NCBI GenBank assembly: GCA_030247525.1
Contig: JAOTSC010000003.1
Location: forward strand, 1 to 58,811
Source: a bacterium
GTDB taxonomy: Bacteria > Electryoneota > JAOADG01
Reading direction: 5' to 3'
Length of the DNA stretch: 58,811 nt
The translations under genes were made by a program, and so were the position numbers. Shown here piece after piece: positions 1-58,811 of the stretch; positions within the stretch are counted from its first letter, which is position 1, and each line of letters begins with the position of its first letter. The notes beneath the pieces were generated by a model. That model worked only from the letters and a program-made list of their open reading frames with translations. It did not search any database and had not been told where the DNA came from.

Positions 1-1
1 G

Positions 2-493
2 TTCAAGATGGTGAATGAACGGAAATTTGATATCCACTTCCAGACCTGGACTGGACTCCAATTCCCGAATCCGGAATCGAGCATGCACTCGAAAACTGCT
101 GATCCGGATAACACGACAAACCTCTCCGGTATGAAAATTAAGCGAATTGACGAATTGTGTGAGCAGTACAATGTCACTTTCGATATGAAGACTCGCATTG
201 CTCAGATTCGGGAAATCGACTCACTTGCTTGTGCAAACGTAGGGTACGCCCTCGGCTGGTACGCACCATTTAATCGCTTTGCTTACTGGAACAAATTCGG
301 TCAGCCGAAAGGTATCCTGACCCGAACCGGCGATTACTTAGGCATTGTTTCAATATGGTGGTACGACGCCGAGAAGGATGCCGCTTTACAGGAAGCGCTC
401 AAGGATCCAGCGAAGAAGCTTCCGGTTGGCGTAACCGAGGATAAGTATTGGATCGAATGGACGAAGGCGAATCCAATTAGCGGAAAGTTCTAA
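2..493 (+). CDS. C-terminal fragment of a family-5 (OppA/YejA-like) ABC substrate-binding protein; 5' end lies outside the window
   Basis: The frame of ORF 8..493 is open to the window edge. It lies directly upstream of a permease-permease-ATPase-ATPase set in Opp/Yej order. The aromatic-rich C-terminal segment (YALGWYAPFNRFAYWNKFGQP) resembles YejA-type binding proteins. Confidence 0.6.
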   Translation, partial: FKMVNERKFDIHFQTWTGLQFPNPESSMHSKTADPDNTTNLSGMKIKRIDELCEQYNVTFDMKTRIAQIREIDSLACANVGYALGWYAPFNRFAYWNKFGQPKGILTRTGDYLGIVSIWWYDAEKDAALQEALKDPAKKLPVGVTEDKYWIEWTKANPISGKF

Positions 494-551
494 CCTCTCG
501 AATCCTCATAGTATGTGCGAATCGAAAATTCGCTTAGGTGAAAAATCTTTA

Positions 552-586
552 GGGGTGGAGCTGTCAGCCGGCGGTTCCACCCTTAC
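552..586. repeat. REP-like hairpin ending in CCCTTAC
   Basis: ggggtggagctgtcagccggcggttccacccttac: GGGTGGA/TCCACCC stem with a CTTAC tail like other hairpin families in the window. Confidence 0.6.
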
Positions 587-608
587 TAACCGATGACAAG
601 GGACACTT

Positions 609-1655
609 ATGTCCAGTATGGTTCAGTATTTCATCCGACGCTTCTTGCTCATCATTCCAACTTTCCTCGGAATAACGATGATCAGCTTCGGGATTATGCA
701 AATTGTTCCCGGTGGACCGCTTGAGCAAGAGATAATGAAGCTCAAAATGGGATTGGCAGCTGCAGGCGAAGTCGGTGGCGGCTCCGGAAATGTCAGCGGA
801 GCAGTTGAAATCCCAGAAGAAGCTTTAGCGGAAATGAGGAAATTCTACGGATTCGATAAACCAATACCTGTTCGTTATGCAACTTGGTTGTGGAATATTC
901 TTCATTTCGATTTGGGACGAAGCTATAAATATGGTGAACCGGTGTGGGACGTAATCAAGTCACGTTTCCCGATTTCGATTTATTTTGGTTTGATTGGCTT
1001 CATCCTCTCTTATAGCATCTGTATTCCGTTGGGGATTATGAAAGCGGTCAAACATGGCAGCACATTTGACTTTGCCACCTCCTTCCTCGTGTTCTTAGGA
1101 TATTCGACTCCCGGTTGGGCATTGGGTGCGATTCTCCTCGTGTTGTTTGGCGGTGGTTCCTTCTGGGATGTCTTCCCGTTGGGAGGTTTCCGTAGTGAAG
1201 GATGGGAAATGTTTGGTATGTGGGACAAAATCACTGATCAGGTATACCACACCATTCTACCTGTTATTGCTTATACCATCGGCAGTTTTGCAACATTAAC
1301 CGTTCTAATGAAGAATAGCTTAATGGAGCAGTTGGGGCAAGATTATGTCCGAACCGCATTTGCCAAAGGTCTTTCCGAAAAGCGCGTCGTGTTTCTTCAC
1401 GCCCTTCGCAACAGCTTGATTCCGATAGCAACCGGTCTTGGTCACTTCCTTGGAATAGTACTCGCAGGTAGCTATTTGATCGAGTATACATTCAACATCA
1501 ACGGCTTCGGTTTGCTCGGATTCACGAGTGTGGTGAATCGCGATTACCCCATCGTTCTCGGTGTTATGGTGATTTCCAGTTTGATTGGCTTACTGGGAAA
1601 CATTATCTCCGACATTCTTTATGCAATCATCGATCCTCGCATCCGGTTCCGGTAA
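609..1655 (+). CDS. Peptide/opine-type ABC transporter permease (OppB/DppB/YejB-like)
   Basis: 348-aa multi-TM ORF. N-terminus FIRRFLLIIPTFLGITMISFGIMQIVPGGP and EAA-type loop DYVRTAFAKGLSEKRVVFLHALRNSLIP are typical of this permease family. Confidence 0.85.
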   Translation: MSSMVQYFIRRFLLIIPTFLGITMISFGIMQIVPGGPLEQEIMKLKMGLAAAGEVGGGSGNVSGAVEIPEEALAEMRKFYGFDKPIPVRYATWLWNILHFDLGRSYKYGEPVWDVIKSRFPISIYFGLIGFILSYSICIPLGIMKAVKHGSTFDFATSFLVFLGYSTPGWALGAILLVLFGGGSFWDVFPLGGFRSEGWEMFGMWDKITDQVYHTILPVIAYTIGSFATLTVLMKNSLMEQLGQDYVRTAFAKGLSEKRVVFLHALRNSLIPIATGLGHFLGIVLAGSYLIEYTFNINGFGLLGFTSVVNRDYPIVLGVMVISSLIGLLGNIISDILYAIIDPRIRFR

Positions 1656-1661
1656 TATCTC

Positions 1662-2774
1662 ATGAGTGAAAAAAATATAACGAGCGCGCTGAATACCAAC
1701 GCTCCCATCGAAGAAGAAATCGCGCAAGGCAAAGAAATAGCGTCGGTTTCCCTCTTTAAGAAACGATTAAAGAAGTTCCGTTCGCTCAAACGTGGTTACT
1801 ATAGTTTTCTCATTTTAACCACATTGTACCTATTGAGCTTCCTACTCATGTTTCTTGTCAACAACCGTGCATTGGTTGTGAAATACAATGGAAGTCTTTA
1901 TTTCCCAATTTTCACATACCATGCTGCCAGCGAGTTTGGTCAGGAAGGATTCGGTGAAGCGAAGTATCGCGCTTTAGATAGAAAATTCGAGAGCGACGGT
2001 TCGGGCAATTGGGTGATCATGCCAATTTATCCCTACGACGCTATCGAGAGTTTACTCGATGAATTCACCGATACTCCTCCCCATGCCCCGTCACGTGAGC
2101 ACTGGATGGGTACCGATGATCGCGGGCGCGACGTATTTGCAAGATTAGCCTACGGATTCCGAATATCGGTTTCGTTTGCTTTGTTGCTCATCTTCATTGA
2201 ATACATCATCGGAATTTCAATCGGTGCTTCACTTGGTTTCTACGGCGGAAAGCTTGACCTCTTCGGTCAGCGTTTGATCGAGTTATGGTCGGCAGTGCCC
2301 GGGTTGTACACACTGATTATTCTAACATCGATTTTCCGCCCCAACTTCGCGATGTTGGTTATTTTTCTTGCGATCTTCGCCTGGATGGGTATCACGTACT
2401 ACATCCGTGGTGAATTCTACCGGGAAAAAGCGAAAGATTATGTGTCGGCTGCATTGGCAATGGGCGCTACCGACAAACAGATAATATTCCGCCACATCTT
2501 ACCCAATGCATTGACACCGGTGATTTCGTTCGCGCCATTTGCCGTCGTAGGTGGTATCGGTTCGCTGGTCGCGTTGGATTACTTAGGATTCGGCTTGCCG
2601 CCACCGACACCGTCGTGGGGACAAATGGCGCAAGTCGGCTTGCAGAACATATCAAAATGGTGGCTGGTAATGTTCCCCTTAGGAGCATTATTTGTTACCC
2701 TTTTGTTGGTCGTTTTTATTGGCGAAGCAGTGCGTAATGCATTCGATCCACGTGAGTATTCGAGGTTGCGATGA
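1662..2774 (+). CDS. Peptide ABC transporter permease (OppC/DppC/YejE-like)
   Basis: 370 aa. The motif HWMGTDDRGRDVFARL and a BPD-transporter core (AALAMGATDKQIIFRHILPNALTPV) match this family. The stop overlaps the next start. Confidence 0.85.
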   Translation: MSEKNITSALNTNAPIEEEIAQGKEIASVSLFKKRLKKFRSLKRGYYSFLILTTLYLLSFLLMFLVNNRALVVKYNGSLYFPIFTYHAASEFGQEGFGEAKYRALDRKFESDGSGNWVIMPIYPYDAIESLLDEFTDTPPHAPSREHWMGTDDRGRDVFARLAYGFRISVSFALLLIFIEYIIGISIGASLGFYGGKLDLFGQRLIELWSAVPGLYTLIILTSIFRPNFAMLVIFLAIFAWMGITYYIRGEFYREKAKDYVSAALAMGATDKQIIFRHILPNALTPVISFAPFAVVGGIGSLVALDYLGFGLPPPTPSWGQMAQVGLQNISKWWLVMFPLGALFVTLLLVVFIGEAVRNAFDPREYSRLR

Positions 2775-3805
2775 GCGTTTCAAACAAAGTACTAGTCGAC
2801 GTACGCGACCTCCGCACCTCTTTCTTTATCGAGAAGCAAGCGGCACCGGCAGTTGGCGGCGTTAGTTTCCAGATTTTTGAGGGAGAAGTCTTCGGACTCG
2901 TGGGCGAATCCGGCTCCGGAAAAAGCGTAACTGCTCAGAGCATTATGCGGTTGATTCCCGATCCACCAGGAAAAATCATCGGTGGTGAAATTTTCCTCCG
3001 CGATAAAAATTTGCTCAAGCTGCCGCTCTCGGAAATGCGGAAGATTCGCGGCAAAGAAATCGGTATGATTTTCCAAGAGCCGATGACTTCGCTGAATCCC
3101 GTGTACAAAATCGGATTCCAATTACGGGAAATCGTTTTGGAACACGAAAAGCACATGACGAAAGCTCAAGCGACCGACCGTGCAACGGAAATGCTTGATC
3201 TGGTGGGTATCCCCGACGCACGTAAGCGGTTGGAAGAGTATCCCCATCAGTTTTCCGGCGGTATGCGGCAACGGGTGATGATTGCAATGGCGCTGGCTTG
3301 TAATCCCTCACTACTTATTGCCGACGAGCCGACGACTGCTCTCGACGTGACAATTCAAGCGCAGATTCTCGAATTGATGCTGGAAGTAAAATCGAAGCGG
3401 CAGGATGCGGCAATTCTGCTCATCACTCACGACCTCGCTGTGATTGCAGAGACTTGTCAGCGGGTCGCTGTCATGTATGGCGGTATGATACAAGAGATTG
3501 CACCGGTATACGATTTATTCGATCATCCGATGCATCCGTACACCCGTGGATTGATGGATTCGTTGCCGTCTCCAAAAACAAAACGGCGGACAAAACTCGC
3601 GACGATTCCGGGAATGGTTCCATCGATTTTCGATTTACCAAAGGGGTGTAAATTCTGCACCCGTTGTAAAGAGAAAATTGCGATCTGCGATAAAGTCGAA
3701 CCACCGCTCTATCAAGTGGGCGAACAACATTGGTCGCGCTGCCACTTAGTCGAAAAGAATGCGATTGGTAATAAACAACCTGCCGGGAAAGGGGGTGTGC
3801 AATGA
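2771..3805 (+). CDS. ABC transporter ATP-binding protein (OppD/DppD-like)
   Basis: Walker A GESGSGKS, signature FSGGMRQR, Walker [13 protein letters not shown], and a Cys-rich oligopeptide C-terminal domain ([15 protein letters not shown]). Confidence 0.9.
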
Positions 3806-4803
3806 GTCTACCTCTTCTCACCGTGAAGGATTTGAAAGTTTTCTTTCCGATTTTCGGCGGTATTCTGTATCGCAAACTTGGTGAAATCAAAGCGGTCGAC
3901 GGTGTGAGTTTTACGTTGAATCGCGGCGAAACACTGGGGTTGGTTGGCGAATCGGGATGCGGCAAATCGACTACGGGACGGGCAATCATCAACGTTCTTC
4001 GGTTCGTTGCACCAGATGTTCACCTGTCTGGCGAGATTAATCTGCATGATACACAAGGCAATACGGTCAATCTGATCGAACTGGATAAGAATGCGATGCG
4101 TCCGTTTCGCAGCCGAATTCAGATGGTCTTTCAAGACCCATATAGCTCATTGAATCCGCGTTTGACAGTTAAGCAGATTATCGAAGAACCGTTGGAAATC
4201 CATACGAAGCTCTCACATGCCGAACGCGACGAACGGGTGGCATGGCTGCTAAGTAAAGTTGGATTGCGTCCTGAACAAGCGCGTCGCTATCCCCATGAAT
4301 TTTCCGGTGGTCAACGGCAGCGCATCGGTGTAGCGCGGGCATTGGCGACGAATCCGGAGTTGATTATTGCCGACGAGCCGGTATCGGCGCTCGACGTGTC
4401 GATTCAAGCGCAAGTCTTAAATCTGTTACTCGAACTGCAAGAAGAATTCAATTTAACATTTTTGTTTATCGCGCATGATTTATCCGTGGTGCAACACATC
4501 AGTCACCGGATTGCTGTGATGTATTTAGGGAATATCGTCGAGTTGGGCGATTCTGAAACAATCTTCAATCATCCCCGCCATCCGTACACGAAGGCGTTAA
4601 TCAGCGCGGTGCCGATGCCGGAACCGCAACGTACACGCCCTCAGCGGCAGGTGCTCGTCGGCGATGTACCTACGCCGTTGGCGAAGCCGTCAGGGTGTGG
4701 TTTCCGAACTCGTTGTCCGATTGCGAAACCGGAATGTGCGCAAGCCGTTCCGCCATTCACGGATAAGGGGAATGGGCATTGGGTCGCTTGTCCGTATGCA
4801 TGA
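3802..4803 (+). CDS. ABC transporter ATP-binding protein (OppF/DppF-like)
   Basis: Walker A GESGCGKST, signature FSGGQRQR, Walker B IIADEPVSALD. ATGA overlap with the upstream ATPase gene. Confidence 0.9.
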   Translation: MSLPLLTVKDLKVFFPIFGGILYRKLGEIKAVDGVSFTLNRGETLGLVGESGCGKSTTGRAIINVLRFVAPDVHLSGEINLHDTQGNTVNLIELDKNAMRPFRSRIQMVFQDPYSSLNPRLTVKQIIEEPLEIHTKLSHAERDERVAWLLSKVGLRPEQARRYPHEFSGGQRQRIGVARALATNPELIIADEPVSALDVSIQAQVLNLLLELQEEFNLTFLFIAHDLSVVQHISHRIAVMYLGNIVELGDSETIFNHPRHPYTKALISAVPMPEPQRTRPQRQVLVGDVPTPLAKPSGCGFRTRCPIAKPECAQAVPPFTDKGNGHWVACPYA

Positions 4804-4828
4804 GATTTCTGATGCATGATTATAAGAA

Positions 4829-4854
4829 GGGCGGTGTCGAACCGCCCTTTTTTT
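4829..4854 (+). terminator. Rho-independent terminator after the peptide ABC operon
   Basis: gggcggt-gtcga-accgccc stem-loop followed directly by a T7 run, 26 nt after the oppF-like stop. Confidence 0.8.
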
Positions 4855-5195
4855 ATAAACTCACTGCTCAGCGTTTGATTCTTAGGTTGCTATCACTATT
4901 ATTACTGTAGTGAAGCAACATCCCATTTTCCTTTACTTGCGCTGATTTCCTTGACCGGAAACGCTATGAAACTCGATCCTCGTAAGCTTGCTGTAACCTA
5001 CGTTGCTTTTCTTCTCCTAAGCATCGCGAACATCACATCTGCTATTTCGTCGACACCGAAAACCATCCCCTCCCCGTTCTTCTTTACCGAAAACAAAGGG
5101 CAATGGGACGCTCGCGTCCTCTACAAGTGTCAAGCGAAGAATGGGATGACATGGTTCCTCGAACGTGATGGAATTACTCTGTTGCTAACGCAACC

Positions 5196-5290
5196 GGGGG
5201 CTCGGGATTCGGATTTCGGGGCTCAGGGTAGGGACGGACCCCCACGCCCGCCAATCGATGACCCCGTACGTCGGACATTCTTGTCCGACG
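5196..5290. repeat. Intragenic block of G-tract heptads plus two REP-like hairpins
   Basis: gggggctcgggattcggatttcggggctcagg, gtagggacggacccccacgcccgcc and ccgtacgtcggacattcttgtccgacg. The last is the same family as the hairpins flanking the RAYT gene. Confidence 0.8.
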
Positions 5291-5382
5291 ACGTAATGGA
5301 AAACGACTTACCCGAAATGCTGCGTCGCCATCCCGCGCGTAAGAATGTTCCGATGAAGAGTCATGCGTTGAAATTTCACTTC

Positions 5383-5618
5383 GTGAAGGGTGAAGGGTTA
5401 AAGGTCAAGGGTGAAGGGTTAAAGGTCAAGGGTGAAGGGTCAAAGGTCAAGGGTGAAGGGTCAAAGGTGAATGGTGCAAGGGAAACTAAAGAAGTTTCTG
5501 AGAACCTTGACCAGTCTTTTTCTACTCAACACCCTTCACCTTACACCTTACACCAATCTTTTTCCACCCTACACCCTACTCCTTACACCTTACACCAATC
5601 TTTTTCCACCTTACACCG
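5383..5618. repeat. Intragenic inverted pair of GGTGAAGGG-type heptad arrays (G-arm 5383-5480, C-arm 5528-5618)
   Basis: A 21-nt unit aaggtcaagggtgaagggtta occurs about 4 times and is translated as KVKGEGL repeats. It is followed by the complementary caccttacaccttacacc arm, translated as PYTLHQSFSTLH repeats. Confidence 0.9.
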
Positions 5619-5858
5619 TGCTGAAACACGCAGTGTTGAAGCGCAGGGAGAGCTCCCCTGGAAGAATAATTATTTCTTAGGCAACGACTCTTCGCGGTGG
5701 GCACCGAATTGCCGGAACTTTTCTTCGGTCGTGTATCGGGAAGTGTGGGAAAGAATCGATGTTGAATGGTATGAAAACGATGGCAAATTGGAATTCGATT
5801 TCATCGTCCATCCCGGCTTCGATCCCAATCAGATTCGGATGTCGGTGGAAGGATTAGA

Positions 5859-6580
5859 GGGGGATCGGATTTCGGGGTTCGGGGCTCCGGAATCGTTACT
5901 GTCATTGCGAGGCAGCGCAGCGACGAAGCAATCCCATTTGGATAATGGGGAACGGGGGACAGGGGACAGTAGGGGCGGACGCCCCTGTCCGCCCGACAGT
6001 AGGGGCGTGCCGCGCACGCCCGCAGTTACAGGCGTAAGTCAGACAATCCTGTCTGACAAGTATTCCAGTAGGGGCAGACCCTCTGGGTCGCCCGCAGAGA
6101 ATGTTCGTGACCTGCTTCGCGATTCACGAACCACTGAAGGAACTGTACATCGGCAAAAAATGTCCGACGACAACACCAGTAGGGGCGGACGCCCCTGTCC
6201 GCCCGATGGAAAAGAAAATGTTCGTGACCTGCTGCGCGATTCACGAACCACTGGAGGTACTAGTCTGTCTTTGCGAGGAATGGAACGTAGGATCGTCAGC
6301 CGCGAGGCTGACAGCCGCAGTGAAATGACGAAGCAATCTCATTTGGAAATCGGGAACAGAGAACCGGAGACAGGGAGCAGTAGGGTCAGACCCCAGAATA
6401 GTCAGTCCGATGGAAAAGAAAATGTTCGCGACATGGTTCCCGAGTCGCGAACCACTGTAGGAATTTCTTCTCGAACCCCGAATACCGAATCCCGAACCCC
6501 TACGAATGGAACCCCGAATACCGAATTCCGAACCCCTACGAATGGAACCCCGATTGCCCAATCCCCATTGCCCATCACCG
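5859..6580. repeat. Intragenic pile-up of REP-like hairpins and heptad arrays (about 0.7 kb), all in frame
   Basis: Elements present: gtaggggcggacgcccctgtccgccc twice (5969, 6179); gtaggggcagaccctctgggtcgccc (6068); gtaggggcgtgccgcgcacgccc (5999). Also aatgttcgtgacctgc(t/g)tcgcgattcacgaaccac three times (6099, 6217, 6421) and ccgaataccgaatcccgaaccccta heptads (6478-6580). Confidence 0.85.
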
Positions 6581-8405
6581 AGCTTCTCCTACCAACATCC
6601 TTGGGGGAATTGCGAACGGCACTGCCAAGTGTGTATCAAATCTCGGCAAATGGTACTCGCAATGAAATCGATGCGACGTTCCAATTAACCGACCAAAACA
6701 CGTTCGGAATCACGCTCCCGAACGGCTACAATCCCGACCATTCTTTGCGCATCGATCCCCTCATTTACAGTACCTATTTAGGGGGGAGTGGTGCTGATTA
6801 TGGATCTGACCTGTGTGAGGTTGGGAATGGAAATGTTGTTGTTTTGGGATCAACACAAAGCTTTGAGTTTCCAATCACAATAGGTAGCTATCAATCGTGG
6901 TTAAACGGAAGTACAGATTGGTTTGTTACAGAACTCAATAGTAGTGGTTCACAACTGGTTTTTAGTACTTATATCGGAGGAACCTTAAGTGATTACAATA
7001 ATCGAATTCTCAGAGCAGGCGATAACTCGTTGATCATTACCGGTTATACTCGTAGCACTGACTTTCCAGAATATAATCGATTGGGTGTATGCGGTAGCAT
7101 TGACGGGTTAATAGTTACTCTTAGTAGTAACGGATCACAACTACTTACTAGTACTAGAATCGGTGGGTCGAGTGATGATGATATTCGACCAATTATACCT
7201 GATGAAACAGGTGGATATTATGTTGGTTGCGGTACTTTGAGTGTTGATTACCCAATAACTGCCAACGCGTTTGATACCTCCGCAAACGGACAGAGTGACG
7301 GTTGCATTATGCGGTTTAACAACAACTTCACACAGATACTTTACAGCTCTTACTTTGGTGGCTCGATGAATGAGAACATTACCGATGTTTGTCTGTCGCC
7401 AGCTGGTGGAATTGTAGTAACTGGGTTAACATTGAGTGCAAATTTGCCTGTTACATCTACTGCAATTGACTCAACCATTAGCGGAGATTATGATTGTTTT
7501 GTCGCAAAATTTGATGCCTCATTATCATCCCTTTTATATAATACATTTCTCGGCGGCTTAGGCTATGATTCAGGATCAAACATCGTTTGCGATAGTAGCG
7601 GAATTGTTGTAACAGGTGCGGCGGGTGCAGGATTTCCAGTAACCAGTTGTGCTTTGGATACGACCTATCATGGAGGTATGGATTGCCATGTCACAAAACT
7701 GAGATTGGATGGGTTACAACTTGTTTTCTGTACCTACTTAGGTGGGATTGGAGATGATCATGGTTACTGTATCGATCTAGATGATCATTATAATTATATC
7801 GTTGCAGGAAGAACCCAAAGCGTAGATTTTCCAACGACCGCTATGTCTCTATTTCCAACAAATCAGGGGCAACAAGATGGTTTTGCATTGCTTCTCAATT
7901 CAGATGGTTCACAGTTATTGTATAGTACATTTTTGGGTGGGTTATCGGAGGATCGACTTAATTCACTCACTTTACTCAGAGATAGTGTTATTACAGTAGT
8001 TGGTTCTACAGCAAGTGTTAATTATCCAATTACCAACAATAGCTATGACACAACCTACAACGGTGGTTCAAGTGACTGTATTGTTACAAGACTTTTTCTA
8101 AACATTGACACTAACGATGTCGCAAACGAACAATACAAACTACCCGAACTGTATTCATTATCCCAAAACTACCCCAACCCCTTCAACTCATCTACCACCA
8201 TTTCCTATTCACTGCCAAAACCGGGGAATGGTTGAACTGAGACTATTCGACATCACGGGGCGCGAAGTGACTACCCTCGTTAACCAGAAACAGCAAACCG
8301 GAAGCTATCGGGTGACGTTCGATGGAAAGAATCTTTCGTCGGGAACTTATTTTGTGCGGATGCAAGCGGGGGAATTTGTGAAGACGCAGAAGATGGTGCT
8401 CTTAA

Positions 8406-8660
8406 GGTGAAAGGTGTAAGGTGTAAGGTGAAGGGGATCGAAAAAAATGGTGAAAGGTGTAGGGTGTAAGGTGTAAGGTGTAGGTTGTAAGGGTAGAGAA
8501 AGGCGTCCCCGCCTGTATAGGGTAGCGACAGGTCTCCCGACCTGTTAAAAACGAAAGGGCGACCCAGAGGGTCTGCCCCTACTGAAACAAGGGCGGCTGC
8601 CAGCCGCCCCTACGATACAATAAGTTTACCTGCGGTGAGCCCTCCGGGGCTGCCACGTCG
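8406..8660. repeat. Intergenic repeat cluster: GGTG(T/A)A(A/G) heptad arrays plus at least 4 REP-like hairpins
   Basis: Heptad arrays at 8406-8435 and 8448-8493. Hairpins gtagcgacaggtctcccgacctgt (8522-8545), gggcgacccagagggtctgcccctac (8557-8582), gggcggctgccagccgcccctac (8591-8613) and tacctgcggtgagcc... (8626-). Confidence 0.9.
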
Positions 8661-8721
8661 TCCTCCGTACGGCGGATTTCTCACAAAGATAAGTAAAAGA
8701 ATAGAAAAAAAGTCAAAATTT

Positions 8722-9753
8722 CTATCTTGAATTGATCGATTTGAACTTCTTGCGAAACCGCTCGCCGAACTTCTTCCGCTCAAGTTTCTGGTTGCTCAAC
8801 AGCTCGTTGCGTTGCTTCATCAACTTAGACATTTTAATTTTTCGGTTTGGTGGATTAGCTATCAAATGATCGAGACTATACAAAGTTTGAAGTTGATTCT
8901 TCATCATTGTGACAAATTTAGTCCTTGATCTATCCAAAGCTGTAGTGTCGCACTTACTATCGAGATAATACACGTAGTCGTTTTGAAATGTCACAGCAAG
9001 CGAATCGAAAGTCGGCATGACCGGAAAACATTTGTTGAGGGGTCGATCGGTCTGTTCGGGAAATGGTACCCACCGCAGTCGGAAGGCTATTTCATCCAGA
9101 AAGTAGTTCTCGACAAAGGGTAAGAGGTTCCGAGCATGACGAACCGCCCAAAATGCGGAATCCAGATTGACACGACGATTTGGGTAGCACTTCGAGTAAT
9201 TCGTAGAATCCTCAATCATTCGTTTTTGCGAACAAAGTGGGAAACCGACTAATACAGTATCTTCGGCCAAGTAATAATCAACAATCATTGATGCTCTAAC
9301 ACCTTCACTCTCAAGTAATATATAAACTGCAGGATTTGTGATGTAAGAGATCATAGTTGCAATTGGATCGGGACCTTTATCGAAAACACTATATGTATGT
9401 TCTGTGGACACATGAGTTAAACATACTTCAAAATCAGTATTCCAATTCGTATTTTCACCATCAAACACACCACTTACTTGGCTGATTCCACTTGGAGGGT
9501 ATATTTTTGCTGCTTCAACCGATAGACTCATGACACCAGAATGATTCCCTTTTCTCATACCGCGGGCATGTCCCTTGGCTGTCCCATTTATCACATAAGG
9601 TGTATCGCAGACGATTTCTAAAAAAAGCCCCTTCTGAGAAAAATTGGCTGTGTATGGGAATTGTTGCGCGCTTGCGTTGTGGGCAACCAAAAAGCAAACA
9701 GCAAGAAGAATTGAAGTGCTAAGTGTGATAAGAAGTTTGCGATGTTTCATCAA
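8722..9753 (-). CDS. Hypothetical secreted protein (orphan, AT-rich)
   Basis: 343-aa ORF with a signal peptide (MMKHRKLLITLSTSILLAVCFLVAHNASAQ) and a very basic C-terminal tail. I recognise no family motif. It is visibly more AT-rich than its neighbours. Confidence 0.6.
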   Translation of the reverse strand: MMKHRKLLITLSTSILLAVCFLVAHNASAQQFPYTANFSQKGLFLEIVCDTPYVINGTAKGHARGMRKGNHSGVMSLSVEAAKIYPPSGISQVSGVFDGENTNWNTDFEVCLTHVSTEHTYSVFDKGPDPIATMISYITNPAVYILLESEGVRASMIVDYYLAEDTVLVGFPLCSQKRMIEDSTNYSKCYPNRRVNLDSAFWAVRHARNLLPFVENYFLDEIAFRLRWVPFPEQTDRPLNKCFPVMPTFDSLAVTFQNDYVYYLDSKCDTTALDRSRTKFVTMMKNQLQTLYSLDHLIANPPNRKIKMSKLMKQRNELLSNQKLERKKFGERFRKKFKSINSR

Positions 9754-9785
9754 TTACTCCGCAACAAAACAACTATCTCACAATT

Positions 9786-9918
9786 GGTAGCCGCGGGCTT
9801 TAGCCCGCGTTCCTTCAATTTGTGTTACCTGTGCGCGGGCTAAAGCCCGCGGCTACCGACTTAAAGGACAAATAGTGCGCGGGCTAAAGCCCACGGCTAC
9901 CGACCTAAAGGACAAATA
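9786..9918. repeat. REP cluster of the GGTAGCCGCGGGC family, including a 44-nt tandem duplication
   Basis: ggtagccgcgggctttagcccgcg (9786-9809) lies in one orientation. It is followed by gtgcgcgggctaaagccc(g/a)cggctaccgac(t/c)taaaggacaaata twice (9831-9874, 9875-9918) in the other orientation. Confidence 0.9.
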
Positions 9919-9932
9919 GTTGTGAGAAAGAT

Positions 9933-11066
9933 TTAGAATCCATTCGCGATTAACGAAGTGTATGTTGGTATCCCAGTCACTATCAACGGCAAGTCGGGAT
10001 GCGCTTCGTTCCAGGCGATGGTGTAAGCGGCGATACAGGAAAGCTGTCGCCCGCACCGCACTTCTAATGGAATGCCGCTATCGGGATACTCCACTTTCAA
10101 TAGACCGCTTGCCACCGCCCGCAAATACGCCGCATCATATCCTTTCACAATCATATCGACGGTGGTTTTTCCCCGCAAACGCCCTTGTGCAACATTCGCG
10201 GTTTCGACGAGAATCGGTAACGTTTTCGTGTGGTCACCCAATTCGCGGTGGGTTAGTCCCCGCAGTTTTTGTGGCGACATTTCAAACGTGTACTGGAGGT
10301 TTTCCATCTCCAATTCAAGCAGGGCGCCGGACGCCAATTCCTGCGAATTCTCGTGGGCGATCAGCGCATTAATCACTGGATACTCGAGGGACGCTTCGTG
10401 GAGGTCGACGGTTAGATTTATATTCTCTTTGGTAATCAGTTCGGTGATGCCGGCGGCGATTTGTTCGGTGAATAAGCCATCGCGTTTGCCGGGGAAACAG
10501 CGGTTCAAGTTGCGGAGGTCTTTACTGGAGAGCAATTGTCCACTGGGGTAATGCGGTTTCACGTCGGGCGACGGCCATTGATCGAGCGGATTGGTGAGTC
10601 GCGCTCCGAATGGCATCCGAATCGTGCCGCCATCTTTGATTTGTAATGGGTACGATGCAGGATGTCCTTCACCCGGTTCCGTTTGCGAGAATGCCGACGC
10701 ATTTGCCCGCGGGATTACAAAGACTCTGCCGGAGCTGACCTGAGCATTTTGCAACAACAATAATGTTGAAAGAAAACCTGCCGGTTCGTCGGGGTGCGTG
10801 CCACCCAATACAAGTAGCGAGCCGCTGTTTTCGGCGGTGCTATTTTCACCGGATAGGAGATAGACTTCGGTATCGCCGCGGGTGTCTTTTAGCCACGGCG
10901 CCCATTCCGATAACCAATGCTTTTGTGCATTGGCAAATACGATAGGCAACGGTTGGACTTTCCGTTGTTGATACAAAGGATAACCACCGAGTCCGGCAAC
11001 AATGAGTCCAATCAATAGCCAAGCAACGCCATACCAACGGGATTGGAAAAACGTGGGGTGGCTCAT
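9933..11066 (-). CDS. M14-like zinc carboxypeptidase / AstE-AspA (succinylglutamate desuccinylase-aspartoacylase) family protein with N-terminal TM anchor
   Basis: GGTHPDEPAG (HxxE zinc motif) and a downstream VDLHEASLEYP motif. N-terminal TM helix WYGVAWLLIGLIVAGLGG. Confidence 0.65.
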   Translation of the reverse strand: MSHPTFFQSRWYGVAWLLIGLIVAGLGGYPLYQQRKVQPLPIVFANAQKHWLSEWAPWLKDTRGDTEVYLLSGENSTAENSGSLLVLGGTHPDEPAGFLSTLLLLQNAQVSSGRVFVIPRANASAFSQTEPGEGHPASYPLQIKDGGTIRMPFGARLTNPLDQWPSPDVKPHYPSGQLLSSKDLRNLNRCFPGKRDGLFTEQIAAGITELITKENINLTVDLHEASLEYPVINALIAHENSQELASGALLELEMENLQYTFEMSPQKLRGLTHRELGDHTKTLPILVETANVAQGRLRGKTTVDMIVKGYDAAYLRAVASGLLKVEYPDSGIPLEVRCGRQLSCIAAYTIAWNEAHPDLPLIVTGIPTYTSLIANGF

Positions 11067-11245
11067 TTTACCCCCAACAATCGAAGCAGCACGGGAACCA
11101 ACACAATGGCTGCCATCATTGCTTCGTGGGGTATTCGTTTACGGATCGGATTCGTCTCATCGGGTTTCCGTAACAACGACCACAAGAGCGCCGCTAAGAA
11201 GAGCGCGGTGAAGGCAAAATAAATCCAATACAAAACGTGGTACAT
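11063..11245 (-). CDS. Small two-TM membrane protein, unknown function
   Basis: 60-aa ORF with two hydrophobic helices. Its stop overlaps the start of the downstream peptidase gene (ATGA-type coupling). No recognisable family. Confidence 0.4.
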   Translation of the reverse strand: MYHVLYWIYFAFTALFLAALLWSLLRKPDETNPIRKRIPHEAMMAAIVLVPVLLRLLGVK

Positions 11246-11345
11246 TTTTAACTCAACTATTCAATACTCGTGGTTTGCACCAAGATTGCCGCGTCACTTT
11301 GGTCACACAAGGTTGTGACCTTCGTTCCTCGCAAAGACATACCGA

Positions 11346-11837
11346 TTATTGCACTTTGAACGGGAAGCGCTTTTGGAACGATGATTTGCCATCAGTGAGC
11401 CGCACCATCGCTTCCCAGCGCTTTTGGGTCAAGGGTGTAGCAATCGGTAAAAGGTAGCGTCCGGAATCGCCGCTCACCAATTGTTGACGGGGGATATCGT
11501 AACGGCTGCCCGACAAGCAATAGAGCGCGACGTCGCCCAGCAATCCTACGACCGGTGTGTGTAACGAATCGACGACAAACACTTCCAGCCATTGCCGATT
11601 CGCTGATTGTTGCAACCGAGCGTCGACGAGCCAACCACTCAACCGATTCAAGTTGGAATAATGACCCACCGAATCAATCGAACCGCGAGTATAGGGATCA
11701 CGCTCAACCATTTCGGGACGATTCACTTCCGCGACAACCACCAACACTACCATCGCAAGTAGAAAGAGCGCAAAACTCCCCAATAGTATCGTTGGCCAAA
11801 GCCGCGATTTCGTTAGCGATGGCATCTTGCTGCTCAA
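11346..11837 (-). CDS. FixH/CcoH-like protein
   Basis: 163 aa with an N-terminal TM helix followed by a soluble domain. It sits immediately downstream of ccoG, the canonical position for FixH-family proteins. Confidence 0.6.
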   Translation of the reverse strand: MSSKMPSLTKSRLWPTILLGSFALFLLAMVVLVVVAEVNRPEMVERDPYTRGSIDSVGHYSNLNRLSGWLVDARLQQSANRQWLEVFVVDSLHTPVVGLLGDVALYCLSGSRYDIPRQQLVSGDSGRYLLPIATPLTQKRWEAMVRLTDGKSSFQKRFPFKVQ

Positions 11838-11876
11838 TTCGCTCGATTCGATGTGAAGAGCAGTTTTGCCACTAAA

Positions 11877-13361
11877 CTAATGATGTTTTTCCTCGTCTTT
11901 CTCGTTATCGTCTTCATCCACTTCCGGGGAAAGGAATCTTGCTTCACGTTCGGCAAGCAATTCGCCCTCTTGTGTGATACGGAAAGTTACTGTGGTTTCT
12001 TCCGATTTGATGGCGGAACGCGGTACAATGCCATACACATTCACCCGCAACTCTTGACCGGCAGCTAAAGCGAACGGTGCGCCGTTGATAATCCATTCTG
12101 CGCCGGGTAATCCCTCGGCAGTAATGTTGATGGTGCGCGGCGTACCGCCCCGATTTTCCAACTTCACGATAAAACCATTTCGCACTTTTCCATCGGGCTG
12201 CAACACATACGGCATTCCGGCAGCACGCAAGACCACGGCGTGAATCAACTGGCGATTACTGAGTTGCAGCGTTGCGAGTACCACAACACCAAGGAGAATC
12301 AATGTGTAAAGTATCGTTCGCGGCCGCAAGAGTTTCTTTGTCGGCTCGCCTTCCAATGCGGCAGTACTACCGTAGCGGATGAGTCCTTTCGGCTTTCCGG
12401 TTTTCAACATGACTTCATCACATGCGTCAAGGCAGGCGGTACAATTCACACACTCGAGTTGTAGACCATTGCGGATATCGATCCCGGTCGGACAGACCTG
12501 AACACAACGGAAACAATCGACGCAATCACCGGTAAGCGACTCGGAGCCGCGTTTCCGTTTACCGCGCGGTTCCCCGCGTACTTTATCGTAACCGATGACG
12601 ATACTGTGACGGTCGAGTAGCACCGATTGAAAACGGGCGTAGGGGCAAATAAACGTACAGGCGAGTTCCCGGAAGATTGCACCAACAAAATACATGAATC
12701 CAGATAATGCGAAAAGAGCAAAGGTGGCGAAGGGGTGGTCGCCCGCCGTACCGGAAAGTAAGCCAAATGCGGTATCACGCCCGACAAAGTAGGCAAGGAA
12801 GAACATTCCGAAGAGGAAGGAAATCACCAAATAGATTGCATGTTTCAATCCTTTGACCATATAGTAATCAGTGGGTGTTTGTCCCTTCTGTTTTGCTTCG
12901 TCGCGGGCTTTCCGTTTCCGAAAACTGCCCTCAATCATACGCTCGATTTGACGGTAGACCCCTTCCATGAATACGGTTTGGGGACATGCCCAACCGCACC
13001 AAATCCGTCCAAACAATGCGCTAAAAAGAAAGAGTGCCAGCGTAGCCAACAGCATCAATAGTGCGAACAGAAAAAAATCGCCGGGAACGAAGGTAGCACC
13101 AAAGATGAAAAATTTCCGTTCGGGAATGTTGAGCAACAACGCCGGATTGCCATTGATTGTTAGCCATGGGAGCAAGAGAAACAACCCGAGCAAAGCGTAT
13201 CCGACTCCTTCGCGAGCGATTGTCCAGCGACCGGGAACGCGATCGGGATATTGCCATTGACGATGTCCACTGCTTTGCATGGAACCGTTGCTGCCGGTGT
13301 TGGCGGGATTGGGAGAGGACTTCTCTTGTATAGGATCGGGAGTTGGTATGTGAGTAGACAC
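11877..13361 (-). CDS. ccoG: Cytochrome c oxidase accessory protein CcoG/FixG (membrane 4Fe-4S ferredoxin)
   Basis: Motifs CGWACPQT, CVDCFRCVQVCPTGIDIR and CVNCTACLDACD, with multiple TM helices. Located in the cbb3 cluster. Confidence 0.9.
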   Translation of the reverse strand: MSTHIPTPDPIQEKSSPNPANTGSNGSMQSSGHRQWQYPDRVPGRWTIAREGVGYALLGLFLLLPWLTINGNPALLLNIPERKFFIFGATFVPGDFFLFALLMLLATLALFLFSALFGRIWCGWACPQTVFMEGVYRQIERMIEGSFRKRKARDEAKQKGQTPTDYYMVKGLKHAIYLVISFLFGMFFLAYFVGRDTAFGLLSGTAGDHPFATFALFALSGFMYFVGAIFRELACTFICPYARFQSVLLDRHSIVIGYDKVRGEPRGKRKRGSESLTGDCVDCFRCVQVCPTGIDIRNGLQLECVNCTACLDACDEVMLKTGKPKGLIRYGSTAALEGEPTKKLLRPRTILYTLILLGVVVLATLQLSNRQLIHAVVLRAAGMPYVLQPDGKVRNGFIVKLENRGGTPRTINITAEGLPGAEWIINGAPFALAAGQELRVNVYGIVPRSAIKSEETTVTFRITQEGELLAEREARFLSPEVDEDDNEKDEEKHH

Positions 13362-13499
13362 GGGTGTATCCTGCGTGAGATCAAATTCGTTGAATTAGCT
13401 GTTGTTAAGAGTCGGCACAGGCGGGGTTACCTGTGCCAAAGTAAGGTAGATTTTGTTCTGATTTATTGTTTGTGACGATAAATCGTGTTGTAACCGGCT

Positions 13500-14258
13500 T
13501 TACTGCGAACGCTTCTCGGGAATTGCTTGCTTGGCTTTTTTTGTTTTCGCTTTTTTGACTGGCGCAGGAGCAGCATCCTTCTTCGCCGGCTTCGTTTTAG
13601 TAACCGCAGTTGCTTCGGTCTTCGTTTTTTCGTCGGCAGCCGCCACCACCGGAGTTGCTGGAACGCCAGAGAGCATTGCCGTTAGCTCTTCTCTACCGTA
13701 CTCTTTCCCTTCAGATGCTTTGCCGGGTATCGTCAGCGGAACGTCGTGCAATGTTGACACATAGGCAACCAACGCTTTTACCTTTCGATCACCCAACATC
13801 GAACCCCATGCCGGCATTCCCTTCGCCGCGACGCCATTTGCCACTACGCTCGTCAGCACTGCCGGGGTTGGTTCATGGATAAAGAAATTGTCGTGGAAGT
13901 TTGGACCGATACCGCCTTCCCCTTCGTTACCGTGACACGAAGCACAGAAGGTCTTGAAATACTTTTTGCCAATTTCGGCGGGCGACATCGTTGCTTCCAT
14001 CTTTGCCGCCATCTCGCGGTCGCGGATTTCCTGTTCGACTTTCGCTTTTTGCACATCGACAACCAACTCACCAGCGAGTGATGGGCTTACGCCAAGCATG
14101 TGGAACCATGCGAAGTACCCGAAAGCAAATCCGATGGTTATCGCCCACAATGTCCACCACCATTGGGGAATTGGGTTATCCTTCTCGTGTAGATCGTCAT
14201 CGAAGACCGGTAAATCGATCTCTTCGTGCTCGTCTTGTTGTTGCTCGTGATTACTCAT
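13500..14258 (-). CDS. ccoP: cbb3-type oxidase subunit III (CcoP-like), monoheme variant with Ala/Lys/Pro-rich C-terminal tail
   Basis: FixP N-terminal motif PIPQWWWTLWAITIGFAFGYF and a single CxxCH (CASCHGNEG). Tail sequence TKTKPAKKDAAPAPVKKAKTKKAKQ. Confidence 0.8.
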   Translation of the reverse strand: MSNHEQQQDEHEEIDLPVFDDDLHEKDNPIPQWWWTLWAITIGFAFGYFAWFHMLGVSPSLAGELVVDVQKAKVEQEIRDREMAAKMEATMSPAEIGKKYFKTFCASCHGNEGEGGIGPNFHDNFFIHEPTPAVLTSVVANGVAAKGMPAWGSMLGDRKVKALVAYVSTLHDVPLTIPGKASEGKEYGREELTAMLSGVPATPVVAAADEKTKTEATAVTKTKPAKKDAAPAPVKKAKTKKAKQAIPEKRSQ

Positions 14259-14282
14259 CGTTCATCCAGTTATCGGTTAACT

Positions 14283-14468
14283 TTACTTATGGTCGTGCAA
14301 TGTTTCAACGTCTGATTCGTCGTCCAGCGCGATTTGTGCGCGTTTGTCCCATTCGCTCTTCTTGACGACGAAGAGCTGTACAATCACCAACACAAATGCC
14401 AACACCATCAAAATGAGGGCGATTTGTCCGTAGATCGGATCGATTTTCGATGCCAGTTGTTGTAGCAT
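14283..14468 (-). CDS. CcoQ/FixQ-like small subunit
   Basis: 61-aa single-TM ORF between ccoNO and ccoP. Size and position are typical of FixQ. Confidence 0.5.
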   Translation of the reverse strand: MLQQLASKIDPIYGQIALILMVLAFVLVIVQLFVVKKSEWDKRAQIALDDESDVETLHDHK

Positions 14469-14485
14469 TTTGTTCTCTTTGCATT

Positions 14486-14510
14486 GGATAGACAGGAGTG
14501 TCTGTCCTAC
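14486..14510. repeat. REP-like hairpin (GACAGACA family)
   Basis: ggatagacaggagtgtctgtcctac, between the ccoNO stop and the ccoQ-like start. Confidence 0.85.
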
Positions 14511-14515
14511 GAATC

Positions 14516-16651
14516 TTACGGATTTTCGATTAATTGAATTTTCTTGAAATCGGTGCCGAGCCGTTGCAAATATGCGATTAGCGCTACGATATCCTTGTCC
14601 TGCGTATTGTTGTGTCCATCGACCTTTAAACGTTCGGCAATTTCGCTCGCCTGTTGCTTTGCGATGGATTCCGCATTTGCAATTTCTTCGTCGGTGTAAG
14701 GAGCACCTAAAGTACGCAATACTTCCATCTTCCGCGAGAGATTACTCAGATCGAGTTTGTCCTTAAGCAGCCACGGGTACGCCGGCATAATCGAACCGGG
14801 GGTAATGGCGCGGGGATCCTTCATGTGGAGGTAATGCCAGTTGTCGTTGTACTTACCGCCCAACCGATGGAGATCAGGTCCGATGCGGCGGCTGCCCCAC
14901 TGGAACGGATGATCGTAGATAAATTCATCAGCGCGGGAATATTCGCCGTATCGCATCAATTCATCGCGCAACGGCCGCACCATCTGGCTATGGCAGTTGT
15001 AGCAGCCTTCCTTCACGTAGATATCGCGACCGGTAAGCTCGAGCGGCGTATACGGTTTTATGACATTGCCAAAGACCGGTTCCGGTTTCGTTTTCAAGAG
15101 CAGCGGTACAATCTGAACGATGCCGCCAACACTTACTAAGACAGCAGCAAGCAGCGTCATCGTGATCGGCGCGGTTTCGATGTACTTATGGAAGAACGAT
15201 CCACCTTTTTGGAACAATGACTCTTTCACCATTGCCGGGGCTTTCGCCTCTTCGTCGACCAATTCGCTCTTGTTTGCCGACGCCATCGTTTTATAGACAT
15301 TGACCATCATTAAAACGACGCCGGTCAGATAGGCAGTACCACCGATAACCCGCAACCAATAGAGCGGCATAATCGCATCGACGGTTTCCATCCAGTTCGG
15401 ATACTTAAGTAATCCTTCGGCGTCGAACGCTTTCCACATCAAGCTTTGAATAACGCCTGCTGTGATAATCGGAATGTAATACAGAATGATGCCGACGGTG
15501 CCGAGCCAGAAGTGCGACTCCGCCATGCTGCGGCTAAATAACGGCCGCCGGTACAGGCGCGGAATCATATAGTAGATAATCGCAAAGACCATGAACCCAA
15601 CCCAGCCCAACGCGCCGCTATGGACGTGACCGACGGTGTAATCGGTGTAGTGGGTAATCGAATTCAACGATTTGATCGACATGAGCGGCCCTTCAAAGGT
15701 CGACATGCCGTAGAAGGTTACACTGACGGCGAGGAACTTTAAGATGGGATCGATACGGAGTTTATCCCATGCGCCGCGTAACGTCATGAGTCCATTGATC
15801 ATCGACGCCCACGAAGGCGGCCAAAGCATTAACGAGAAAATCATCCCCAATGTTTGGGTCCATTCCGGCAATGCGGTGTACATCAAGTGGTGCGGTCCTG
15901 CCCACATGTAGATGAAGATTAACGCCCAAAATCCAACAATACTTAAGCGATAGCTATATATCGGCTGCCCGGCCTGCTTTGGCAGGTAGTAATACATCAT
16001 GCCGAGAATCGGGGTCGTTAACAGGAATCCGACCGCATTATGGCCATACCACCACTGCACCATCGCGTCCTGCACCCCGGCATATACGGGATAGCTTTTC
16101 AAAAAGCCTGCCGGAAGTTCGATCGAATTCACAATATGGAGGATAGCGATAGCAAGGATCGACGCCATAAAGTACCAGATCGATACATAAAGATGCGGCT
16201 CCCGCCGGATTGCTATCGTGCCGAAGAAGTTGATGGCGAAGGTTACCCATAGTACAGCGATCATGATGTCGAGTGGCCATTCGAGTTCGGCGTATTCTTT
16301 ACCGGTCGTGATACCGAAGATCAGCGTCAAAGCAGCAAAAACGATAAGTAACTGCCACCCCCAGAAATGGATCGCCGAAAGAGTATCGTTGAACATCCGC
16401 GTTTTCAGTAACCGTTGGCTGGAATAGTACACTGCAGCAAAAATCGCGTTTCCGGTAAAGGCAAATGCTACTGCATTCGTATGCAGAGGACGTAGCCGCC
16501 CGAACGTTATCCAAGGGAGGCTGAGATTCGTCTGCCAGAATGCCAGTTCCAGCGCAACAATCAATCCAACCAACATCCCCACGAAGCCCCAAATAATCGT
16601 TGCAATCGTGAATTTCCGGACGATGGCGTCGTCGTACCGATAAGTTTCCAT
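14516..16651 (-). CDS. ccoNO: Fused cbb3-type cytochrome c oxidase subunits I+II (CcoN-CcoO)
   Basis: 711 aa. Heme-copper oxidase His motifs (RPLHTNAV, WWYGHNAVGF, GPHHLMY, GHVHSGALGW) are followed by a CcoO-like domain with CYNCHSQMVRP. Confidence 0.95.
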   Translation of the reverse strand: METYRYDDAIVRKFTIATIIWGFVGMLVGLIVALELAFWQTNLSLPWITFGRLRPLHTNAVAFAFTGNAIFAAVYYSSQRLLKTRMFNDTLSAIHFWGWQLLIVFAALTLIFGITTGKEYAELEWPLDIMIAVLWVTFAINFFGTIAIRREPHLYVSIWYFMASILAIAILHIVNSIELPAGFLKSYPVYAGVQDAMVQWWYGHNAVGFLLTTPILGMMYYYLPKQAGQPIYSYRLSIVGFWALIFIYMWAGPHHLMYTALPEWTQTLGMIFSLMLWPPSWASMINGLMTLRGAWDKLRIDPILKFLAVSVTFYGMSTFEGPLMSIKSLNSITHYTDYTVGHVHSGALGWVGFMVFAIIYYMIPRLYRRPLFSRSMAESHFWLGTVGIILYYIPIITAGVIQSLMWKAFDAEGLLKYPNWMETVDAIMPLYWLRVIGGTAYLTGVVLMMVNVYKTMASANKSELVDEEAKAPAMVKESLFQKGGSFFHKYIETAPITMTLLAAVLVSVGGIVQIVPLLLKTKPEPVFGNVIKPYTPLELTGRDIYVKEGCYNCHSQMVRPLRDELMRYGEYSRADEFIYDHPFQWGSRRIGPDLHRLGGKYNDNWHYLHMKDPRAITPGSIMPAYPWLLKDKLDLSNLSRKMEVLRTLGAPYTDEEIANAESIAKQQASEIAERLKVDGHNNTQDKDIVALIAYLQRLGTDFKKIQLIENP

Positions 16652-16838
16652 TTGTATCGACCTTGTAGTATTGTTTTTGGCGGACCCCCCGCCGCTTGCA
16701 GATAAGAAAGAAAAATAACGTTTTCACATGGAATTGTAAAGTACTTTTACCGCGCAGGCAATTCTATTTGAATCAAAGCAAAATAATGCGAATATTATAG
16801 TACTCGCATAGCGTTTGTGGTTACCTTTCATACAGGAA

Positions 16839-17906
16839 ATGGAGAAATCTCGAATGTCAGAAATGATTGATATTGAAGAACTAAAACGAACCGACAGCAA
16901 CCTCGGACGCATTTTGAACTATCTCTTCGATGGGGTGTACATCGTAGATCGATCCATGGATATCCTTTTTTGGAACCGGGGAGCCGAGTTGTTAACCGGA
17001 TACTTTTCCCAAGATGTTGTGGGACATCGGTGTGCCGACGACATTTTAAATCACATCGATGAGAATGGTGTAAGACTGTGTAAAGGGAATTGTCCCTTAC
17101 GGCAAACGTTCAAATCGGGTCAGCCGACGATACGCAAAGTATACCCCTTGCGAAATGATGGACGTCGGTTTCCGGTCATGACACACGTTGCTCCCATTCT
17201 CAATGAAGCGGGTGAAATCATAGCAGCCATCGAAGTGTTCCGCGATATCTCACAGGAAGAAGAGTTGCGGATAATGCAGGAAAAATTTGCAGCTCTCATA
17301 AAACGATATGTCTCTACAACAACAGTAGCATCAATCAATGAACAAATCCAAACCAACGAAGATGGGAAAGTCGAAATTCGGGAATTAACGGTGTTGTATT
17401 TGGATGTCGTAGCATTTACCCCCTTCTCGGAAAAGAATCCGCCGTTCGCTGTTGTTAACATGCTTAATGAGTTGTTCGGTTTGTGTGGGGTCATTACCGG
17501 AGAATGTAACGGTGATATCGATAAGTTCATCGGTGACAGCATCATGGCGGTATTCGTCGATGCAAACGACGCTGTCGATGCCGCAACCAAAATTCTCGCG
17601 GCTCATGCTGCTTGGAATACAAAACGACTACAGCGACAACAATCCGAAATACGGGTGCGAATCGGCATCCACAGCGGATTTATGGTGCAGGCGGAAATTG
17701 GTACACTGAATCGGAAGGATGTAACCGTGATTGGGGATGCTGTTAACACTGCAGCAAGAATTCAATCCTCGGCAGAACCAAACACAATTGCAATATCGGA
17801 AGCGACTTGGTCACGGCTGAAACAACCGCAAAATTTCTATTTCTACCAGGAGTTGAAAATGAAAGGAAAATCAGAACCACAAAAAATATTTTTGCACAAA
17901 CAATAG
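16839..17906 (+). CDS. PAS-domain class III adenylate/guanylate cyclase
   Basis: N-terminal PAS (ILFWNRGAELLTGY) with a Cys cluster (HRCADD...RLCKGNCPL). Cyclase core motifs VLYLDVVAFT, FIGDSIMAVF and GDAVNTAARIQS. The start may instead be ATG 16854, which has GGAG 9 nt upstream. Confidence 0.85.
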   Translation: MEKSRMSEMIDIEELKRTDSNLGRILNYLFDGVYIVDRSMDILFWNRGAELLTGYFSQDVVGHRCADDILNHIDENGVRLCKGNCPLRQTFKSGQPTIRKVYPLRNDGRRFPVMTHVAPILNEAGEIIAAIEVFRDISQEEELRIMQEKFAALIKRYVSTTTVASINEQIQTNEDGKVEIRELTVLYLDVVAFTPFSEKNPPFAVVNMLNELFGLCGVITGECNGDIDKFIGDSIMAVFVDANDAVDAATKILAAHAAWNTKRLQRQQSEIRVRIGIHSGFMVQAEIGTLNRKDVTVIGDAVNTAARIQSSAEPNTIAISEATWSRLKQPQNFYFYQELKMKGKSEPQKIFLHKQ

Positions 17907-18180
17907 TTTATATAAACATTACTATAATAAATAGGACTTTTCCTTTGCATACTTCTCAAGGAAGAAGAGTGTTTATGTTCGCATGTCGGCTTGTAAAAGA
18001 CTCGAAAAGAATCGGTTCAATACTCACCCATGATACCATTGATTTATTCGGATAGTTATCGTTTTTTTCGTCGGGGAGTTTTGCGATACGCCACTACAGA
18101 AGCGGGTTTCCGGATTCAGTTCACTCACTTGCGGCATGAACAAGGAGTTAACCAAAGGTCTAATTCATATCTGTCGAGAA

Positions 18181-18201
18181 GGGCGGCTGCCAGCCGCCCC
18201 C
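18181..18201. repeat. REP-like hairpin (GGGCGGCTG family)
   Basis: gggcggctgccagccgccccc, nearly identical to the copies at 8591 and 41128. Confidence 0.85.
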
Positions 18202-18223
18202 ACGGAACGCCACAACGAATGAA

Positions 18224-20557
18224 TCAATAAGGATGGCGGGGGGCAGCCACCACACCAGTCGGTGAATTCCACGATTCGAGTTGGTAGCGCAAATTCCCCT
18301 GCAATAATTCCAGCAATTCCGCATCTTCGATTTTCGCTTGGATCAATTGCTCAATCGCGGCGGGGGAAGCCAGCAATGCGATCCGGCTCCGGTTCTTCAG
18401 CGTAAGAATTTGCTGTGCGGTTTCCGGCGTCATCGTCTGCGCATCGAGCAATGCAAAACATCCGACATCGGAGAGCGCTTTCCAAGTTTCTGTGTTTAAT
18501 TTTGCTGCATCCATCCGAACAATCGCCCGATTATTACTCACCTTTGCAATCGCGATTGCCTGTGCCGTCGTTGCATTGCTAATAACCGGATACACCCCGA
18601 CTTCCGCCGCATCTTGTAAAAACTGTGTCCATGCGGGATTGACCTGATCGCCCCGCCAGAGGTCGCCGACATCTTCTCCATCGATGGTAATGAATGCCAT
18701 CCCTAATCGTGCCAACGATTTTACCATCGCCTTTTTCGCTCCGGCGAGATAGGCAATCGGAATTGCGACGCTCACACCGCGATTCGCTTCCCCTTTCCAT
18801 TCTTTCCGAATCGAATCGGCTAAAAATGGCACTTTATTCGTTTTGGCAAATTCGCGAGCTTGTTCCATCGTCGTATACACAATATTGAGAAACGCTTCGC
18901 TGTTTTCGTTGGTGACTGGCACCGTGAAAAGTACCAACGGTTGGAAGTACCGGACACCGGCAATCGCTTGTTTAACGGGCGGTGTGAATTCCGATTTTGC
19001 ATCGAGGAAATGGATGCCGCCACTCTTGTGCAGGAAGTACGACGCCTTAGCAAGCGGCGGTTGGGTATAGGGCTGCGAAGCATTGGCATACGCCAGTGTT
19101 GCGTGATACGTCAGCTCGCCGATGTTCTTTAACGAATAGGCAAATACTGTCCCGGCGGTATCTTCCGGGGTGTGATAGGTTTTGTATACGCCGCCGATCG
19201 AACCGACGACATAGGACGGAATCCCGGCAACCTCAAACGAAGTATGATCGCTGCCGGCATACAACCGCCAAAACGCCGTTTTCTTTTTCACCGAATCGGG
19301 CCATTGCGAAACGTAGACATCGCCTAATTGGGGATACTCGGCAAGACCGCCGAGACCCAAGGTATCGCCGCCAGTGCCGACGACATCCATATTCAACATG
19401 CCAACGACTTTATACCCGAATTTCGGGAATTGTTCGACAAAATACTGCGAACCCCACAACCACTCCTCCTCGGCGGCAAAGCCAAGAAAGAGGATCGAGC
19501 GTTTCGGTTTCACGTTATTCTTCACGAAACATTCGGCGAGTTCCATCATCGTCGCTGTACCGGAAGCGTTATCGTTGCCGCCATAATAGATGTTGCCCAA
19601 CGCATCTTTCCCGTGGTGGTCGTGGTGAGCGCCGATGACAACCACTTCTTTCGCAAGCGCGGGGTCGCTGCCGGGCAGAATCCCGCCAACATTGGCGAGC
19701 GGCGCGTTATCGAACCAATTCCCTTGTACGGTAACCGTGATACTTCCGGTCAATGGCTGCGAGGCCGGAATGCGGGTTTTGCGAAATTCGGTTTTCCATC
19801 CCGCGGCGGTTTTTCCGGTTGACGCTAATAACGAATCGGCAACGGTTTGCGAAATCATCACCACCGGGAAATTTTTCATGTAACCGTCAGGTGGCAATGA
19901 AGCCAATAGCGGGGGATTCCCTTCAAACGACAGCATCGCCACGGCGCCGCGTTTTTGCGCTGCCCGCGCTTTGAAAATCGCTTTCGCCTCGTCTTGCCAT
20001 CGAGTATTAGGTAATTCAGGCGTTCCGCGCATCACAACGACAATTGCCCCGTTCACATCAATATTGGCGTAATCGTCCCAGCCTTTTTCCGGCGCTGAGA
20101 TGCCATAACCGACGAAAACCAATTTACCGGTCACTGTACCGTAGCCCGAACTCTTGTAAACGGTGATGTCTTTCCACTGCTTATAGGTAGATTTTTGGTT
20201 GGCGGCATTGGTGTATACCACTTCGACCGGACCGGCATAATCGCCGGCGGGATAGGTGAAGCGTTGATAGTAACCATCCTCACCGAACGGTTTCACCAAC
20301 CCGAGGTTCGCAAAGTGTCCGGCAAGATACCGCTCAGTCTTCGCACCACCGGCAAATCCACTGTAACGTCCCTCCAACGAATCGGAAGCGAGTACGTTCA
20401 CATGATGCATGGCGCGCGTGGTATCGAACCCGATGTTCCACGATGGCGTGCCGGGCAAAGGTATGTCTGCGGCGACAACACCTTGTACGAAACCAATCAA
20501 TAGAGCAAGAAGTATAAATGACATCCACTGTCTGATGTGCGGAAAGCGATGACTCAC
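18224..20557 (-). CDS. M28-family aminopeptidase with PA domain and a roughly 300-aa C-terminal extension of unknown function
   Basis: Signal peptide. Motifs GAHHDHHG, NDNASGTATMMELA, FAAEEEWLWGSQYF and GSDHTSF match the M28 zinc ligands. Confidence 0.85.
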   Translation of the reverse strand: MSHRFPHIRQWMSFILLALLIGFVQGVVAADIPLPGTPSWNIGFDTTRAMHHVNVLASDSLEGRYSGFAGGAKTERYLAGHFANLGLVKPFGEDGYYQRFTYPAGDYAGPVEVVYTNAANQKSTYKQWKDITVYKSSGYGTVTGKLVFVGYGISAPEKGWDDYANIDVNGAIVVVMRGTPELPNTRWQDEAKAIFKARAAQKRGAVAMLSFEGNPPLLASLPPDGYMKNFPVVMISQTVADSLLASTGKTAAGWKTEFRKTRIPASQPLTGSITVTVQGNWFDNAPLANVGGILPGSDPALAKEVVVIGAHHDHHGKDALGNIYYGGNDNASGTATMMELAECFVKNNVKPKRSILFLGFAAEEEWLWGSQYFVEQFPKFGYKVVGMLNMDVVGTGGDTLGLGGLAEYPQLGDVYVSQWPDSVKKKTAFWRLYAGSDHTSFEVAGIPSYVVGSIGGVYKTYHTPEDTAGTVFAYSLKNIGELTYHATLAYANASQPYTQPPLAKASYFLHKSGGIHFLDAKSEFTPPVKQAIAGVRYFQPLVLFTVPVTNENSEAFLNIVYTTMEQAREFAKTNKVPFLADSIRKEWKGEANRGVSVAIPIAYLAGAKKAMVKSLARLGMAFITIDGEDVGDLWRGDQVNPAWTQFLQDAAEVGVYPVISNATTAQAIAIAKVSNNRAIVRMDAAKLNTETWKALSDVGCFALLDAQTMTPETAQQILTLKNRSRIALLASPAAIEQLIQAKIEDAELLELLQGNLRYQLESWNSPTGVVAAPRHPY

Positions 20558-20705
20558 AGTATCCTCGATTTTTGTAAAGGGTAAGGTACAAATCGATTCG
20601 ACCTTTGGAAAGATGGTGAGCGATTAACGACTAACGATACTTCTAAAAAAGTATCATCGAACGGTAACGTGTCGCAAACCGAAAAAATATCGTATTTTAC
20701 AGTCA

Positions 20706-21590
20706 ATGATAATGATTCTCCGCTTACTCCGCGTCCGGCAATGGGTAAAAAACTTGCTGGTGTTCGCCCCGCTATTCTTCGCGCAGAAATTTACCAGCGC
20801 GGAGGAGTGGCAACGCTCAGGGCTTGCCTTTCTTGCATTCTGCTTCACCGCCAGTGCGATTTACATCTTTAACGATATTCGTGATATCGAAGACGACCGC
20901 CAGCACCCGGTAAAAAAACATCGTCCCATTGCTGCCGGTCAAATTTCTTCCGCGAGCGCTTTGCTCATCGCCATTTTACTGATGGCCAGCGGCTTCGGTG
21001 TTGGATACTTATTGAATATGACCGCTTTGGTTGTATTGGTAGGTTATGCCGGTGTCATGATTTTCTATAGCATCTGGTGGAAACATATTCAACTGCTTGA
21101 TGTCTTAATCATTGCCGGTGGAATAACATCGCGGGCGATATTGGGTGCCGATGCCATCGAAGTCGAGATCTCGCATTGGTTATTGGTGTGTACATTCTTA
21201 ATCGCACTGATGCTCGCCTTGACAAAACGACGGCAGGAGCTTGCCCGGTACGTCGAGAAGAATGAACACACCCGGAGGAGTTTGGAAAATGCGCCGCCGC
21301 TTGCTGCGTGGGATCATTGGATTGCCGCTGTCGGTGGAATAACAATTTTAGCATACACTCTTTATACCGTCGATAGAGCCACCATCGAAAACATCGGGTC
21401 GATAAAATTACTCTATACCGTTCCAATTGTCGCCTTCGCAATATTCCGGTATCAACTCATCGTGTACACAAAGCAACAAGGGGAAGACCCCACCGAAACG
21501 CTGTTAGGCGATAAAGCAATTTTAATCGCCATCGCAATTTGGTTTGCCGGTGTTTTAACGATTCTGATGAGTAAAGGAGCATCGCTTTGA
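20706..21590 (+). CDS. UbiA-family decaprenyl-phosphate phosphoribosyltransferase-like prenyl-phosphate PRTase
   Basis: LRLLRVRQWVKNLLVFAPLFFA and NDIRDIEDDRQHPVKKHRPIAAG motifs are characteristic of the DPPR synthase branch of UbiA. Multi-TM protein. Confidence 0.8.
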   Translation: MIMILRLLRVRQWVKNLLVFAPLFFAQKFTSAEEWQRSGLAFLAFCFTASAIYIFNDIRDIEDDRQHPVKKHRPIAAGQISSASALLIAILLMASGFGVGYLLNMTALVVLVGYAGVMIFYSIWWKHIQLLDVLIIAGGITSRAILGADAIEVEISHWLLVCTFLIALMLALTKRRQELARYVEKNEHTRRSLENAPPLAAWDHWIAAVGGITILAYTLYTVDRATIENIGSIKLLYTVPIVAFAIFRYQLIVYTKQQGEDPTETLLGDKAILIAIAIWFAGVLTILMSKGASL

Positions 21591-22960
21591 TCGACGCCCC
21601 TACTGTGAGGCAGCAGTTGATTGCGGGATGGGGGGTGTTTCCCCACGGCGATGCATATGTATATACACCGCGCTCCCTTCCCGATTTACAACAGTTCATC
21701 CAATCCCGTCCGGCGAATCGGAAGATTCTCGCCTTTGGCAGCAGCCGAAGCTATGGCGACGCCGGGTTTTGTTCCAACGAATATGCCTTGTCGATGCGCG
21801 GTTTATCCTTAGTACACCAATTCGATAAAACGACTGGAACAATTGTTGTCGAGGCGGGCATCACCCTCGAAGAAATCATCGCTGTCGCACTGCCGCACGG
21901 TTGGTTTCTACCGGTAACTCCCGGTACCCGTTTTCCGACGCTGGGCGGTTGTCTCGCCGCTGATGTACATGGCAAAAATCATCATCAAGCCGGTACGATC
22001 TCAAACTATATCGATTGGTTCGACATTGTTCTTGCCGATGGAACGCCCCGGCATTGCTCCCGCACCGAGAATGCGGACTTATTCTGCGCCACCGCCGGGG
22101 GAATGGGTCTCACCGGAGTCGTATACCGGATACAGCTCCGGTTGGTTCCTGTCGAAACTTCATTCATTACCGCCGAATATTATCGCACAGCAAATCTGTC
22201 GGAAACAATGGCAGTCTTGGCGGCGAATGATCAAGAGTGGAACTTTACGGTTGCGTGGGTCGATTGTATTGCCAACGGTAAAAAAATAGGACGTTCCGAA
22301 GTGAGTCTTGGCAGGCATGCGTTGTTATCTGAATTGCCGCAGTCATTGCGAGCGCATCCGTTACAAATCGATGAAAAGCCGCCGTTCACCTTCCCGTTCC
22401 AACCGCCGTTTTCCTTAGTTAACAATTTCACCGGTGAGTTGTTCAATACAGCGTTTTACTACAAATCCGGTCCGAGTAAGAAGCATCGGAAGGTTGTTCC
22501 ATACAATAGTTTCTTCTACCCACTCGACATCATGCATCATTGGAATCGAGTGTACGGACCGCAGGGCTTGGTGCAATATCAGATTTTAGTACCGTTTGCC
22601 GATTGCGAGGCGGTTATTGCGGAGGTGTTGCGTCACTGTATCAAGAGAAAACACCCTTCGACGCTGGCGGTATTGAAACGCTGCGGCGAAGCGGCGGGAT
22701 TACTTTCTTTCCCGAAGCCGGGATGGCTGATGGCGATGGACTTTCCCGTGACTGCTGGACTATTCGAGACTCTTGACGACTTGGATAAAATCGTTCTTGC
22801 AGCTGGCGGCAGAGAGTATCTTGCGAAAGATGTTCGGATGAAACCGGAGACGTTTCGAGCGATGTATCCTGAGTTGCCGGAATGGCAAGCGATCAAACGG
22901 AAGTATGATCCGGATGCGATATTTTGTTCCGATCAAGCAAAGCGGTTACAGTTATTGTGA
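21587..22960 (+). CDS. FAD-dependent oxidoreductase, DprE1-like (decaprenylphosphoryl-ribose 2'-oxidase family)
   Basis: Motifs GWGVFP, FGSSRSYGDAG, LPVTPGTRFPTLGGCLAADVHGKNHH. The TTG start overlaps the upstream stop. Confidence 0.8.
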   Translation: MIDAPTVRQQLIAGWGVFPHGDAYVYTPRSLPDLQQFIQSRPANRKILAFGSSRSYGDAGFCSNEYALSMRGLSLVHQFDKTTGTIVVEAGITLEEIIAVALPHGWFLPVTPGTRFPTLGGCLAADVHGKNHHQAGTISNYIDWFDIVLADGTPRHCSRTENADLFCATAGGMGLTGVVYRIQLRLVPVETSFITAEYYRTANLSETMAVLAANDQEWNFTVAWVDCIANGKKIGRSEVSLGRHALLSELPQSLRAHPLQIDEKPPFTFPFQPPFSLVNNFTGELFNTAFYYKSGPSKKHRKVVPYNSFFYPLDIMHHWNRVYGPQGLVQYQILVPFADCEAVIAEVLRHCIKRKHPSTLAVLKRCGEAAGLLSFPKPGWLMAMDFPVTAGLFETLDDLDKIVLAAGGREYLAKDVRMKPETFRAMYPELPEWQAIKRKYDPDAIFCSDQAKRLQLL

Positions 22961-22965
22961 GTATC

Positions 22966-23105
22966 GTAGGGGCGCGATTCATCGCGCCCGAAACGAGTTG
23001 GTAGCCGCGGGCTTTAGACCGTGCCCAAGGTCAACAGGTAGCCGCAGGCTTCAGCCTGCGCCGACACGGAACATCAAGAATCGCAGGCTAAAGCCTGCGG
23101 CTACC
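22966..23105. repeat. REP cluster (GTAGGGGCGCGAT hairpin plus three GGTAGCCGC(G/A)GGC-family hairpins)
   Basis: Hairpins at 22966-22989, 23000-23025, 23037-23060 and 23082-23105; the last is in inverted orientation. Confidence 0.9.
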
Positions 23106-23157
23106 ATTCGAGTCAAAGCTGTTTACAGAAGAAGTTTCTGTTTATCGAGATAAAACT

Positions 23158-23901
23158 ATGGGCAACTGGTTATTGATTGGCGGTACCAGCGGGATAGCGA
23201 TTCCCTTAGCGCGGGAATTGGTAAAACGCGGACACCGGTTGTATCTCACCGAACGGGAAAACGCGCTGGAACGTTGCCGGGAAGTAGCCAATGATCTCCA
23301 AATTCGCGCTGCGGTCGAAGTGATGGTCGGGAGGTTCGAGGCGATGGAACCGGATCGCCACGGTACGTTTATCGCGGAAGTAGAGAAGGCGTTCGGTGAA
23401 CTTGATGGCGTAATTTGGGTGGCTGGCGTATTGCTTCCCCAAGCGGACATGGAACGCGATCCGGCATTGGCACAATTGCAACATGCGGTGAATTATACGG
23501 CAGCGATAACTGTACTCACTTCGGCGGCGAGTATAATGGCGGAACGGGGGCGGGGGATGATCGTCGGATTTTGTAGTCCAGCCGGTGACCGCATCCGGAA
23601 ATCGAATTTCTTTTATGGGATCGATAAACAGGCGTTGGAAGGATTACTGGAAGGACTACGGTTACGGTTTGGCGAGCAAGGGATAAAAGTAGTAGTAGCA
23701 AAACCCGGTCCTACAGCAACGCCGATGACCGCAGGGCTCCCCAAACAACCACTATTGGCGCAACCGGAAGTTGTAGCGAAAGAAATTGCGAAAGCAATTG
23801 ACAAGGGTTGCGAAGTCGTTTACGCACCAGGCATCTGGCGTTGGATTATGCTCATCATTCGCAACCTGCCCGAATTCATTTTCCGGAAATTGTCGATATA
23901 G
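23158..23901 (+). CDS. Short-chain dehydrogenase/reductase, DprE2-like
   Basis: Rossmann motif LLIGGTSGIAIPLAREL. Position directly after the DprE1-like gene. Confidence 0.7.
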   Translation: MGNWLLIGGTSGIAIPLARELVKRGHRLYLTERENALERCREVANDLQIRAAVEVMVGRFEAMEPDRHGTFIAEVEKAFGELDGVIWVAGVLLPQADMERDPALAQLQHAVNYTAAITVLTSAASIMAERGRGMIVGFCSPAGDRIRKSNFFYGIDKQALEGLLEGLRLRFGEQGIKVVVAKPGPTATPMTAGLPKQPLLAQPEVVAKEIAKAIDKGCEVVYAPGIWRWIMLIIRNLPEFIFRKLSI

Positions 23902-23943
23902 TATTCGTACAAATGATAAAGATGTTTTCGGAAGAGATAATGA

Positions 23944-26277
23944 TTAAATACTGTTGTTACCAGATTTTGAAAATGAACTGTCCAACACCTCGCGCATTTT
24001 TTGTAACAATGTCAATCGTGAAAATGGTTTATGAATGAAGTTGATGCTTTCGTCGATTAGCCCACGGTCGGCGATGATGTTCGATGTATAACCCGACATA
24101 AACAAGGTCTTAATGCCGGGTCGGAAAACTTCTACTTGTGTCTTTAACTCCTTGCCATTCATTGTCGGCATGACTACATCGGTAAGCATAAGATCAATCG
24201 GATGGTTATACTCCTGAACAAGCAACAAAGCTTCTACCGGATTATCGGCAGTAAGAGTTTTATAACCGTGTTCTTCCACGATAACTCTCACAACATTCAA
24301 TACTGCTAACTCATCTTCTACAATCAAGATGGTCTCGGTACCAGTGAGAACAATTTTCTCCTCCTTTTTCGACTGGTCACCAACCTCACCGATAAACCGA
24401 GGGAAGTAAATCTTGAAAGTAGTACCAATACTCGGCTCACTGTAGACATGGATGACGCCTTCGTTCTGTTTAACGATGCCAAAGACCGTCGATAATCCCA
24501 GTCCGGTTCCTTTTCCCTCTTCCTTGGTGGTAAAAAACGGATCAAATACATTCTCTAATGTTTTTGCATCCATTCCGCAGCCGGTATCGCTCACGGCGAG
24601 CATCACATAGTCGCCGGGCGCAGCGCTTAATTCACGCCGTTTCACCGTTTCATCGAACGCAGTGTTTGCCATCTCAATGGTAATCGTTCCATTGCCGCTT
24701 ATGGCATCTTTAGAATTAACAATCAAATTGGTAAGAACTTGCTCAATCTGGGTTGGATCGATCTGAATTTGCCATAGTTCACCGATGGAAATCACTTTTA
24801 ATCGTATCTCTTCTCTGACCAATCGACTCAGCATTTTTTTTACACCGGCGACAACCTCATCGAGTTTGATTACTTTCGGAGTGGTGGTCTGTTTGCGTGA
24901 AAAAGCGAGCAATTGCTTTGTTAACTCGGCTGAACTAAGACCAGCTTTTCGGATCTCGTGCAGATAACTGTACATCGGATTATCCGATTTCATCATCGAC
25001 ATGATCAGTTCTGTGTAGCTGATGATGACACTGAGCATATTGTTAAAGTCGTGAGCAACGCCGCCCGCCAATCTTCCCACTGCTTCCATCTTGTGCGCCT
25101 GACGGAGTTCGGATTCGTAGTGTAAACGGTCTTTGTCGGCTTGCTTGCGCTCGCGGACATCGCTGATAATTGCGACAAATCCTGTCGTTTCGGTTCGACT
25201 TCTGCCAAACGGACCAATTGAGATATCACAAGGAATTAAATCACCACTTTTACAGAGCATCGGGACATCGTGATAGACAATTTTTTCACCGCTTGCAATC
25301 CGGGTAATGTTCTCTACAAAGGTCGGAAACTGGTCAGTAGGAATAATTGGCGGGGGTTTGCCGATCACCTCCGACTCCAACCAACCAAACAACGTTTCGG
25401 CTGCAAGATTCCAACGCGTAATGTTCCCTTGGGCATCGTGTGCTATGACAGGAAGTGGAGAAGAATCTAATACTGTCTGGAGATACTCTTTTGTATCTTG
25501 AATTTCCCGCTCCATTTTCTTGCGTTTGGTGACGTCGCGCTCGGTGGTGGCAATCGCGATGATTTTTCCCGTTTCATCCACCATTTTCGTTACACTTAAC
25601 CAAACATCGAGGATGCGGCCATCTTTGGTAATCCGTTGTGTTTCATACGTGGAAATCGTTTCGCCTGCGACCAGCCGGTAGATAAACTCTTTTTGCTCCT
25701 CGACTCTATCGGGCGGGGCGAGGAGCCAAATGCTCATCTGCAGCGCTTCTTCCTCACTGTAACCATACATCCGCTCACCGCCACGGTTCCAAGCGGTAAT
25801 CCTACCATCAGTGTCGTGTATTGTAATGGCATCATCGGAATCGATAACCGCGGTAGCGAAGCGGCTCATTTTCTCATCCAGATGTTTACGATTAGTAATG
25901 TCCCGGACGACTGCCAAAGACATCCAACCGTTCTTCGTTTCCACGCCGCTCGTAGTAATGCTTGCCGAAAATTTAGAGCCATCTTTCCGTGTGCCAATGT
26001 AATCTTCAATCAAACTTTTTGTGGGTAACTTCGCTTGGGAAAAGCGCTCTCCATGAAGCCATTGTGGGTTGGTTTTACTGGATGCGGAAAGCAACTCATC
26101 GAATGCCATCGTGAGAAGTTCTTGCCGTTTATAGCCGAAGAGGGTTTCAATCTGTTTGTTGGCGTTCGCAATATTACCAGCGACATCGACGACGAGAACG
26201 CCATCGGGAAGCGCTTCTAACAGATTCTTAATATCTCGCTCTGAACATTTGGATTTCATTGGTTTTCTCAAGGTCAC
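23944..26277 (-). CDS. Multi-PAS hybrid sensor histidine kinase with C-terminal receiver domain
   Basis: Three or more PAS/PAC modules. H-box VAHDFNNMLSVI and ATPase motifs DTGCGMD, GTGLGLS. Receiver motifs ILIVEDE...LMLTDVVMP...FMSGY. Confidence 0.9.
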   Translation of the reverse strand: MTLRKPMKSKCSERDIKNLLEALPDGVLVVDVAGNIANANKQIETLFGYKRQELLTMAFDELLSASSKTNPQWLHGERFSQAKLPTKSLIEDYIGTRKDGSKFSASITTSGVETKNGWMSLAVVRDITNRKHLDEKMSRFATAVIDSDDAITIHDTDGRITAWNRGGERMYGYSEEEALQMSIWLLAPPDRVEEQKEFIYRLVAGETISTYETQRITKDGRILDVWLSVTKMVDETGKIIAIATTERDVTKRKKMEREIQDTKEYLQTVLDSSPLPVIAHDAQGNITRWNLAAETLFGWLESEVIGKPPPIIPTDQFPTFVENITRIASGEKIVYHDVPMLCKSGDLIPCDISIGPFGRSRTETTGFVAIISDVRERKQADKDRLHYESELRQAHKMEAVGRLAGGVAHDFNNMLSVIISYTELIMSMMKSDNPMYSYLHEIRKAGLSSAELTKQLLAFSRKQTTTPKVIKLDEVVAGVKKMLSRLVREEIRLKVISIGELWQIQIDPTQIEQVLTNLIVNSKDAISGNGTITIEMANTAFDETVKRRELSAAPGDYVMLAVSDTGCGMDAKTLENVFDPFFTTKEEGKGTGLGLSTVFGIVKQNEGVIHVYSEPSIGTTFKIYFPRFIGEVGDQSKKEEKIVLTGTETILIVEDELAVLNVVRVIVEEHGYKTLTADNPVEALLLVQEYNHPIDLMLTDVVMPTMNGKELKTQVEVFRPGIKTLFMSGYTSNIIADRGLIDESINFIHKPFSRLTLLQKMREVLDSSFSKSGNNSI

Positions 26278-26442
26278 GACAAAACAAAATCGTCAAATTG
26301 TTGTATAAACAAACCACCCAATAAGTGATACGTTACTCTTTATCCTTTTTATACAATCGAGCGCATTTACGGAAGATGTAAATCTATCTCACGGATGGGT
26401 TGCCACTGGCTATAGTCAGCGATAGAGTGAAAGTTGTAAAAC

Positions 26443-26466
26443 GTGGTCTGAAGCCCGCGACTACCA
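26443..26466. repeat. Degenerate REP hairpin of the GGTAGCCGCGGGC family
   Basis: cgtggtctgaagcccgcgactacc. Confidence 0.6.
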
Positions 26467-26785
26467 ATGCAAAGCGGATAAACAAGATTGTTTCATTGCT
26501 GGTTGTACCCGAAGCCGACGGAAGTGACAGATGTTAAGACAAGTGATGGTGTCAATAACGATCGGCTCCGTTGCGAGTAACATCCGTAAAAAACAAATCG
26601 GATTCGATGAGGATGTTCGGTAGAAAATCACTATCTTTCCTTCTACAACACAGGAAACTCGAGAATGTTTTATCGACAACACTGTGCTGTTTATTTAATA
26701 TATATGTTTCACAGATATTCTTTTTATTTGTGGATTATATTTTTTGGGGGCTTGCGCTGCGTACCACTTAGAAAAGGAGTATCTC

Positions 26786-27019
26786 ATGGACACGAAAAAC
26801 ATTGGCAAATTGGATCGCTATATCCGTTTCCTGCTTGCCGTTGGATTTGTCGGTTGGGCTGTTTTTGCAGCGAATTACTTCTGGTTGATTCCTGCGGTGC
26901 TGTTGCTGGCGACCGTCTATACCGGACGTTGCCTATTTTACAGTATGGCAAATATGTCTACCACCCCGGATTTGGCAGTACGGAAACATAAAGAGATGCG
27001 TTATCGTCCCGGTAAGTGA
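26786..27019 (+). CDS. DUF2892 (YgaP-like) small membrane protein
   Basis: MDTKNIGKLDRYIRFLLAVGFVGWAVF...TGRCLFYS pattern. AAGGAG lies upstream of ATG 26786. Confidence 0.6.
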   Translation: MDTKNIGKLDRYIRFLLAVGFVGWAVFAANYFWLIPAVLLLATVYTGRCLFYSMANMSTTPDLAVRKHKEMRYRPGK

Positions 27020-27028
27020 TTATCGGTG

Positions 27029-27156
27029 TTCGGAAATCGGGATTCGGGGATCGGGAAACCGACAGTAGGGCAGACGCTCGGGGTCGCCTGTTTTTTCTGA
27101 TGGATACTGCGTTATCGTCTACAAAAAAAGTGGACAGACAAGAGTGTCTGTCCTAC
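27029..27156. repeat. Heptad G-tract array plus two REP hairpins; the first hairpin with its T-run may act as a terminator
   Basis: ttcggaaatcgggattcggggatcgggaaacc (27029-27060). gtagggcagacgctcggggtcgcc (27065-27088) is followed by T6 (27091-27096). gtggacagacaagagtgtctgtcctac (27130-27156). Confidence 0.85.
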
Positions 27157-27176
27157 GGATATTACACCTGTGGATT

Positions 27177-27443
27177 CTAACCTTTCATTTTCTCTGCCAT
27201 TTCCTTACTGCTGACGACGGGATAATACTCAAAGTCTACCAAGTCGTTCCAGTGACTCGCCCATTCATCGAGCTGCCCGACATGCTCCGCTTCCATGAGT
27301 TGGTAGCAACGGCTGCCATCAGGTAACACCCAGCTATCGATGTAGATGACTCCCGCGGGCAACATGCGTCCGTTTGCGGCAAAGCGGTCGTAGATAGCCT
27401 GCGTTGAATTCGGTTTGTAGTGTTCGATAATCATAAACAGCAT
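27177..27443 (-). CDS. DUF3303-family small protein
   Basis: 88 aa. The N-terminus MLFMIIEHYKP... and overall pattern resemble DUF3303 proteins, from memory of the family. Confidence 0.55.
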   Translation of the reverse strand: MLFMIIEHYKPNSTQAIYDRFAANGRMLPAGVIYIDSWVLPDGSRCYQLMEAEHVGQLDEWASHWNDLVDFEYYPVVSSKEMAEKMKG

Positions 27444-27472
27444 TCTTGTTTCCTTTTCCTATCTTCTCTAAC

Positions 27473-28015
27473 CTAATCCTGCTTCGTGAATAATAATAGG
27501 TTCGGATCATACCCAATTTCCTGTAAACGGGTACGAATCGATTGCAATACCGTTGGTTCGATAGTCGCTGTCCGGGCAAGAATCCAAAGATACTTACGGT
27601 CGGGATCGCCAATTACGGCATACGAATAATCCGGCGCAAGATCGATAATCCAGTAGGTACCCCACACCATCGACATCCAACCCATCCACTCTGGAGCAAA
27701 TCGGACTTCCAGTTTGGTGTTACTCCCGTTCGGGGTCTGTTTGCGGCCGACGCCACCCGCTTCTTTCCAATTGCCATCCGCGGTTTTACAGCGATTTACC
27801 ACTTTAATTGTACCATCCGGTTGCAGTGAATACGTCGCAGTCGTATGGCTGGCACATTTCCGTTGAAACCAATTGTCGTACCGGGCGATTTCATACCAGA
27901 CCCCCATGTACTTTGATAAATCAATTTCCGGGACGGTTGTTACCGGTTTCGGATCGGCGGCGAATCCGGTTATTGCTGAGAGTAAAAGCATAGCAATAGT
28001 TAATATAAACTTCAA
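27473..28015 (-). CDS. blc: Bacterial lipocalin (Blc-like)
   Basis: Signal peptide and the lipocalin signature LSKYMGVWYEIARYDNWFQRKC. Confidence 0.85.
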   Translation of the reverse strand: MKFILTIAMLLLSAITGFAADPKPVTTVPEIDLSKYMGVWYEIARYDNWFQRKCASHTTATYSLQPDGTIKVVNRCKTADGNWKEAGGVGRKQTPNGSNTKLEVRFAPEWMGWMSMVWGTYWIIDLAPDYSYAVIGDPDRKYLWILARTATIEPTVLQSIRTRLQEIGYDPNLLLFTKQD

Positions 28016-28179
28016 CTTCCTCCCTCCAATTCAAAGCAAGTTCAACTTGAGATGCTTGCAGCAAGTAATACGAAAATACAAAGCACACAATAGTATTGTA
28101 GGGATTACGCCTTTTTATTCGTTTGACGTCTCTCGAGATAGTATTATCGGAGCCCAAATGCGCATACATAAAGAGAATT

Positions 28180-28200
28180 GAGGCGTATTCGCTACGCCTC
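28180..28200 (-). terminator. Hairpin downstream of the phosphoesterase gene (possible terminator)
   Basis: gaggcgtattcgctacgcctc is a perfect 8-bp stem. On the minus strand it is followed by a weak T-rich tract (aattctcttt). Confidence 0.4.
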
Positions 28201-28231
28201 AATATTAAACAGAATTAAATGAAACAAGCGC

Positions 28232-30997
28232 CTACTTCACGAAAATCATGCGGCGGGTTGCAGTAAAACCGTTGCATTCGATTTGGTAGTGATAGACCCC
28301 CGATGCGAGTTTATGACCATCAAAAGCAAACGTGTGTAGTCCCGCCACCGCCTTGCGTTCGGAACGCTGTTCGACCATCCGCCCATTCATATCGTAGACT
28401 GCAAAATGAACGGTGCCCGGCTGTTTAATCGAATAGGAAATCGTTGTGGTCGCATTAAACGGATTGGGATAATTTTGCGCGAGCCACTCCTGCGGCACCG
28501 CTAAGGTTTCCTCTTCGGTTCCCGCACCAAACCAATTGAAAGACTGCTCCTCCGACCACTCTGACCATTTAAGATTGCGGTCGCGATAACGTACACGCCA
28601 CCAATAGGTTGTGTTCGGCGTTAAGAGCGAGTCCACCCGTGCCAATTGTGACAAATCGATCCCGGCATTGCGGTCGATTGGTTGATACTCCGGCGCTCCG
28701 GTATCGTTGTAAATATTCTCGTAGTGTCGTAGTGAATTCACTAGCGGCGTCGAATAATTTCCCATGATAGAAGTGAGTTGGAATTGCGAACACTGAATCG
28801 AGTCGCTGCCGGAAAATGCCGATGCCATTAGCGTAACCGCACCGCCAAAACCGCCACTCGGCGCAATCGCTTGCGGTGTTGCCGGTGGTGTTCCATTACG
28901 GGAAAAATGCCAACGGTCGACCACCACGTTATTCAACGGAACATTACTGTTACCTAAACTATAGGTCGTTGCCTGATACGAATTGTTGGCGAGATCGACA
29001 TCGACCAAGACATAATTGTAGTAATCGAGCGAACGCTGGATTTCCGGATAATCGGTTTGGTTGGTGTACATCCGCCACCGGTCGAGCGCGCCGCCCGCGC
29101 CGCCGCAGAGCAACGTCCGCAGGTTTCCCGCATCACGCAGTCCCCGTTCGTAATTATGCGAATGACCATTCGAGATCATCATCGCTTTCGGGGTGTTTTC
29201 CAGTAAGGGAATCACCGAATTCAATGTCCAATTCGTATTGCCATCGGGCCAAATTTCACTATGTCCGGGGTGATGAGTCGAAACAAAAATCATATCGATG
29301 GAGGTATCGGCTTGCGCCGTCGCCAAGCGATTGGTGAGCCACGTGAGTTGCGTATTCCCTTGCGTATTGCTATTGAGCGCAATAAACAATACTCGTCCTA
29401 ATTGGAACGAATAGTACCGCTCCCCCTCGTAGCCGGCGAATGGATCATACTCCATATAGTTGTAGTAAGCCGGGGACTCGGTTTCATGATTTCCGATTGA
29501 CACCATGAACGGAATCGATTGATTGAGTTGCCTGAACGGAACAAAATACTCGGTCTGGAACGTCCCGTAACTCAAACCATTGCCGACAATGTCCCCGCTA
29601 TGCATCACGAGACTCACGCTATCGGCGTAGTTTGCCCCATATAACTGCAGTAGCGTCTCCCGCATCGCATTAGCGCCACGAGTACTCTGCGCGATGTTCG
29701 ATTGCGAATCGCTGGTGAGCATAAACCGGAGGTGACCATCGCGTGAACCGTTGGGTGGTGGTGTGCGAAACGTCGTAACAGCGGTGGTCGCGGTATCGGT
29801 ACGGCAGCGATAGTAGTAGGTCGTGTTTGGTGTTAATCCCGTTAGCCGGACATTATGCCAGAGCATACTGCCGATGGTTTGCGCGCTACCGGTTGCGCTT
29901 TGCCCTAATGCGGCAGTCGTGCCATACTCGACAATGGTGTTATTCGAGACACTTGAGTGCCAACCAATCGAAATCGCATTCGGAGTCGGCGTTTGCAAAT
30001 ACGGTGTCATGATGAGGGCGGGGTTAACAACGGTGTGTCCAAAACCGCCGATGGCAATCGCTTCGGTCGCATTGAGCGGGCGGTTGTAAAACATCACTTG
30101 TGCGACATCGATTGGGTTGTCTTCCTGATTCTCATCGGCAAAAAACAACACCTGATTTTGATTGGCATAGGGATAAATTGCAAACCGTCCATCGACCGTT
30201 TGCACGCCGCCATCTTGCAGGAGCTGTCCGTCTAAATAGTATTTATAACTCGTACCTAAATCGGCGGAGATAATTAGCCGATACCACTCATTTGGAGAAA
30301 TCGCATACGAGGAATAGCCGGTAGCCGCAACGCCGATGGTGCCGTTGGGGTTGACAAACGCTTCCCCGTCATTGGTGTTAGCATAATTCGTTTGGAAAAA
30401 AGTGTACCACTGTCCAACCGAAGGAACGCGAAAATCGATAACGATAGAATATTCGTTGACCCAAGTGCCGCCGCCATTTGCGGGAATGTCGTGGAAGCAA
30501 CGGTAGTAACTCCCGACCCCGATATTGACCGCGCCATTTCCTGTGGCAGGTCCAGCGATGGCTTGATTGGTTCCGACTAAAGTAAAGTCGCGTCCCGTCA
30601 TCGCTTGCGTCAAATTCGCCGTATTGTCGAAGTTCCACCAACCGACGGGATTGAGCGGTGCGGTGAGCGGAGCCAATGTGAAACTCACCGTGTTTGTTCC
30701 AGTGACTAAAGTAACCGACTGTCGGTAATTCACGTATCCGATTTTTCGGATGAGGCAGGAATAGGTGCCGCCTCCAAGATTGGGAAAACTGTAGGAACCG
30801 TTGGTATCGGTTTGCGCGGAATCAGTCGCGCTAAAATAAACCCAAGCGCCGGACACCGTATTGCTGGTAAGGGAGTCGGTAACGAGTCCGGTTACGCTGG
30901 CGGCGACGGGTTGCGCCAATGCAATGAGAACGAAAAGCAATACAACGGAAACGATTCGTGTGACTGAGAGACGATAGAACGATAACAACTGCGGCAT
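28232..30997 (-). CDS. T9SS-sorted calcineurin-like metallophosphoesterase (purple acid phosphatase-type) with CarboxypepD_reg and LamG-like N-terminal domains
   Basis: Metallophosphatase motifs HSGDIVGNG, SIGNHE, STHHPGH and NGHSHNYER. FN3-like TPNTTYYYRCRTD. C-terminal NYPNPFNATTTISYSIKQPGTVHFAVYDMNGRMV sorting domain. Confidence 0.8.
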   Translation of the reverse strand: MPQLLSFYRLSVTRIVSVVLLFVLIALAQPVAASVTGLVTDSLTSNTVSGAWVYFSATDSAQTDTNGSYSFPNLGGGTYSCLIRKIGYVNYRQSVTLVTGTNTVSFTLAPLTAPLNPVGWWNFDNTANLTQAMTGRDFTLVGTNQAIAGPATGNGAVNIGVGSYYRCFHDIPANGGGTWVNEYSIVIDFRVPSVGQWYTFFQTNYANTNDGEAFVNPNGTIGVAATGYSSYAISPNEWYRLIISADLGTSYKYYLDGQLLQDGGVQTVDGRFAIYPYANQNQVLFFADENQEDNPIDVAQVMFYNRPLNATEAIAIGGFGHTVVNPALIMTPYLQTPTPNAISIGWHSSVSNNTIVEYGTTAALGQSATGSAQTIGSMLWHNVRLTGLTPNTTYYYRCRTDTATTAVTTFRTPPPNGSRDGHLRFMLTSDSQSNIAQSTRGANAMRETLLQLYGANYADSVSLVMHSGDIVGNGLSYGTFQTEYFVPFRQLNQSIPFMVSIGNHETESPAYYNYMEYDPFAGYEGERYYSFQLGRVLFIALNSNTQGNTQLTWLTNRLATAQADTSIDMIFVSTHHPGHSEIWPDGNTNWTLNSVIPLLENTPKAMMISNGHSHNYERGLRDAGNLRTLLCGGAGGALDRWRMYTNQTDYPEIQRSLDYYNYVLVDVDLANNSYQATTYSLGNSNVPLNNVVVDRWHFSRNGTPPATPQAIAPSGGFGGAVTLMASAFSGSDSIQCSQFQLTSIMGNYSTPLVNSLRHYENIYNDTGAPEYQPIDRNAGIDLSQLARVDSLLTPNTTYWWRVRYRDRNLKWSEWSEEQSFNWFGAGTEEETLAVPQEWLAQNYPNPFNATTTISYSIKQPGTVHFAVYDMNGRMVEQRSERKAVAGLHTFAFDGHKLASGVYHYQIECNGFTATRRMIFVK

Positions 30998-31115
30998 CTT
31001 GACCTCGCTGGTTTGGTGGTAGACGAGGGTAAAATACGAAATCGATGGGGAATTGACCAGAAGATTTATCGGAGTGAGAAAATTATTCGACCAACTCGGG
31101 TAATTCTAACCCACA

Positions 31116-31186
31116 CCGTAGGTCAGACACTCCTGTCTGTCCACCCATCCCTCTATACACTCGACAGACAAGAGTGTCTGTCGTAC
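31116..31186. repeat. Inverted pair of GACAGACA-family REP hairpins
   Basis: ccgtaggtcagacactcctgtctgtccac (31116-31143) and cgacagacaagagtgtctgtcgtac (31162-31186). Confidence 0.9.
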
Positions 31187-31204
31187 ATGAACTACGTACG
31201 TAAA

Positions 31205-31972
31205 CTACTTATGCGTCGTGGATTGCTCCATCGCGTCGGTGACGTCGCTCAAGAGGGTAAGCCGGCCGCCATAGGTGCGGCGAAGATTCGCTTCGGTAAA
31301 AGTCTCTTCGACTGGCCCGTTGGCAAGCAACCGGAGATTGATCAATAAGACCCAATCGAAATATTCTTTTACGGTGTGGAGGTCGTGGTGGACGACAATC
31401 ACCGTTTTCCCCTGATTCCGCAATTCTTGTAACAGTGTGACAATTGAGCGTTCGGTGGCGGCGTCGACGGCGGCAAACGGTTCGTCCATAAAATATAAAT
31501 CGGCTTCCTGTGCGAGCGCGCGGGCAAGAAAAACCCGTTGTTGCTGTCCACCGGAAAGTTGTCCGATTTGACGGTCTTTGAATTCCGTGAGTCCCACTTT
31601 TTCGAGGGAAGCGAGCGCCAACTCCTTCTCAACTTTTCCCGGTCGTTTGAACCAACCGAGCTTTCCGTAGGTACCCATTGTGACGACATCGAGCGCAGTA
31701 GCGGGAAAATCCCAATCGACCGATTCGCGTTGCGGGACATAGCCGATCCGTTTCCGGACAGTCGGGTATGGTTGCCCGAAGAACTTCACCCACCCACTGG
31801 CGAGCGGCAGTAACCCTAGCGCGGCGCGAATGAGCGTCGTCTTTCCGGCGCCGTTCGGTCCGACAATCGCGGCGAGTTTCCCATCGGGAATCGTGAGATC
31901 GATATCCCACAGCACCCGCTTGCGGTGATACATCACCGACATATCATGGATTTCGAGGGGTGGTGTTTCCAC
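31205..31972 (-). CDS. Metal (Zn/Mn-type) ABC transporter ATP-binding protein
   Basis: Walker [10 protein letters not shown], signature LSGGQQQR, Walker [13 protein letters not shown]. Length and organisation are typical of ZnuC/MntB-type ATPases. Confidence 0.85.
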
Positions 31973-32054
31973 TTACGTTATCTCCAGCTTATCCGGTACG
32001 TTGGACTTTACCTTCGGTGAGCCGCAAAGCGAATTACTGTCAAGCGGGCTTACA

Positions 32055-32561
32055 CTACACCGTACGTTGGACATTCCTGTCCAACGGGCCAGACGAGTAA
32101 ATGTAGTACTTATACTCCTCACCCTCTTTCACCAACCCGGCACGAATCGGATTCCACCAAATGTACTCAATTGTTTTGCCGTACTCGTCATCATTTCGAA
32201 TGATTCTGTCCATATACTCTTGTAACCAGACACTACCATTTCGATTTCTACCGGCATTAATCATGCGAGAACTAGAGCCTTTAATGCCCTTCATAATTTG
32301 AGCCAAAGAATACCATTTTCCGTTAATGTCTTATAGTGGCATAAGCACCAAATGCACATGATTATACATGACCACACCAAAGTACAATTGGAAGTACTTC
32401 GCTGCTCCGGTTAGAATAACTGTTCGTATTAGCTCGCGCTCCGAGCATGAAAACTCTTTCAATACTGATGTAAAAGTGACAAAGTAGAGACTTCCACCCA
32501 ATTCCCAATGTGGTAAGTGACCTCGGCGCTTGATTAGCTCATTCGGCGAGTATTCCTTCAC
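32055..32561 (-). pseudogene. REP-associated tyrosine transposase (RAYT, IS200/IS605-like Y1 HUH enzyme) interrupted by one in-frame TAA
   Basis: ORFs 32331..32561 and 32055..32306 are in the same frame, separated only by TAA (32331-32333). HUH motif in YNHVHLVLMP; catalytic-Tyr motif YIWWNPIRAGLV. The 3' end runs into a REP hairpin. Confidence 0.8.
32060..32088. repeat. REP hairpin (TTGGACA family) at the 3' flank of the RAYT gene
   Basis: ccgtacgttggacattcctgtccaacggg is the reverse complement, apart from one loop base, of the copies upstream of the RAYT gene. Confidence 0.9.
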
Positions 32562-32595
32562 CTGTTGTCCTAATGACTTGTCGTTTCACTTTATG

Positions 32596-32733
32596 CCCGT
32601 TGGACAAGAATGTCCAACGTACAGGAACAAACCTACAACTTAGTTTTAAGCCCGTTGGACAAGAATGTCCAACGTACGGGAACAAACCTACAACTTAGTT
32701 TTAAGCCCGTTGGACAGTTTAGTCCAACGTACG
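32596..32733. repeat. BIME-like tandem array: 2.5 copies of a 55-nt unit, each starting with a TTGGACA-family REP hairpin
   Basis: cccgttggacaagaatgtccaacgtac(a/g)gg starts at 32596 and 32651, and a variant at 32706. The spacer gaacaaacctacaacttagttttaag is identical between units. Confidence 0.9.
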
Positions 32734-32746
32734 GCACTAAAACGTA

Positions 32747-33673
32747 CTACTTCAAGGCATCGACGATAGTGTTGACGTTATGTCGCACCATCCCGAGGTA
32801 ATTCCCTTCGGGGGTGTTTTGTGCGCCCATGGCATCGCTGAAAAGCTCCCCGCCGATTTTTACCGGATGACCTTTCTCCTGTGCGCCGCGCTGTACTGCC
32901 TCCATTGATTTTCGTGGTACCGACGATTCGACGAATAGCGCCGGGATTTTTTCGGCGACCACTTGATCGACCATCCGGGTAACATCCTGGAGACCATATT
33001 CACTCACGGTCGAGATTCCTTGTAGTCCAATCACTTTGACGCCATACCGTTTACCGAAATAGGAGAAGGCGTCGTGAGACGTGACCAATATCCGGCGTTC
33101 GGGCGGCAGCTCGGCAATTCGCGCGACTATCCATTGGTGCAATGAGTCGATTTCTGCCGCTGCCAGTTTTGCATTCGTTTCATACTCTGTTTTGTTGGCT
33201 GAGTCAAGTTTGGTTAAGGTTCCAGCGATTATAGGTAGTGAAAGCTTCCAGATCACCGGATCGAACCAGATGTGGGGGTCGTGAACCCCATTACCCCGAT
33301 CGATGAGTTCACTAACGGGAACCGATTCCCCCAATGGTACCGATGGTTTTGCCTCTTGTAGACGCTTAAACACCTCAACCATTTTCCCTTCGAGGTGGAG
33401 TCCGCTATAGAAGACTGCGCGCGCGCTTCGGAGGCGGTTCAAGTCCCCTTCGGTTGGTTTATAGAGGTGGGGATCAACCCCAGGTCCCATTAATGCTTCG
33501 ACTTGGAAGTGATCCCCGGCAACCCGTTGCACGAGATCGGCGACCATTCCGGTCGTTGCCACCAGCTTTTTTGCATCGCCAGTTGTTGGTTTACCACATC
33601 CCAATAGCAAGCCAACGCCAAGCAGAAAGCCAAGAAGCCATCCGCGCCCCCATTTCTTCGCGAGTGTGCTCAT
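32747..33673 (-). CDS. Metal ABC transporter substrate-binding lipoprotein (ZnuA/TroA family)
   Basis: Lipobox LLLGC. Motifs GVDPHLYKPT, HDPHIWFDP and VTSHDAFSYFGKRYG. Start taken at the internal ATG giving MSTLAKKWG. Confidence 0.85.
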   Translation of the reverse strand: MSTLAKKWGRGWLLGFLLGVGLLLGCGKPTTGDAKKLVATTGMVADLVQRVAGDHFQVEALMGPGVDPHLYKPTEGDLNRLRSARAVFYSGLHLEGKMVEVFKRLQEAKPSVPLGESVPVSELIDRGNGVHDPHIWFDPVIWKLSLPIIAGTLTKLDSANKTEYETNAKLAAAEIDSLHQWIVARIAELPPERRILVTSHDAFSYFGKRYGVKVIGLQGISTVSEYGLQDVTRMVDQVVAEKIPALFVESSVPRKSMEAVQRGAQEKGHPVKIGGELFSDAMGAQNTPEGNYLGMVRHNVNTIVDALK

Positions 33674-33810
33674 CTCTCCTCGTTGCTTTTTGTGTGAAGT
33701 CGGGAATTTCCAATGCGAGGCATTGAAAAGCAATCTCTAACTTGTTTACATTCCATTCACAATAACATACGAACTTCTCTTGGTTGGTCTTGGAAAGGAA
33801 TAACTTTAGC

Positions 33811-34524
33811 ATGTCAGCACCTGAGCACGGCGGCAAAACGACCGTGTTTATCCTGCCCGGTCTATTAGGGACTGTTGCGAGCGACTGGGCGCCCCATTGG
33901 GAGCAGATTCGCAACGCCGGTTACGAACCGGTTGGCGTCGATTGGCCCGGACACGGAACCGATTCCTCCCATCTCGATCATTTTACGATCGCCGGACTCG
34001 TGGAGCACGTGTTAGCCAAGATGGATACAGTAGAGACGAACCCCTGTTTACTATGGGGTTACAGTTTAGGCGGCTACATCGGACTCGAAGTCGAGCGGCA
34101 ACAGCCCGGGCGGTTGAGTGGTCTCTGGATGCATGCGACAAAATTCTATTGGACGGACGATGAGATTGCTGCGTTTCGAGAGCAGTTCGATCCTGAGACG
34201 ATGCCAGCGAAATATCGGGAGACGTTGCAGAAAATTCACGGTGAGCGTTGGGAGGAGTTGTTGACAGCTAATATCGCACTCTTCGACGAAATTGTCGACA
34301 ATGGTTTGACTGACGACGATTTGGAGATAATCCGAATGCCGGTTTTGGTCACGACTGGCGATCAAGACGATTTGGTGAAAAGCGATGAAGTCGAACAACT
34401 TGCCGATATCTTGATGAATGGCGAACTATCGATCCTTTCCGGGGTGAGACATCCGTTGCATTCGAGTCGTTCTTCTCTAATTCTACCCGCCGGTATCGAA
34501 TTCAGCGACCGTGTCCTCGGCTGA
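33811..34524 (+). CDS. Alpha/beta-fold hydrolase
   Basis: Nucleophile elbow GYSLGG, the VFILPGLLG oxyanion region, and a C-terminal His (VRHPLH). Confidence 0.7.
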   Translation: MSAPEHGGKTTVFILPGLLGTVASDWAPHWEQIRNAGYEPVGVDWPGHGTDSSHLDHFTIAGLVEHVLAKMDTVETNPCLLWGYSLGGYIGLEVERQQPGRLSGLWMHATKFYWTDDEIAAFREQFDPETMPAKYRETLQKIHGERWEELLTANIALFDEIVDNGLTDDDLEIIRMPVLVTTGDQDDLVKSDEVEQLADILMNGELSILSGVRHPLHSSRSSLILPAGIEFSDRVLG

Positions 34525-35200
34525 CCTCTTTCCCGACGCCGTCGATCCCGACGAATTAGCGAAACGCGTGATACCGTTGCCGGGCGATGCTTTGCCCGGC
34601 ATCGACGAAGCAGCATCCCCCTTTCTGATCGCCCTTTGTCAACGTTATCATGTTGGTGTCGAATTAGGTTTCTACCACACCACCAATTTTAAAATTGGTC
34701 GTTCGATTTACCTTGATCGGAATCTCTCGCCGGAACGGCAAAACTTCTCCTTTTGTCATGAACTTGCTCATTTACTACTCGAACACGATAACGAAACCCA
34801 CCCTTCGCAGGAAGAGGAGTTTCTCGCCAATCAATTGGCAGCACGTTTGCTATTACCCGACGCAACTTTTGGACTTGACGCCAAGTCGTTGCCACTGGCG
34901 GCGCTAAAGGAAAAATATCCTTACGCATCGTGGGAGGCGATTCTCCGCCGCAAACTCCAATTTCGGCATGGCGTCGGAACGATAGTCGATGAAGGGAAAA
35001 TCACCTTTCGCGGCGCATCTCCGAGTATCGCGTTTCCCCACCATCCGTCACCGAACGAATGGGGTATCATCCGCGATGCCTTCAACGAAGCATGTTCACT
35101 CTTTCGAGAGCAGGATGGACTTACCATGACTGCCGATTATGTCGATACAGGGAGTGGTGTGCGGCGGGTGCTCCTCTGGACAGAGTGGGAGGAATTGTAG
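34511..35200 (+). CDS. ImmA/IrrE-family zinc metallopeptidase (COG2856-like)
   Basis: HEXXH in FCHELAHLLLEH with a downstream E (EEFLANQLAARLLLP). GTG start overlaps the hydrolase gene by 14 nt. Confidence 0.6.
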   Translation: MSSADLFPDAVDPDELAKRVIPLPGDALPGIDEAASPFLIALCQRYHVGVELGFYHTTNFKIGRSIYLDRNLSPERQNFSFCHELAHLLLEHDNETHPSQEEEFLANQLAARLLLPDATFGLDAKSLPLAALKEKYPYASWEAILRRKLQFRHGVGTIVDEGKITFRGASPSIAFPHHPSPNEWGIIRDAFNEACSLFREQDGLTMTADYVDTGSGVRRVLLWTEWEEL

Positions 35201-35366
35201 TCAAAGAACGATAAATACGAAAGCATAATATTATAAGCGGCTATAATAACAACCCTTTATTTGTGATTTCTGTCAATCGGATTTCTTGAAAACGATTACC
35301 CAACTCCTCTGAATCCTGTGCTCGGTTGTTTATATTAAAAACATACTTATCGGTAAGGAGCCGACC

Positions 35367-38300
35367 ATGCGTACCCGAATTGTTGCGCTGTTTTGTCTGT
35401 TGCTTCCCGCACTGCTCCATGCTATTCCCGATCATAGTTTTGCTAAAGACCGCATCTGGATAAAACTATCCGAAAGCTTTTCGCAAACGGCGAACCGCGC
35501 TGGTGATGGCACGTTTACTATACCTACCGGTTCGTTCGCTTTAGATGCGTTTATGGCGCGGGAAGGCATCGAGAAACTGGATCCACTCTTTCCGTTTAGT
35601 AAAGTCACCCAAAGCGATCCACTCTTCTACAAACATAATCTCCATCGCCACTATCGCATCCAATTCAAAAAAGTGTTTTCGTTATCTGAATTGGAGAGTT
35701 TAGCGAAACGCGCGGCGACGCTTTCGGAAATCGTCGAAGCGGCACCCATTCCCGTATATAAACCATGCTGGACTCCCAACGATTGGTCGATAAACGATAT
35801 GTGGGGACTTGCGGCGATGAATGTCGATGAGGCATGGGATCATGGTCGCACGACCGATAGCGATTTCATTGCTGTTACCCTCGATACCGGAGTGGATTAT
35901 GATCACGAAGACTTAACCGACAATGTGGTTGCCAATTCGGTAGAAGACTGGAACCGGAATGGAAGGTGGGATAGCTCGTGGTGGCTGCCTGACCATCAAG
36001 GCGGCGATAGGAATTTACTCGACGATGATAACAATGGATACATTGACGACGTCATGGGATGGGATTTTGTTAATGTCACGATGAGTTCCCAGTCACGGAT
36101 AAATGGCGAAGATTATGATGATTCCGATAACGAGCCGTACGATTTTCATGGACATGGTACGCACGTCGCTGGAACGCTTGCCGCGCGGACGAACAATTCA
36201 CGCGGTGTCCCCTCAGCTTCCCGTAACATCAAGATGATTCCTCTTCGCGTCGGTTGTGCGTATATCAATTCGAATAACGATACCACTTCCGGCCTCTACT
36301 CCGATTATGCTGCCTCAGCTATCCATTATGCCCATAATCGCGGAGCAAGAGTAATCAGCATGAGCTTTGGCGGTTACAACACGAATAACGCATTAGAAGA
36401 TGCAATTAATTGGGCGACCGATCATGGAGCATTGTGTTTCGCCGCAGCAGGTAACGATGACACATCAGCAGTGGTTTATCCAGCTCGTCATGCAAATAGC
36501 ATTTGTGTAGGAGCTTCAGATCGCAACTACACCAAGGCGGGCTTTTCCAGTTACGGTCCGGATGTCGATGTTTCCGCACCGGGTACCGGTATATGGTCGA
36601 CGATGGTGAATAATGCGCTTCACCCGACGAATTACATCTCATGGCAGGGTACGTCAATGGCGGCGCCCAACGCGGCGGCGGTCGCATCATGGTTGTGGAC
36701 GATTTACCCACAGAAATCCAATCAGGAGATTCGCTGGGCGTTAACACACGGGGTACGATTGTTTCCCGATTCGTTGCAAATGGGTTCGGGCGTCGTTACG
36801 ATGGATACGTCGTTCTACTTGTTGGCGAAACCACTGCGGGTATTCTGGAAGGAAGGAGATAAACTATACATCGGTGATACTGCCGGAATCCGCATTCGAA
36901 CATTAGAGTCGAATCCCAATCGCCAGTACCGGTTTGAAATCAAACGGGCGATGAACAATTGGCAATGGGAAACCCTGCAGCAAGCGGCAATCGGATCGCT
37001 CAGCGGCTTTTCGATAGCGTATCCAGTGACATACCCAACCGACGTGGTGATGTTCCGGATTTCCTTTGTTGACGATCCCGCTGTCGTCGATTCAACTTTT
37101 CCGCTGATTGAAGTGGCTCGACCGGCGCAGATTTTATCTAACTTCAATAGCGTTTATTGGATTGGAGATGGTCCAATAATCGGATCGGAATTACGGCGTC
37201 CTTACTCAGATGAATATCACTTCCAGTTAACTCATAATTATGGCGCAGCCAATACAATTTGGACGGACATCCATCGCGATTATAATCACGAGTATTTTCG
37301 TTGGGACCCCACTTATCCGCTGACCGATAGTGGGCGTGTTCGTGTTATCATTCCTACTATTCCCGGGGTCGGAGATACCTGCAACCGGACGTTTATGATC
37401 CGTCCATACAATCATGTTTTTTGGCCAAATAGCGGTTCCTTCCGGTTTGGCGAAACCATCGATCTGACATGGGAATCGCCGCAAACCCATTTGGTGAGAA
37501 TTCAACTAAACCGTGCATTTCCTGATACGAACGGATGGGTAACCGTTGCCGATAGTTTGGTCGATACCGGACATTACGATTTTGTTGTAACACCGCTGCA
37601 CAGTACTACTGCCCGATTCCGGATTTTGAATCAGGACAACTTGACTTTGGGTGATACCACCGACAACAACTTAATTTTTTCCGACGACCGGGTATTATTA
37701 TCGCCGAATGGTGGTGAATTCTGGCGGATTGGCGCGTCACAAGAGATTCGCTGGGGTTCCTATCTACCGGTTGAGAATCAGTATGCTTCGATTTATCTCA
37801 ATCGAAATTATCCAACCGGAGCATGGGAATCGATTGCCCACGTTCAAAACTCCGGTAGTACCAATTGGACAGTTACGGGACCCGCAACCACCAATGCCCG
37901 CATCAAAATCATGAATGCGGCAACGATGCGGGGCGATACTTCCGATGCGTCGTTTGTTATTCGCAATAGCAGTTTCCAATTGACCGACCCGCAAAACGGA
38001 GCTGCGTGGTATATCGGCGGTTGGGGCGGCGTTCGATGGACAACTTTAAGCGCCAGCGAAGGTGCGGTGCGGATTCAACTGAATCGCAACTATCCTTCGC
38101 AATTTTGGGAAACGATTATCGATAGCACTGCCGACGATGGTTACGATTCCTGGTCGGTAAGTGGTACCACCGGCAGCAATATGCGGGTGCGAATTCGTAG
38201 TCGCAGCGATACATTGAATTGCGACACCCTTCCCCACAATTTTTCCATTCTACAAGGCTGGCCAATGGTCTATCCCAACGGATTTGAAACATGGTATGTC

Positions 38301-40961
38301 GACTCAACCTATCAAATCCATTGGGGGACTTACAGCGGTCTCGGCACGGTACATCTCGATCTGAATCGTAATTATCCGACTGGAACATGGGAACGGTTGT
38401 TTGCCGCGACTGCAAATGACGGATATCAAAATTGGCAGGTAACGGGTGCGATAACGGATCATGCGCGAATGCGGGTGATGGTTACCTCGAATCCCTTTCC
38501 CGGGGATACCTCCGATTTCGATTTTGCAATTCGGGGATTCTCGCGAATCTCGGTTGCAGACACGCTCGACTTAGGGGCAGGTGCGATTGGTGCGAATGTT
38601 ACCCGCGCGCTTTGGGTGAAAAATGTTGGTGCGGATACCCTGCGCATCGATTCGGTACGTTGGACGGGCACATATTCCGTGATGTCTCCCTATTCCCGGA
38701 TTGCACCGGGTGATAGCGCGCAGTTTGTCATTACGTGGCAGGTAGCGACGACCGGTCAGATTAACACCTTCCGGATTTATCATAATTCACCGTCGGACCC
38801 GAATCCCTACAATGTGATTTTGAAAGGGGACTGGTATCGCTCCTTCCCCTATTGGGAAACCTTTAGCGATAACAACGGTGCGCCACTTGGATGGACGACC
38901 CAGAACCCCGATAACCGGCTCGGCTGGGCATCGATGTTGGATAACGGAAACTACAGCCGGTTCATGCCGAATGCCGCCTACAACTATCCCGGCGAACGCG
39001 ATTACTTGATTTCTCCCCGCCTAAATTCAGGTGGGGTGGTGTATCCGGCAATGCAATTCGACGTGAGTTACGGACCATCGTCAAATCACGATTCACTGCG
39101 GGTTGAGTGTTCCATCGACAACGGTGTAACCTATCCCTATTTGCTGTTCTATAGCGGCGGTGAACAATTGCGGACACGCACGACGCCGCTTATTCCCGAT
39201 ACGTGGATGACCTTCTCTGCGACGTTCCCGCAAGCCGCCTATTTTTGTAATTCGGTGCGGGTGCGGTTTGTGTCAATTTCCTATCATGGCGACGATTTAT
39301 ATATCGATAACGTTGTGTTCCGGGAAGGGCTCCCTCAATTGACTATTTCGCCGCGTTATCTCGATTTCGGTAGTGTGGTGCGCGGACAACCGGGTAGCCG
39401 ACAGCTTTGGTTCAAAAATCCCGGCAATGCAAATTTACACGTTACCGGAATTACGTTGCCGATTGGTGTCACCACCGCGCTGCAGGATTTTGCCGTAGTG
39501 ATGAATGACTCGATTCCGATAACCATCAATTGGTTGCCGCAAACCGAGACCGTGTTGTGGGATTCGTTGACGATTATCTCCAATGCAGGGAATTCACCTC
39601 GGATTACGATACCAGTGGTGGGATTGTCGGTGATGCCGCTGGATGCAATCCAACCGGCGGGAACATTGCAAGCCGCCGCGACCGTTCCCGGCGTCACTTT
39701 AACGTGGAATGCATCGCCATCAGAAGTATCCGGGTATCATATTTATCGCAGCGATTCACTCCCATTTTTTACACCGCCCGAAGGAAATCTGTTGGGGGTT
39801 ACGTCCGCCGCGACATTGCGTTATCGTGACAGCACATTCTCGCAAAAAGCCTACTACCGTGTATCGGCATTTCTTCGCTCAGAGTTCTCTACTTTCACCG
39901 GGGACGATGCTCTCAACGAACATGGGTTTGCCGTCGTAGAAACTCCCGAGCGGAAAGCGATACTATCCGGTACCGACCGATTTTGGGCGACGGGTCGACG
40001 CGGGTTACTCACGAAATACGCGCAATCCGGCGCCGCGCTTTCTACTCAATATTTTACTACGCCGGCTCATGTCAACAACATCGTGCAATTTTGCGCAGGA
40101 ACTCTTGTAATCACTGGCTATCAAGGCAACGGCGCTGCGCTGATTGCAATGATGCTCGATTCCAATGGCAGTCAACAATGGACGGCGACCAAACCGCTGT
40201 CGTTGGTTTCTTACTTCTATCGTACCGGAGCGGTGCGAACGTTCGATAACGGTTTATTGATGGTAGGCGGTAGCCGGAATGGACTGCCGAATGCCGACTT
40301 GTTGCTTTGGAAAGTGGATCGTAACGGCGCCGATGTATGGACCCGTACTCATGCGATTACCGCGAGCGACGATGACCATGGCGTATGTGTCGCTCCAGCA
40401 ATCGATCAAGGGTGGTTGGTAGGCGGCGGTTCCTATAGCGCGGGGAGTTGGCTGGTGCGGATCGATGATGCCGGTAATCGCACCTGGACCCGATTCTACG
40501 GCGGTGGCGCAGTTTCCCACTTCCAATGTGTCCTTCCCGAAAGCGATGGCGGTGCGGCGCTGTTTGGCTACACGACAGCGTTGGGAGCGGCAAATGGCGA
40601 TGCGTGGCTCGTGCGGGTAAATGCGGTCGGCGATACGCTCTTTACCCGGACGTTTAACCGCGGCGGTAATGAATATTGCCCGGCGGCAGTGAAGACGATT
40701 GACGGGGGGTATGTCTTCCTGATTGCAAACTCCTATGAAAACACCAATGGCGATATCAGGTTGGTAAAGATAAATGCAAGTGGTGTGATACAATGGGAAC
40801 GCACGTTCGATAGCGGTGGCGACGATAACGGGCGAGCTTTGACATTGTGTGCCGATGGCGGCTTTTTAATCGGTGGAGCGAATCGTTCCAACTCGACAAC
40901 GCAATCCGGCAATGCGTGGATTATACGTACTGACGCCAGCGGTTTCGTTATCATGCAATAG
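35367..40961 (+). CDS. Giant secreted subtilisin-like (S8) serine protease with multiple Ig/FN3-like modules and a C-terminal six-repeat beta-propeller-like region
   Basis: Signal peptide. Catalytic triad motifs DTGVDYDHEDL, HGTHVAGTLAA and GTSMAAPNAAAVASW. C-terminal repeats of the GDAWLVRxDxxGxxxWTRTF type. No NYPNPF-type sorting domain. Confidence 0.9.
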   Translation: MRTRIVALFCLLLPALLHAIPDHSFAKDRIWIKLSESFSQTANRAGDGTFTIPTGSFALDAFMAREGIEKLDPLFPFSKVTQSDPLFYKHNLHRHYRIQFKKVFSLSELESLAKRAATLSEIVEAAPIPVYKPCWTPNDWSINDMWGLAAMNVDEAWDHGRTTDSDFIAVTLDTGVDYDHEDLTDNVVANSVEDWNRNGRWDSSWWLPDHQGGDRNLLDDDNNGYIDDVMGWDFVNVTMSSQSRINGEDYDDSDNEPYDFHGHGTHVAGTLAARTNNSRGVPSASRNIKMIPLRVGCAYINSNNDTTSGLYSDYAASAIHYAHNRGARVISMSFGGYNTNNALEDAINWATDHGALCFAAAGNDDTSAVVYPARHANSICVGASDRNYTKAGFSSYGPDVDVSAPGTGIWSTMVNNALHPTNYISWQGTSMAAPNAAAVASWLWTIYPQKSNQEIRWALTHGVRLFPDSLQMGSGVVTMDTSFYLLAKPLRVFWKEGDKLYIGDTAGIRIRTLESNPNRQYRFEIKRAMNNWQWETLQQAAIGSLSGFSIAYPVTYPTDVVMFRISFVDDPAVVDSTFPLIEVARPAQILSNFNSVYWIGDGPIIGSELRRPYSDEYHFQLTHNYGAANTIWTDIHRDYNHEYFRWDPTYPLTDSGRVRVIIPTIPGVGDTCNRTFMIRPYNHVFWPNSGSFRFGETIDLTWESPQTHLVRIQLNRAFPDTNGWVTVADSLVDTGHYDFVVTPLHSTTARFRILNQDNLTLGDTTDNNLIFSDDRVLLSPNGGEFWRIGASQEIRWGSYLPVENQYASIYLNRNYPTGAWESIAHVQNSGSTNWTVTGPATTNARIKIMNAATMRGDTSDASFVIRNSSFQLTDPQNGAAWYIGGWGGVRWTTLSASEGAVRIQLNRNYPSQFWETIIDSTADDGYDSWSVSGTTGSNMRVRIRSRSDTLNCDTLPHNFSILQGWPMVYPNGFETWYVDSTYQIHWGTYSGLGTVHLDLNRNYPTGTWERLFAATANDGYQNWQVTGAITDHARMRVMVTSNPFPGDTSDFDFAIRGFSRISVADTLDLGAGAIGANVTRALWVKNVGADTLRIDSVRWTGTYSVMSPYSRIAPGDSAQFVITWQVATTGQINTFRIYHNSPSDPNPYNVILKGDWYRSFPYWETFSDNNGAPLGWTTQNPDNRLGWASMLDNGNYSRFMPNAAYNYPGERDYLISPRLNSGGVVYPAMQFDVSYGPSSNHDSLRVECSIDNGVTYPYLLFYSGGEQLRTRTTPLIPDTWMTFSATFPQAAYFCNSVRVRFVSISYHGDDLYIDNVVFREGLPQLTISPRYLDFGSVVRGQPGSRQLWFKNPGNANLHVTGITLPIGVTTALQDFAVVMNDSIPITINWLPQTETVLWDSLTIISNAGNSPRITIPVVGLSVMPLDAIQPAGTLQAAATVPGVTLTWNASPSEVSGYHIYRSDSLPFFTPPEGNLLGVTSAATLRYRDSTFSQKAYYRVSAFLRSEFSTFTGDDALNEHGFAVVETPERKAILSGTDRFWATGRRGLLTKYAQSGAALSTQYFTTPAHVNNIVQFCAGTLVITGYQGNGAALIAMMLDSNGSQQWTATKPLSLVSYFYRTGAVRTFDNGLLMVGGSRNGLPNADLLLWKVDRNGADVWTRTHAITASDDDHGVCVAPAIDQGWLVGGGSYSAGSWLVRIDDAGNRTWTRFYGGGAVSHFQCVLPESDGGAALFGYTTALGAANGDAWLVRVNAVGDTLFTRTFNRGGNEYCPAAVKTIDGGYVFLIANSYENTNGDIRLVKINASGVIQWERTFDSGGDDNGRALTLCADGGFLIGGANRSNSTTQSGNAWIIRTDASGFVIMQ

Positions 40962-40964
40962 ATC

Positions 40965-41363
40965 GTGGGTGATGGGGGATGGGAAAAGATGGTGAAAGGT
41001 GTAGGGTGTAAGGTGTTGGGGGATGGGCAGGGGCGGCACAGAAAACGTCCGCTCGTAATGGGTAGGGACTGAGGGTTCCAGTCCGGTTAAAAACAAAAGG
41101 GCGAACACGAGGTTCGCCCTTACTCACGGGCGGCTGCTTGCCGCCCCTACTGGAGGTTAGTCAACCCACCTTGCGGCTCGCCGCAGGTAATCCTGCCTGA
41201 CAGGGGTACGGACAGGTCTCCAGACCTGTTAAATAAAAAGGCGACCCAAAGGGTCTTGCCCCAACCAAACGGGCTTGGGGAAGCCCGTAACCACCTCCCC
41301 AACACCCCAACACTGATAACCCATTACTCATCCCCCATTGCCCATTACCCATTACCCAACCCT
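40965..41363. repeat. Composite 400-nt intergenic palindrome-like element: G-rich heptad arm, 7 nested REP hairpins, complementary C-rich heptad arm
   Basis: G-arm 40965-41033 (gtgggtgatgggggatggg...ggtgaaaggtgtagggtgtaaggtg...). Hairpins at 41099, 41128, 41152, 41206, 41240 and 41271. C-arm 41291-41363 (cctccccaacaccccaac...cccattacccattacccaaccc). Confidence 0.9.
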
Positions 41364-41432
41364 CAATTCTTGTGTTCGGAGAGAATTTGTAGTAAATAGT
41401 CTGGATATCTTTGTACATTCCGCAAGAAGAGT

Positions 41433-42269
41433 ATGCTGAAATTTGGCGGTCCCCCTGCCGATTCCGAGGGGAAACATTATCAATTGTTATGGGTGCCCCC
41501 CGATCACCGCGAGCCAGTTTCGCTCACGATGTCGGTAATCGGTTGGCGCTGGATTCGCATCGCTATCGTAATGTTGGCAGTGATGCTCATTGGGATGGTA
41601 ATCACTTGGGGTGTTTTTCTCCGGCAAGCACTTTCCTACGACCGGTTAGTACAGGAAAACAAATCGCTCAAAGTGAGTGTCGTGAAACTGGACGAAATGC
41701 GGATGCAATTGGAATCGCTCCAGATTCTCGACGATCAGGTGCGGCGAGCATTAGGAAGCCGCCCCGGATTGACAGCGGAAGACCGCGCCTTGTTGCGGGA
41801 GCGTTACCGTTCCAAGCAGTTTTCCAGCAGTTCCCGTTCCGGACAAGAATTATCCGATGTAACGTTTTTACCGACATTGATGCCGACGGTTGGGTTGGTT
41901 TCACGACATTTTACCAATTCACCGTTTGCGGGCAATGAGGGACATCGTGGAATCGACATTGCCTCGGCGAGTGGTACACCAATTATTGCCGCGGCAAGCG
42001 GTACCGTGCTTTTCAGCGGGTGGACACAACAGTATGGGAATACGTTACTTGTGGGACACCCCTCCGGGTACACCACGATGTATGGTCATGCCCAAATGTT
42101 TTTTTGGAATGCGGGCGATATCGTTCGACAAGGCGAACCGATTGGATTGGTCGGTTCGACTGGAAAATCGACCGGGCCGCATTTACATTTCGAGGTTTGG
42201 AAAGAAAATTCTGTGATCGATCCGATGACGATGATCTCGGAGAATCGGTTTACCGCAAACAAGCGGTAG
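41433..42269 (+). CDS. M23/LytM-family peptidoglycan endopeptidase with N-terminal TM and coiled coil
   Basis: Motifs HRGIDIA, TTMYGHAQ and GPHLHFEV. Confidence 0.85.
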   Translation: MLKFGGPPADSEGKHYQLLWVPPDHREPVSLTMSVIGWRWIRIAIVMLAVMLIGMVITWGVFLRQALSYDRLVQENKSLKVSVVKLDEMRMQLESLQILDDQVRRALGSRPGLTAEDRALLRERYRSKQFSSSSRSGQELSDVTFLPTLMPTVGLVSRHFTNSPFAGNEGHRGIDIASASGTPIIAAASGTVLFSGWTQQYGNTLLVGHPSGYTTMYGHAQMFFWNAGDIVRQGEPIGLVGSTGKSTGPHLHFEVWKENSVIDPMTMISENRFTANKR

Positions 42270-42277
42270 GAGGAGTT

Positions 42278-42742
42278 ATGTTGACACGCGGCGGAACGAC
42301 ATCAACCGGAACAGAAATCGCAACGGTGATTGGCGCTGAAACATTAATCGAAGGGAACATCACAGTTCCTCATTCGATGCGGCTCGATGGTCGCGTCCAC
42401 GGACAAGTGAATGTTACCGAGACTTTGACGGTTGGTCCGAACGGCACGGTCGAGGGAAATGTTCAAGTAAAATCGGTAATTGTCGGTGGTAAAGTCATCG
42501 GCTCGGTGAGTGCATCGGATAAAATTACCCTGAACAGTACCGCGGCGATGAATGGCGATTTAGTGTGTGCTAAACTGGTAATTGAAGAAGGGGCGGTATT
42601 CGAGGGGATGTCGCGGATGGGTACCGGAAAGCTGCCGCTCATGATGCCGCAAGCGGAACCGCGGAGTGATGCAACGAAACCGAATACCAGCGAAGGTGCG
42701 CAACAACCGGAAGTACCGCGCTGGGCGGATCGCAAAAGATAG
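42278..42742 (+). CDS. Bactofilin (polymer-forming cytoskeletal protein)
   Basis: AGGAGG RBS 5 nt upstream of ATG 42278. Beta-helical repeat pattern (IEGNITVPHSMRLDGRVHGQVNVTETLTVGPNGTVEGNVQVKSVIVGGKVIGSV). Disordered C-terminal tail. Confidence 0.85.
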   Translation: MLTRGGTTSTGTEIATVIGAETLIEGNITVPHSMRLDGRVHGQVNVTETLTVGPNGTVEGNVQVKSVIVGGKVIGSVSASDKITLNSTAAMNGDLVCAKLVIEEGAVFEGMSRMGTGKLPLMMPQAEPRSDATKPNTSEGAQQPEVPRWADRKR

Positions 42743-42745
42743 GCA

Positions 42746-42817
42746 GGAATTCGGAACTCGGGGTTCGGGGTTCAAATTTACTCACCGATTCCCGAATTCC
42801 GATATCCGATCCCCGAG
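42746..42817. repeat. G-tract heptad arm plus complementary C-tract arm, ending exactly at the atpZ start codon
   Basis: ggaattcggaactcggggttcggggttc (42746-42773) and gattcccgaattccgatatccgatccccgag (42787-42817). The ATG of the next gene is at 42818. Confidence 0.85.
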
Positions 42818-43072
42818 ATGTTAGACCGCGATAGCGTAAAGGCATGGGCAGCCATCGGTGAATACTCATCGCTGGGGATTCAGATGGTGGGTACTATCGC
42901 GGTGTGTGCCGGACTGGGGTGGTATATGGATCGCGCTTGGAACACAAAACCGTGGGGGTTGCTTCTCGGAGCACTGTTCGGAGCGACGGGGGGAATGATC
43001 GCATTCATCCGGGCGGTACTCAAAGCCAATCGCGACACCGAACGAAGTGACCTCGAAAAGAATCATAAGTAA
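42818..43072 (+). CDS. atpZ: AtpZ/AtpI-family small membrane protein (putative F0F1-ATPase-associated subunit)
   Basis: 84 aa, two TM helices (LGIQMVGTIAVCAGLGWYMD...GLLLGALFGATGGMIAF). First gene of the atp cluster. Confidence 0.65.
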   Translation: MLDRDSVKAWAAIGEYSSLGIQMVGTIAVCAGLGWYMDRAWNTKPWGLLLGALFGATGGMIAFIRAVLKANRDTERSDLEKNHK

Positions 43073-43148
43073 GCGTATTTTTATCGATGGATTTGTTGTT
43101 GCGGGAATTGCACTTAGGCAATCGACCTCTTACATTAGCGACTTTGGA

Positions 43149-43517
43149 ATGCCGGTGAAATCACTATTCCGATGGTTTTTTTTGATCGCACTCGCGCTCT
43201 ATTTCACATACTATCTGCCACCGGCAGGCATGGTAGGCGCGAAATATTTCTTAGCCGTGATTACTGCGATTGGTACCGGTTTGGCGGGATTCATCCAGCT
43301 CCGTGTTGCAAAAAATAGCAACGGCCAACCGATGAAAGCGGTCGCCATCGGCGGCGGGATTCGCATCTTATTTGTGATTGCATTAGTGGTGGTCGCATTG
43401 ACGAAGTTTCCCGAGAATGCCCGACTTGGCAATGTAATTGCGATTATGATGATGTACTTTGCGATACAGTTGGCGGAATTGCCGACGATTGTTAGAATTT
43501 TGAGTCAAGAACATTAA
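43149..43517 (+). CDS. ATP synthase protein I-like membrane protein
   Basis: About 122 aa and four hydrophobic segments, located between atpZ and atpB. Start chosen at ATG 43149, because the longer ORF overlaps atpZ. Confidence 0.5.
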   Translation: MPVKSLFRWFFLIALALYFTYYLPPAGMVGAKYFLAVITAIGTGLAGFIQLRVAKNSNGQPMKAVAIGGGIRILFVIALVVVALTKFPENARLGNVIAIMMMYFAIQLAELPTIVRILSQEH

Positions 43518-43521
43518 ATGT

Positions 43522-43621
43522 GGTAGCCGCAGACTTCAGTCTGCGAATGGAAATAAAACGAGTGTAAACGCGGTCTAAAGCCCGCGGCTACCCATAAGCC
43601 ACTACCCATCGGTGGCTACCC
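43522..43621. repeat. REP cluster (two inverted GGTAGCCGC-family hairpins plus a GCCAC/GTGGC hairpin)
   Basis: ggtagccgcagacttcagtctgcg (43522-43545), cgcggtctaaagcccgcggctaccc (43569-43593) and gccactacccatcggtggctaccc (43598-43621). Confidence 0.9.
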
Positions 43622-43653
43622 ATTGAACTAAACAACCGAATGGAAATGTGCGA

Positions 43654-44601
43654 ATGAGTGAACCGACCCACACGATAACCCAAACGGTGAGCGATACGCT
43701 CCACGCGGCGCAATCCGTTGCCGGCCATGCCGCCGAACACGGCGCGGAGCATGGCGCTCACGACTACTCGTTCGCCCACGATTCGCTTTGGACCGGGCAG
43801 GATTTGACCTACAATCTACTCGATCACCATCTCGAATTCCTTCCCGATTGGGGAACTTTTACCCTCACGAAGCACGGTTTTATCCTCGCATTAGCGGCGT
43901 TCGTCTTGGTCATTTTTGCGACGCTCGCCGGCAAGTCCGCGAAGAAACGGATGGGGAAAGCCCCGACCGGGTTAGGTAATTTCCTCGAAGTGTTCGTGAA
44001 GTTCATTCGCGACGATGTGGTCTACCCTGCAATGGGTGAGAAGTTGGGCAAACACCTCCTCAATTACTTCCTGACTGCCTTCTTTTTCATTCTGTTCGGT
44101 AATCTTGCCGGACTCATCCCCGGATCGAAATCGCCGACGATGAATATCGCGGTAACGATGGGGATGGCGGTGATGACGTTTATCCTGATGATTTATAGCG
44201 GGGTGCGCGTCCACGGGTTGTGGGGCTTTTTGAAGCATTTCGCCCCGCCCGGTATTCCGTGGCCCGTCTACTTTATTCTGACCCCGATAGAAATTGTCGG
44301 ACTCTTCGTAAAACCGTTCGCATTAACGATTCGTCTCTTTGCGAATATGGTGGCGGGAAAAGCGCTGGTGCTTTCATTCATCGGACTGATTTTTATGTTG
44401 GGTAGCGCGCTGGGCGCCGGGGCGGCATTCGGTATTGGACTGCTCCCATTTGCGGGCGGCGTCGGTATCATGTTGCTGGAAATCTTTGTCGCATTTTTGC
44501 AGGCGTTCATCTTTACCATGCTGTCGGCGCTGTTCATTGGACAACTGGCAACGGCACACGACGAACACGACCACGAACATGGTCACGAGCATGCGCATTA
44601 A
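43654..44601 (+). CDS. atpB: F0 ATP synthase subunit a, with His-rich N- and C-terminal extensions
   Basis: Conserved Arg in LTIRLFANMVAG and a multi-TM core. N-terminus AGHAAEHGAEHGAHD; C-terminus HDEHDHEHGHEHAH. Confidence 0.9.
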   Translation: MSEPTHTITQTVSDTLHAAQSVAGHAAEHGAEHGAHDYSFAHDSLWTGQDLTYNLLDHHLEFLPDWGTFTLTKHGFILALAAFVLVIFATLAGKSAKKRMGKAPTGLGNFLEVFVKFIRDDVVYPAMGEKLGKHLLNYFLTAFFFILFGNLAGLIPGSKSPTMNIAVTMGMAVMTFILMIYSGVRVHGLWGFLKHFAPPGIPWPVYFILTPIEIVGLFVKPFALTIRLFANMVAGKALVLSFIGLIFMLGSALGAGAAFGIGLLPFAGGVGIMLLEIFVAFLQAFIFTMLSALFIGQLATAHDEHDHEHGHEHAH

Positions 44602-44788
44602 TTGATTTTTTCGCGCGATAAATATGAGGCACAGCCTCGACGCGCACGCCGGATATGGAAAATCCGGTATCGGTTAGGGCATATTTTTTACTAATGCCCA
44701 ACGCAGACAGGATTGTCCGCGCCACCGAACCCTTGCCTAAAGCGTGATGCGGGCAAGTGATTGGAAAGGAACGGTACGTCTTTCAACT

Positions 44789-44877
44789 GTACGTCGGACA
44801 TTCTTGTCCGACGGGCGTGAAGGAAAAGAGGCGTGTCGGATAACGTTAACATCGACCGACAGGAATGTCGGTCGTGC
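44789..44877. repeat. Two TTGGACA/CGGACA-family REP hairpins in the 300-nt atpB-atpE spacer
   Basis: gtacgtcggacattcttgtccgacggg (44789-44815) and cgaccgacaggaatgtcggtcgtgc (44853-44877). Confidence 0.9.
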
Positions 44878-44902
44878 AGAATACAAATAAGGAAGCACTT
44901 TC

Positions 44903-45130
44903 ATGGGAAATGAAGCATACGCACTGTTGTCCGCCGGTATCGGCGCAGGTCTTGTGGTTATCGGCGCCGGACTCGGCATCGGCCGCCTCGCTGGCGAAGC
45001 GATGCAAGGAATCGCCCGGCAACCGGAAGCGACCGCGAAAATTCAAACGGCTATGATTATCGCCGCCGCCCTTATCGAAGGCGTCGCGTTGTTCTGCGCC
45101 GTTATTTGCTTACTGTTGTCGTTCAAATAA
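44903..45130 (+). CDS. atpE: F0 ATP synthase subunit c
   Basis: 75-aa hairpin protein with the GIARQPE loop and ion-binding Glu in ALIEGVALF. Confidence 0.95.
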   Translation: MGNEAYALLSAGIGAGLVVIGAGLGIGRLAGEAMQGIARQPEATAKIQTAMIIAAALIEGVALFCAVICLLLSFK

Positions 45131-45134
45131 AAAC

Positions 45135-45200
45135 GGGAACAGGGTACAGGGGTTAGGGAACAGGTAAAGCACTGTTCCCCGTTCCCCGTTCCCCATTCCC
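45135..45200. repeat. GGGAACA-type heptad inverted repeat (long hairpin, or G4-capable G-arm) between atpE and atpF
   Basis: gggaacagggtacaggggttagggaacag / ctgttccccgttccccgttccccattccc. The core stem gggaacag (45156-45163) pairs with ctgttccc (45172-45179). The G-arm fits G3N4G3N4G4N3G3. Confidence 0.9.
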
Positions 45201-45210
45201 TGAGGGAACC

Positions 45211-45705
45211 ATGAATCCAATTGAATTGGTAACGCCCAACGTCGGAATGTGGTTTTGGACGACGCTGCTATTCTTAGCGGTGCTCATCATCCTGCGGAAA
45301 ACCGCGTGGGGTCCGATTGTCAAGGCGCTCGAAGAACGCGAGAAGACGATTGCCGACGATTTGAAGCGCGCCGAATCTGCCCGTGTCGATGCCGAAGGGG
45401 CGCGGGAAAGTCTGCTCAAGGAACAGGCGAAAATGCTTGCCGAGCAGAATGACCGGGTCGCCCAGATGATGAAGAATGCGGAACATCGCGCCGCCGACAT
45501 CATCGAACAGGCAAAAGTCGAAGCGCAGAAGCAGCGGGAAACCGCTACCGCCGAAATCGAACGCGAGAAGCAAAAAGCCATCGCCTCGATTCGCAGCGAA
45601 GTCGTAACGGTAGCGCTCAATGCCGCGCAAGCGGTGATCGGCAGAGAGTTGAAGCCGGAAGACCATCAGCGCTTGATTGAACAATCGATCAATCATTTGA
45701 ACTAA
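45211..45705 (+). CDS. atpF: F0 ATP synthase subunit b
   Basis: N-terminal TM helix followed by a long charged coiled coil. Position between atpE and atpH. Confidence 0.85.
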   Translation: MNPIELVTPNVGMWFWTTLLFLAVLIILRKTAWGPIVKALEEREKTIADDLKRAESARVDAEGARESLLKEQAKMLAEQNDRVAQMMKNAEHRAADIIEQAKVEAQKQRETATAEIEREKQKAIASIRSEVVTVALNAAQAVIGRELKPEDHQRLIEQSINHLN

Positions 45706-45779
45706 GGGTGTATGGTGAAAGGTGAAGGGTGAAAGGGATCTTCATGCCACCTTACACCCTACACCTTATACCTTTCACC
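45706..45779. repeat. GGTGAAAGG heptad inverted repeat (imperfect long hairpin) between atpF and atpH
   Basis: The G-arm (45706-45737) and C-arm (45747-45779) are complementary; for example ggtgaaagg (45714-45722) pairs with cctttcacc (45771-45779). Confidence 0.9.
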
Positions 45780-45790
45780 GCAAGGAAGAA

Positions 45791-46327
45791 ATGAGCTTAT
45801 TAGTATCACGCTACGCGGAGCCGTTGTACCTTGCCGCGAAAGAGACCGGCGAATTGGAAACGGTGACTGCCGACATGGCGGCGCTGGGTATGCTGTTGGT
45901 TTCCGGCGAATCGGGAAAAGTATTCGCGGAATACTTGTTATCGCCCCAAGTGTCGCGCAAGGAAAAGCTCGATACGTTGCTTGCGGTATTCGCCAGCGGC
46001 AGTAAAATCACTCGGAACTTTTTTCAGGTGGTAATTGAACGCGGGCGCGAAGAACTCCTGCTCGAATTGCCGGATGAGTTTCTTAAGCGAATGAAAAAAG
46101 AAGCGGGGATCGTCTCGGCAAACTTGATTAGTTCGATTGCACTCACCGAAAAACAAGTAAAGGCGATGGCGGAGAAAATCGGGAAATCGATTCACAAACA
46201 AGTCGAATTGACGTCGGAGACCGATGCTTCGTTGTTGGGCGGTTCGATTCTGGAACTGGAAGGGAAACGGTACGACGCCTCGCTCAAACGTCAATTAGAC
46301 GACCTGAAACAGGCGTTGTTGGCGTAG
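45791..46327 (+). CDS. atpH: F1 ATP synthase subunit delta (OSCP)
   Basis: MSLLVSRYAEPLYLAA... is an OSCP-type N-terminus, with AGGAAG upstream of ATG 45791. The longer tracked ORF (from 45722) merely reads through the repeat. Confidence 0.8.
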   Translation: MSLLVSRYAEPLYLAAKETGELETVTADMAALGMLLVSGESGKVFAEYLLSPQVSRKEKLDTLLAVFASGSKITRNFFQVVIERGREELLLELPDEFLKRMKKEAGIVSANLISSIALTEKQVKAMAEKIGKSIHKQVELTSETDASLLGGSILELEGKRYDASLKRQLDDLKQALLA

Positions 46328-46340
46328 GGGCGGGTGTAAA

Positions 46341-46405
46341 CCGTAGGACAGACACTCCTGTCTGTCCACAATGATTCCGATGGACAAGAATGTCCATCGT
46401 ACGGG
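46341..46405. repeat. REP doublet (GACAGACA family plus GGACAAGAATG family)
   Basis: ccgtaggacagacactcctgtctgtccac (46341-46369) and ccgatggacaagaatgtccatcgtacggg (46377-46405). Confidence 0.9.
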
Positions 46406-46420
46406 ACATCGAAGAGAAAA

Positions 46421-46741
46421 ATGAATCCACGGATTTTGCAAATCGCTGGGGAATTGAAGAGGCGGCTGGAACCGCTGTACGGCGAGCGGTTGCAAAAGGT
46501 CGTGGTCTTCGGTTCCTATGTGCGTGGCGAAGAGACTGACGAGTCGGATTTAGACGTCGCGATTGTGTTGGATCCAAAATATGACGATTTAACTGAGTGG
46601 AATTTAGCGGGATCGCTCTTTGTCGAAATCGATTTAGCGTTTGATGTGGTCGTCGATACGCATATAATTTCGCTCGAAGAATACAATGACCGGGATTATG
46701 CGATACTTCGCGCTATCCATAGCGAAGGGGTGACGGTGTGA
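46421..46741 (+). CDS. Minimal nucleotidyltransferase (MNT) antitoxin of a HEPN-MNT toxin-antitoxin pair
   Basis: GSYVRGEETDESDLDVAIV is the GSxxRGx(n)DxD NTase motif. Overlaps the downstream HEPN gene by 4 nt. Confidence 0.85.
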   Translation: MNPRILQIAGELKRRLEPLYGERLQKVVVFGSYVRGEETDESDLDVAIVLDPKYDDLTEWNLAGSLFVEIDLAFDVVVDTHIISLEEYNDRDYAILRAIHSEGVTV

Positions 46742-47118
46742 ACGAACTTGTAGCGTTGCACTTGAAGCGTGCCGAGCGATTTCTGGTCGAAGCGAATTTT
46801 ACTCTGACGAACGAGTTCTTCGATGCGGCGATCAACCGTTCCTACTATGCGATGTTTCATGCGGTAACCGCAGTACTGAAAACGGAAGATGTGGCGCGCA
46901 GTTCTCATGCCGGTGTGATTGCCGCATTTAATCAGTTCTTTGTCAAACCGGGTAAATTCACCGAGGTAGAAGGGCGTTGGCTCAAACACGGCTTTGAAAC
47001 GCGCAATAAGAACGATTATTGGCCGGCGCCGGAGAACAGTGAAGCGGAAGCGCTGCAATTATTTGAAGAAGCGAAGGCGTTTGTAGCGAAGTGTCGGGAG
47101 TATTGCGAAGGAGCGTAG
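46738..47118 (+). CDS. HEPN-domain toxin of the HEPN-MNT pair
   Basis: Helical protein with AINRSYYAMFHAVTAVL and ETRNKNDY motifs typical of PF05168-type HEPN domains. Confidence 0.85.
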   Translation: MNELVALHLKRAERFLVEANFTLTNEFFDAAINRSYYAMFHAVTAVLKTEDVARSSHAGVIAAFNQFFVKPGKFTEVEGRWLKHGFETRNKNDYWPAPENSEAEALQLFEEAKAFVAKCREYCEGA

Positions 47119-47244
47119 GGACGCAAATTATCGCATCCGAGACAATATCCGGGTTCGATGAACCCAACGCATTTCTAGCGTTGGTTCACAAACACCGATG
47201 ATTTTTCAATTCGTGTTTGTAATTGAACCCCTACAACGTTGCCC

Positions 47245-47324
47245 CGACATTCTTGTCGCGGAGTTGGAGGTTAGGCAATCTTGCCTGACTGAGGAAGAGC
47301 GACGGACAAGAATGCCCATCGTAC
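47245..47324. repeat. REP cluster; includes the left copy of the 26-nt direct repeat bracketing the TM-protein gene
   Basis: cgacattcttgtcg (47245-47258), ttggaggttaggcaatcttgcctgac (47264-47289) and cgacggacaagaatgcccatcgtac (47300-47324). Confidence 0.9.
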
Positions 47325-47424
47325 AGTAGTGGGACAGAAGGAAGCGGGAAAGTGGGAACGTAGCGACAAAGCTCCTGCTTTGTCATCGTCTTTGGAATTG
47401 TATTAACAACTGGAGGTGATACCA

Positions 47425-47820
47425 ATGTATTCTTCAGAACCAGATGACTGTTCTAAAGATGATCAACATCAGGATTTGATCGAGATAACTCCAGAACTAG
47501 TTAGGAAGGTGAGGATATTCAAATATTCTTTTTGGACTCTTAGAACGATTTTTCTATCATTTGCTATACTAATCATGTATTCGGGGTTTATCTTTGCGGG
47601 TTTTGTTTTTAAAATACCATTTATAGATAAAATCAAGGATGATACTTTGTTTATGTTTTTTTATTTTATTGCATCGGTAGTATTTGGTTTTGTCATGTTG
47701 AATCTTGTTTGTAAGGTTGGTGTTGTTGATAGATTATTTAATAAGATCGACAATAAATATGAATACTATAAAGAGCTGTTGTGCGTTTATAATTATGATA
47801 GAAAATCTCATAAGTGTTAG
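47425..47820 (+). CDS. Small AT-rich membrane protein, unknown function (two predicted TM helices)
   Basis: GGAGG lies 8 nt upstream of ATG 47425. Hydrophobic segments TIFLSFAILIMYSGFIFAGFVF and LFMFFYFIASVVFGFVMLNLV. No family recognised. Confidence 0.5.
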   Translation: MYSSEPDDCSKDDQHQDLIEITPELVRKVRIFKYSFWTLRTIFLSFAILIMYSGFIFAGFVFKIPFIDKIKDDTLFMFFYFIASVVFGFVMLNLVCKVGVVDRLFNKIDNKYEYYKELLCVYNYDRKSHKC

Positions 47821-47896
47821 TAAAAATCTAATTGTTTGATTTTGTGTCATTGTCCTTGAAATCATACATCGTGCAAACGAGGGTGTTTGTACTTAC

Positions 47897-47950
47897 GGGC
47901 GACCCCGAGGGTCTGCCCCTACAATTGGAGGTTAGGCAATCTTGCCTGAC
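47897..47950. repeat. REP doublet; includes the right copy of the 26-nt direct repeat
   Basis: gggcgaccccgagggtctgcccctac (47897-47922). ttggaggttaggcaatcttgcctgac (47925-47950) is identical to 47264-47289. Confidence 0.9.
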
Positions 47951-48037
47951 CAAATCAAATTTCACATCTCTCCTCACAGTGTGTGAAGTTTGAGTTTAGT
48001 CTCTGAAACAGGTTCAATCAACTTTGATGGTGGAGAG

Positions 48038-48757
48038 ATGTTAAGCGAAGAAGCAATAAAAAATGAAATAGATTCTTTGCTAAAAATGGGCGACGAACTA
48101 TTTTTAAATTTGGAAGGAGTAATGTTTCGTAGACATTATCCCCTATGGTATGGAAAATCATTGCCCTACATACATGAGTATAATAGTCTCTGCTATAATG
48201 ATTTTATAATGTGCTTTAAAAACGAAACAAGAAAAGAAATTACAGCTAGTACTTATACATTGTCGGATTATATTATCGGTGTATACCAAGTCAGCTCTGG
48301 ATATCAAATAAATGTACAATATGCTGTGCGTGGTCTCCTAGATATTCAAATTGGACTATTAAATGCGTGTATTAGTACGATTGATGGGTCATTAAACAAA
48401 CTAAAAAACTTTGTTCGAGCTGATTTGTTTTACAGTGAATTAGAATCGGCAGAATATTTGTGTCAAAATAAATTCTATCGAGCAGCAGGAAACATAGCTG
48501 GTATTGTAATTGAGAGGCACTTAATTCACATATGTAATGATTTAGAGATCGTGTTACCTAATAAACCAACGTTAGGTGTTGTAATTGATCGTTTATATGA
48601 TGCCGACCGAATAGATGATGTTGAAAAGTTGAGATTGAAGCACCTTAATGAAATCAGAGTAAAATGTGATCACGTAAAAGAGACCGAACCAAATGAAGCT
48701 GAAGCAAAGAATATTTTATTCGGTGCACGAGAAACTCTTAGTAAAAACTATGTATAG
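48038..48757 (+). CDS. AT-rich hypothetical protein with a C-terminal HEPN-like (DUF4145-like) Rx4H motif
   Basis: The C-terminal pattern TLGVVIDRLYDADRIDDVEKLRLKHLNEIRVKCDH resembles DUF4145/HEPN (L..I..L....i......L..iR....H). R is at 48656-48658 and H at 48671-48673. The start is uncertain (TTG 47990 or ATG 48038). Confidence 0.5.
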   Translation: MLSEEAIKNEIDSLLKMGDELFLNLEGVMFRRHYPLWYGKSLPYIHEYNSLCYNDFIMCFKNETRKEITASTYTLSDYIIGVYQVSSGYQINVQYAVRGLLDIQIGLLNACISTIDGSLNKLKNFVRADLFYSELESAEYLCQNKFYRAAGNIAGIVIERHLIHICNDLEIVLPNKPTLGVVIDRLYDADRIDDVEKLRLKHLNEIRVKCDHVKETEPNEAEAKNILFGARETLSKNYV

Positions 48758-48810
48758 TGATTTATCAAATTGTGTAAAGTTGAAAACGCAACCAATCAGG
48801 AACCAACTGC

Positions 48811-50319
<1,509 letters not shown>

Positions 50320-50322
50320 ATA

Positions 50323-50387
50323 GGGGGCAGGGAACAGGGGACAGTAAACAGTTTTGCACCGTTCCCTGTTCCCCGTATCCCGTTCCC
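50323..50387. repeat. GGGAACAGGGG heptad inverted repeat after atpA (hairpin plus T-run; attenuator/terminator-like)
   Basis: gggaacaggg (50330-50339) pairs with ccctgttccc (50364-50373). The C-arm is followed by tttt (50388-50391). Confidence 0.85.
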
Positions 50388-50405
50388 TTTTCTGATTGGT
50401 AAAAT

Positions 50406-51269
50406 ATGCCATCTCTCAAACAGACGAAACAGCGCATCGTCAGCGTGAAGTCGACGCAACAGATCACCAAAGCGATGAAGATGGTGGCGGCGGCGAAATT
50501 ACGGCGGGCGCAAAATAATATGCTGGCGGCGCGTCCGTACTCGCACCGGTTGCGCAACGTCATCGCCGAAATGGCGGGACGCACCGACTATAGCCACCCG
50601 TTGTTGGTGGAACGAGCGCCGGAGCAAGTCGGGTTTGTCGTCGTTGCCTCCGACCGCGGGCTCGCCGGCAGTTTCAATACGAATGTGATGAAACGCGCCG
50701 TTGCCGCGTACAACGAACATGAAGGGGCTGACCGCTTCCTGATTACCGTAGGCAGGAAAGCGACCGACTTCTTTACGAAACGCGGCTACAACGTCATTTC
50801 CAAGCATCTCGACATTTTTCCCGACCCGACGCTGGAAAAGTCGCGCCGTATCAGCGATAACATCATCGCGAAATATTACAATGAGATGATTGGACTTGAC
50901 CGCGTCTACTTGGTTTACAACGAATTCAAAAATGTCGTCCAACAACAAATCATTGTCGAACAGCTCCTCCCGATTATTCCGGCGGAAGAGGAGAAGGGCG
51001 GATTTCATCAGGATTTCCAATTTGAACCGTCCCCGGAAGCGATTCTCGATGTAGTGTTGCCGCAGTACATCAATGTCGCTATCTGGCACGTGCTGCTCGA
51101 ATCGTTTGCTGCGGAAATGGCAGCGCGTATGACGGCGATGGAGAATGCGACAAAGGCGGCGTCCGATATGATTTCCGCATTAACGTTGCAATACAACAAA
51201 GCGCGGCAGAGTGCGATTACGAAAGAACTACTCGAAATTGTCGCCGGCGCGGAAGCGCTGAAAGGGTAG
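50406..51269 (+). CDS. atpG: F1 ATP synthase subunit gamma
   Basis: N-terminus MPSLKQTKQRIVSVKSTQQITKAMKMVAAAKLRRAQ and C-terminus ITKELLEIVAGAEAL are canonical AtpG termini. Confidence 0.95.
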   Translation: MPSLKQTKQRIVSVKSTQQITKAMKMVAAAKLRRAQNNMLAARPYSHRLRNVIAEMAGRTDYSHPLLVERAPEQVGFVVVASDRGLAGSFNTNVMKRAVAAYNEHEGADRFLITVGRKATDFFTKRGYNVISKHLDIFPDPTLEKSRRISDNIIAKYYNEMIGLDRVYLVYNEFKNVVQQQIIVEQLLPIIPAEEEKGGFHQDFQFEPSPEAILDVVLPQYINVAIWHVLLESFAAEMAARMTAMENATKAASDMISALTLQYNKARQSAITKELLEIVAGAEALKG

Positions 51270-51370
51270 GGACTCGGGGTTCGGAATTCGGGAATCGGTG
51301 TTGGGTGTTGGGGAAAGATGGTGAAGGGTGTAAGGTGAAAGGTGTAGGGGAAGACAATGTGGGTCGCCCG
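51269..51370. repeat. Heptad arrays plus a truncated REP; left bracket of the HicAB-DinB module
   Basis: gggactcggggttcggaattcgggaatcgg (51269-51298). ggtgaaaggtgtagggg-N9-tgggtcgcccg (51334-51370) matches 52412-52448 in the same orientation. Confidence 0.85.
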
Positions 51371-51428
51371 AAGTAGGGTGAAAGTATTGGGAAAGCTCGC
51401 AAAGATATTTCAGCAAATACTTTCATGA

Positions 51429-51653
51429 CGTTCGGATACGAACATCCGTTTCGACGATCTTCGTGCCGTTCTTTTACAATTAGAATTTTCGGAACGGATT
51501 CGCGGAAGTCATCATATTTTCGTTCGTGACGACTTCGAAGAGATAATAAATATTCAACCGACGGAAAACGGAAAAGCAAAACCGTATCAAGTGAAACAGA
51601 CGAGAAATCTGATTGTAAAATACCGGTTGAAAGGATTTGACGATGAAGTATGA
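51429..51653 (+). pseudogene. HicA-like toxin gene lacking a canonical in-frame start codon
   Basis: The open frame reads ...NIRFDDLRAVLLQLEFSERIRGSHHIFVRDD...GKAKPYQVKQTRNLIVKYRL, with a GSHH core. A TGA lies at 51426-51428 just upstream, and there is no ATG/GTG/TTG before the conserved core. ATG 51425 lies in another frame. Confidence 0.5.
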
Positions 51654-51849
51654 AGTGATTTTGTACTGGAGCGAAGACGATCAGGCATTTGTAGCCGAAG
51701 TGCCAGAATTACCGGGCTGTGCCGCCGATGGGAGAACCTATCGGGAAGCGTTTGAGAATATCGAAATCGTCGCGCAGGAATGGATGGAAACCGCTCGCGA
51801 ATTGGGTAGAAATGTTCCGGAACCGAAAGGTCGTTTGATTTTTGCATAG
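51643..51849 (+). CDS. HicB-like antitoxin (UPF0150 fold)
   Basis: The MKYEVILYWSEDDQAFVAEVPELPGCAADGRTYREA pattern is typical of the HicB N-terminal domain. Overlaps the hicA-like stop. Confidence 0.7.
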   Translation: MKYEVILYWSEDDQAFVAEVPELPGCAADGRTYREAFENIEIVAQEWMETARELGRNVPEPKGRLIFA

Positions 51850-51855
51850 GATTGG

Positions 51856-52356
51856 ATGGTATCGATGAGTGTTAGTGAGAATATGAAGTGGGTGTATGGC
51901 GTTCACGATTATGCGGTGAATGTCAACCTCGCCGGTATTTCCGATGCGGAGTCGCGAAGGCGGATGGAGCCGGGCGGAAATTGCGTAAATTGGATTATGG
52001 GACACATGCTCTGTTCCCGCGTCCATATTCTCGGTTTTCTCGGTTGCGACTGGACAAAGACGAATGCCGTACTCGAGCCGTATCAGCGGGGAACCAGCGG
52101 CGCTGATTTCGATTCTTTTCTTACTCTGGATGAATTGACAAAACTGTGGCAGGAGTCGTCGGAGCTTTTGAAAACGAACATCGATGCGACGACCGATGAA
52201 CAGTGGTTGGAACCGGCTTCGCTGCCCGGTACGGGATTCGATAAACCGGATACGCGGGAGCGCCGGGTATTCTTTCTATCGTTCCATGAAGGATACCATT
52301 TAGGACAAATCGGATTATTACGTCGGTTACTTGGTAAAGAAGGCGCGATAAAATAG
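51856..52356 (+). CDS. DinB-family (DinB_2) metal-dependent four-helix-bundle protein
   Basis: His triad context (WIMGHMLCSRVH ... FHEGYHLGQIGLL), and a length of about 165 aa. Confidence 0.75.
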   Translation: MVSMSVSENMKWVYGVHDYAVNVNLAGISDAESRRRMEPGGNCVNWIMGHMLCSRVHILGFLGCDWTKTNAVLEPYQRGTSGADFDSFLTLDELTKLWQESSELLKTNIDATTDEQWLEPASLPGTGFDKPDTRERRVFFLSFHEGYHLGQIGLLRRLLGKEGAIK

Positions 52357-52539
52357 GTGAAAGGTGTAGGGTGAAAGGTGTAGGGTGAAAGGTGTAGGGT
52401 GAAAGGTGTAGGGTGAAAGGTGTAGGGGCTGACCCTCTGGGTCGCCCGGTGATGGGTGATAGGTTTTGGGGATTGGATAGCGACAGGTCTTCAGACCTGT
52501 AAAAAAGAAAATAGCAATTCTGGAGAATTGCCAGTACCC
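52356..52539. repeat. 14-nt tandem array (ggtgaaaggtgtag x5) plus three REP hairpins. Contains the right bracket of the HicAB-DinB module and the left bracket of the nuclease-HicAB module
   Basis: Tandem array 52356-52425. gtaggggctgaccctctgggtcgccc (52422-52447), tagcgacaggtcttcagacctgt (52478-52500) and gcaattctggagaattgccagtaccc (52514-52539). Confidence 0.9.
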
Positions 52540-52708
52540 AATCCGAACAATGGCGCTATTGCGGGAAGCTTTTGTCGATAGCGATCTGCCGTTTCGGGTC
52601 GATGAGGTGGAAAAGAGAGAGTTGAACGCAAGTGAACAAACTCTGATAACCTTGTAGTAGTCGAGATAGGCTCGACAATCTAATTAATTAAAAACAAGGA
52701 GTAAAATC

Positions 52709-53549
52709 ATGATTATCGAACAAGCGTTTTTTGGATTACCGGAATTGTGTGCAAATAAGAGTAGTTTGAGCGAAGCATTTATCAGATCGTGTTTCAGTCA
52801 TAGTATTTTACAAGAATTAATTGCACGTGGAGTTCCTTATCCAATAACAAAAATTCAACACGAATATGTTTACGAAGAATTACAAAAAGGAAATAAATTC
52901 CATGCAGATTTGTGTTTGACGTTGAATGATGAGAAGTATGTAAATAGGATGTCTATATGGGGACAAAAAAAACAACAACATAATTGAAATGAAGCTTATT
53001 AGAAATTATGACAAAAAAGATGGTTCAGAAAACAAGCAAGGCGTAATAAACAATGGGTACTTGCTCGATTCATTATTGCGTCTATCTATCTTACCGAAAA
53101 TTGAAATTGCACAAAAAAACAGCGGTGAGTTGAAAAATAATTCAGTTGGAAGATATTTACTACATGTGTATTTAGGAGAACCTGATCAATTCTTAGCCTA
53201 TAAGGATCAAAAAGGTGATGAAAGATTATGGGTGAAGAATCTTATCGAAGGTGAACAGAACGTAGAACTAGAACCTGCACGTGAAAAGTCCGGACATCTT
53301 CTGGCGATATATTCTAAGTACGGAAATGTTGTTCTGTTGAAAATGTCGATTAGAAGTATCAAAATTAAATCATTTATGAAGAAAGGTATAACTTTTGTCT
53401 TAAGTAAGATAAATTCTTTTCAGCTGAAAACAAATGAAGGAATGTATAATGAAAATGAGTTTGGTTCTTTCGATCAATCGCAATACAGTGTTTTGAAAAA
53501 CGCAAGAAACCAGAGCTTGTTTAATGTTAAAAGTAATCAAAACACATGA
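52709..53549 (+). pseudogene. AT-rich PD-(D/E)xK-like putative nuclease split into two ORFs at an A8 homopolymer
   Basis: AAGGAG RBS before ATG 52709. ORF1 carries FHADLCLTL (candidate catalytic D). The ORF2 frame is open upstream of its ATG and reads IIEMKLI (candidate ExK). The frames differ by +1, and removing one A from the A8 run (52965-52972) fuses them into a protein of about 279 aa. Confidence 0.45.
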
Positions 53550-53743
53550 AAGTCCGTGAGATAATAAAACTAATAGAAAAAGACGGTTGGTACTTGGTGA
53601 CGACCAAAGGAAGTCATCGGCAATTCAAGCACCCTGAAAAACCGGGACGTGTGACAGTTCCGGGACACGTTGGAGAGGATATGCCGGAAGGCATTCGGAT
53701 TTCTATCTTGAATCAAGCCGGATTGCGGAAGAGAGGAAAGTAA
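53546..53743 (+). CDS. hicA: HicA toxin (YcfA-type mRNA interferase)
   Basis: MKVREIIKLIEKDGWYLVTTKGSHRQFKHPEKPGRVTVPGH is canonical HicA. ATGA overlap with the upstream ORF. Confidence 0.9.
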   Translation: MKVREIIKLIEKDGWYLVTTKGSHRQFKHPEKPGRVTVPGHVGEDMPEGIRISILNQAGLRKRGK

Positions 53744-53744
53744 T

Positions 53745-54020
53745 ATGCGGTACGAGTATGCTATCTTCATCGAACGGTCGAAAAGCCGGTATTGGGCTTC
53801 CGTACCCGATCTTCCGGGTTGTGTTTCCTGTGGAAAATCGTTAGAAGAATTGCAAAAAAATATCCAAGAAGCCATCGAATTTCATTTGGAAGGGATGGTC
53901 GAAGATGGATTACCAATCCCGAAACCGGTGACAAAAGCAAGTATGGTGGAAGTGGAGCGTCCGACCCGGCGAAAAGCAATACGTCGGATTACCAGGACGA
54001 CGGTACGCGGTCATGAGTAG
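53745..54020 (+). CDS. hicB: HicB antitoxin
   Basis: YAIFIERSKSRYWASVPDLPGCVSCGKSLEELQKNIQEAIEFHLEG is the HicB/UPF0150 domain. Starts 2 nt after the hicA stop. Confidence 0.85.
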   Translation: MRYEYAIFIERSKSRYWASVPDLPGCVSCGKSLEELQKNIQEAIEFHLEGMVEDGLPIPKPVTKASMVEVERPTRRKAIRRITRTTVRGHE

Positions 54021-54183
54021 AGGCGTATTGCAATACGCCCATCGTGTGACGGGCTTGGAAGCCCGTAACCACCCAAACGGGACGGGTAGCGACAGGTCTC
54101 CAGACCTGTAAAAAGAAAATGTGCAATTCGGGAGAATTGCCGGTACCCAAGTGAATTTGAGGGCGTATGCCATACGCCCCTAC
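54017..54183. repeat. REP cluster of five hairpins; contains the right bracket of the nuclease-HicAB module
   Basis: Hairpins at 54017-54040, 54051-54074, 54086-54109 (gtagcgacaggtctccagacctgt), 54123-54148 (gcaattcgggagaattgccggtaccc) and 54161-54183. Confidence 0.9.
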
Positions 54184-54294
54184 ACCGCGACAGGAATACG
54201 AACCCGGACAGATGATTCATCGGAGTTCGTGATTCTTCGCTGCTTCACATGCGAAGAATTGTCGCGGCCACAAAAGAATGTTTTGGAACAATAG

Positions 54295-55809
<1,515 letters not shown>

Positions 55810-55824
55810 TCGAAACACGGTGGT

Positions 55825-56229
55825 ATGATGGCGATCACATTTGAAATCCTAACGCCTCGCGGAGTTGTGTTTCAATCGGATGTAAAATCGGTTCGGTTAC
55901 CGGGTGTTGCCGGCGAGTTTGGGGTGCTGCCCGGTCACGTACCCTTTATCACCGCACTACAGGCGGGTGTCATCGAACTTGATACCACCGAGAGTAAGCA
56001 CGAAAAGATCGCGGTATCGGCGGGCTTTGTCGAAGTCCTTCCCGAGAAGGTTGTGGTCTTGGCAGAGACAGCCGAAACTGCGGCAAACATTGATGTTACG
56101 CGGGCGGAATCCGCCCGCAAACGCGCCGAGGAAGGGTTGCGGGCCGCTACCGACCGGGTCGAAGCGGAACAGTACCAAGCAGCGCTATCTCGAGCGAAAT
56201 CACGTATTAAGGCAAAAACAAATTCATAA
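55825..56229 (+). CDS. atpC: F1 ATP synthase subunit epsilon
   Basis: 134 aa, with a beta-sandwich N-terminus (LPGVAGEFGVLPGHVPFITAL) and a helical C-terminus. Follows atpD. Confidence 0.9.
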   Translation: MMAITFEILTPRGVVFQSDVKSVRLPGVAGEFGVLPGHVPFITALQAGVIELDTTESKHEKIAVSAGFVEVLPEKVVVLAETAETAANIDVTRAESARKRAEEGLRAATDRVEAEQYQAALSRAKSRIKAKTNS

Positions 56230-56419
56230 CGTTCGTATCATATATTTCAAAATTCAGTGGCGTCTCGATTGGAAATCCTATCGAGATTGCTTTATGTTAA
56301 GAACATCCTGAACTTGACACCGAATGCCGTTTCCGGCATATTTCGTATACTGCCCTTTTTTTATATTCGGGCGGGTTAACCCGAAGGGGTCGATAACGAT
56401 CGTTGGTAGGGGTGACAGA

Positions 56420-58588
56420 ATGATTTTAGCGGCAAAGCGCTTAGCGCCTCGACTCATCGCAATGGCTGCGATTGTGGTTGTGATGGCGCAAGCGGGCGCA
56501 GCAAGCGGATTGCGGGCGACGTGGATCGACCGGACATTCGCGCAGGCAAAATCGATCCACGTCCAAAAAGAGATGGTTCGGCTTACCGCCGAACTGCAAT
56601 TGCGCGAAGCGTTTCTCCAAACGATGATCGACGGCAGCCGATCAGAAATCCAAGCGCGAAAACGCAGTGGGGGGGATGTTCCCAACTTCACCTGGCCTAC
56701 CAGCGAAGTCGCCGACTTCTGGGTATTTCGCGATACCCTAAATTTGCTCAAAAGCTTTGAAGATTATAAAGCGACTCGTGTTTCCGATTATGACTCCCGC
56801 CTTGAAGCTGTTCGCAAACTGAAGCGCGACTTGATCGCAACAGCGAGTCCGCTCGACATCGTCCGGATGCGGATGAGGGACTGGCAGTCGTTTGAGCGTT
56901 CTTATGGAGCTGACGTCGATAAAGCGAGCGATCCCGAATTGGCGCTAATGCTTTCCGATGAGTACGGCAGAAATTATCCGACAGCCCTTGCCGATAGCTT
57001 CTGGTTCTACCGTGCCGAGATCGCCCTCGCTGGCGGTTATTACGACGAAGCGATTCTCGCCTACAATCGGGTTGTGATACAGGAAGCTTCGCGTTATCGG
57101 CCGGAAGTGTTTAACCGGTTAGCTTTTATTTATGCAGAGTTAGGCGATTTGGCTGGATTGGAAAGCAATTGGCTGCAATGGATTAATGCCGGTCGTCCGT
57201 TTGCCAAAGAGGGTCGGGTTCAGTTCCATACCGGACGTGCCCGTTACATTGCCGGTGGTTACTCGACTGCTATCAGCGCATTAAATGAAGTACCCTCCTC
57301 CAGTGATTATTATGAACGTGCGCGTTTACTGCTGGGTTCCTCCTACGGTTTGAACCAACAATTCGACAGTGCAATGACCGCCCTCTCCCCCATACTCAGC
57401 AAGAAACTGGATAAGCGGTTACAAATCAATGCCGATTTGAAAAGATACGCCACTTTGAAATATGCCCAACTGCAGAATTTCAGCGGTCGCAGTCGCGAGG
57501 CGTTGCAAACGATTGAAGGTTTGGACACTCGTTCTGAATATGGCGATCAAGTGTTGTTTACTCGGGCTTGGATTTACCGGTCGATGTCGAAGTACAGCGA
57601 TATGTCAATGGAACTCGACACGTTAGTTCGGCGTGCGGCTTGGAGCCCGTTTGTCCCGTTAGCGAATGCCTGGCTTGCCGAAGTAACGGAAATTCGTAGT
57701 GGTCAAGTGGAAGCGGTACCGATGTTCGAGCATATTCTTGGAATGCTGGAGCAACGGCAACAGATTTCCGACTACACCGAAGAACGATACCAGTTATACC
57801 ATCTATTGAACTCGTTGAATACGTTGGAAACAGAATTACTACTGGAAAACGACATCGGGGTGTTTGCGAAGTATATCGACCAACGTCGACGCTTGTTGCT
57901 CATGATCGAACAGAACAAAAACGGTGCGTCGTTGGCGGCGAATCCAGCGTTAAAGGAATTGTATCAGGAAGAAATTGCGACCTCACAACTGGCGCAAAAT
58001 CTTGTGAACATGTCGCGCTCAGTCGACCGTCAAAACAAACCTTCCCAGTTGAAAAAGTATTTTGAGTTAACCGAGAAGCAGGAAAAGCTATCCGCTCGGT
58101 TAGGCGACTTGATGATGGTTGCACAAGGGTTAACGCCTGCCATTCAACGGGAACAGGACGTTCTTGCCTTTAACCGCCGGTTGAAGGAGTTGGGAAAGTC
58201 GTCGCGTGATTTGCTTTCGCAATCCCGTCCCGATGCGCCGTTCCAAACCGTAGATCGGGCCGCTTTTACAACGATGAAACTCGATAAGCTTGGAACCAGG
58301 ATATTAACCGCCCAATTGGATAAAATATCCACCGACATCGACCGCTACGCCAACTTTGCGATGACCCGCTATGCGTTAGGCGGTTTCGATTTCGATTTAC
58401 TCGACCGGAAACGTGACCGCAGCGATGAGCTGACATTCTACATCAAACGTCTCGAAACGCTGATGGAAGAAAAAGCCGAGCAAGCCGAAGAGGCTGCTGC
58501 CAGTGCGGCATTGTTAGAAATGATGAAGACGGCGACGCCCGATAGTTCGAGTGCTCAGCCGGCAGTAGTACCACCGGAACAGAAGTAA
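56420..58588 (+). CDS. Large secreted TPR/coiled-coil protein, unknown function
   Basis: The internal ATG 56420 gives a signal peptide (MILAAKRLAPRLIAMAAIVVVMAQAGAASG). TPR-like A/Y-rich helical repeats in the middle and coiled-coil-like segments elsewhere. Confidence 0.6.
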   Translation: MILAAKRLAPRLIAMAAIVVVMAQAGAASGLRATWIDRTFAQAKSIHVQKEMVRLTAELQLREAFLQTMIDGSRSEIQARKRSGGDVPNFTWPTSEVADFWVFRDTLNLLKSFEDYKATRVSDYDSRLEAVRKLKRDLIATASPLDIVRMRMRDWQSFERSYGADVDKASDPELALMLSDEYGRNYPTALADSFWFYRAEIALAGGYYDEAILAYNRVVIQEASRYRPEVFNRLAFIYAELGDLAGLESNWLQWINAGRPFAKEGRVQFHTGRARYIAGGYSTAISALNEVPSSSDYYERARLLLGSSYGLNQQFDSAMTALSPILSKKLDKRLQINADLKRYATLKYAQLQNFSGRSREALQTIEGLDTRSEYGDQVLFTRAWIYRSMSKYSDMSMELDTLVRRAAWSPFVPLANAWLAEVTEIRSGQVEAVPMFEHILGMLEQRQQISDYTEERYQLYHLLNSLNTLETELLLENDIGVFAKYIDQRRRLLLMIEQNKNGASLAANPALKELYQEEIATSQLAQNLVNMSRSVDRQNKPSQLKKYFELTEKQEKLSARLGDLMMVAQGLTPAIQREQDVLAFNRRLKELGKSSRDLLSQSRPDAPFQTVDRAAFTTMKLDKLGTRILTAQLDKISTDIDRYANFAMTRYALGGFDFDLLDRKRDRSDELTFYIKRLETLMEEKAEQAEEAAASAALLEMMKTATPDSSSAQPAVVPPEQK

Positions 58589-58624
58589 GTGATTCCGCTT
58601 AGCCAGAAGAAGGAGCCGATTCTT

Positions 58625-58811
58625 ATGCTTCGATTGCGAAGAACGCGAATCGCGATAACCATTGCGATAGCGGCCTTGCTCGCCAACTTCGCGGCACTGG
58701 CGCAACCAGCGTGGCAGAAACAGTTGTCGGAAGGCGATTCCAGCATCATTAAAAACTGGGAATCCGACCGCGCTGCGCTTGACGTTCAGGTGGCGGAATT
58801 AATGCGAATAG
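58625..58811 (+). CDS. 5' fragment of a secreted protein (runs off the window)
   Basis: ATG 58625 gives MLRLRRTRIAITIAIAALLANFAALAQP, a signal peptide. The frame is open to the window end. Confidence 0.4.
   Translation, partial: MLRLRRTRIAITIAIAALLANFAALAQPAWQKQLSEGDSSIIKNWESDRAALDVQVAELMRI

Follow-up and report, generated by a model that had tools for sequence, protein, structure and literature searches.

Short tagged hairpins, very probably RAYT-linked REP elements, occur densely and in many families on a contig of an uncultured wastewater bacterium

The window, which is the entire 58.8-kb contig of an uncultured wastewater bacterium, carries short hairpins that are very probably REP elements linked to RAYTs (REP-associated tyrosine transposases), many of them arranged as inverted doublets. 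The elements combine the characters that define REPs, namely a short palindromic stem-loop, a 5′ GTAG-type tag and frequent inverted pairing (REPIN/BIME organisation), and the window offers a dense and varied instance of a REP/RAYT system of known kind. RAYT, or TnpA(REP), enzymes are HUH-Y1 nucleases related to the IS200/IS605 transposases and represent a domesticated transposase.

Perfect hairpins (stem of at least 7 bp, loop of 3–6 nt) number 48 in the window, against 15.4 ± 4.0 (maximum 23) in 30 dinucleotide-preserving shuffles. In 29 of the 48, one strand has a GTA[GC] head no more than 7 nt from the 5′ side of the stem (mean of 0.67 in the shuffles, maximum 4); together with a cognate RAYT in the window, this bears out an earlier note, which took the hairpins for REP-type elements bearing a head of the RAYT type. 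When all 4-mers adjoining the hairpins were tallied without bias, GTAG showed the highest enrichment (14-fold, 18/48) and GTAC was also elevated (7-fold, 11/48). A census by seed similarity (no more than 4 mismatches per 22 nt) found 51 elements, headed by GTAG in 30 cases, by GTAC in 12 (a quarter) and by other or degenerate sequences in nine. About seven further degenerate copies recognised by eye bring the total to ∼58, close to the ‘about 60’ counted earlier, and all eleven head-plus-stem motifs listed then are present at the kind of place given for them. The local density, ∼0.9–1 per kb, agrees with the earlier estimate of about one copy per kb and is roughly five times as high as in a relative's syntenic region. 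Other RAYT-bearing loci equal or exceed it, with 1.38 headed hairpins per kb at one of them (L005).

Each unit consists of a 5′ tetranucleotide tag (GTAG, often GTAC here), 0–2 spacer bases, a stem of 7–9 bp and a loop of 3–6 nt, usually a pyrimidine-rich tetraloop. As single-stranded DNA the hairpins have predicted minimum free energies of −5.9 to −10.7 kcal/mol, with z from −2.6 to −7. The 59-kb contig contains at least nine families (counted by distinct stem type, more than 20): four main families (A, B/B2, C and D) and five minor ones, among which F, H and I have just 1–3 copies each in the window and membership by resemblance. In the alignment of family-A stems, 94% of cells are paired and both sides have changed at four of the nine pairs, a compensatory score reached by 0 of 500 shuffles. 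The outer stem varies freely with compensation and the loop-proximal GACA/TGTC is fixed; the fourth base of the tag covaries and pairs with the base at the 3′ end of the stem, a departure from the criterion of an ‘unpaired’ tag.

Neighbours no more than 70 nt apart form 10 heads-outward, three heads-inward and 15 tandem pairs, and some doublets mix families (D with E, D with B2). A family-C doublet folds into one 25-bp hairpin; the pair at 9787/9835, with identical arms and heads outward, reaches −34 kcal/mol as a single long hairpin. Besides those at the RAYT gene and inside one coding gene (below), the loci are:

8522–8613: D at 8522–8545 (plus), B2 at 8557–8582 (minus) and B at 8591–8613 (minus), 3′ of two convergent genes
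9787–9900: REPIN-like family-C doublet, 9787 (plus) and 9835 (minus), with a third copy at 9879 (minus)
14486–14510, minus strand: family-A REP, GTAGGACAGACA, one stem mismatch
18076–18203, minus strand: family-B REP with GTGG head at 18181–18203 and degenerate B-like copy at 18076–18097
22966–23105: cluster of B at 22966 (plus) and C at 23001 (plus), 23038 (plus) and 23083 (minus)
26443–26464, minus strand: degenerate family-C copy
27066–27156: degenerate B2-like copy at 27066–27093 (plus) and family-A REP at 27132–27156 (minus)
31118–31186: family-A doublet, heads outward, GTAG-GTCAGACA (plus) and GTAC-GACAGACA (minus)
41128–41295: mosaic of B at 41128 (minus), I at 41168 (minus), D with GTAC head at 41205 (plus), B2-like at ∼41236 (minus) and F at 41269 (minus)
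40965–41033 and 41291–41363: G-rich and C-rich heptad arrays, respectively, around this mosaic
43522–43592: family-C doublet, heads outward, upstream of atpB
44789–44877: family-A REP GTAC-GTCGGACA (plus) and its partner with degenerate GCAC head at 44853–44877 (minus), between atpB and atpE
46343–46402: family-A doublet, heads outward, GTAG-GACAGACA (plus) and GTAC-GATGGACA (minus), between atpH and the MNT gene
47269–47384: H at 47269 (minus), degenerate A at 47303 (minus) and G at 47360 (plus)
47901–47953, minus strand: B2 at 47901 and H at 47930
51344–51369, plus strand: degenerate B2 copy, 3′ of a heptad array
52422–52538: B2 at 52422 (plus), then a heterologous doublet of D (plus) and E (minus) at 52475–52538
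54017–54183: B at 54017 (plus), F at 54049 (minus), D at 54085 (plus), E at 54123 (minus) and B at 54161 (minus), upstream of atpD

Within the contig, 43 of the 51 census copies lie in spacers, mostly 3′ of genes in tandem or convergent spacers. An element is contained in 19 of the 35 spacers of at least 30 nt, and seven or eight elements stand in a coding frame instead, so the earlier statement that nearly every spacer is occupied was too strong. The preference for gene 3′ ends would suit palindromes without a link to a transposase, whether arisen by chance or serving as ordinary terminators or regulatory hairpins, and a few hairpins, such as those at 4827–4849 and 41097–41121, are indeed terminator-like; these are headless and fall outside the REP families, the one at 4827–4849 being followed by a T-run. 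Such an origin is nevertheless extremely improbable for the set and is already contradicted by the evidence. Identity as intrinsic (Rho-independent) terminators was rejected, TTTT occurring within 16 nt of only 6 of the 51 elements; the tag is conserved and strongly enriched, inverted doublets are formed, copies occur within a coding frame, and the association with RAYTs is direct, both here and at most related loci described below. Rfam 15, at the gathering score, gave no matches in the whole window.

The association with RAYT genes that the earlier note proposed to look for was found within the window, where a RAYT gene lies between znuA and znuC and between inverted REPs of one family:

32055–32561, minus strand: RAYT of family A, with an HVH motif and the YIWWNPIRAGLV Tyr motif in its translation
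32598–32732, minus strand: three family-A REPs, GTAC-GTTGGACA-ttct-TGTCCAAC-G, in a 55-nt tandem array upstream of the RAYT in the same orientation
32062–32086, plus strand: family-A REP, inverted relative to the upstream REPs and overlapping the last RAYT codons, giving a REPtron layout with heads outward

The translation matches NCBIfam NF047646 (REP_Tyr_transpos) with 80.3 bits (cutoff 80, X at the stop) and Pfam PF01797 (Y1_Tnp) with 25.5 (cutoff 23, E=1.6e-5), and both catalytic motifs, HUH NHVHLVL and Tyr EYIWWNPIRAGLV, are present. The orthologous contig L001 has the same inverted-REP layout around its RAYT. The frame is not intact, containing a single in-frame TAA at 32331–32333; an intact orthologue (P0002), 81% identical and with the same znuA neighbour, has Gln at this position. 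No alternative letter was seen at the TAA site in contigs of a source-like metagenome (run X1). Because of this nonsense codon, the family-A RAYT copy in the window is probably inactive.

The lesion, confirmed in independent contigs, could indicate that the elements are fossils, their RAYTs dead or lost and the REPs immobile, persisting by drift or in co-opted roles as RNA 3′-end hairpins or protein-binding sites. Degenerate copies are many (odd heads in 9/51, imperfect stems in about 13), and the syntenic place of a second RAYT known from a relative is occupied here by REPs only. We regard this explanation as unlikely. Apart from its single lesion the RAYT shows 81% identity to the intact orthologue, and its loss would therefore be recent; many copies at distant sites are perfect and identical (for example 5967–5996 and 6177–6206, or 9787 and 9835), elements are some fivefold more numerous than in the relative's syntenic region, and further RAYTs may exist elsewhere in the genome.

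In the contigs of run X1 the depth over REPs is 7–20 times the unique baseline, with many different flanks (the summed contig depth for the 8522–8613 cluster is likewise 7–20 times), which points indirectly to near-identical REP copies outside the window.

The preferred reading, that the hairpins are REPs linked to RAYTs, is extended to family B by the relative L083, in which a second RAYT-like gene (RAYT_B; NF047646, E=1e-18) lies between inverted family-B REPs. The outer B pair of the 54017–54183 cluster (GCGTAT stems) matches these flanking REPs at a similar place. RAYT_B is distant from the family-A RAYT (about 30% identity over the C-terminal half). A RAYT between inverted REPs of its own family is thus seen for family A in the window and in the L001 orthologue, and for family B only in L083. 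The search covered the window, which itself holds one RAYT; it turned up none for families C to I, nor did a RAYT_B orthologue come to light for the source genome.

RAYTs of the same clade occur mainly in Planctomycetota, Acidobacteriota, Ignavibacteriota/Kapabacteria and Desulfobacterota, and AtpD of the host is 74% identical to that of Calditrichota, KSB1 and ‘Hatepunaea’ MAGs. GT[AG][GC]-headed hairpins flank the gene at 73 of 80 same-clade RAYT loci from many phyla, with heads outward in 43; among their stems, GGACAGACA, GCAGGC and ACAGGTC recall those of families A, C and D, respectively. The diversity of families, considered unusual in the earlier note, consists of variations on one architecture that recurs beside same-clade RAYTs in many phyla. 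Nor is there support for regarding the coexistence of many families with a shared head as unusual per se, multiple REP classes and RAYTs per strain, pseudogenised RAYTs and class switching being documented (PMC3686654, PMC3733652).

These similarities raise the question of whether a single RAYT lineage serves all or most families, which would then be a swarm drifting through stem and tag changes (orthoswitch, Nunvar et al.) rather than separate REP/RAYT systems. The common architecture, the freely compensating outer stem of family A around a fixed GACA/TGTC, the A-, C- and D-like stems in relatives of the same RAYT clade and the mixed-family doublets are consistent with this. Surveyed fluorescent pseudomonads and stenotrophomonads also average 2–3 RAYTs per strain, with at most four, yet several REP classes coexist (PMC3686654). 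We consider a single lineage possible but doubtful, since family B has its own, distinct RAYT in a relative, and in E. coli and S. maltophilia the enzymes discriminate by tag, stem or loop (PMC8266576).

For REPs spread by RAYTs, the published mechanism of TnpA(REP) (PMC8266576, PMC3479197) suggests that the enzymes would recognise, cut and spread the elements as single-stranded DNA. Further RAYT paralogues at other places in the genome might serve families C to I, or these families might descend from A/B-type progenitors through drift of stem and tag (‘orthoswitch’). The tag would act as a guide selecting the cleavage dinucleotide, for which Marinomonas TnpA(REP) is the in vitro precedent, and secondary roles such as protection of mRNA 3′ ends are conceivable.

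The elements in a coding frame are concentrated in the gene for a secreted DUF7948/T9SS protein, in which ∼1.4 kb of REPs and heptad repeats (about 350–470 codons) run in frame. The DUF7948 domain is split at three points by a mosaic of at least eight REPs and heptad arrays:

5190–5620, plus strand: inserts 1 and 2, with a degenerate B-like copy at 5228, a family-A REP at 5266–5290, then G-rich and C-rich heptad arrays
5885–6600, plus strand: insert 3, with B at 5969 and 5999, A-like (GTAA head) at 6034, B2 at 6068, degenerate A at 6145, B at 6179 and an element at 6287

The REP at 5266–5290 translates as VRRTFLSDD. In insert 3 every head is on the sense strand, G-rich and C-rich heptad arrays bracket the REPs, and stops are absent from the gene frame, whereas the two other forward frames contain 3 and 15. 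Three orthologues, P0211, P0245 and P0271, lack the insert; in P0208 and P0242 it is shorter and has a different content.

These blocks suggest a broader reading, in which REPs and the bracketing G/C-rich arrays of 7-nt period form modular mosaic units that are more than spacer filler. The blocks may insert in frame in the T9SS gene, building a REP-encoded linker of about 350–470 residues; as this linker differs between related species, the repeats would generate variation in protein length and sequence. They may also mark joints at which accessory cassettes (MNT-HEPN, DinB, second RAYT) enter the ATP synthase operon, and a naturally occurring change of guide tag, GTAG becoming GTAC, may have made new target sites accessible and driven the REP burst. 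Taken jointly, we think these three proposals rather improbable.

Among the closest known systems is the GTAG-tagged REP super-family with its REPtrons, including SMAG of S. maltophilia (Di Nocera, De Gregorio & Rocco 2013, PMC3733652), which shares the 5′ GTAG tag and short loops, with stems of 6–13 bp. There too, singletons, dimers and clusters occur, several families inhabit one genome, RAYT genes are flanked by their own REPs and some REPs lie inside ORFs. In contrast, the present host is of an uncultured FCB-type lineage, and no Bacteroidetes or Chlorobi with GTAG repeats turned up in that survey. Nor does it list GTAC, the head of a quarter of our elements, and the intragenic cluster here, at about 350–470 codons, is far larger than the 43–82 residues it describes. 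Inverted REP doublets, and a vertically inherited RAYT locus at one conserved chromosomal place, are shared with the REPIN/RAYT systems of Pseudomonas and Enterobacteria (Bertels & Rainey 2011, PMC3116915; Bertels et al. 2017, PMC5581495), the window having a single such locus with znuA–RAYT synteny kept in the orthologue at 81% identity. Unlike those REPINs, many doublets here pair different families, and the RAYT clade is not that of gammaproteobacterial Groups 2 and 3. Pseudomonads and stenotrophomonads likewise have several REP classes per strain, pseudogenised RAYTs and classes differing by stem changes around one orthologous RAYT, the orthoswitch (Nunvar et al. 2013, PMC3686654), whereas in our case the whole variety of families and stem types is found in a single contig. 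In-frame palindromic repeats that keep the frame open are known from Rickettsia palindromic elements (RPE) and intragenic REPs of Opitutus terrae (summarised in PMC3733652), but the mosaic here splits one domain at three points and differs in content between related species. Finally, the tetranucleotide 5′ of the hairpin occupies the position of the IS608 guide sequence, as in the TnpA(REP) guide-tag studies (Corneloup et al. 2021, PMC8266576; Messing et al. 2012, PMC3479197). In that work GTAC was an engineered mutant that redirected Marinomonas TnpA cleavage to GA or GT, whereas here it is the natural tag of RAYT-flanking REPs, with its fourth base paired to the stem's 3′ end.

The findings add an uncultured wastewater lineage of the FCB group to the known range of RAYT-linked REPs of GTAG type. 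For annotation, such repeats break short-read assemblies and risk being miscalled as coding sequence; the ∼1.4-kb in-frame block in the gene for a secreted protein ranks among the largest instances on record of an ORF carrying palindromic repeats. A natural GTAC tag beside a RAYT offers a ready test of the guide-tag model, hitherto based on engineered mutants, and a RAYT clade with recognisably similar REPs across many little-studied phyla provides a broad natural data set on the co-variation of REP stem, tag and enzyme.

Across the whole window (a complete contig of 58,811 bases, GC ~49%) we found 48 perfect hairpins, defined as a stem of at least 7 bp with a loop of 3-6 nt, compared with 15.4 ± 4.0 in 30 dinucleotide-preserving shuffles. 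In 29 of the 48, GTA[GC] lies no more than 7 nt 5' of the stem on one strand, against 0.67 in the shuffles, so the hairpins reported in the earlier note are real. The head was not presupposed: a tally of every 4-mer beside the hairpins places GTAG as the most enriched (18/48, 14-fold), with GTAC likewise high (11/48, 7-fold). Counted conservatively by similarity (no more than 4 mismatches in 22 nt to any clear element), the elements number 51, or ~58 with about seven extra degenerate copies recognised by eye, close to the "about 60" first counted, and all eleven motifs originally listed were located. The heads among the 51 elements are GTAG (30), GTAC (12) and other or degenerate forms (9). 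The claim that nearly every spacer is occupied was too strong, as elements occur in 19 of 35 spacers and 7 or 8 lie inside a coding frame. Relative to the flanking genes, the elements favour neither strand (18 versus 14).

Several other classes of element were considered. Terminators were ruled out since the hairpins mostly lack a T-run (6/51 are followed by one). A CRISPR array was rejected on the irregular spacing, and no cas genes were seen among the annotated ORFs. Integron attC sites are longer imperfect palindromes; the elements here are short tagged hairpins, and no integrase was present among the annotated ORFs. A single MITE family does not fit stems this diverse, and most units have no terminal inverted repeats around them. 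An Rfam search of the window at gathering scores returned no matches. No encoding contigs were on record for the window's TPR protein.

Hairpin families in the window (head and stem; copies)
Family A: GTA[C/G] followed by NNNN-GACA, YTCY loop, TGTC-NNNN; ~16 copies
Family B: GTAG followed by GGGCGNNN; ~10 copies
Family B2: GTAGGGGCAGACCC-tct-GGGTCGCCC; ~6 copies
Family C: GGTAGC followed by CGCRGRC; ~8 copies
Family D: GGTA[G/C][C/G]G followed by ACAGGTC; 4 copies
Family E: GGTACYG followed by GCAATTC; 2 copies
Family F: GGTTAC followed by GGGCTT; 2 copies
Family G: GTAGC followed by GACAAAGC; 1 copy
Family H: GGTYAGGCA / TGCCTRACC stem, atct loop on the GGAG-headed strand, degenerate head; 2 copies
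Family I: TTACCTGCGG...; 2-3 copies

All families share one plan: after the tag come 0-2 bases, then a stem of 7-9 bp with a short loop, mostly a pyrimidine-rich tetraloop. The four pairs nearest the loop hardly vary in family A, and changes in the outer pairs are compensated; pairing holds in 94% of cells, both sides have changed in 4 of the 9 pairs, and the score was reached by 0 of 500 shuffles. Furthermore, the fourth tag base (G or C) in this family covaries with the last stem base. Representative units are predicted to fold as single-stranded DNA at -5.9 to -10.7 kcal/mol. Neighbouring elements no more than 70 nt apart are arranged heads-outward in 10 pairs, heads-inward in 3 and in tandem in 15. 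Some doublets are homologous, for example the family-C pair 9787/9835, which folds as a single 25-bp hairpin. In others the two partners differ in family; for instance, 52475-52538 and 54085-54147 both combine D and E, and 8522-8582 combines D and B2.

Positions 32055-32561 (minus strand) contain a gene for a Y1 HUH protein that carries the motifs NHVHLVL and EYIWWNPIRAGLV, matches NCBIfam REP_Tyr_transpos at 80.3 (cutoff 80) and also reaches the Pfam Y1_Tnp cutoff. Its reading frame holds a single in-frame TAA at 32331-33. In gene orientation, three family-A REPs (GTAC-GTTGGACA; 55-nt tandem array) lie 5' of this RAYT, and one inverted family-A REP lies 3' and supplies its final codons. The arrangement is that of a classic REPtron, and the association with a RAYT gene that the earlier note had proposed to look for is present. 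An intact orthologue on an ENA metagenome contig (P0002, 81% identity) has Gln at the stop position, adjoins the same znuA gene and has the same REP flanks in the same layout. The TAA also occurs in contigs of a wastewater metagenome run with this sequence, a run that may be the assembly's own source and so is not independent. A tblastn search of the window with 31 RAYTs matched this one locus and no further RAYT. The RAYT and its REPs split znuA and znuC, of a zinc/manganese-type ABC importer (31205-33733); no permease gene was seen next to either, and the znuA-RAYT adjacency is kept in the orthologous contig L001.

For comparison, 80 loci were listed from species-representative genomes, with an alignment of RAYT relatives as query and the window's own genome not among them. 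They come from Planctomycetota, Acidobacteriota, Ignavibacteriota/Kapabacteria, Desulfobacterota, Verrucomicrobiota, Chloroflexota and a cyanobacterium. Hairpins headed by GT[AG][GC] lie no more than 350 nt from the RAYT at 73 of the 80 listed loci, on both sides in 53 and with heads outward in 43. Family-A-like stems (GGACAGACA-ttcc) stand beside clade RAYTs at L003, L005, L026, L077 and other loci, a family-C-like stem ([A/T]GCAGGC-ttt[t/c]a) at L047 and a family-D-like stem (GGACAGGTC-tcct) at L043. Because the listed loci show such heads and A-, C- and D-like stems, the window's many same-headed families are what this enzyme clade normally carries, brought together in one genome. The coexistence of many families with a shared head, first described as unusual, thus reduces to variants of one plan, with similar stems beside RAYTs of the clade.

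By locus, the tags among the 80 are GTAG in 43, GTGG in 41 and GTAC in 1, the last therefore being rare beside related RAYTs. GTAC is also absent from the text of the 2013 survey of GTAG repeats (PMC3733652). The exact family-A REP was not found in JGI metagenome contigs. GTAC heads are not unique to the window, however: in metagenomes, a degenerate GTAC family-A pattern matches at least 120 loci, where 80 hairpins are fully paired. No RAYT was found at these loci. In vitro, changing GTAG to GTAC shifted cleavage by the Marinomonas TnpA(REP) to GA or GT (PMC8266576).

The closest relatives by AtpD are MAGs at 82-87% identity, with Calditrichota, KSB1 and 'Hatepunaea' at ~74%. In the relative at 84% (locus L083, on the 4.34-Mb ENA contig ERZ21878129 contig_1), the atp region contains four headed hairpins, all of family B (GTAGGGGCGTAT). 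Two of them, inverted, frame a 184-residue gene for a second, distant RAYT (RAYT_B; NF047646, E=1e-18; motifs PNHLHMIL and YIDLNPSRW); in this relative, family B has a RAYT enzyme of its own. At a similar place in the window, upstream of atpD, two REPs of this B type lie inverted to each other (54017+, 54161-) with only F, D and E hairpins between. No close RAYT_B orthologue turned up, and none for the window's genome, the next best match showing 51% identity over 43% of the query. At L083 4952-5705, another inverted, heads-outward family-B pair brackets a 211-residue gene without family match (5031-5666), framed like the RAYT 4 kb downstream, hence a non-RAYT gene in a REPtron-like frame. The F1Fo ATP synthase operon of the window (43648-56229) is interrupted at atpH/atpA and atpG/atpD by MNT-HEPN, DinB and hypothetical genes. 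Relatives at 84-87% AtpD identity (L083 439-11913; L085) also have these two joints interrupted, but the cassettes differ: one relative has two MNT-HEPN pairs, an NTase pair and a RAYT there, and another has HicAB and a Schlafen-like gene.

Along ~12-13 kb of atp operon, 20 elements from seven or more families occur in the window, compared with four elements of one family in the relative. At 0.49 perfect headed hairpins per kb across its 59 kb, the window lies in the upper range of the fetched loci, not at the top; L005 reaches 1.38 per kb (13.8 kb covered) and L047 1.03 per kb, both loci being centred on RAYT genes. In stenotrophomonads a REP class is reported with tens to a few hundred copies, and in fluorescent pseudomonads with hundreds to more than 1000 (PMC3686654), and about one element per kb is therefore locally high, on this contig.

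Summed word depth over REP clusters was taken from the Logan contigs of the run holding the sequence (unique baseline ~9); it counts near-identical matches of ~25-30 nt only, may include other organisms of the sample and is not a copy number. Depth is 65 at the D copy 8521-8545 (~7x baseline), 123-194 at the D copy 54085-54109 (~13-20x), 81-84 for C, 90-107 for B2, 127-133 for F, and 170-194 for the GGGCGGCT type of B, with ~70-74 for its GCGTAT type. Family E and the one A copy tested are near single-copy depth. Moreover, dozens of short Logan contigs with divergent loose ends align on the REP clusters. This shows that the REPs are dispersed beyond the contig, although part of the signal may come from other members of the sampled community.

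The ORF at 4966-8235 specifies a protein with a signal peptide, a DUF7948 domain in three separate stretches, repeats and a T9SS tail. Segment 5190-6600 of the ORF contains heptad arrays and at least eight REPs, every head on the sense strand; predicted REP-encoded peptides of the gene include VRRTFLSDD and SRGGRPCPPD. These 470 codons contain no stops in the gene frame, versus 12 and 30 in the other forward frames and 11-17 in the reverse frames; spacer REP clusters have stops in every frame. The orthologues P0211, P0245 and P0271 are without inserts. The two closest homologues, P0208 and P0242, have shorter in-frame inserts of different composition, with the REP-encoded peptides SRGVPRTPA and VHRTFLSD. 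Intragenic REPs are known, the largest reported clusters encoding 43-82 residues (PMC3733652). A one-base frameshift near 8223-8232 (G-run 8223-8226), also in the run's Logan contigs, cuts off the T9SS C-terminal sorting domain, which runs on to 8410 in a different frame, so this copy may have become a pseudogene recently. Elsewhere in the window, the cbb3 oxidase subunits CcoN and CcoO are fused in a single 711-residue ORF (14516-16651), which, like the T9SS tails, we take to be typical of the FCB group.

The heptad arrays have a 7-nt period (GGTGAAG/GGTGTAA, GGGGTTC/GGAATTC and GGGAACA types), with a G-rich arm and a complementary C-rich arm that often bracket REP clusters, the in-frame DUF7948 block included.

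Heptad arrays in the window
5383-5494
5510-5614
8406-8500
40965-41033 / 41291-41363
42746-42822
45131-45200
50319-50390
51276-51355
52357-52440

Summed depth over the heptad stretch 8455-8476 is ~400 in the run's contigs versus the baseline of 9. In a metatranscriptome of the same study (X3), REP and heptad sequences reach depths of up to ~520 (window 5263-6553), with no RNA coverage of unique parts of the window in its contigs; therefore, either related repeats are transcribed somewhere in the community or DNA was carried over.

These hairpins belong to the RAYT-associated GTAG super-family of REPs, a known kind found here in a little-known lineage. They are locally dense and diverse, and the evidence does not support calling this diversity categorically unusual. 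Four points are worth following: the REP mosaic carried in frame, GTAC as a natural tag next to a RAYT, the doublets of mixed family and the difference from the relative.

Follow-up and report, generated by a model that had tools for sequence, protein, structure and literature searches.

In-frame REP hairpins and heptad arrays of intergenic type in three loops of a DUF7948 beta-propeller gene from an FCB-superphylum lineage

The window analysed here is a 58.8-kb stretch of DNA with about 40 genes. At 4951-8235 on the forward strand, it contains an open reading frame (ORF) that the ORF list gives as 1094 aa, hereafter the host ORF. From the N- to the C-terminus, its predicted product consists of a signal peptide, a split DUF7948 domain (Pfam, E=6e-45, with the match broken into three stretches), an SBBP-type beta-propeller with pLDDT >90 in the AlphaFold2 (AF2) model, and ~25 residues of a T9SS CTD; PF06739 and PF18962 are present in homologues of this protein. 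The remainder of the T9SS sorting domain (Por_Secre_tail) lies at 8231-8410 on the same strand, in the +1 frame relative to the main ORF, and Pfam and NCBIfam matches to the T9SS CTD cover 8105-8410, out of frame with the main ORF. A single extra G at ~8230, outside the repeats described below, parts the main ORF from Por_Secre_tail, and removal of one G yields a 1152-aa ORF with a complete CTD. The first-pass annotation described a T9SS beta-propeller gene with an open frame; the propeller is borne out and the interrupted N-terminal domain is DUF7948, but in the assembled sequence the ORF is broken, its T9SS CTD sitting in another frame. The paralogues are intact in this respect, and so are the remaining window genes that were checked, which is relevant to whether the frameshift stems from indel errors spread through the assembly. 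The host copy as assembled may be a recent pseudogene.

The N-terminal domain is broken at three places, close to the limits proposed at first pass. With boundaries set by the insert-free or insert-poor homologues P0006 and L005, insert 1 occupies 5194-5292 (33 codons), insert 2 occupies 5383-5619 (78 codons), and insert 3 occupies 5859-6580 (240 codons), all read on the forward strand and together amounting to 351 codons, about a third of the gene. Insert 1, which is missing from the paralogues P0003 and P0067 and from P0006, contains GGGATTC-type heptads, a decayed GTAG hairpin and, at 5266-5290, the family-D REP GTACGTCGGACAttctTGTCCGACG. Insert 2 is a heptad hairpin in which a G-rich array, (GGTGAAG GGTTAAA GGTCAAG) x4.6, is followed by a spacer and a complementary C-rich array (CACCTTA...) of 42-nt period; TRF reports periods of 21 and 42, and the inverted arms lie at 5383-5419 and 5531-5554. 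Insert 3 consists of a G-rich heptad arm on the left, ~575 nt of hairpins, and a complementary C-rich heptad arm on the right (36-nt period). Its hairpins include five GTAG-tagged REPs (5969, 5999, 6068, 6179 and 6380), GTCAGACA at 6038, and three GTTCGYGA hairpins at 6103, 6220 and 6424. Direct reading, BLAST and folding further delineate a nested insertion on the forward strand at 6266-6346, a second copy of the 5899-5936 element (..TTGCGAGG / GACGAAGCAATC..) that is split by 48 nt bearing the GTAG-tagged hairpin GTCAGCCgcgaGGCTGAC. The net change is +39 nt, with the frame kept, and BLAST matches 5922-5942 to 6327-6347.

Eight of the ten genic elements fold at z <= -2.9 (dG from -7.6 to -11.1 kcal/mol). 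Between the hairpins at 6103-6131 and 6424-6452, two paired changes, T>C and A>G, compensate each other and keep the stem. The SLRG..TKQSH element folds no better than shuffles (z = +0.75) and is therefore a repeat of another kind, not a hairpin. All genic GTAG elements share one orientation and one reading phase (S-R-G), which is not predicted by simple random insertion. An Rfam scan of the whole window gave no matches, so that introns, riboswitches and known structured RNAs in the inserts are unsupported.

Repeat families in the inserts could be traced to the intergenic spacers of the window, and the three matches on which the first-pass annotation had relied were all recovered. The sequence GTAGGGGCAGACCCTCTGGGTCGCCC, at 6068 on the forward strand, recurs at 8557 in inverted orientation without mismatch and, with one mismatch each, at 47897 (reverse strand) and 52422 (forward strand), far above chance, as shuffles gave 0 matches. 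The 5264 sequence, CCGTACGTCGGACATTCTTGTCCGACG, is found at 44787 with one mismatch, the match being exact from 44789 as originally reported, and has three extra copies at 32060, 32598 and 32653. The sharing of heptad arrays between the gene and the spacers is substantiated by GGTGAAGGG, with 8 copies against 0.3 expected, half of them in the 5389-5460 array and the rest in intergenic arrays. Dispersed repeats detected by self-BLAST of the whole window lie in intergenic spacers only, with 5263-6457 in the host ORF as the sole exception; among the ~40 window genes, the repeats were found in the host gene only. A strict scan for GTA[GC]-hairpins returned 29 in the window, with stems of 7-9 bp and loops of 3-6 nt, of which 23 are intergenic (17% of the DNA) and 4 lie in the inserts; the families have 2-5 copies each in 58.8 kb. 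These elements are GC-rich hairpins of 23-37 nt with a 5' GTAG/GTAC tag, that is, short GC-rich palindromes as expected of REPs, and their tags are of the GTAG/CGTC kind: all five tagged REPs of insert 3 start with GTAG, and family D (5266) starts with GTA-CGTC. Within the 58.8-kb window, no intergenic copy of SLRG..TKQSH, ENVRDLLRDSRTT or SRGGRPCPPD was found, and roughly half of insert 3 is without a counterpart between genes.

The architecture of the inserts also recurs between genes. Directly downstream of the gene, an intergenic composite at 8403-8613 combines a GGTGAAA/GGTGTAA heptad array that includes the TGA stop of the gene, a GTAGCGACAGG hairpin, REP A (inverted, 8557-8582, identical to 6068-6093) and a GTAGGGGCGGCTGGCAGCCGCCC REP. 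Another REP A copy, with one mismatch, lies at 47897-47922 on the reverse strand, and on the forward strand an intergenic (GGTGAAAGGTGTAG)x5 array at 52356-52447 (14-nt period, 100% matches) runs into REP A at 52422-52447. The intergenic family-D REP at 44787-44813 (forward strand) is identical over 44789-44813 to the genic copy at 5266-5290. The composite at 40957-41356 has the architecture of insert 3, namely, a G-rich heptad arm, REP hairpins and a complementary C-rich arm. A heptad hairpin of the GGTGAAA/CACCTTA class at 45714-45779, between atpF and atpH, is a small counterpart of insert 2, which is matched by the intergenic arrays at 8406-8489, 45704-45779 and 51327-51349. Inverted heptad arms bracket inserts 2 and 3 and likewise five intergenic composites. 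TRF arrays with 7- or 14-nt units occur at 8403, 40991, 45135, 45714, 50317, 51269 and 52356, directly past stop codons, and inverted pairs are seen among them.

The low-complexity segments could, in principle, be native linkers of this protein family, with the intergenic copies being fragments of these genes. Such segments are common to many paralogues, and SLRG..TKQSH and ENVRDLLRDSRTT were found only inside the gene in this window. We nonetheless consider this direction extremely improbable: the intergenic copies are short, occur in both orientations and often several per spacer, and lie beside unrelated genes and within the atp operon; one hairpin family flanks a RAYT-like gene; the more distant homologues P0006 and L005, the latter from Zixibacteria, lack the segments; and the REPs found at the same sites in another genome are different ones, specific to that genome.

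The RAYT-like ORF (32055-32561, reverse strand) encodes a predicted Y1 (IS200-like) transposase with one in-frame TAA. It matches Pfam PF01797 with E=1.6e-5, and its best PDB match is 4ER8, E. coli TnpA-REP, with E=1.3e-4. On one side, it is accompanied by three family-D REPs in a 55-nt tandem (32598, 32653 and 32708, within 32598-32734, reverse strand), and on the other side by a fourth one in the opposite orientation (32060-32086, forward strand). Flanking of a RAYT gene by inverted cognate REPs was thus found for family D only, and no transposase within the window is linked to the GTAGGGGC families. The tagged GC-rich hairpins, together with a RAYT-like ORF flanked by the 5264 family, bear out the REP-type label given to the inserts at first pass, and we infer from these sequence features that the repeats may have been mobilised by a RAYT.

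Throughout the 33, 78 and 240 insert codons, the host frame contains no stops. In the five other frames, stops number 3-9 across insert 2 and 3-15 across insert 3, in agreement with the initial claim that the host frame is open and the others are not; this claim fails for insert 1, where three other frames are open too. At the stop density of the intergenic repeats, 0.037 per codon, the probability of 351 stop-free codons is ~2e-6. The tandem periods are 21, 42 and 36 nt in the gene versus 7, 14, 29, 44 and 55 nt outside it. An array of GGTGAAG alone would place TGA in frame, and the genic array has GGTTAAA and GGTCAAG at those phases. The stop-free codons and the genic periods point to selection for translation. 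Removal of the inserts by inteins or bypassing was also considered; no such motifs were found, and the strict multiple-of-three periods favour translation.

These observations bear on the possibility that the locus is a dead pseudogene, freely invaded by intergenic-type repeats as it decays, with the frame open by coincidence. This appears very unlikely, even though the +1 G frameshift at ~8230 detaches the T9SS sorting domain and the RAYT-like gene of the same contig likewise has a nonsense codon. The improbably long stop-free run and the genic tandem periods, every one of which is a multiple of 3, argue against it, as does the intactness of the other window genes checked. Four paralogues carry the same insert kinds and have intact CTDs; P0002 and P0003 are full length, and P0004 and P0005 lack part of the N-terminal end. 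L006 and L003 of the complete chromosome OY820579.1 run unbroken from DUF7948 through Por_Secre_tail and have REPs in frame at the same sites.

Structure prediction, which had been suggested as a check of insert placement, puts each insert in a disordered loop flanked by confidently modelled beta-strands. A pLDDT <50 and a lack of secondary structure characterise residues 83-133, 150-220 and 310-539 of the AF2 model, which lie between strands with pLDDT 67-92; for residues 310-539, which correspond to insert 3, the pLDDT is about 30.

The close homologues of the host gene are paralogues of one MAG, probably the window's own, rather than orthologues. At least 10 of them carry mosaic insert variants at the same three sites, and the family numbers about 25 members in a 4.34-Mb genome. 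The N-terminal cores of the paralogues are 83-100% identical versus 37-40% for the propellers. Paralogues differ by whole units, including SRGGRPCPPD (30 nt), KVKGEGS (21 nt, in varying numbers), QHPSPYTLHQSFST (42 nt) and a 72-nt two-hairpin block, and loop lengths across the family span 32-89, 13-136 and 12-244 residues at sites 1, 2 and 3, respectively. The first-pass annotation had named as damaging to its case the presence of the same segments in orthologues without matching intergenic repeats. Homologues do share the segments, but there are intergenic matches in the same genome and, in the second genome, the inserts are OY820579.1's own REPs, with intergenic copies nearby. At site 2, a GTAG hairpin is present in a third lineage as well.

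A single-protein scan of genome contigs produced no confirmed relative, whereas an alignment-based scan of genome contigs gave 80 loci, mostly CTD-only matches, none of which contains the exact REP sequences of the window; a metagenome scan for REP A gave 0 matches. The REP families thus appear to be largely genome-specific, with the exception of GTAGGGGCGTATGGCATACGCCC, which is common to the window and OY820579.1. With the concatenated insert peptides as the query, eight matches were obtained, four of them DUF7948 paralogues. The other four are the ABC ATPase P0072, with a heptad-derived in-frame array, and the low-complexity HPTPYTL-like ORFs P0071, P0073 and P0074. Given so few peptide matches outside DUF7948, there is no evidence of a spread into many families like that of the Rickettsia palindromic elements (RPEs).

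Because the N-terminal region is repeated among paralogues and several of their contigs break there, this short-read-type MAG contig could be partly mis-assembled in how its units are ordered and how many of them it has. The contigs of P0067-P0070, P0004, P0005 and P0041 begin or end within insert zones, and the near-identity of the paralogue cores would favour a collapsed or chimeric assembly of the shared repeat region. That such an assembly made the arrangement itself is highly improbable: it would not give an open frame or multiple-of-3 periods, the same phenomenon is seen in a complete-chromosome assembly, and an artefact of this kind can touch unit order and copy number but not the existence of the inserts.

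The explanation that we consider likely is that a repeat system entered permissive loops, accreted there, and was kept in frame as a near-neutral passenger of a T9SS-secreted protein. The DUF7948 N-terminal beta-domain of this protein would have three permissive, hypervariable surface loops, which the ordinary intergenic repeat system of the genome would have entered. This system has two parts: heptad hairpins, composed of a G-rich 7-nt array and a complementary array, and short, GC-rich REP hairpins with a GTAG/GTAC tag, a class that RAYT-type Y1 transposases mobilise. The modules would have grown by accretion, with fresh hairpins arriving inside or beside older ones and arrays lengthened by slippage, and the survivors would be variants of multiple-of-three length with no in-frame stop. 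If only such variants survive, the repeat DNA would be translated as disordered Gly/Ser/Arg/Pro/Thr-rich loops, leaving the fold undisturbed. With the N-terminal domain near-identical in at least 10 paralogues and the propellers different, recombination or gene conversion would spread and reshuffle the modules.

In an adaptive version of these events, what maintains the repeat zones would be their capacity to diversify or switch a multigene surface-protein family. The DUF7948 loops would then be dedicated acceptor zones, in which the repeats drive loop-length diversity, paralogue recombination and, possibly, phase variation by 7-nt slippage. Loops would lengthen or shorten with slippage by 21, 36 or 42 nt, a 7-nt slip would turn the frame off, and the REP hairpins would favour recombination of one paralogue with another or modulate translation via mRNA structure. 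The family is large, its members combine conserved ends with divergent propellers, and the proteins are T9SS cargo, secreted or located at the surface. Several lineages show highly variable loop lengths at the same three sites, and the KVKGEGS unit count differs among paralogues. Nevertheless, we regard the adaptive version as unlikely: no on/off variants from heptad slippage were seen, and the sole frameshift is outside the repeats; the insert sequences are the genome's intergenic repeats, with no sign of selection on the peptide beyond the absence of stops; and the compensatory change keeps a DNA/RNA stem, not a peptide. Tolerance of the loops to insertion is a simpler account. Should the acceptor-zone reading nonetheless be true, it would mean that a host co-opted a REP/RAYT-type system to diversify its secreted proteins, and that this co-option is conserved over several lineages of an uncultured FCB clade.

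In-frame translated selfish palindromes are usually seen as a Rickettsia curiosity, with small scattered cases elsewhere. Here, a third of the coding length comes from the genome's intergenic repeat system, and recurrence at the same three loops, with REP families that differ genome by genome, suggests that clusters seeded in a tolerant loop draw more insertions. Repeat clusters could make long disordered segments from nothing, which bears on the origin of low-complexity regions and new peptides in bacteria. In practical terms, MAG assemblies break at such repeat zones, which also swell the number of hypothetical low-complexity proteins counted, and surveys of REPs or heptads that mask coding regions will miss them.

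The closest known counterparts of the inserts are the GTAG/CGTC REPs, which are short GC-rich palindromes, mainly intergenic and tied to REP-flanked RAYT genes (PMC3733652). In-frame intragenic copies have been described in Opitutus, Thauera, Thioalkalivibrio and others (Di Nocera, De Gregorio & Rocco 2013, PMC3733652). They occur singly, as dimers or in clusters within genes for known proteins, where they are thought to be tolerated in linkers or loops; the inserts are of 20-30 aa, with a maximum of 43-82 aa, and are dispersed among unrelated genes, of which many serve DNA repair (PMC3733652). The repeats analysed here are likewise short GC-rich GTAG-type palindromes, mainly intergenic within the window, RAYT-associated in the case of family D, and in some cases in frame in genes. 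They differ in forming inserts of 33, 78 and 240 aa in three loops of one domain, in mixing several REP families with heptad arrays, and in recurring across a paralogue family and across genomes, in an FCB-superphylum lineage. Accordingly, the first-pass parallel with RPEs, involving REP-type elements in a different lineage, stands in its core, but not in its novelty, in-frame intragenic REPs having been reported before (PMC3733652).

The RPEs, as cited in PMC3733652 and PMC10969869, are units of ~100-150 bp, each encoding a conserved peptide, in dozens of unrelated genes of an obligate intracellular alphaproteobacterium (Ogata et al. 2000, 2002). Like RPEs so described, the present elements are selfish palindromic repeats lying in frame in coding genes and predicted to be translated at fold-compatible sites, here disordered loops in the AF2 model. 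Measured against the same descriptions, the unit size is different, with hairpins of 23-37 nt and 7-nt arrays assembled into mosaic composites of up to 720 nt, and within the window one gene family is affected rather than many unrelated genes.

For the heptads, the nearest parallel is the G-rich heptameric SSRs of Xanthomonas and Nostoc, tandem 7-nt units such as GGGAATC and GGGGAYT (Rehm et al. 2015, PMC4692102), which lie <=50 bp from stop codons or overlap them, at times form inverted pairs, and vary in length among relatives (PMC4692102). The G-rich heptad arrays of the window are similarly placed by stop codons and form inverted pairs, but those in the gene are re-phased to 21-, 36- and 42-nt periods and predicted to be translated. 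The genic arrays are an exception to the usual intergenic placement. Alongside the heptameric SSRs, the cyanobacterial STRR/SDR repeats are comparable. Very small hairpin repeats of Nostoc occur in association with heptamer arrays and nested insertions.

In REP-RAYT/REPIN systems, a Y1 HUH transposase homologue has inverted cognate REPs on either side (Nunvar 2010, PMC2817692; Bertels & Rainey 2011, PMC3116915; Messing 2012, 4ER8). The Y1 homologue of the window is flanked by inverted family-D REPs in the same way, with REPs dispersed in the spacers, but it has a nonsense codon, the tag of its REPs is GTAC/CGT in place of GTAG, and many distinct hairpin families are present within only 58.8 kb. 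The phenomenon is thus known from Rickettsia and a few other bacteria; what is new here is its scale, the heptad brackets and the recurrent hot spots.

The host gene (4951-8235, + strand; 1094 aa in the ORF list) encodes a signal peptide, an N-terminal DUF7948 domain whose Pfam match (PF25778, E=6e-45) is broken into three stretches and, C-terminal to it, a long SBBP-type beta-propeller (PF06739 was found in homologues). The first-pass annotation described three interruptions of the conserved N-terminal domain, and comparison with insert-poor homologues, namely the database protein P0006 and a Zixibacteria copy (L005), bore these out, setting the boundaries at about 5194-5292 (insert 1, 33 codons), about 5383-5619 (insert 2, 78 codons) and about 5859-6580 (insert 3, 240 codons), all on the + strand. 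The repeats quoted in that annotation were found at their positions, far above chance.

Self-BLAST of the whole window showed that the inserts share repeat families with the intergenic spacers, as had been claimed: dispersed short repeats occur in about 20 spacers and, within coding DNA, only at 5263-6457. The spacer elements of the first kind are 23-30-nt GC-rich hairpins of many families with a 5' GTAG or GTAC tag, such as GTAGGGGCAGACCCtctGGGTCGCCC, GTAGGGGCGGCtggCAGCCGCCC, GTAGCCGCGGGCtttaGCCCGCG, GTAGGACAGACActccTGTCTGTCC and GTACGTYGGACAttctTGTCCRACG. In a strict scan of the window for GTA[GC]-tagged perfect hairpins (n=29), 23 were intergenic (intergenic DNA makes up 17% of the window), and four lay within the host-gene inserts; of the remaining two, one overlapped a transposase-like ORF at its end and the other probably arose by chance. 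The host gene showed no copy of the separate, abundant GTAGCCGCGGGCtttaGCCCGCG family, which is arranged as head-to-head pairs and a 44-nt tandem (9787-9920, 22998-23105, 43523-43592).

Elements of the second kind are G-rich 7-nt arrays of the GGTGAAA/GGTGTAG, GGGAWTC/GGGGTTC and GGGGACA/GGGAACA classes that overlap stop codons or begin at them (8403-8410, 45703-45714, 51267-51275 and 52354-52362); the TGA of the host gene itself lies within the first GGTGAAA heptad of the downstream array. Such an array usually has a complementary C-rich partner, sometimes with REPs (short GC-rich repetitive palindromes) between the arms, the two arrays forming a long, imperfect hairpin. Within the F-type ATP synthase operon, inverted heptad arrays also occupy spacers (45135-45200, c/b; 45714-45779, b/delta; 50329-50388, alpha/gamma), where they may form intra-operon RNA stem-loops. 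REP-flanked gaps in and around this cluster are occupied by toxin-antitoxin-like modules (nucleotidyltransferase/HEPN, a HicB-like ORF and HicA/HicB; 46421-47118, 51637-51849 and 53546-54020).

It is reasonable to treat the REP label of the insert hairpins as more than an analogy. Family D, which has a genic copy at 5266, surrounds in inverted orientation (32060, +; 32598, 32653 and 32708, -) an ORF at 32055-32561 (-) resembling REP-associated Y1 transposases (RAYTs; Y1_Tnp, E=1.6e-5), the top PDB match of which is E. coli TnpA-REP (4ER8). This is the canonical layout of RAYT systems and upholds the REP-type designation of the first-pass annotation. One side carries a single REP (32060-32086) and the other a 55-nt tandem of REP plus spacer (x2.6; 32598-32734). 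Because the RAYT-like ORF is interrupted by a single in-frame TAA (32331-32333) and the window contains no transposase for the GTAGGGGC families, we infer, rather than observe, mobilisation of the insert repeats by a RAYT. The reverse direction of transfer, from gene to spacers, is very improbable, given that the intergenic copies are dispersed hairpins and that one hairpin family flanks the RAYT-like gene.

The inserts are built like the intergenic heptad/hairpin composites. In insert 1, a few heptads are combined with a GTAG hairpin that has decayed and with a REP of family D. In insert 2, a GGTGAAG-class array (5383-5419) is followed by a spacer and a CACCTTA-class array (5531-5554). In insert 3, a GGGGATC/GGGGTTC arm (5853-5892) and a complementary arm (6468-6543) enclose about 575 nt of hairpins, among them five GTAG-tagged REPs, one GTCAGACA hairpin and three of the GTTCGYGA type. 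Of ten genic elements, eight had folds significantly more stable than those of shuffled sequences. Among the three GTTCGYGA copies there is a compensatory T>C / A>G change that keeps the stem and alters the peptide (NVRDLLRDSRTT to NVRDMVPESRTT), which points to constraint, or inheritance, acting on the nucleic acid. The segment 6266-6346 repeats the 5899-5936 element but is interrupted by 48 nt with a further GTAG hairpin; this nested insertion adds 39 nt net.

As the first-pass annotation held, the host frame is open throughout, with 0 stops in 351 insert codons; stops in the other five frames number 3-9 (insert 2) and 3-15 (insert 3). At the stop density of intergenic repeat DNA in the same window (0.037 per codon per frame), stop-free inserts have P about 2e-6. 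Tandem periods are 21, 42 and 36 nt in the gene, and 7, 14, 29, 44 and 55 nt in intergenic arrays and REP tandems. A uniform GGTGAAG array would yield an in-frame TGA every 21 nt; the genic array, GGTGAAG GGTTAAA GGTCAAG, is open in the host frame only. In an AlphaFold2 model built from a 49-sequence alignment, the DUF7948 strands and the propeller (pLDDT >90) are modelled confidently, and residues 83-133, 150-220 and 310-539 form disordered loops between strands, in agreement with the proposed loop location. Together, these observations are evidence that the inserts are translated now, or were until recently.

The T9SS C-terminal sorting domain (CTD) is split over two frames: the main ORF closes with the first ~25 residues, and the remainder (Por_Secre_tail, TIGR04183) matches 8105-8410 in another frame. 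Removal of one G in ...GGGGAATGGTTGAA... at ~8230 rebuilds a 1152-aa ORF whose CTD is complete and almost the same as in relatives; the copy as assembled thus carries a +1 frameshift, which could be a genuine recent lesion or an assembly error. The extra G sits in GGGGAATGGTTGA (8223-8235), between the gene body and the sorting domain. All other window genes that were checked are intact. That the open frame is a coincidence in a pseudogene is very unlikely, being at odds with both the stop statistics and the existence of intact paralogues.

The closest proteins (P0002-P0005, P0041 and P0067-P0070) fall in one GenBank block (MDK96985xx-MDK97012xx, locus tags OEM52_), and hence in one MAG. That MAG is very probably the genome of the window itself, because the database masks the proteins of the window and the AtpA hits include no other AtpA from this MAG; the proteins would then be paralogues of the host protein. 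Identity within this family is 83-100% in the N-terminal cores, 77-92% in the CTDs and only 37-40% in the propellers, indicating a mosaic with homogenised ends. All have inserts at the same three sites, except P0003 and P0067, which lack insert 1 entirely, and they differ by entire units, for instance SRGGRPCPPD (30 nt), KVKGEGS (21 nt), one unit of 42 nt and a block of two hairpins (72 nt). Among 49 family members, sites 1, 2 and 3 span 32-89, 13-136 and 12-244 residues, the window copy having the longest site 3. Several paralogue contigs terminate within the insert zones, which therefore break assemblies; an assembly chimera is nevertheless a highly improbable source of the inserts, as it could change unit order only. 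To read the locus as part of an adaptively diversifying or phase-variable family of surface proteins is attractive but, in our view, rather unlikely to be right; the insert peptides are probably near-neutral disordered loops.

The complete-chromosome MAG OY820579.1 encodes two intact paralogues, from DUF7948 to Por_Secre_tail (L006, 1007 aa; L003, 909 aa), with REPs of their own genome in frame at the same sites (CCGTAGGGGCGTATGGCATACGCCC and GTCGGAATAAATTCCGACCTAC among them) and copies of these in neighbouring spacers. Site 2 of a third lineage (L013) contains GTAGGGGCGCAATTGATTGCGCCC in frame. Identical copies of the REP GTAGGGGCGTATGGCATACGCCC occur in the window (54161-54183, -) and in OY820579.1 (L006 locus, 10350-10374 and 2277-2301; L003 locus, 12631-12658), where the repeat also lies in frame within a DUF7948 paralogue; the two distinct genomes thus have at least one REP family in common. 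Two unrelated ABC ATPases from other taxa contain heptad-derived arrays in frame: KVKGEGS repeats followed by STLHPTP repeats, corresponding to a G-rich array and its complement (P0066, ABC-F, Bacteroidia bacterium), and GEGLRIK x7 (P0072). This suggests that heptad hairpins have found their way into other coding regions as well. The window AtpA is 84-88% identical to those of a handful of unclassified "bacterium" MAGs and ~74% identical to those of Zixibacteria, Calditrichota, KSB1 and Bacteroidota; these identities and the T9SS cargo assign the organism to a clade of the FCB superphylum.

A single explanation combining these elements appears likely to us. Three DUF7948 loops would be permissive and would be entered by heptad hairpins and REPs that normally reside just downstream of genes. 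The clusters would then grow through nested insertion and slippage, with selection letting through only stop-free additions in multiples of three, and modules would be spread and reshuffled as the near-identical N-terminal domains recombine or undergo gene conversion. This mechanism does not account for the GTAG elements of the host gene all having the same orientation and the same S-R-G phase.

The phenomenon as such is already known. The classic in-frame palindromic repeats are those of Rickettsia (Rickettsia palindromic elements, summarised in PMC10969869), and Di Nocera et al. 2013 reported in-frame intragenic GTAG/CGTC REPs in Opitutus terrae, Thauera, Thioalkalivibrio and others, with the proposal that loops or linkers tolerate such inserts (PMC3733652); accordingly, the suggestion that such repeats extend beyond Rickettsia holds here but is not new. 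G-rich heptameric SSRs lie beside stop codons, sometimes as inverted pairs, in Xanthomonas and Nostoc (PMC4692102), a positional bias matched by the heptad arrays of the window. New are the lineage; the return of repeats to the same three loops, both throughout a large family of paralogues and in genomes whose REP families differ; evidence that the clusters grew by accretion and nesting; the heptad-bracket-plus-REP architecture within a coding region, re-phased to multiples of three; and the scale, with inserts making up 32% of the ORF. The intragenic GTAG/CGTC REPs usually contribute 20-30 aa to a protein and no more than 43-82 aa (PMC3733652), whereas the host gene contains a single composite of 240 codons.

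Follow-up and report, generated by a model that had tools for sequence, protein, structure and literature searches.

An AT-rich insertion in an ATP synthase operon carries a divergent member of an unnamed, putative HEPN family beside an orphan membrane-protein ORF

Genes and repeats at the atpH-atpA junction

The stretch of DNA analysed here (58.8 kb, hereafter the window) contains an F1Fo ATP synthase operon, in which an AT-rich block of 1.5 kb is inserted at the atpH-atpA junction. The block holds two ORFs, one for a small membrane protein and one for a HEPN-like protein (Table 1). A preliminary description of this DNA had pointed out two strongly AT-rich genes, without reference to their position between atpH and atpA. 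Both ORFs are real. Their GC contents are 29.5% (membrane-protein gene) and 32.9% (HEPN-like gene) as compared with 49.3% for the entire window, and their GC3 values are 29% and 25%, respectively. In 2000 shuffles of the same AT-rich stretches, none matched the observed stop-free lengths of 137 and 255 codons, so neither is a chance reading frame. The operon holds a second island (island 2), where other AT-rich ORFs with a GC content of 32% were found, and every inserted gene points in the direction of the operon. An essential operon carries two co-oriented islands of toxin-antitoxin, orphan and HEPN genes, with REP-like hairpins between them. We found no empty insertion site for comparison, given that the AtpH relatives in metagenomes were only ~30% identical, and a comparison with related strains yielded exact-protein matches on only two fragmentary contigs, both from the same sample (SRR20819803).

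The first gene of the block was correctly described as encoding a 131-aa protein with two transmembrane segments and a good SD. The two hydrophobic segments span residues ~38-67 and ~72-105, and the sequence GGAGGTG lies ~7 nt 5' of the ATG at 47425. We detected no homologue among 5.8e9 proteins in a word-indexed search, a type of search that was misleading for the HEPN-like protein, for which it returned 1 relative as compared with 786 in an exhaustive HMMER scan. Searches of phage and plasmid DNA by tblastn likewise gave no match for the membrane protein. Its AF2 model, predicted from the single sequence, was a helical hairpin of low confidence (pLDDT 67.6), with which Foldseek returned no match. 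The gene is a lineage-specific orphan with no demonstrable link to the HEPN-like gene.

Upstream of the block lies a classical MNT-HEPN toxin-antitoxin pair, as had been proposed, and Pfam identified both of its genes (MNT, NTP_transf_2/Polbeta, E = 4e-10; HEPN, E = 2e-13). The pair also matches PADLOC PDC-S09 and NCBIfam MntA. The MNT gene overlaps its own HEPN gene by 4 nt, and the HEPN-like gene begins 920 nt further downstream. With a host-like GC content of 49-51%, the pair is context and stands outside the AT-rich block.

Table 1. Coordinates of genes and repeat features around the insertion (positions in the window)
Feature	Position	Strand	Basis and remarks
Class-I REP hairpin CGATGGACAAGAATGTCCATCGTAC	46378-46402	+	Upstream of the MNT gene; 1 of 7 family copies in the window
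Classical MNT-HEPN toxin-antitoxin pair	MNT 46421-46741; HEPN 46738-47118	+	Pfam, PADLOC, NCBIfam
Upstream repeat mosaic	47213-47324	+	GTGTTTGTAATT; CCCCTACAA head; 27-nt insert with an inverted class-I REP half; 26-mer hairpin, 47264-47289; class-I REP, 47300-47324
Two-TM orphan ORF, 131 aa	47425-47820 (ORF from 47416/47425)	+	SD GGAGGTG; GC 29.5%
Downstream repeat mosaic	47883-47950	+	GTGTTTGTACTT; class-II REP hairpin, 47896-47923; 26-mer hairpin, 47925-47950
HEPN-like protein, 239 aa (255 aa from TTG 47990)	48038-48757	+	Family scan, alignment, AF2
R-x4-H motif, R207-V-K-C-D-H212	48656-48673	+	Translation and family alignment

The membrane-protein gene had been described as exactly bracketed by identical 26-nt repeats. 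The 26-mer, TTGGAGGTTAGGCAATCTTGCCTGAC, indeed occurs as two identical copies that bracket the gene; "exactly", however, is too strict a word, given that 135 nt separate the first copy from the start of the gene and 104 nt separate its stop from the second copy. No further copy with up to 3 mismatches was present in the window (chance expectation 0), and a 24-mer search of a metagenome collection for this repeat gave 0 matches. Each copy forms a stable hairpin that abuts a CTAC head and is part of a larger mosaic. The upstream mosaic folds into a nested hairpin (MFE -42.6, z -3.5), and the class-II hairpin of the downstream mosaic, which has a CTAC head, belongs to the same family as those at 6066-6095 and 52420-52447. 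The 217-nt spacer between the two genes of the block has a host-like GC content (49.6%), and 125 nt of it consist of REP hairpins, likewise of host GC. The same REP families, together with 7/14-nt arrays, also fill intergenic regions of the window at 5.2-6.6 kb, 8.4 kb and 31-32.7 kb. The class-I and class-II hairpins have the features of REP/BIME elements, namely a GTAG-type head, dispersed copies and a RAYT-like gene, the latter being a Y1 (IS200-like) transposase gene in the window that has REP hairpins on its flanks and contains an in-frame stop. Rfam detected no family across the window, hence the hairpins are not a known RNA. An intrinsic terminator was considered for the 26-mer, but no T-run follows it and it was not among the terminators called. 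The reading that we prefer for the 26-mer is that of a low-copy component of the REP-like mosaics in this genome's intergenic spacers, and the identical repeats are not evidence of a functional pair.

The HEPN-like protein and its family

For the second gene of the block, the start at ATG 48038 aligns with the invariant M1 of the HEPN-like family and was also chosen by an independent gene call on L082. The expected helical protein of ~240 aa ending in R-VKCD-H was borne out by both the ORF and its motif. In agreement with the preliminary description, which recognised no described family for either N-terminal region, neither protein of the block had a significant match in Pfam, PADLOC, NCBIfam, PHROGs or the PDB sequences, and the HEPN-like protein did not match any HEPN-clan profile at E<=1. 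Its AF2 model reached a pLDDT of 95.3, and the top Foldseek matches in the PDB were exclusively HEPN proteins (2hsb, 1o3u, the HEPN toxin 5yep, AbiV 9bj7, HepT 6m6u, 1wol and 1ufb), with probabilities of 0.9-1.0, TM-scores to the target of 0.56-0.66 over 112-127 columns and weak E-values of 0.14-2. A viral structure library gave one partial HEPN-like match for the protein and nothing for its N-terminal domain. By tblastn, the protein had no match in phages and one match, on a megaplasmid, in a plasmid collection. We also considered an internal duplication in the form of a HEPN dyad, for which hhalign of the N-terminal against the C-terminal half gave a probability below 1%.

The exhaustive HMMER scan revealed a family of 786 representatives at E<=1e-3 (429 at E<=1e-10), each standing for a cluster at 50% identity (~800 clusters). 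The family is spread over many bacterial phyla, and nearly all of the 150 matches listed are full-length, in proteins of ~250 aa. Its members combine a conserved, all-helical N-terminal domain with a C-terminal HEPN (DUF4145-like) domain. When 72 members were sampled, 27 matched Pfam HEPN (PF05168, best 2.7e-7), 22 matched DUF4145 (PF13643, best 7.6e-6) and 4 matched RiboL-PSP-HEPN. As it is these members, and not the window protein itself, that match HEPN profiles, the profile link of the latter to the HEPN clan is transitive only. The HEPN reading nevertheless held up, given these matches, the predicted fold and the conservation of the motif: R148 and R207 are invariant among the 72 members, and E159, H161 and H212 are conserved in at least 90%. 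A weak profile alignment also superimposed the family's RNxxxH on the RN of the classical HEPN encoded in the window. The family alignment gave only spurious coiled-coil matches against PDB profiles. The N-terminal domain (~140 aa, YxxWY...PDR...DF) matched no Pfam N-terminal domain, including the AbiJ-NTD models. Apart from one marginal Cas13-ApeA match, PADLOC and NCBIfam returned nothing for the 72 members, and nearly all the public records checked are labelled 'hypothetical protein'.

The window protein retains R148, E159, H161, R207 and H212. It is a long-branch member, however, with 30-37% identity to other members as compared with 45-60% among these, and it departs from near-invariant family residues at N208 (V) and at the N-terminal 'PDR' (P50/R52, replaced by S/C), and may for this reason be impaired or re-specialised. 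The gene can be placed, as a divergent member, in a HEPN family that is widespread and has no name.

To inspect gene neighbourhoods we used a tighter alignment set (A2), since the diversity of family alignment A1 made it unsuitable for scanning loci; neighbours were taken from raw ORFs, with a crude hydropathy rule for membrane proteins, instead of curated gene calls. No neighbour family was conserved in the 81 other loci. The Pfam content of the neighbours was mixed, with type I R-M domains, integrases, KAP NTPase and PIN foremost, and MNTs were not among them. Most family members are solitary or embedded in R-M systems: the gene lay between R-M genes in all six tight operons checked, and at loci such as L057 and L067 between hsdR and hsdM/S. 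No R-M system is located near the HEPN-like gene of the window. A neighbour with at least 2 TM segments was present at ~14 of the 81 loci, which is not above a rough estimate for two random neighbours, and these neighbours bear no similarity to one another.

A proposed two-gene module or two probably independent genes

We consider it probable that the block contains two independently explicable foreign genes within an accessory island, namely a solo HEPN gene and an orphan membrane-protein gene. An accessory island carrying both would have colonised the atpH-atpA junction, with REP-like mosaics occupying the repeat-bearing spacers, every spacer between inserted genes included. By analogy with characterised HEPN proteins, the HEPN-like protein may be a latent RNase, and dimerisation, as is typical of HEPN domains, would create a composite R/H active site. 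The protein could be kept in an inactive state and released when its N-terminal domain perceives a cue related to infection or stress; it would then cut RNA and stop growth, following an abortive-infection or toxin logic. The position of family genes in R-M operons elsewhere fits a second-line or guard role beside R-M.

The two-gene membrane plus HEPN module put forward in the preliminary description is not supported, given that the membrane-protein ORF has no homologue and that the family has no conserved partner in the other loci. The two genes do not co-occur elsewhere, which had been named as an outcome that would speak against a pair; since one of them is an orphan, this outcome is trivial. 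In its fullest form, this explanation would have both genes belong to one abortive-infection or toxin-antitoxin module that was co-acquired from a low-GC donor, with REPs invading the spacer later and the membrane protein acting as effector, anchor or antidote. In its favour, the two genes are neighbours in the same orientation with a near-identical odd composition, as would be expected of an operon that was acquired as a whole and into which mobile REPs inserted afterwards; REPs are in principle mobile, and a RAYT-like gene is at hand. Moreover, P0002, the sole relative from the word-indexed search (32% identity), has a 211-aa multi-TM protein 125 nt downstream. HEPN and membrane logic is known from Cas13b-Csx28, and a 'HEPN-TM' of PICIs has been mentioned as well (PMC12948488). 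We nonetheless regard such a module as unlikely. Multi-TM neighbours of family members are unrelated and no more frequent than roughly estimated for random genes, most members are solitary or R-M-embedded, and coupled pairs do not typically show a gap of 217 nt containing two stable hairpins. The AT-rich ORFs of island 2 further indicate that low GC is a general trait of foreign DNA here and not the mark of a pair.

Even less probable, in our view, is that the 26-nt and other repeat pairs are recombination sites by which promoterless cassettes were captured singly into the ATP synthase operon, through an integron-like or a REP/RAYT-directed mechanism, with the membrane-protein gene as one cassette. 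Direct-repeat pairs do flank the MNT-HEPN genes (25 nt, 92%), the membrane-protein gene (26 nt, 100%), the HicB-like and DinB genes (72 nt, 79%) and the AT-rich ORFs with HicAB (67 nt, 87%). The shared orientation of every inserted gene agrees with capture of this kind, as does the placement of CCCCTACA, whose five copies in the window are all confined to intergenic spacers of the islands: three separate inserted units, and the other two mark the ends of island 2 on the atpG and atpD sides. Integron arrays contain toxin-antitoxin modules and orphan ORFs, a content similar to that of the islands. The integron attC sites themselves have the order RYYYAAC...GTTRRRY in an imperfect palindrome of at least ~57 bp. 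The 26-mer was rejected as such a site on both counts: its motifs come in the opposite order, GTTRRRY...RYYY(G)AC (GTTAGGC..GCCTGAC), and at 26 nt, or ~50 nt as an extended unit, it is far shorter. We saw no integrase beside the islands, the RAYT-like gene contains its in-frame stop, and no empty site was found against which capture could be read. Other intergenic regions of the window are likewise full of these REP families and arrays, so flanking repeats are expected by default. It is improbable that the 25-, 26-, 67- and 72-nt flanking repeats are footprints of REP-directed, integrase-independent cassette capture; if they were, the spacers of an essential operon would have been filled, in one orientation, with toxin-antitoxin-type, defence-type and orphan genes, the membrane-protein cassette being followed by the HEPN gene. 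We give similarly little credence to the view that the block is decaying foreign DNA, in which the HEPN-like gene is dead or nearing loss and the membrane-protein ORF is non-functional. The long branch of the window protein, its missing N208 and PDR, and the orphan status of the neighbouring ORF would be in keeping with decay. Against it, both frames are intact in DNA of 30% GC, at lengths that the shuffles never gave, the core R148/E159/H161/R207/H212 set is preserved, the AF2 model of the HEPN-like protein is confident and the membrane-protein ORF has a good SD.

The useful outcome is the family rather than the proposed pair. Its members are of the already known kind of solo or R-M-linked HEPN proteins, with an undescribed N-terminal domain. 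In this family of ~800 clusters a confidently predicted HEPN domain is combined with a strongly conserved N-terminal domain that matches no library searched, and the family as such is missing from Pfam, NCBIfam and PADLOC. The locus itself is a genomic curiosity, of relevance to the way in which accessory genes establish themselves in core operons.

Comparison with known systems

Like REP/BIME elements with their RAYT, the repeats of the window are short GC hairpins that bear GTAG/GTAC heads and are scattered over intergenic DNA, where they cluster into mosaics, and a Y1 transposase gene flanked by REPs is present. The 26-mer is a candidate member that differs in its copy number, which is two in 58.8 kb and zero in the metagenome collection. 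With MntA-HepT (type VII toxin-antitoxin), of which a genuine pair lies upstream, the HEPN-like protein shares the HEPN fold of the toxin, and HepT structures were among its fold matches; unlike HepT, it has no MNT partner, is twice the size and carries an extra N-terminal domain.

DUF4145-like HEPN domains (PF13643, HEPN clan), surveyed by Anantharaman et al. 2013, are found in R-M operons (PMC3710099), and the family is like them in its C-terminal helical HEPN fold with R-x4-H, in its occurrence alone or in R-M operons across many bacterial phyla with variable N-terminal domains, and in the weak matches of its members to PF13643 and PF05168. It is unlike them in that the window protein reaches no HEPN/DUF4145 model and that its N-terminal domain has no Pfam match. 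The anticodon nucleases PrrC and RloC are HEPN proteins located in type I R-M operons (PMC3710099), and the family genes between hsdR and hsdM/S are placed as prrC is, which suggests, by analogy, a latent RNase guarding R-M. Their N-terminal ABC-ATPase is absent from the window protein, and Pfam found no P-loop/ABC domain in it or in the family members. With its repeated placement in R-M operons, the family can reasonably be considered a candidate solo abortive-infection RNase or R-M guard.

RAZR is a single-protein DUF4145/HEPN RNase that acts in abortive-infection defence and is dead when its R/H residues are mutated; its N-terminal domain is a Cys4 zinc finger, and assembly on phage ring proteins activates it (PMC13017515). 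The window protein differs from RAZR/PD-T7-4 in its N-terminal domain, which is all-helical and has no Cys4 pattern. Like RAZR/PD-T7-4, however, it joins a non-catalytic N-terminal domain and a C-terminal DUF4145-type HEPN in one polypeptide, and RAZR offers the closest functional parallel to a solo gene with this architecture.

The HEPN-like protein and its family

The 239-aa HEPN-like protein belongs, as a divergent member, to a large HEPN family that has no name and whose N-terminal domain is undescribed. By itself it had no match among PDB sequences or in Pfam, PADLOC or NCBIfam and only a marginal one in PHROGs, and a word-indexed homologue search returned a single relative, P0002. An exhaustive phmmer scan covering 1.84 billion cluster representatives yielded 786 matches at E ≤ 1e-3 (429 at E ≤ 1e-10); among the 150 matches listed, nearly all were full-length, in proteins of about 250 aa. 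Conservation runs along the whole length of a 72-sequence family alignment, with the motif YxxWY...PDR...DF...Y...RK in the N-terminal part and ...R-AAG-x-AG-VV-LE-x-HL... and ...L-x-D-I-R-N-L-C-D-H...EPT in the C-terminal part. R148 and R207 are invariant, and conservation reaches 90% or more at E159, H161, N208, C210 and H212. The window copy sits on a long branch (30–37% identity to the others) and keeps R148, E159, H161, R207 and H212, with V at the usual N208 and S/C at the N-terminal P50/R52. Public names of family members are almost all 'hypothetical protein' (one is 'HEPN domain-containing protein'), and neither PADLOC nor NCBIfam holds a model for the family. On contig L001 (10001–11552), the gene of P0002, which shares 32% identity with the window protein, is part of a prophage-like region that also has genes for a tape-measure protein and a prohead protease; 125 nt downstream of the P0002 gene is that of a 211-aa multi-TM protein without a Pfam match.

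Because single members match Pfam HEPN (27/72), DUF4145 (22/72) or RiboL-PSP-HEPN (4/72), the modelled fold is HEPN-like and R207/H212 are conserved, we consider the predicted HEPN assignment, built on transitive sequence evidence, fold and motif, to be sound, in agreement with the HEPN/DUF4145-like C-terminus proposed in the preliminary description. The AF2 model from the family alignment (pLDDT 95.3) is helical throughout, and a Foldseek structure search, also suggested there, returned as best PDB matches HEPN proteins exclusively, namely AF_0298, TM0613, the SO_3166 HEPN toxin, AbiV, HepT and Csm6 (probability ~1, TM-score to target 0.6–0.66, with modest E-values). The N-terminal domain, for which no described family had been recognised, indeed found no match in PDB or BFVD. 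A second HEPN domain in this region was excluded, as the N and C halves, compared by hhalign, aligned with a probability below 1%.

The membrane ORF and the family's neighbours

Both AT-rich genes of the preliminary description emerged from ORF listing and direct reading alike, and the adjacent HEPN-MNT pair was borne out by Pfam, PADLOC and NCBIfam. The classical HEPN protein of that pair carries R-N-K-N-D-Y, with Y at the expected catalytic H position. The TM ORF encodes two hydrophobic segments (approximately residues 38–67 and 72–105) and has a good SD sequence, GGAGGTG, ~7 nt before its ATG. GC content is 29.5% for the TM ORF and 32.9% for the HEPN-like gene, against 49.3% for the window, and none of 2000 shuffles of such AT-rich DNA contained stop-free runs as long as these. 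The ATG of the HEPN-like gene corresponds to the first Met, invariant in the 72-sequence alignment, and a separate annotation of contig L082 starts the gene there too. Identical proteins occur in two other public contigs only (L082 and L083, Logan), both from sample SRR20819803, so the source organism appears in one public dataset only; these contigs break within the HEPN-like gene, the 7.4-kb one ending in its 5' part and the 2.8-kb one starting in its 3' part.

A membrane protein paired with a HEPN RNase had been put forward as a two-gene module, and co-occurrence elsewhere as its check. The TM protein proved to be an orphan, without homologues among 5.8 billion clustered proteins (word-indexed search), in the DNA flanking the family gene at 81 loci, or in phage or plasmid DNA; its single-sequence model, a low-confidence helical hairpin, found no structural match. 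We surveyed 80 family loci from many phyla plus the contig of P0002, and an all-against-all comparison of every flanking ORF revealed no neighbour that is conserved; clusters recurred only for antisense ORFs inside the family gene itself. Adjacent same-strand ORFs with at least two hydrophobic segments were present at ~14 of the 81 loci, which is not above a rough estimate for two random neighbours, and these small membrane proteins resemble neither each other nor the TM ORF product. Neighbour domains were diverse (107 families in 114 neighbours), the commonest being type I R-M (Methylase_S, N6_Mtase, ResIII, HSDR_N), integrases, KAP NTPase and PIN. In all six tightly packed loci checked, the gene lies inside an R-M operon, arranged as hsdR-[gene]-hsdMS, hsdM-[gene]-hsdS, hsdS-[gene]-Schlafen/AlbA or MTase-[gene], a placement known from earlier work on HEPN domains, those of DUF4145 type among them (PMC3710099). 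Within the window, 217 nt separate the two genes, and the middle 125 nt of this gap have a host-like GC content (49.6%) and consist of two stable hairpins. The low GC common to both genes is weak evidence of joint origin, since the orphan ORFs of island 2 have the same composition. We regard a TM–HEPN-like two-gene module as unsupported and unlikely.

Islands and repeats in the ATP synthase operon

The AT-rich block and the MNT-HEPN pair are inserted between atpH and atpA of a complete F1Fo ATP synthase operon, in the order atpB, atpE, atpF, atpH, island 1, atpA, atpG, island 2, atpD, atpC, with every inserted gene in operon orientation. Such TA-type cargo within an essential operon is unusual. 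In island 2, HicA and HicB directly follow two ORFs of ~32% GC that have no Pfam match and are a further pair of orphan foreign genes.

Features of the window discussed in the text
Feature	Position	Strand	Remarks
ATP synthase operon (atpBEFH...AG...DC)	43648–56229		interrupted at two intergenic junctions
atpH	45722–46327		Pfam OSCP
Island 1	46328–48810		MNT, HEPN, TM ORF, HEPN-like gene
MNT gene	46421–46741		Pfam, PADLOC, NCBIfam
Classical HEPN gene	46738–47118		Pfam, PADLOC, NCBIfam
TM ORF	47425–47820		131 aa from ATG; 134 aa from GTG 47416
HEPN-like gene	48038–48757		239 aa from ATG; 255 aa from TTG 47990
atpA	48811–50319
Island 2	51270–54303		HicB-like, DinB-like, two AT-rich orphan ORFs, HicA, HicB
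Orphan ORFs	52709–52987; 52989–53549		92 aa; 186 aa
HicA; HicB	53546–53743; 53745–54020
26-mer TTGGAGGTTAGGCAATCTTGCCTGAC	47264–47289; 47925–47950		exactly two copies
72-nt direct repeats	51320–51391; 52398–52469		79% identical; flank HicB-like and DinB-like genes
67-nt direct repeats	52475–52541; 54084–54150		87% identical, two small hairpins; flank AT-rich ORFs and HicAB
CCCCTACA	47228, 47916, 51343, 52421, 54177		GTAGGGG on other strand
Class-II hairpin, GTAGGGG head	5967, 6066, 6177, 47896, 52420		variant stem at 54163
Y1 transposase gene (IS200-like, RAYT-like)	32055–32561	-	split by one in-frame stop
Class-I REPs around it	32062–32088; 32598–32732		include 55-nt triple tandem

The identical 26-nt repeats reported around the TM gene are real, and no further copies with up to three mismatches occur in the window. 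Both form a hairpin, GGTTAGGCAA-tc-TTGCCTGACC, and belong to a longer common unit (GTGTTTGTA[A/C]TT, then CCCCTACAA, then the 26-mer) that is interrupted in each copy by a different hairpin at a different place. The 26-mer lacks a T-run behind it, is not an Rfam family and has no copy in the metagenome collection. An integron attC site was considered and rejected, since neither the order of the motifs nor the length agrees with one.

The bracketing of the TM ORF might suggest a cassette recombination site, and the units of island 2 are likewise each flanked by their own direct repeats. REP-type or other repeat elements are, in fact, present in every spacer of both islands, so that paired repeats around a unit are to be expected almost by default. 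The five copies of CCCCTACA in the window are all in island spacers (chance expectation 0.78): two are at the ends of island 2 and the remaining three between inserted units. Three copies form the head of a GC hairpin, which belongs to class II in two cases (as at 5967–6206) and has a different stem in the third. We read the 26-mer as a component of REP/BIME-like mosaics and hold a role in cassette recombination to be improbable.

REP-type elements abound in the window. The class-I hairpin (GTAC-G..GGACA-AGAA-TGTCC..) has seven copies, some flanking the Y1 transposase gene, whose joined sequence matches Pfam Y1_Tnp (E = 1.6e-5) and which is a pseudogene unless it is recoded. Several sites carry arrays of 7- and 14-nt repeats; ~1.4 kb at 5200–6600 consists almost entirely of repeats, among them class-II REP hairpins, GGTGAAG-type arrays of 7/14/21 nt and families of 36, 42 and 61 nt.

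Proposed activity and comparison with known systems

HEPN domains typically dimerise to form a composite R/H active site. The 239-aa protein would most likely act as a latent HEPN RNase, with the conserved N-terminal domain as its likely regulatory or sensing part. It is this HEPN family, not the pairing with a membrane gene, that is worth following up. In architecture, the closest experimentally characterised analogue is RAZR/PD-T7-4, which joins an N-terminal zinc finger to a DUF4145-HEPN domain in a single protein. Its assembly is triggered by phage ring proteins and leads to RNA cleavage and abortive infection, and mutating R or H inactivates it (PMC13017515). In position, the members embedded in R-M operons are like PrrC/RloC. 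Having neither the zinc-finger N-terminal domain of RAZR nor the ABC-ATPase N-terminal domain of PrrC/RloC, the family of the window protein falls outside both groups.

Follow-up and report, generated by a model that had tools for sequence, protein, structure and literature searches.

A restriction-associated gene split by a frameshift adjoins an intact hicA-hicB pair between atpG and atpD

Related systems

Genes embedded within Type I restriction-modification operons include PrrC, TgvAB (PMC11411939) and the 'guilt-by-embedding' candidates of Payne et al. (bioRxiv 10.1101/2024.01.29.577857). Gene X, described here, belongs to a family that resembles these embedded defence genes in its placement within hsd operons whose start and stop codons overlap. 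Members of the X family differ in having a distinct HsdM paralogue on either side instead of a place between hsdM, hsdS and hsdR, and the copy in the 58.8-kb stretch of DNA analysed here (the window) sits in no restriction-modification locus at all.

In Haemophilus, Neisseria and Helicobacter, restriction-modification genes are well known to vary in phase through homopolymer tracts. Like the genes of such phasevarions, X has a frameshift in a mononucleotide run and comes from a restriction-modification-associated family; unlike them, its tract is short (A8), expected from base composition, not conserved, and known from one assembly. Downstream of X is a hicA-hicB pair with the order typical of HicAB type II modules, hicA (RNase toxin fold, G-S-H motif) coming first and hicB following after a 1-nt spacer. 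It departs from HicAB modules with an autoregulatory domain in having a HicB of 91 aa with no detectable HTH or RHH domain, and the hicA start codon shares bases with the stop codon of the unrelated gene before it, an arrangement not seen in the related hicA loci examined. The repeats that flank these three genes share with REP/BIME elements short perfect hairpins, modular combination, several intergenic copies in the contig and tolerated read-through inside an operon; they differ in that their sequence family is absent from 185,579 reference genomes and in the private second hairpin shared by the two copies at the cassette.

Organization of the locus

The features of the cassette all lie on the same strand, as follows.

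52475–52541, + strand: left two-hairpin repeat copy, 67 nt, fold energy z-score −3.1
52550–52657, + strand: 35-codon ORF (MALLREAFVDSDLPFRVDEV...), no Pfam match
52696–52701, + strand: strong Shine-Dalgarno sequence of X (AAGGAG), read from the sequence, 7 nt before the start of X
52709–52987, + strand: ORF1, N-terminal part of X, 92 aa, carrying invariant E22 and D67; family HMM E-value 5e-24
52944–53549, + strand: C-terminal part of X, shifted by +1 from the ORF1 frame; annotated as ORF2 (52989–53549, 186 aa, ATG at 52989); family HMM E-value 4.5e-34
52965–52972, + strand: A8 run, the +1 frameshift site and the only A8 of the window
53546–53743, + strand: hicA, 65 aa, G-S-H motif; HicA_toxin PF07927, E-value 2.3e-21, 76 bits (cutoff 27)
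53745–54020, + strand: hicB, 91 aa; HicB_lk_antitox PF15919, E-value 1e-15, 58.5 bits (cutoff 27), and also PF21748
54084–54150, + strand: right two-hairpin repeat copy, 67 nt, fold energy z-score −5.7

Gene X is split within an A8 run

ORF1 and ORF2 are one gene, X, split by a +1 frameshift in the A8 run. Homologues align with ORF1 from residue 1, and the family consensus likewise begins MIIEQAF at residue 1, which fits the ORF1 start. The two frames are both open over 44 nt (52944–52987) with the A8 run inside, and ORF1 ends at a premature TGA (52985–52987) 13 nt past the tract. The ORF2 frame, open upstream to 52944, reads ...KKNNNIIEMKLI, and this C-terminal part carries E93 (upstream of the ATG at 52989), K95, R124 and the sequence GRYLLHVY.

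Deletion of one A from the run yields a fused protein, ...MSIWGQKNNNIIEMKLI..., of 279 aa, the length that the original prediction had given approximately. Read as A7 (CAA AAA AAC, Q K N), the gene returns to the family register and regains, against the family alignment, the spacing G85-x-[RK]87-x-x-N90-x-x-E93-x-K95 without gaps. All five invariant and 14 near-invariant family residues are kept in the window X, and there is no second lesion. The prediction that the two ORFs are one gene is thus borne out, both by homologues that are single proteins and by a confident model of the fusion.

That the ORFs are instead two real, separately functional genes encoding a naturally split protein is barely credible. 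Gene callers list two proteins here (P0001 and P0002), and the ATG that lies 1 nt after the premature stop (TGAaATG) would allow re-initiation, but invariant E93 is upstream of the ORF2 ATG and so in neither product, no Shine-Dalgarno sequence can be read before that ATG, the break separates neighbouring strands of a single sheet in the AlphaFold2 model of the fusion, and the homologues are unsplit.

The X family and its genomic contexts

Exhaustive HMMER searching found 108 remote homologues of X, mostly single proteins of ~265–340 aa, of which ~105 are uninterrupted and align across the junction; a word-indexed protein search with the fused sequence returned only the window's own ORF2. Five residues (E22, D67, E93, K95 and R124) are invariant in 86 family sequences, and the same residues hold in subsets of 19 and 12 sequences. 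Among them are the candidate catalytic D (HAD) and E-x-K (IIEMK) picked out in the original prediction. A search with the 12-sequence subset found one relative among 2.9 million viral contigs.

The family has no significant match in Pfam, NCBIfam, PHROGs or PADLOC v2.0.0, including the PDC candidates, and its absence from the last of these also distinguishes it from the embedded-gene candidates. Sequence and profile searches of the PDB with X gave nothing, nor did hhalign comparison of the family profile with a single Mrr_cat and a single HsdR N-terminal sequence. X therefore represents an unannotated family of defence loci, with an invariant E...D...E-x-K...R signature and a confident predicted fold, whose ~100 full-length proteins are scattered across phyla and absent from every domain and defence database searched.

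The genomic contexts of 12 homologues show a recurrent association with restriction-modification genes. X is nested between two HsdM genes in five of the 12, in the order HsdM1-X-HsdM2-HsdS-HsdR, with M1 and M2 forming two separate orthologous groups; in a further four it lies beside other methyltransferase, restriction or defence genes, among them Type ISP-like or MT-A70 methyltransferases. A cognate HsdM1/HsdM2/HsdS set is present, for example, in Gimesia benthica (CP043930, near 5.00 Mb). This conserved operon suggests a variant of Type I systems that carries two paralogous methyltransferases, and by the logic of 'guilt-by-embedding' X becomes a specific candidate, open to testing, for a novel component of restriction or defence. 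The window copy is not embedded in a restriction-modification locus; its neighbours are dinB, hicAB and atp genes, and a search for an hsdM relic around it gave only chance-level matches. The locus itself, a broken, apparently horizontally acquired defence-type gene beside a standard toxin-antitoxin pair, carries little weight, and the X family is the more useful result.

Predicted fold of X

A single-sequence AlphaFold model of X is useless (pLDDT 38); the AlphaFold2 model of the fused protein has a pLDDT of 91.1 and a pTM of 0.91. Its elements (H22–39, E49–56, E64–71, E89–97, H107–127 and E146–154) follow an alpha-beta-beta-beta-alpha-beta order, with D67 on predicted strand E64–71 and both E93 and K95 on E89–97; the order of elements alone was compared. 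Foldseek searches of the PDB with this model gave noise and no significant match, and a viral structure library gave sub-threshold matches, nine of the top 17 of which have PD-(D/E)xK or exonuclease names.

X shares with the PD-(D/E)xK superfamily an acidic residue on the first helix (E22), an aspartate on core strand 2 (D67), an E-x-K on strand 3 (E93 and K95), the order of elements and, at the family level, proximity to DNA methyltransferases and other restriction genes. It differs from superfamily members in an inserted helix (75–84) that separates the D-bearing strand from the ExK strand and in a beta-rich C-terminal domain of ~120 residues without a match. The original prediction of a PD-(D/E)xK-like protein is therefore supported in part, with motif and element order of the fusion (pLDDT 91) fitting and no significant structure or profile match to an established member or family. 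Judged from sequence and model, the X family most likely consists of PD-(D/E)xK-type nucleases.

Origin of the frameshift

We think it somewhat more probable than otherwise that X is a defence gene that was acquired horizontally, was inactivated recently and adjoins an intact hicAB pair. The GC content of X is 32%, compared with 46–49% for hicAB and ~54% for host genes, and the difference from the neighbouring core genes argues for horizontal acquisition of X. A member of the X family would thus have been gained from elsewhere and would now be without its methyltransferase partner; replication slippage would then have lengthened an ordinary A7 (CAA AAA AAC) to A8 and turned X off. Ribosomes would stop at 52985–52987, leaving E93 in neither product and D67 and K95 on different polypeptides, so that presumably no active enzyme is made. 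Loss of X may have been tolerated, or even selected, because methyltransferase partners are missing, and hicA-hicB would merely happen to abut it.

The retention of the five invariant and 14 near-invariant residues, with no second lesion, suggests that the inactivation is recent, although such perfect preservation fits an intact or switchable gene equally well. Other observations also sit less easily with an inactivated gene: the locus is known from one assembly, so that the A8 could conceivably stem from faulty base calling or assembly, or from a population in which A7 and A8 are mixed; the C-terminus of X falls exactly on the hicA ATG and the TGAaATG follows the premature stop, which is neater than random juxtaposition predicts; and the predicted nuclease fold has no significant match in the PDB, Pfam, NCBIfam, PADLOC or PHROGs.

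A sequencing or assembly error, in which the true tract is A7 and an intact, functional 279-aa X is translationally coupled to hicA, is quite unlikely. Homopolymers are classic sites of indel errors, the sequence is on one contig only, and every conserved family residue is kept; however, the other long homopolymers inside ORFs of the contig, two 8-mers and about a dozen 7-mers, all leave the frame undisturbed (14 further homopolymer runs of at least 7 nt in intact ORFs), and there is no other convincing frameshift in the 58.8 kb, from which we infer that homopolymer error in this assembly is low. The evidence accordingly leans towards the A8 being a real inactivating slippage mutation rather than an error. 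An apparent homopolymer frameshift at a T7 run (42099) was set aside; it only joins two overlapping but complete genes.

The tract could also act as a reversible A7/A8 phase-variation switch, or be partly rescued by RNA-polymerase or +1 ribosomal slippage that yields a little full-length X, with a dangerous nuclease kept mostly off. Such a switch or rescue is unlikely. The X family is restriction-modification-associated, the protein in the family register is exactly what an A7 transcript, or tRNA-Lys slipping by +1, would produce, and X is otherwise undecayed. Against this, a run of eight is short if the tract is to switch efficiently, and an A8 is by itself unremarkable for the composition of X, which is 39% A and in which an A8 is present in 21% of composition-matched shuffles. 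The identical 9-mer CAAAAAAAC occurs in frame a second time in X (53111–53119), so the tract appears simply to result from codon usage; the corresponding stretch of the homologues is G-[WFY]-R-x-x-N, so that the tract is not conserved in the family, and none of the ~105 is split. The switch of frame exactly within the tract is not a product of chance, nor are the flanking repeats.

The hicA-hicB pair and its relationship to X

The hicA-hicB pair is an intact, ordinary type II toxin-antitoxin module. The hicA gene has no obvious Shine-Dalgarno sequence of its own, and its ATG overlaps the X stop codon as ATGA (53546–53549), an overlap that the original prediction had described correctly. The same prediction placed hicB 2 nt after hicA; it does follow directly, beginning 1 nt past the hicA stop, with its own Shine-Dalgarno sequence (GAGAGGAAAG). 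The HicB product has the HicB/UPF0150 N-terminal fold followed by a short basic tail, with profile matches covering residues 5–64 only; searched for an HTH or RHH DNA-binding domain, it shows none, and its last 27 residues contain no Pfam domain. Related hicA loci have hicB in the same arrangement in 73 of 80 cases.

From the sequence, translation of hicA is possibly coupled to that of X through the ATGA. The original prediction went further and regarded X and HicAB as wired together in one unit, which the comparative data do not support. HicA or HicB is beside X in none of the 12 homologue contexts. Conversely, X is found in none of the 80 loci of hicA relatives, including the 45 informative ones with at least 900 nt of upstream sequence. 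Third-position GC also steps up sharply at the X/hicA boundary, from 25–30% in X to 46–48% in hicAB, and is 63–67% in atpA, atpG and atpD.

A true three-component system, in which the X nuclease, HicA RNase and HicB antitoxin form one defence or addiction unit and hicA translation needs X translation, is consequently very unlikely. It would account for the ATGA overlap and for a hicA without a separate Shine-Dalgarno sequence, and the trio is enclosed by the two repeat copies that match each other best. In three relatives (L001, L007 and L092), too, there is a 4-nt overlap between the X stop and the following gene, which suggests that X is habitually co-translated with a partner. These points are outweighed by the absence of X-hicAB linkage in both sets of loci, the compositional step at the boundary, and a broken X beside an intact hicAB. 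The trio is found together nowhere else in the loci examined, and it does not look like a new three-part system.

A more elaborate proposal is that X is the nuclease effector of a defence module not yet described, that elsewhere it is an obligate partner of the two-HsdM Type I variant, and that it has here been re-wired to HicAB, with the A tract a switch that gates the nuclease and, via TGAaATG reinitiation and the ATGA, tunes HicA translation relative to HicB. We regard this as highly improbable; if true, it would describe a switchable nuclease-plus-toxin-antitoxin unit parked inside the ATP synthase operon. No second copy of the X-hicAB locus was found in any collection searched, and it is represented by a single assembly and contig.

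Flanking repeats and surroundings

The direct repeats reported originally at ~63 nt are present and are 67 nt long, with 87% identity between the left and right copies (repeat family D6). Each contains ACAGGTC-loop-GACCTGT, an A-rich spacer and GCAATTC-loop-GAATTGC. Two intergenic sites with no relation to the cassette (8528 and 41212) also carry the first hairpin, making four copies in 58.8 kb where none is expected, and the second is present in the window only in the two copies flanking the cassette. The repeats align modularly, and there are many other hairpin families in the window. They belong to a modular REP-like hairpin family, and their occurrence at unrelated sites leaves without support the idea that the cassette is bracketed by repeats of its own. 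A reading of the repeats as integron attC sites was rejected, both because they fold as two separate short perfect hairpins rather than a single long imperfect palindrome (R''-L''...L'-R') and because of the positions of the first hairpin. A search of the 185,579 reference genomes for the repeat pattern with the second hairpin gave no match, so that no empty site was recovered, and Rfam searching across 40000–58811, a stretch that spans both repeats and the cassette, gave no match at or close to a family threshold. The closest match that a search with AtpG found has 53% identity.

The 35-codon ORF between the left repeat and X may, as a weak lead, be what is left of the C-terminal end of an antitoxin of the nucleotidyltransferase type. 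The cassette is part of a 3-kb build-up of toxin-antitoxin and defence genes between atpG and atpD, and the essential atp operon tolerates two multi-kilobase insertions of such genes, each delimited by REP-like hairpins.

Organization of the locus

Beside an ordinary hicAB pair, the locus carries what is best read as a recently inactivated gene from an unannotated PD-(D/E)xK-like family that is associated with restriction-modification. It is situated within the ATP synthase operon, whose genes (atpB, E, F, H, A, G, D and C, all on the + strand, 43648–56229) are broken up by accessory DNA at two places; among the reference genomes examined that have both genes, atpG and atpD are typically separated by tens to a few hundred nt. 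The elements originally seen at the cassette (the ORFs, the A tract, the ATGA overlap, hicAB and the repeats) are all present.

Features of the two insertions
46328–48810: atpH–atpA gap, second insertion (2.5 kb)
46421–46741: MNT gene of an MNT/HEPN toxin-antitoxin pair
46738–47118: HEPN gene of the same pair
47416–47820 and 47990–48757: two ORFs, 30–33% GC
51270–54303: atpG–atpD gap holding the cassette (3,035 nt)
51429–51638: HicA-like frame (Pfam HicA, E 1.5e-5, just below threshold)
51637–51849: HicB-like gene, intact, completing a second HicAB-like pair (51429–51849)
51856–52356: DinB-family gene (DinB_2)
52475–52541: left 67-nt repeat
52550–52657: short ORF (MALLREAFVDSDLPFRVDEV...)
52709–52987, +: ORF1, N-terminal part of X (92 aa; strong AAGGAG ribosome-binding site 7 nt upstream)
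52989–53549, +: ORF2, C-terminal part of X (186 aa; +1 frame; no ribosome-binding site)
53546–53743, +: hicA (Pfam HicA_toxin, 76 bits)
53745–54020, +: hicB (Pfam HicB_lk_antitox, 58 bits)
54084–54150: right 67-nt repeat, 87% identical to the left copy, the two bracketing X-hicA-hicB

The best match to AtpG (atpG, 50406–51266) among 185,579 species representatives is just 53% identical (uncultured 'Deferribacteres' and Calditrichaceae MAGs), and the contig thus derives from a lineage without a close sequenced representative.

X is a single gene split at an A tract

ORF1 and ORF2 had been proposed to be one gene, X, split at a run of eight A (A8; 52965–52972), and the comparisons bear this out. 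A8 is the sole such run of the window and falls within 52944–52987, the only stretch open in both frames at once; the ORF2 frame is open upstream as far as 52944 and reads ...KKNNNIIEMKLI. Deletion of one A (the A7 reading) gives a fused protein of 279 aa (...MSIWGQKNNNIIEMK...), in which residues are numbered here. The conserved ...S-x-[YW]-G is encoded by ORF1 and N90, E93 and K95 by the other frame, placing the shift between the G85 and N90 codons, inside the A tract, and A7 gives the ungapped register of the family alignments (G85-x-[R/K]87-x-x-N90-x-x-E93-x-K95). Because annotated ORF2 begins at M94, the invariant E93 is in neither present-day product.

Exhaustive scanning of 1.84 billion representatives with HMMER yielded 108 remote homologues (26–40% identity), nearly all 265–340 aa long, beginning at query residue 1 and crossing the junction unbroken in alignment; none of the ~105 junction-spanning matches, the uninterrupted relatives that were sought, is split. 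A word-indexed protein search with fused X matched only the window's own ORF2. AlphaFold2 (86-sequence alignment) models the fusion as a single compact protein (pLDDT 91.1, pTM 0.91). Two genuine genes are rejected on these grounds: unsplit homologues, the A7 register, the compact model and the exclusion of E93 from both products.

The D...ExK residues picked from the sequence (D67, E93 and K95) are invariant in 86 of 86 family sequences, as are E22 and R124. In the model the conserved residues map to helix 22–39, strand 64–71, strand 89–97 and helix 107–127, with elements ordered alpha-beta-beta-beta-alpha-beta; PD-(D/E)xK nucleases share this arrangement of motif residues and secondary structure. 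No family member consistently matches a named family in Pfam, NCBIfam, PADLOC v2.0.0 or PHROGs, PDB sequence and profile searches gave no match, and Foldseek against the PDB returned noise only. Foldseek matches among viral models are all sub-threshold (best E 1.1e-3, TM about 0.2), and the names of nine of the top 17 (exonuclease VIII, exonuclease, UL24 or 'PD-(D/E)XK nuclease') are a hint only. The predicted restriction-endonuclease fold therefore stands as to motif and topological order but lacks a significant match to any named family or PDB structure; X is filed as PD-(D/E)xK-like, its membership unproven.

Origin of the frameshift

On a modest balance of probability, A8 is a real, recent slippage mutation inactivating an orphan nuclease that lacks its methyltransferase partners. 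Every invariant and near-invariant family residue of X is intact, which favours a recent event or residual function, and ribosomes could re-initiate on ORF2 via TGAaATG at the premature stop. That A8 is reversible, or rescued by slippage, ranks second and is rather unlikely; against an evolved contingency tract, A8 appears in 21% of shuffles of X (39% A), the 9-mer CAAAAAAAC (Q-K-N) recurs in frame at 53111–53119, and homologues encode no Lys/Asn run at this position. An assembly error ranks third and is more doubtful still, as the other homopolymers in contig ORFs (two of 8 nt and about twelve of 7 nt) all keep the reading frame and the contig showed no further convincing frameshift. No second copy of the X-hicAB locus is present in any collection searched.

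One extra T in a T7 run (42099–42105) would join an M23-peptidase-like ORF (41433–42269) to an overlapping bactofilin-like ORF (42020–42742); both look complete, and this is judged a coincidence.

Genomic contexts of the X family

Twelve contexts of X homologues were examined, five of which have the arrangement HsdM-X-HsdM(-HsdS-HsdR), frequently with start/stop overlaps of 4–8 nt; the genomes concerned, Gimesia benthica and several MAGs, are unrelated.

HsdM1-X-HsdM2(-HsdS-HsdR) operons (coordinates within each locus)
L001: 3179–10972
L004: 3466–10981
L007: 3414–10063
L008: 3517–7486
L092: 112–8993

The upstream methyltransferases (HsdM1) are 56–80% identical to one another and the downstream ones (HsdM2) 56–82%, but the two sets share just 44–54%, indicating conservation of the operon, with two methyltransferase paralogues that are each orthologous across genomes, rather than random insertion. 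This points to a putative Type I restriction-modification variant that combines a pair of methyltransferase paralogues with an embedded nuclease-like gene, of which a limited literature search found no published description. Genes nested in defence operons are usually defence genes themselves (bioRxiv 10.1101/2024.01.29.577857; PMC11411939); the X family is not among the PADLOC v2.0.0 candidates. Follow-up value lies in the family and this operon, the window locus being of modest interest.

Elsewhere X follows a Type ISP-like methyltransferase and PLD/SNF2 helicase or an HsdR-Mrr-MT-A70 string, lies beside an XhoI/Eco57I-type system or within a TIR/Fic island, or is carried on elements with ArdC or a serine recombinase. 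Homologous small genes (~100 aa, 60% identity) stand directly upstream of X in two contexts devoid of restriction-modification genes (L003 4696–5004; L094 3696–3986); their product, which the window lacks, is a possible partner of a second kind. A set of 2.9 million viral contigs yielded only a single relative.

Relationship of X to hicAB

The stop of X and the start of hicA do share ATGA, and no separate ribosome-binding site is obvious for hicA, an arrangement that would allow coupling of X and hicA; the hicA-hicB spacer is 1 nt. The claim that X is wired to HicAB as one unit is nevertheless not supported. HicA or HicB is in none of the 12 X contexts, and X is in none of 80 metagenomic loci of HicA relatives (60–75% identity; 45 extending 900 nt or more upstream), 73 of which have HicB. 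GC3 steps abruptly at the X/hicA boundary, from 25–30% in X to 46–48% in hicA and hicB (63–67% in atpA, atpG and atpD). X and hicAB are juxtaposed on this contig alone, and a functional three-gene unit is highly improbable.

Repeats and other accessory genes

Direct repeats do bracket the cassette, in two 67-nt copies that are each other's closest relatives, but the reading of them as its own is not supported. Each folds into two short perfect hairpins; the first also occurs behind unrelated genes at 8528 and 41212 (chance expectation none), and 185,579 reference genomes lack the second. The element is modular, with second and third hairpins exchangeable in alignment, and the window holds many further hairpin families and heptamer/14-mer tandem arrays, which marks the repeats as REP/BIME-like elements and not as recombination sites specific to the cassette.

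Near its 5' end the HicA-like frame lacks any ATG, GTG or TTG start (the sole one is a late GTG). It begins directly after a TGA overlapping an out-of-frame ATG at 51425 and probably represents a toxin gene in decay. No Pfam match exists for the short ORF that separates the left repeat from X; it bears some resemblance to the 'SDLPyrVDlvD' C-terminus of HI0073-type nucleotidyltransferase antitoxins and may be a gene relic. Neither low-GC ORF of the atpH–atpA gap has a Pfam family match; the product of the first (47416–47820) is probably a membrane protein. With MNT/HEPN, they repeat the X-locus pattern of a toxin-antitoxin pair plus low-GC foreign gene.

Tandem arrays with 14-nt units (GGTGAAAGGTGTAG, two related heptamers) and other heptamer-type arrays are located at gene and cassette boundaries across the contig (5383–5614, 8407–8491, 40992–41033, 45701–45776, 51300–51355 and 52357–52440), and several further distinct REP-like hairpin families (D3–D5, D7 and D9 of the repeat analysis) are present in the window.
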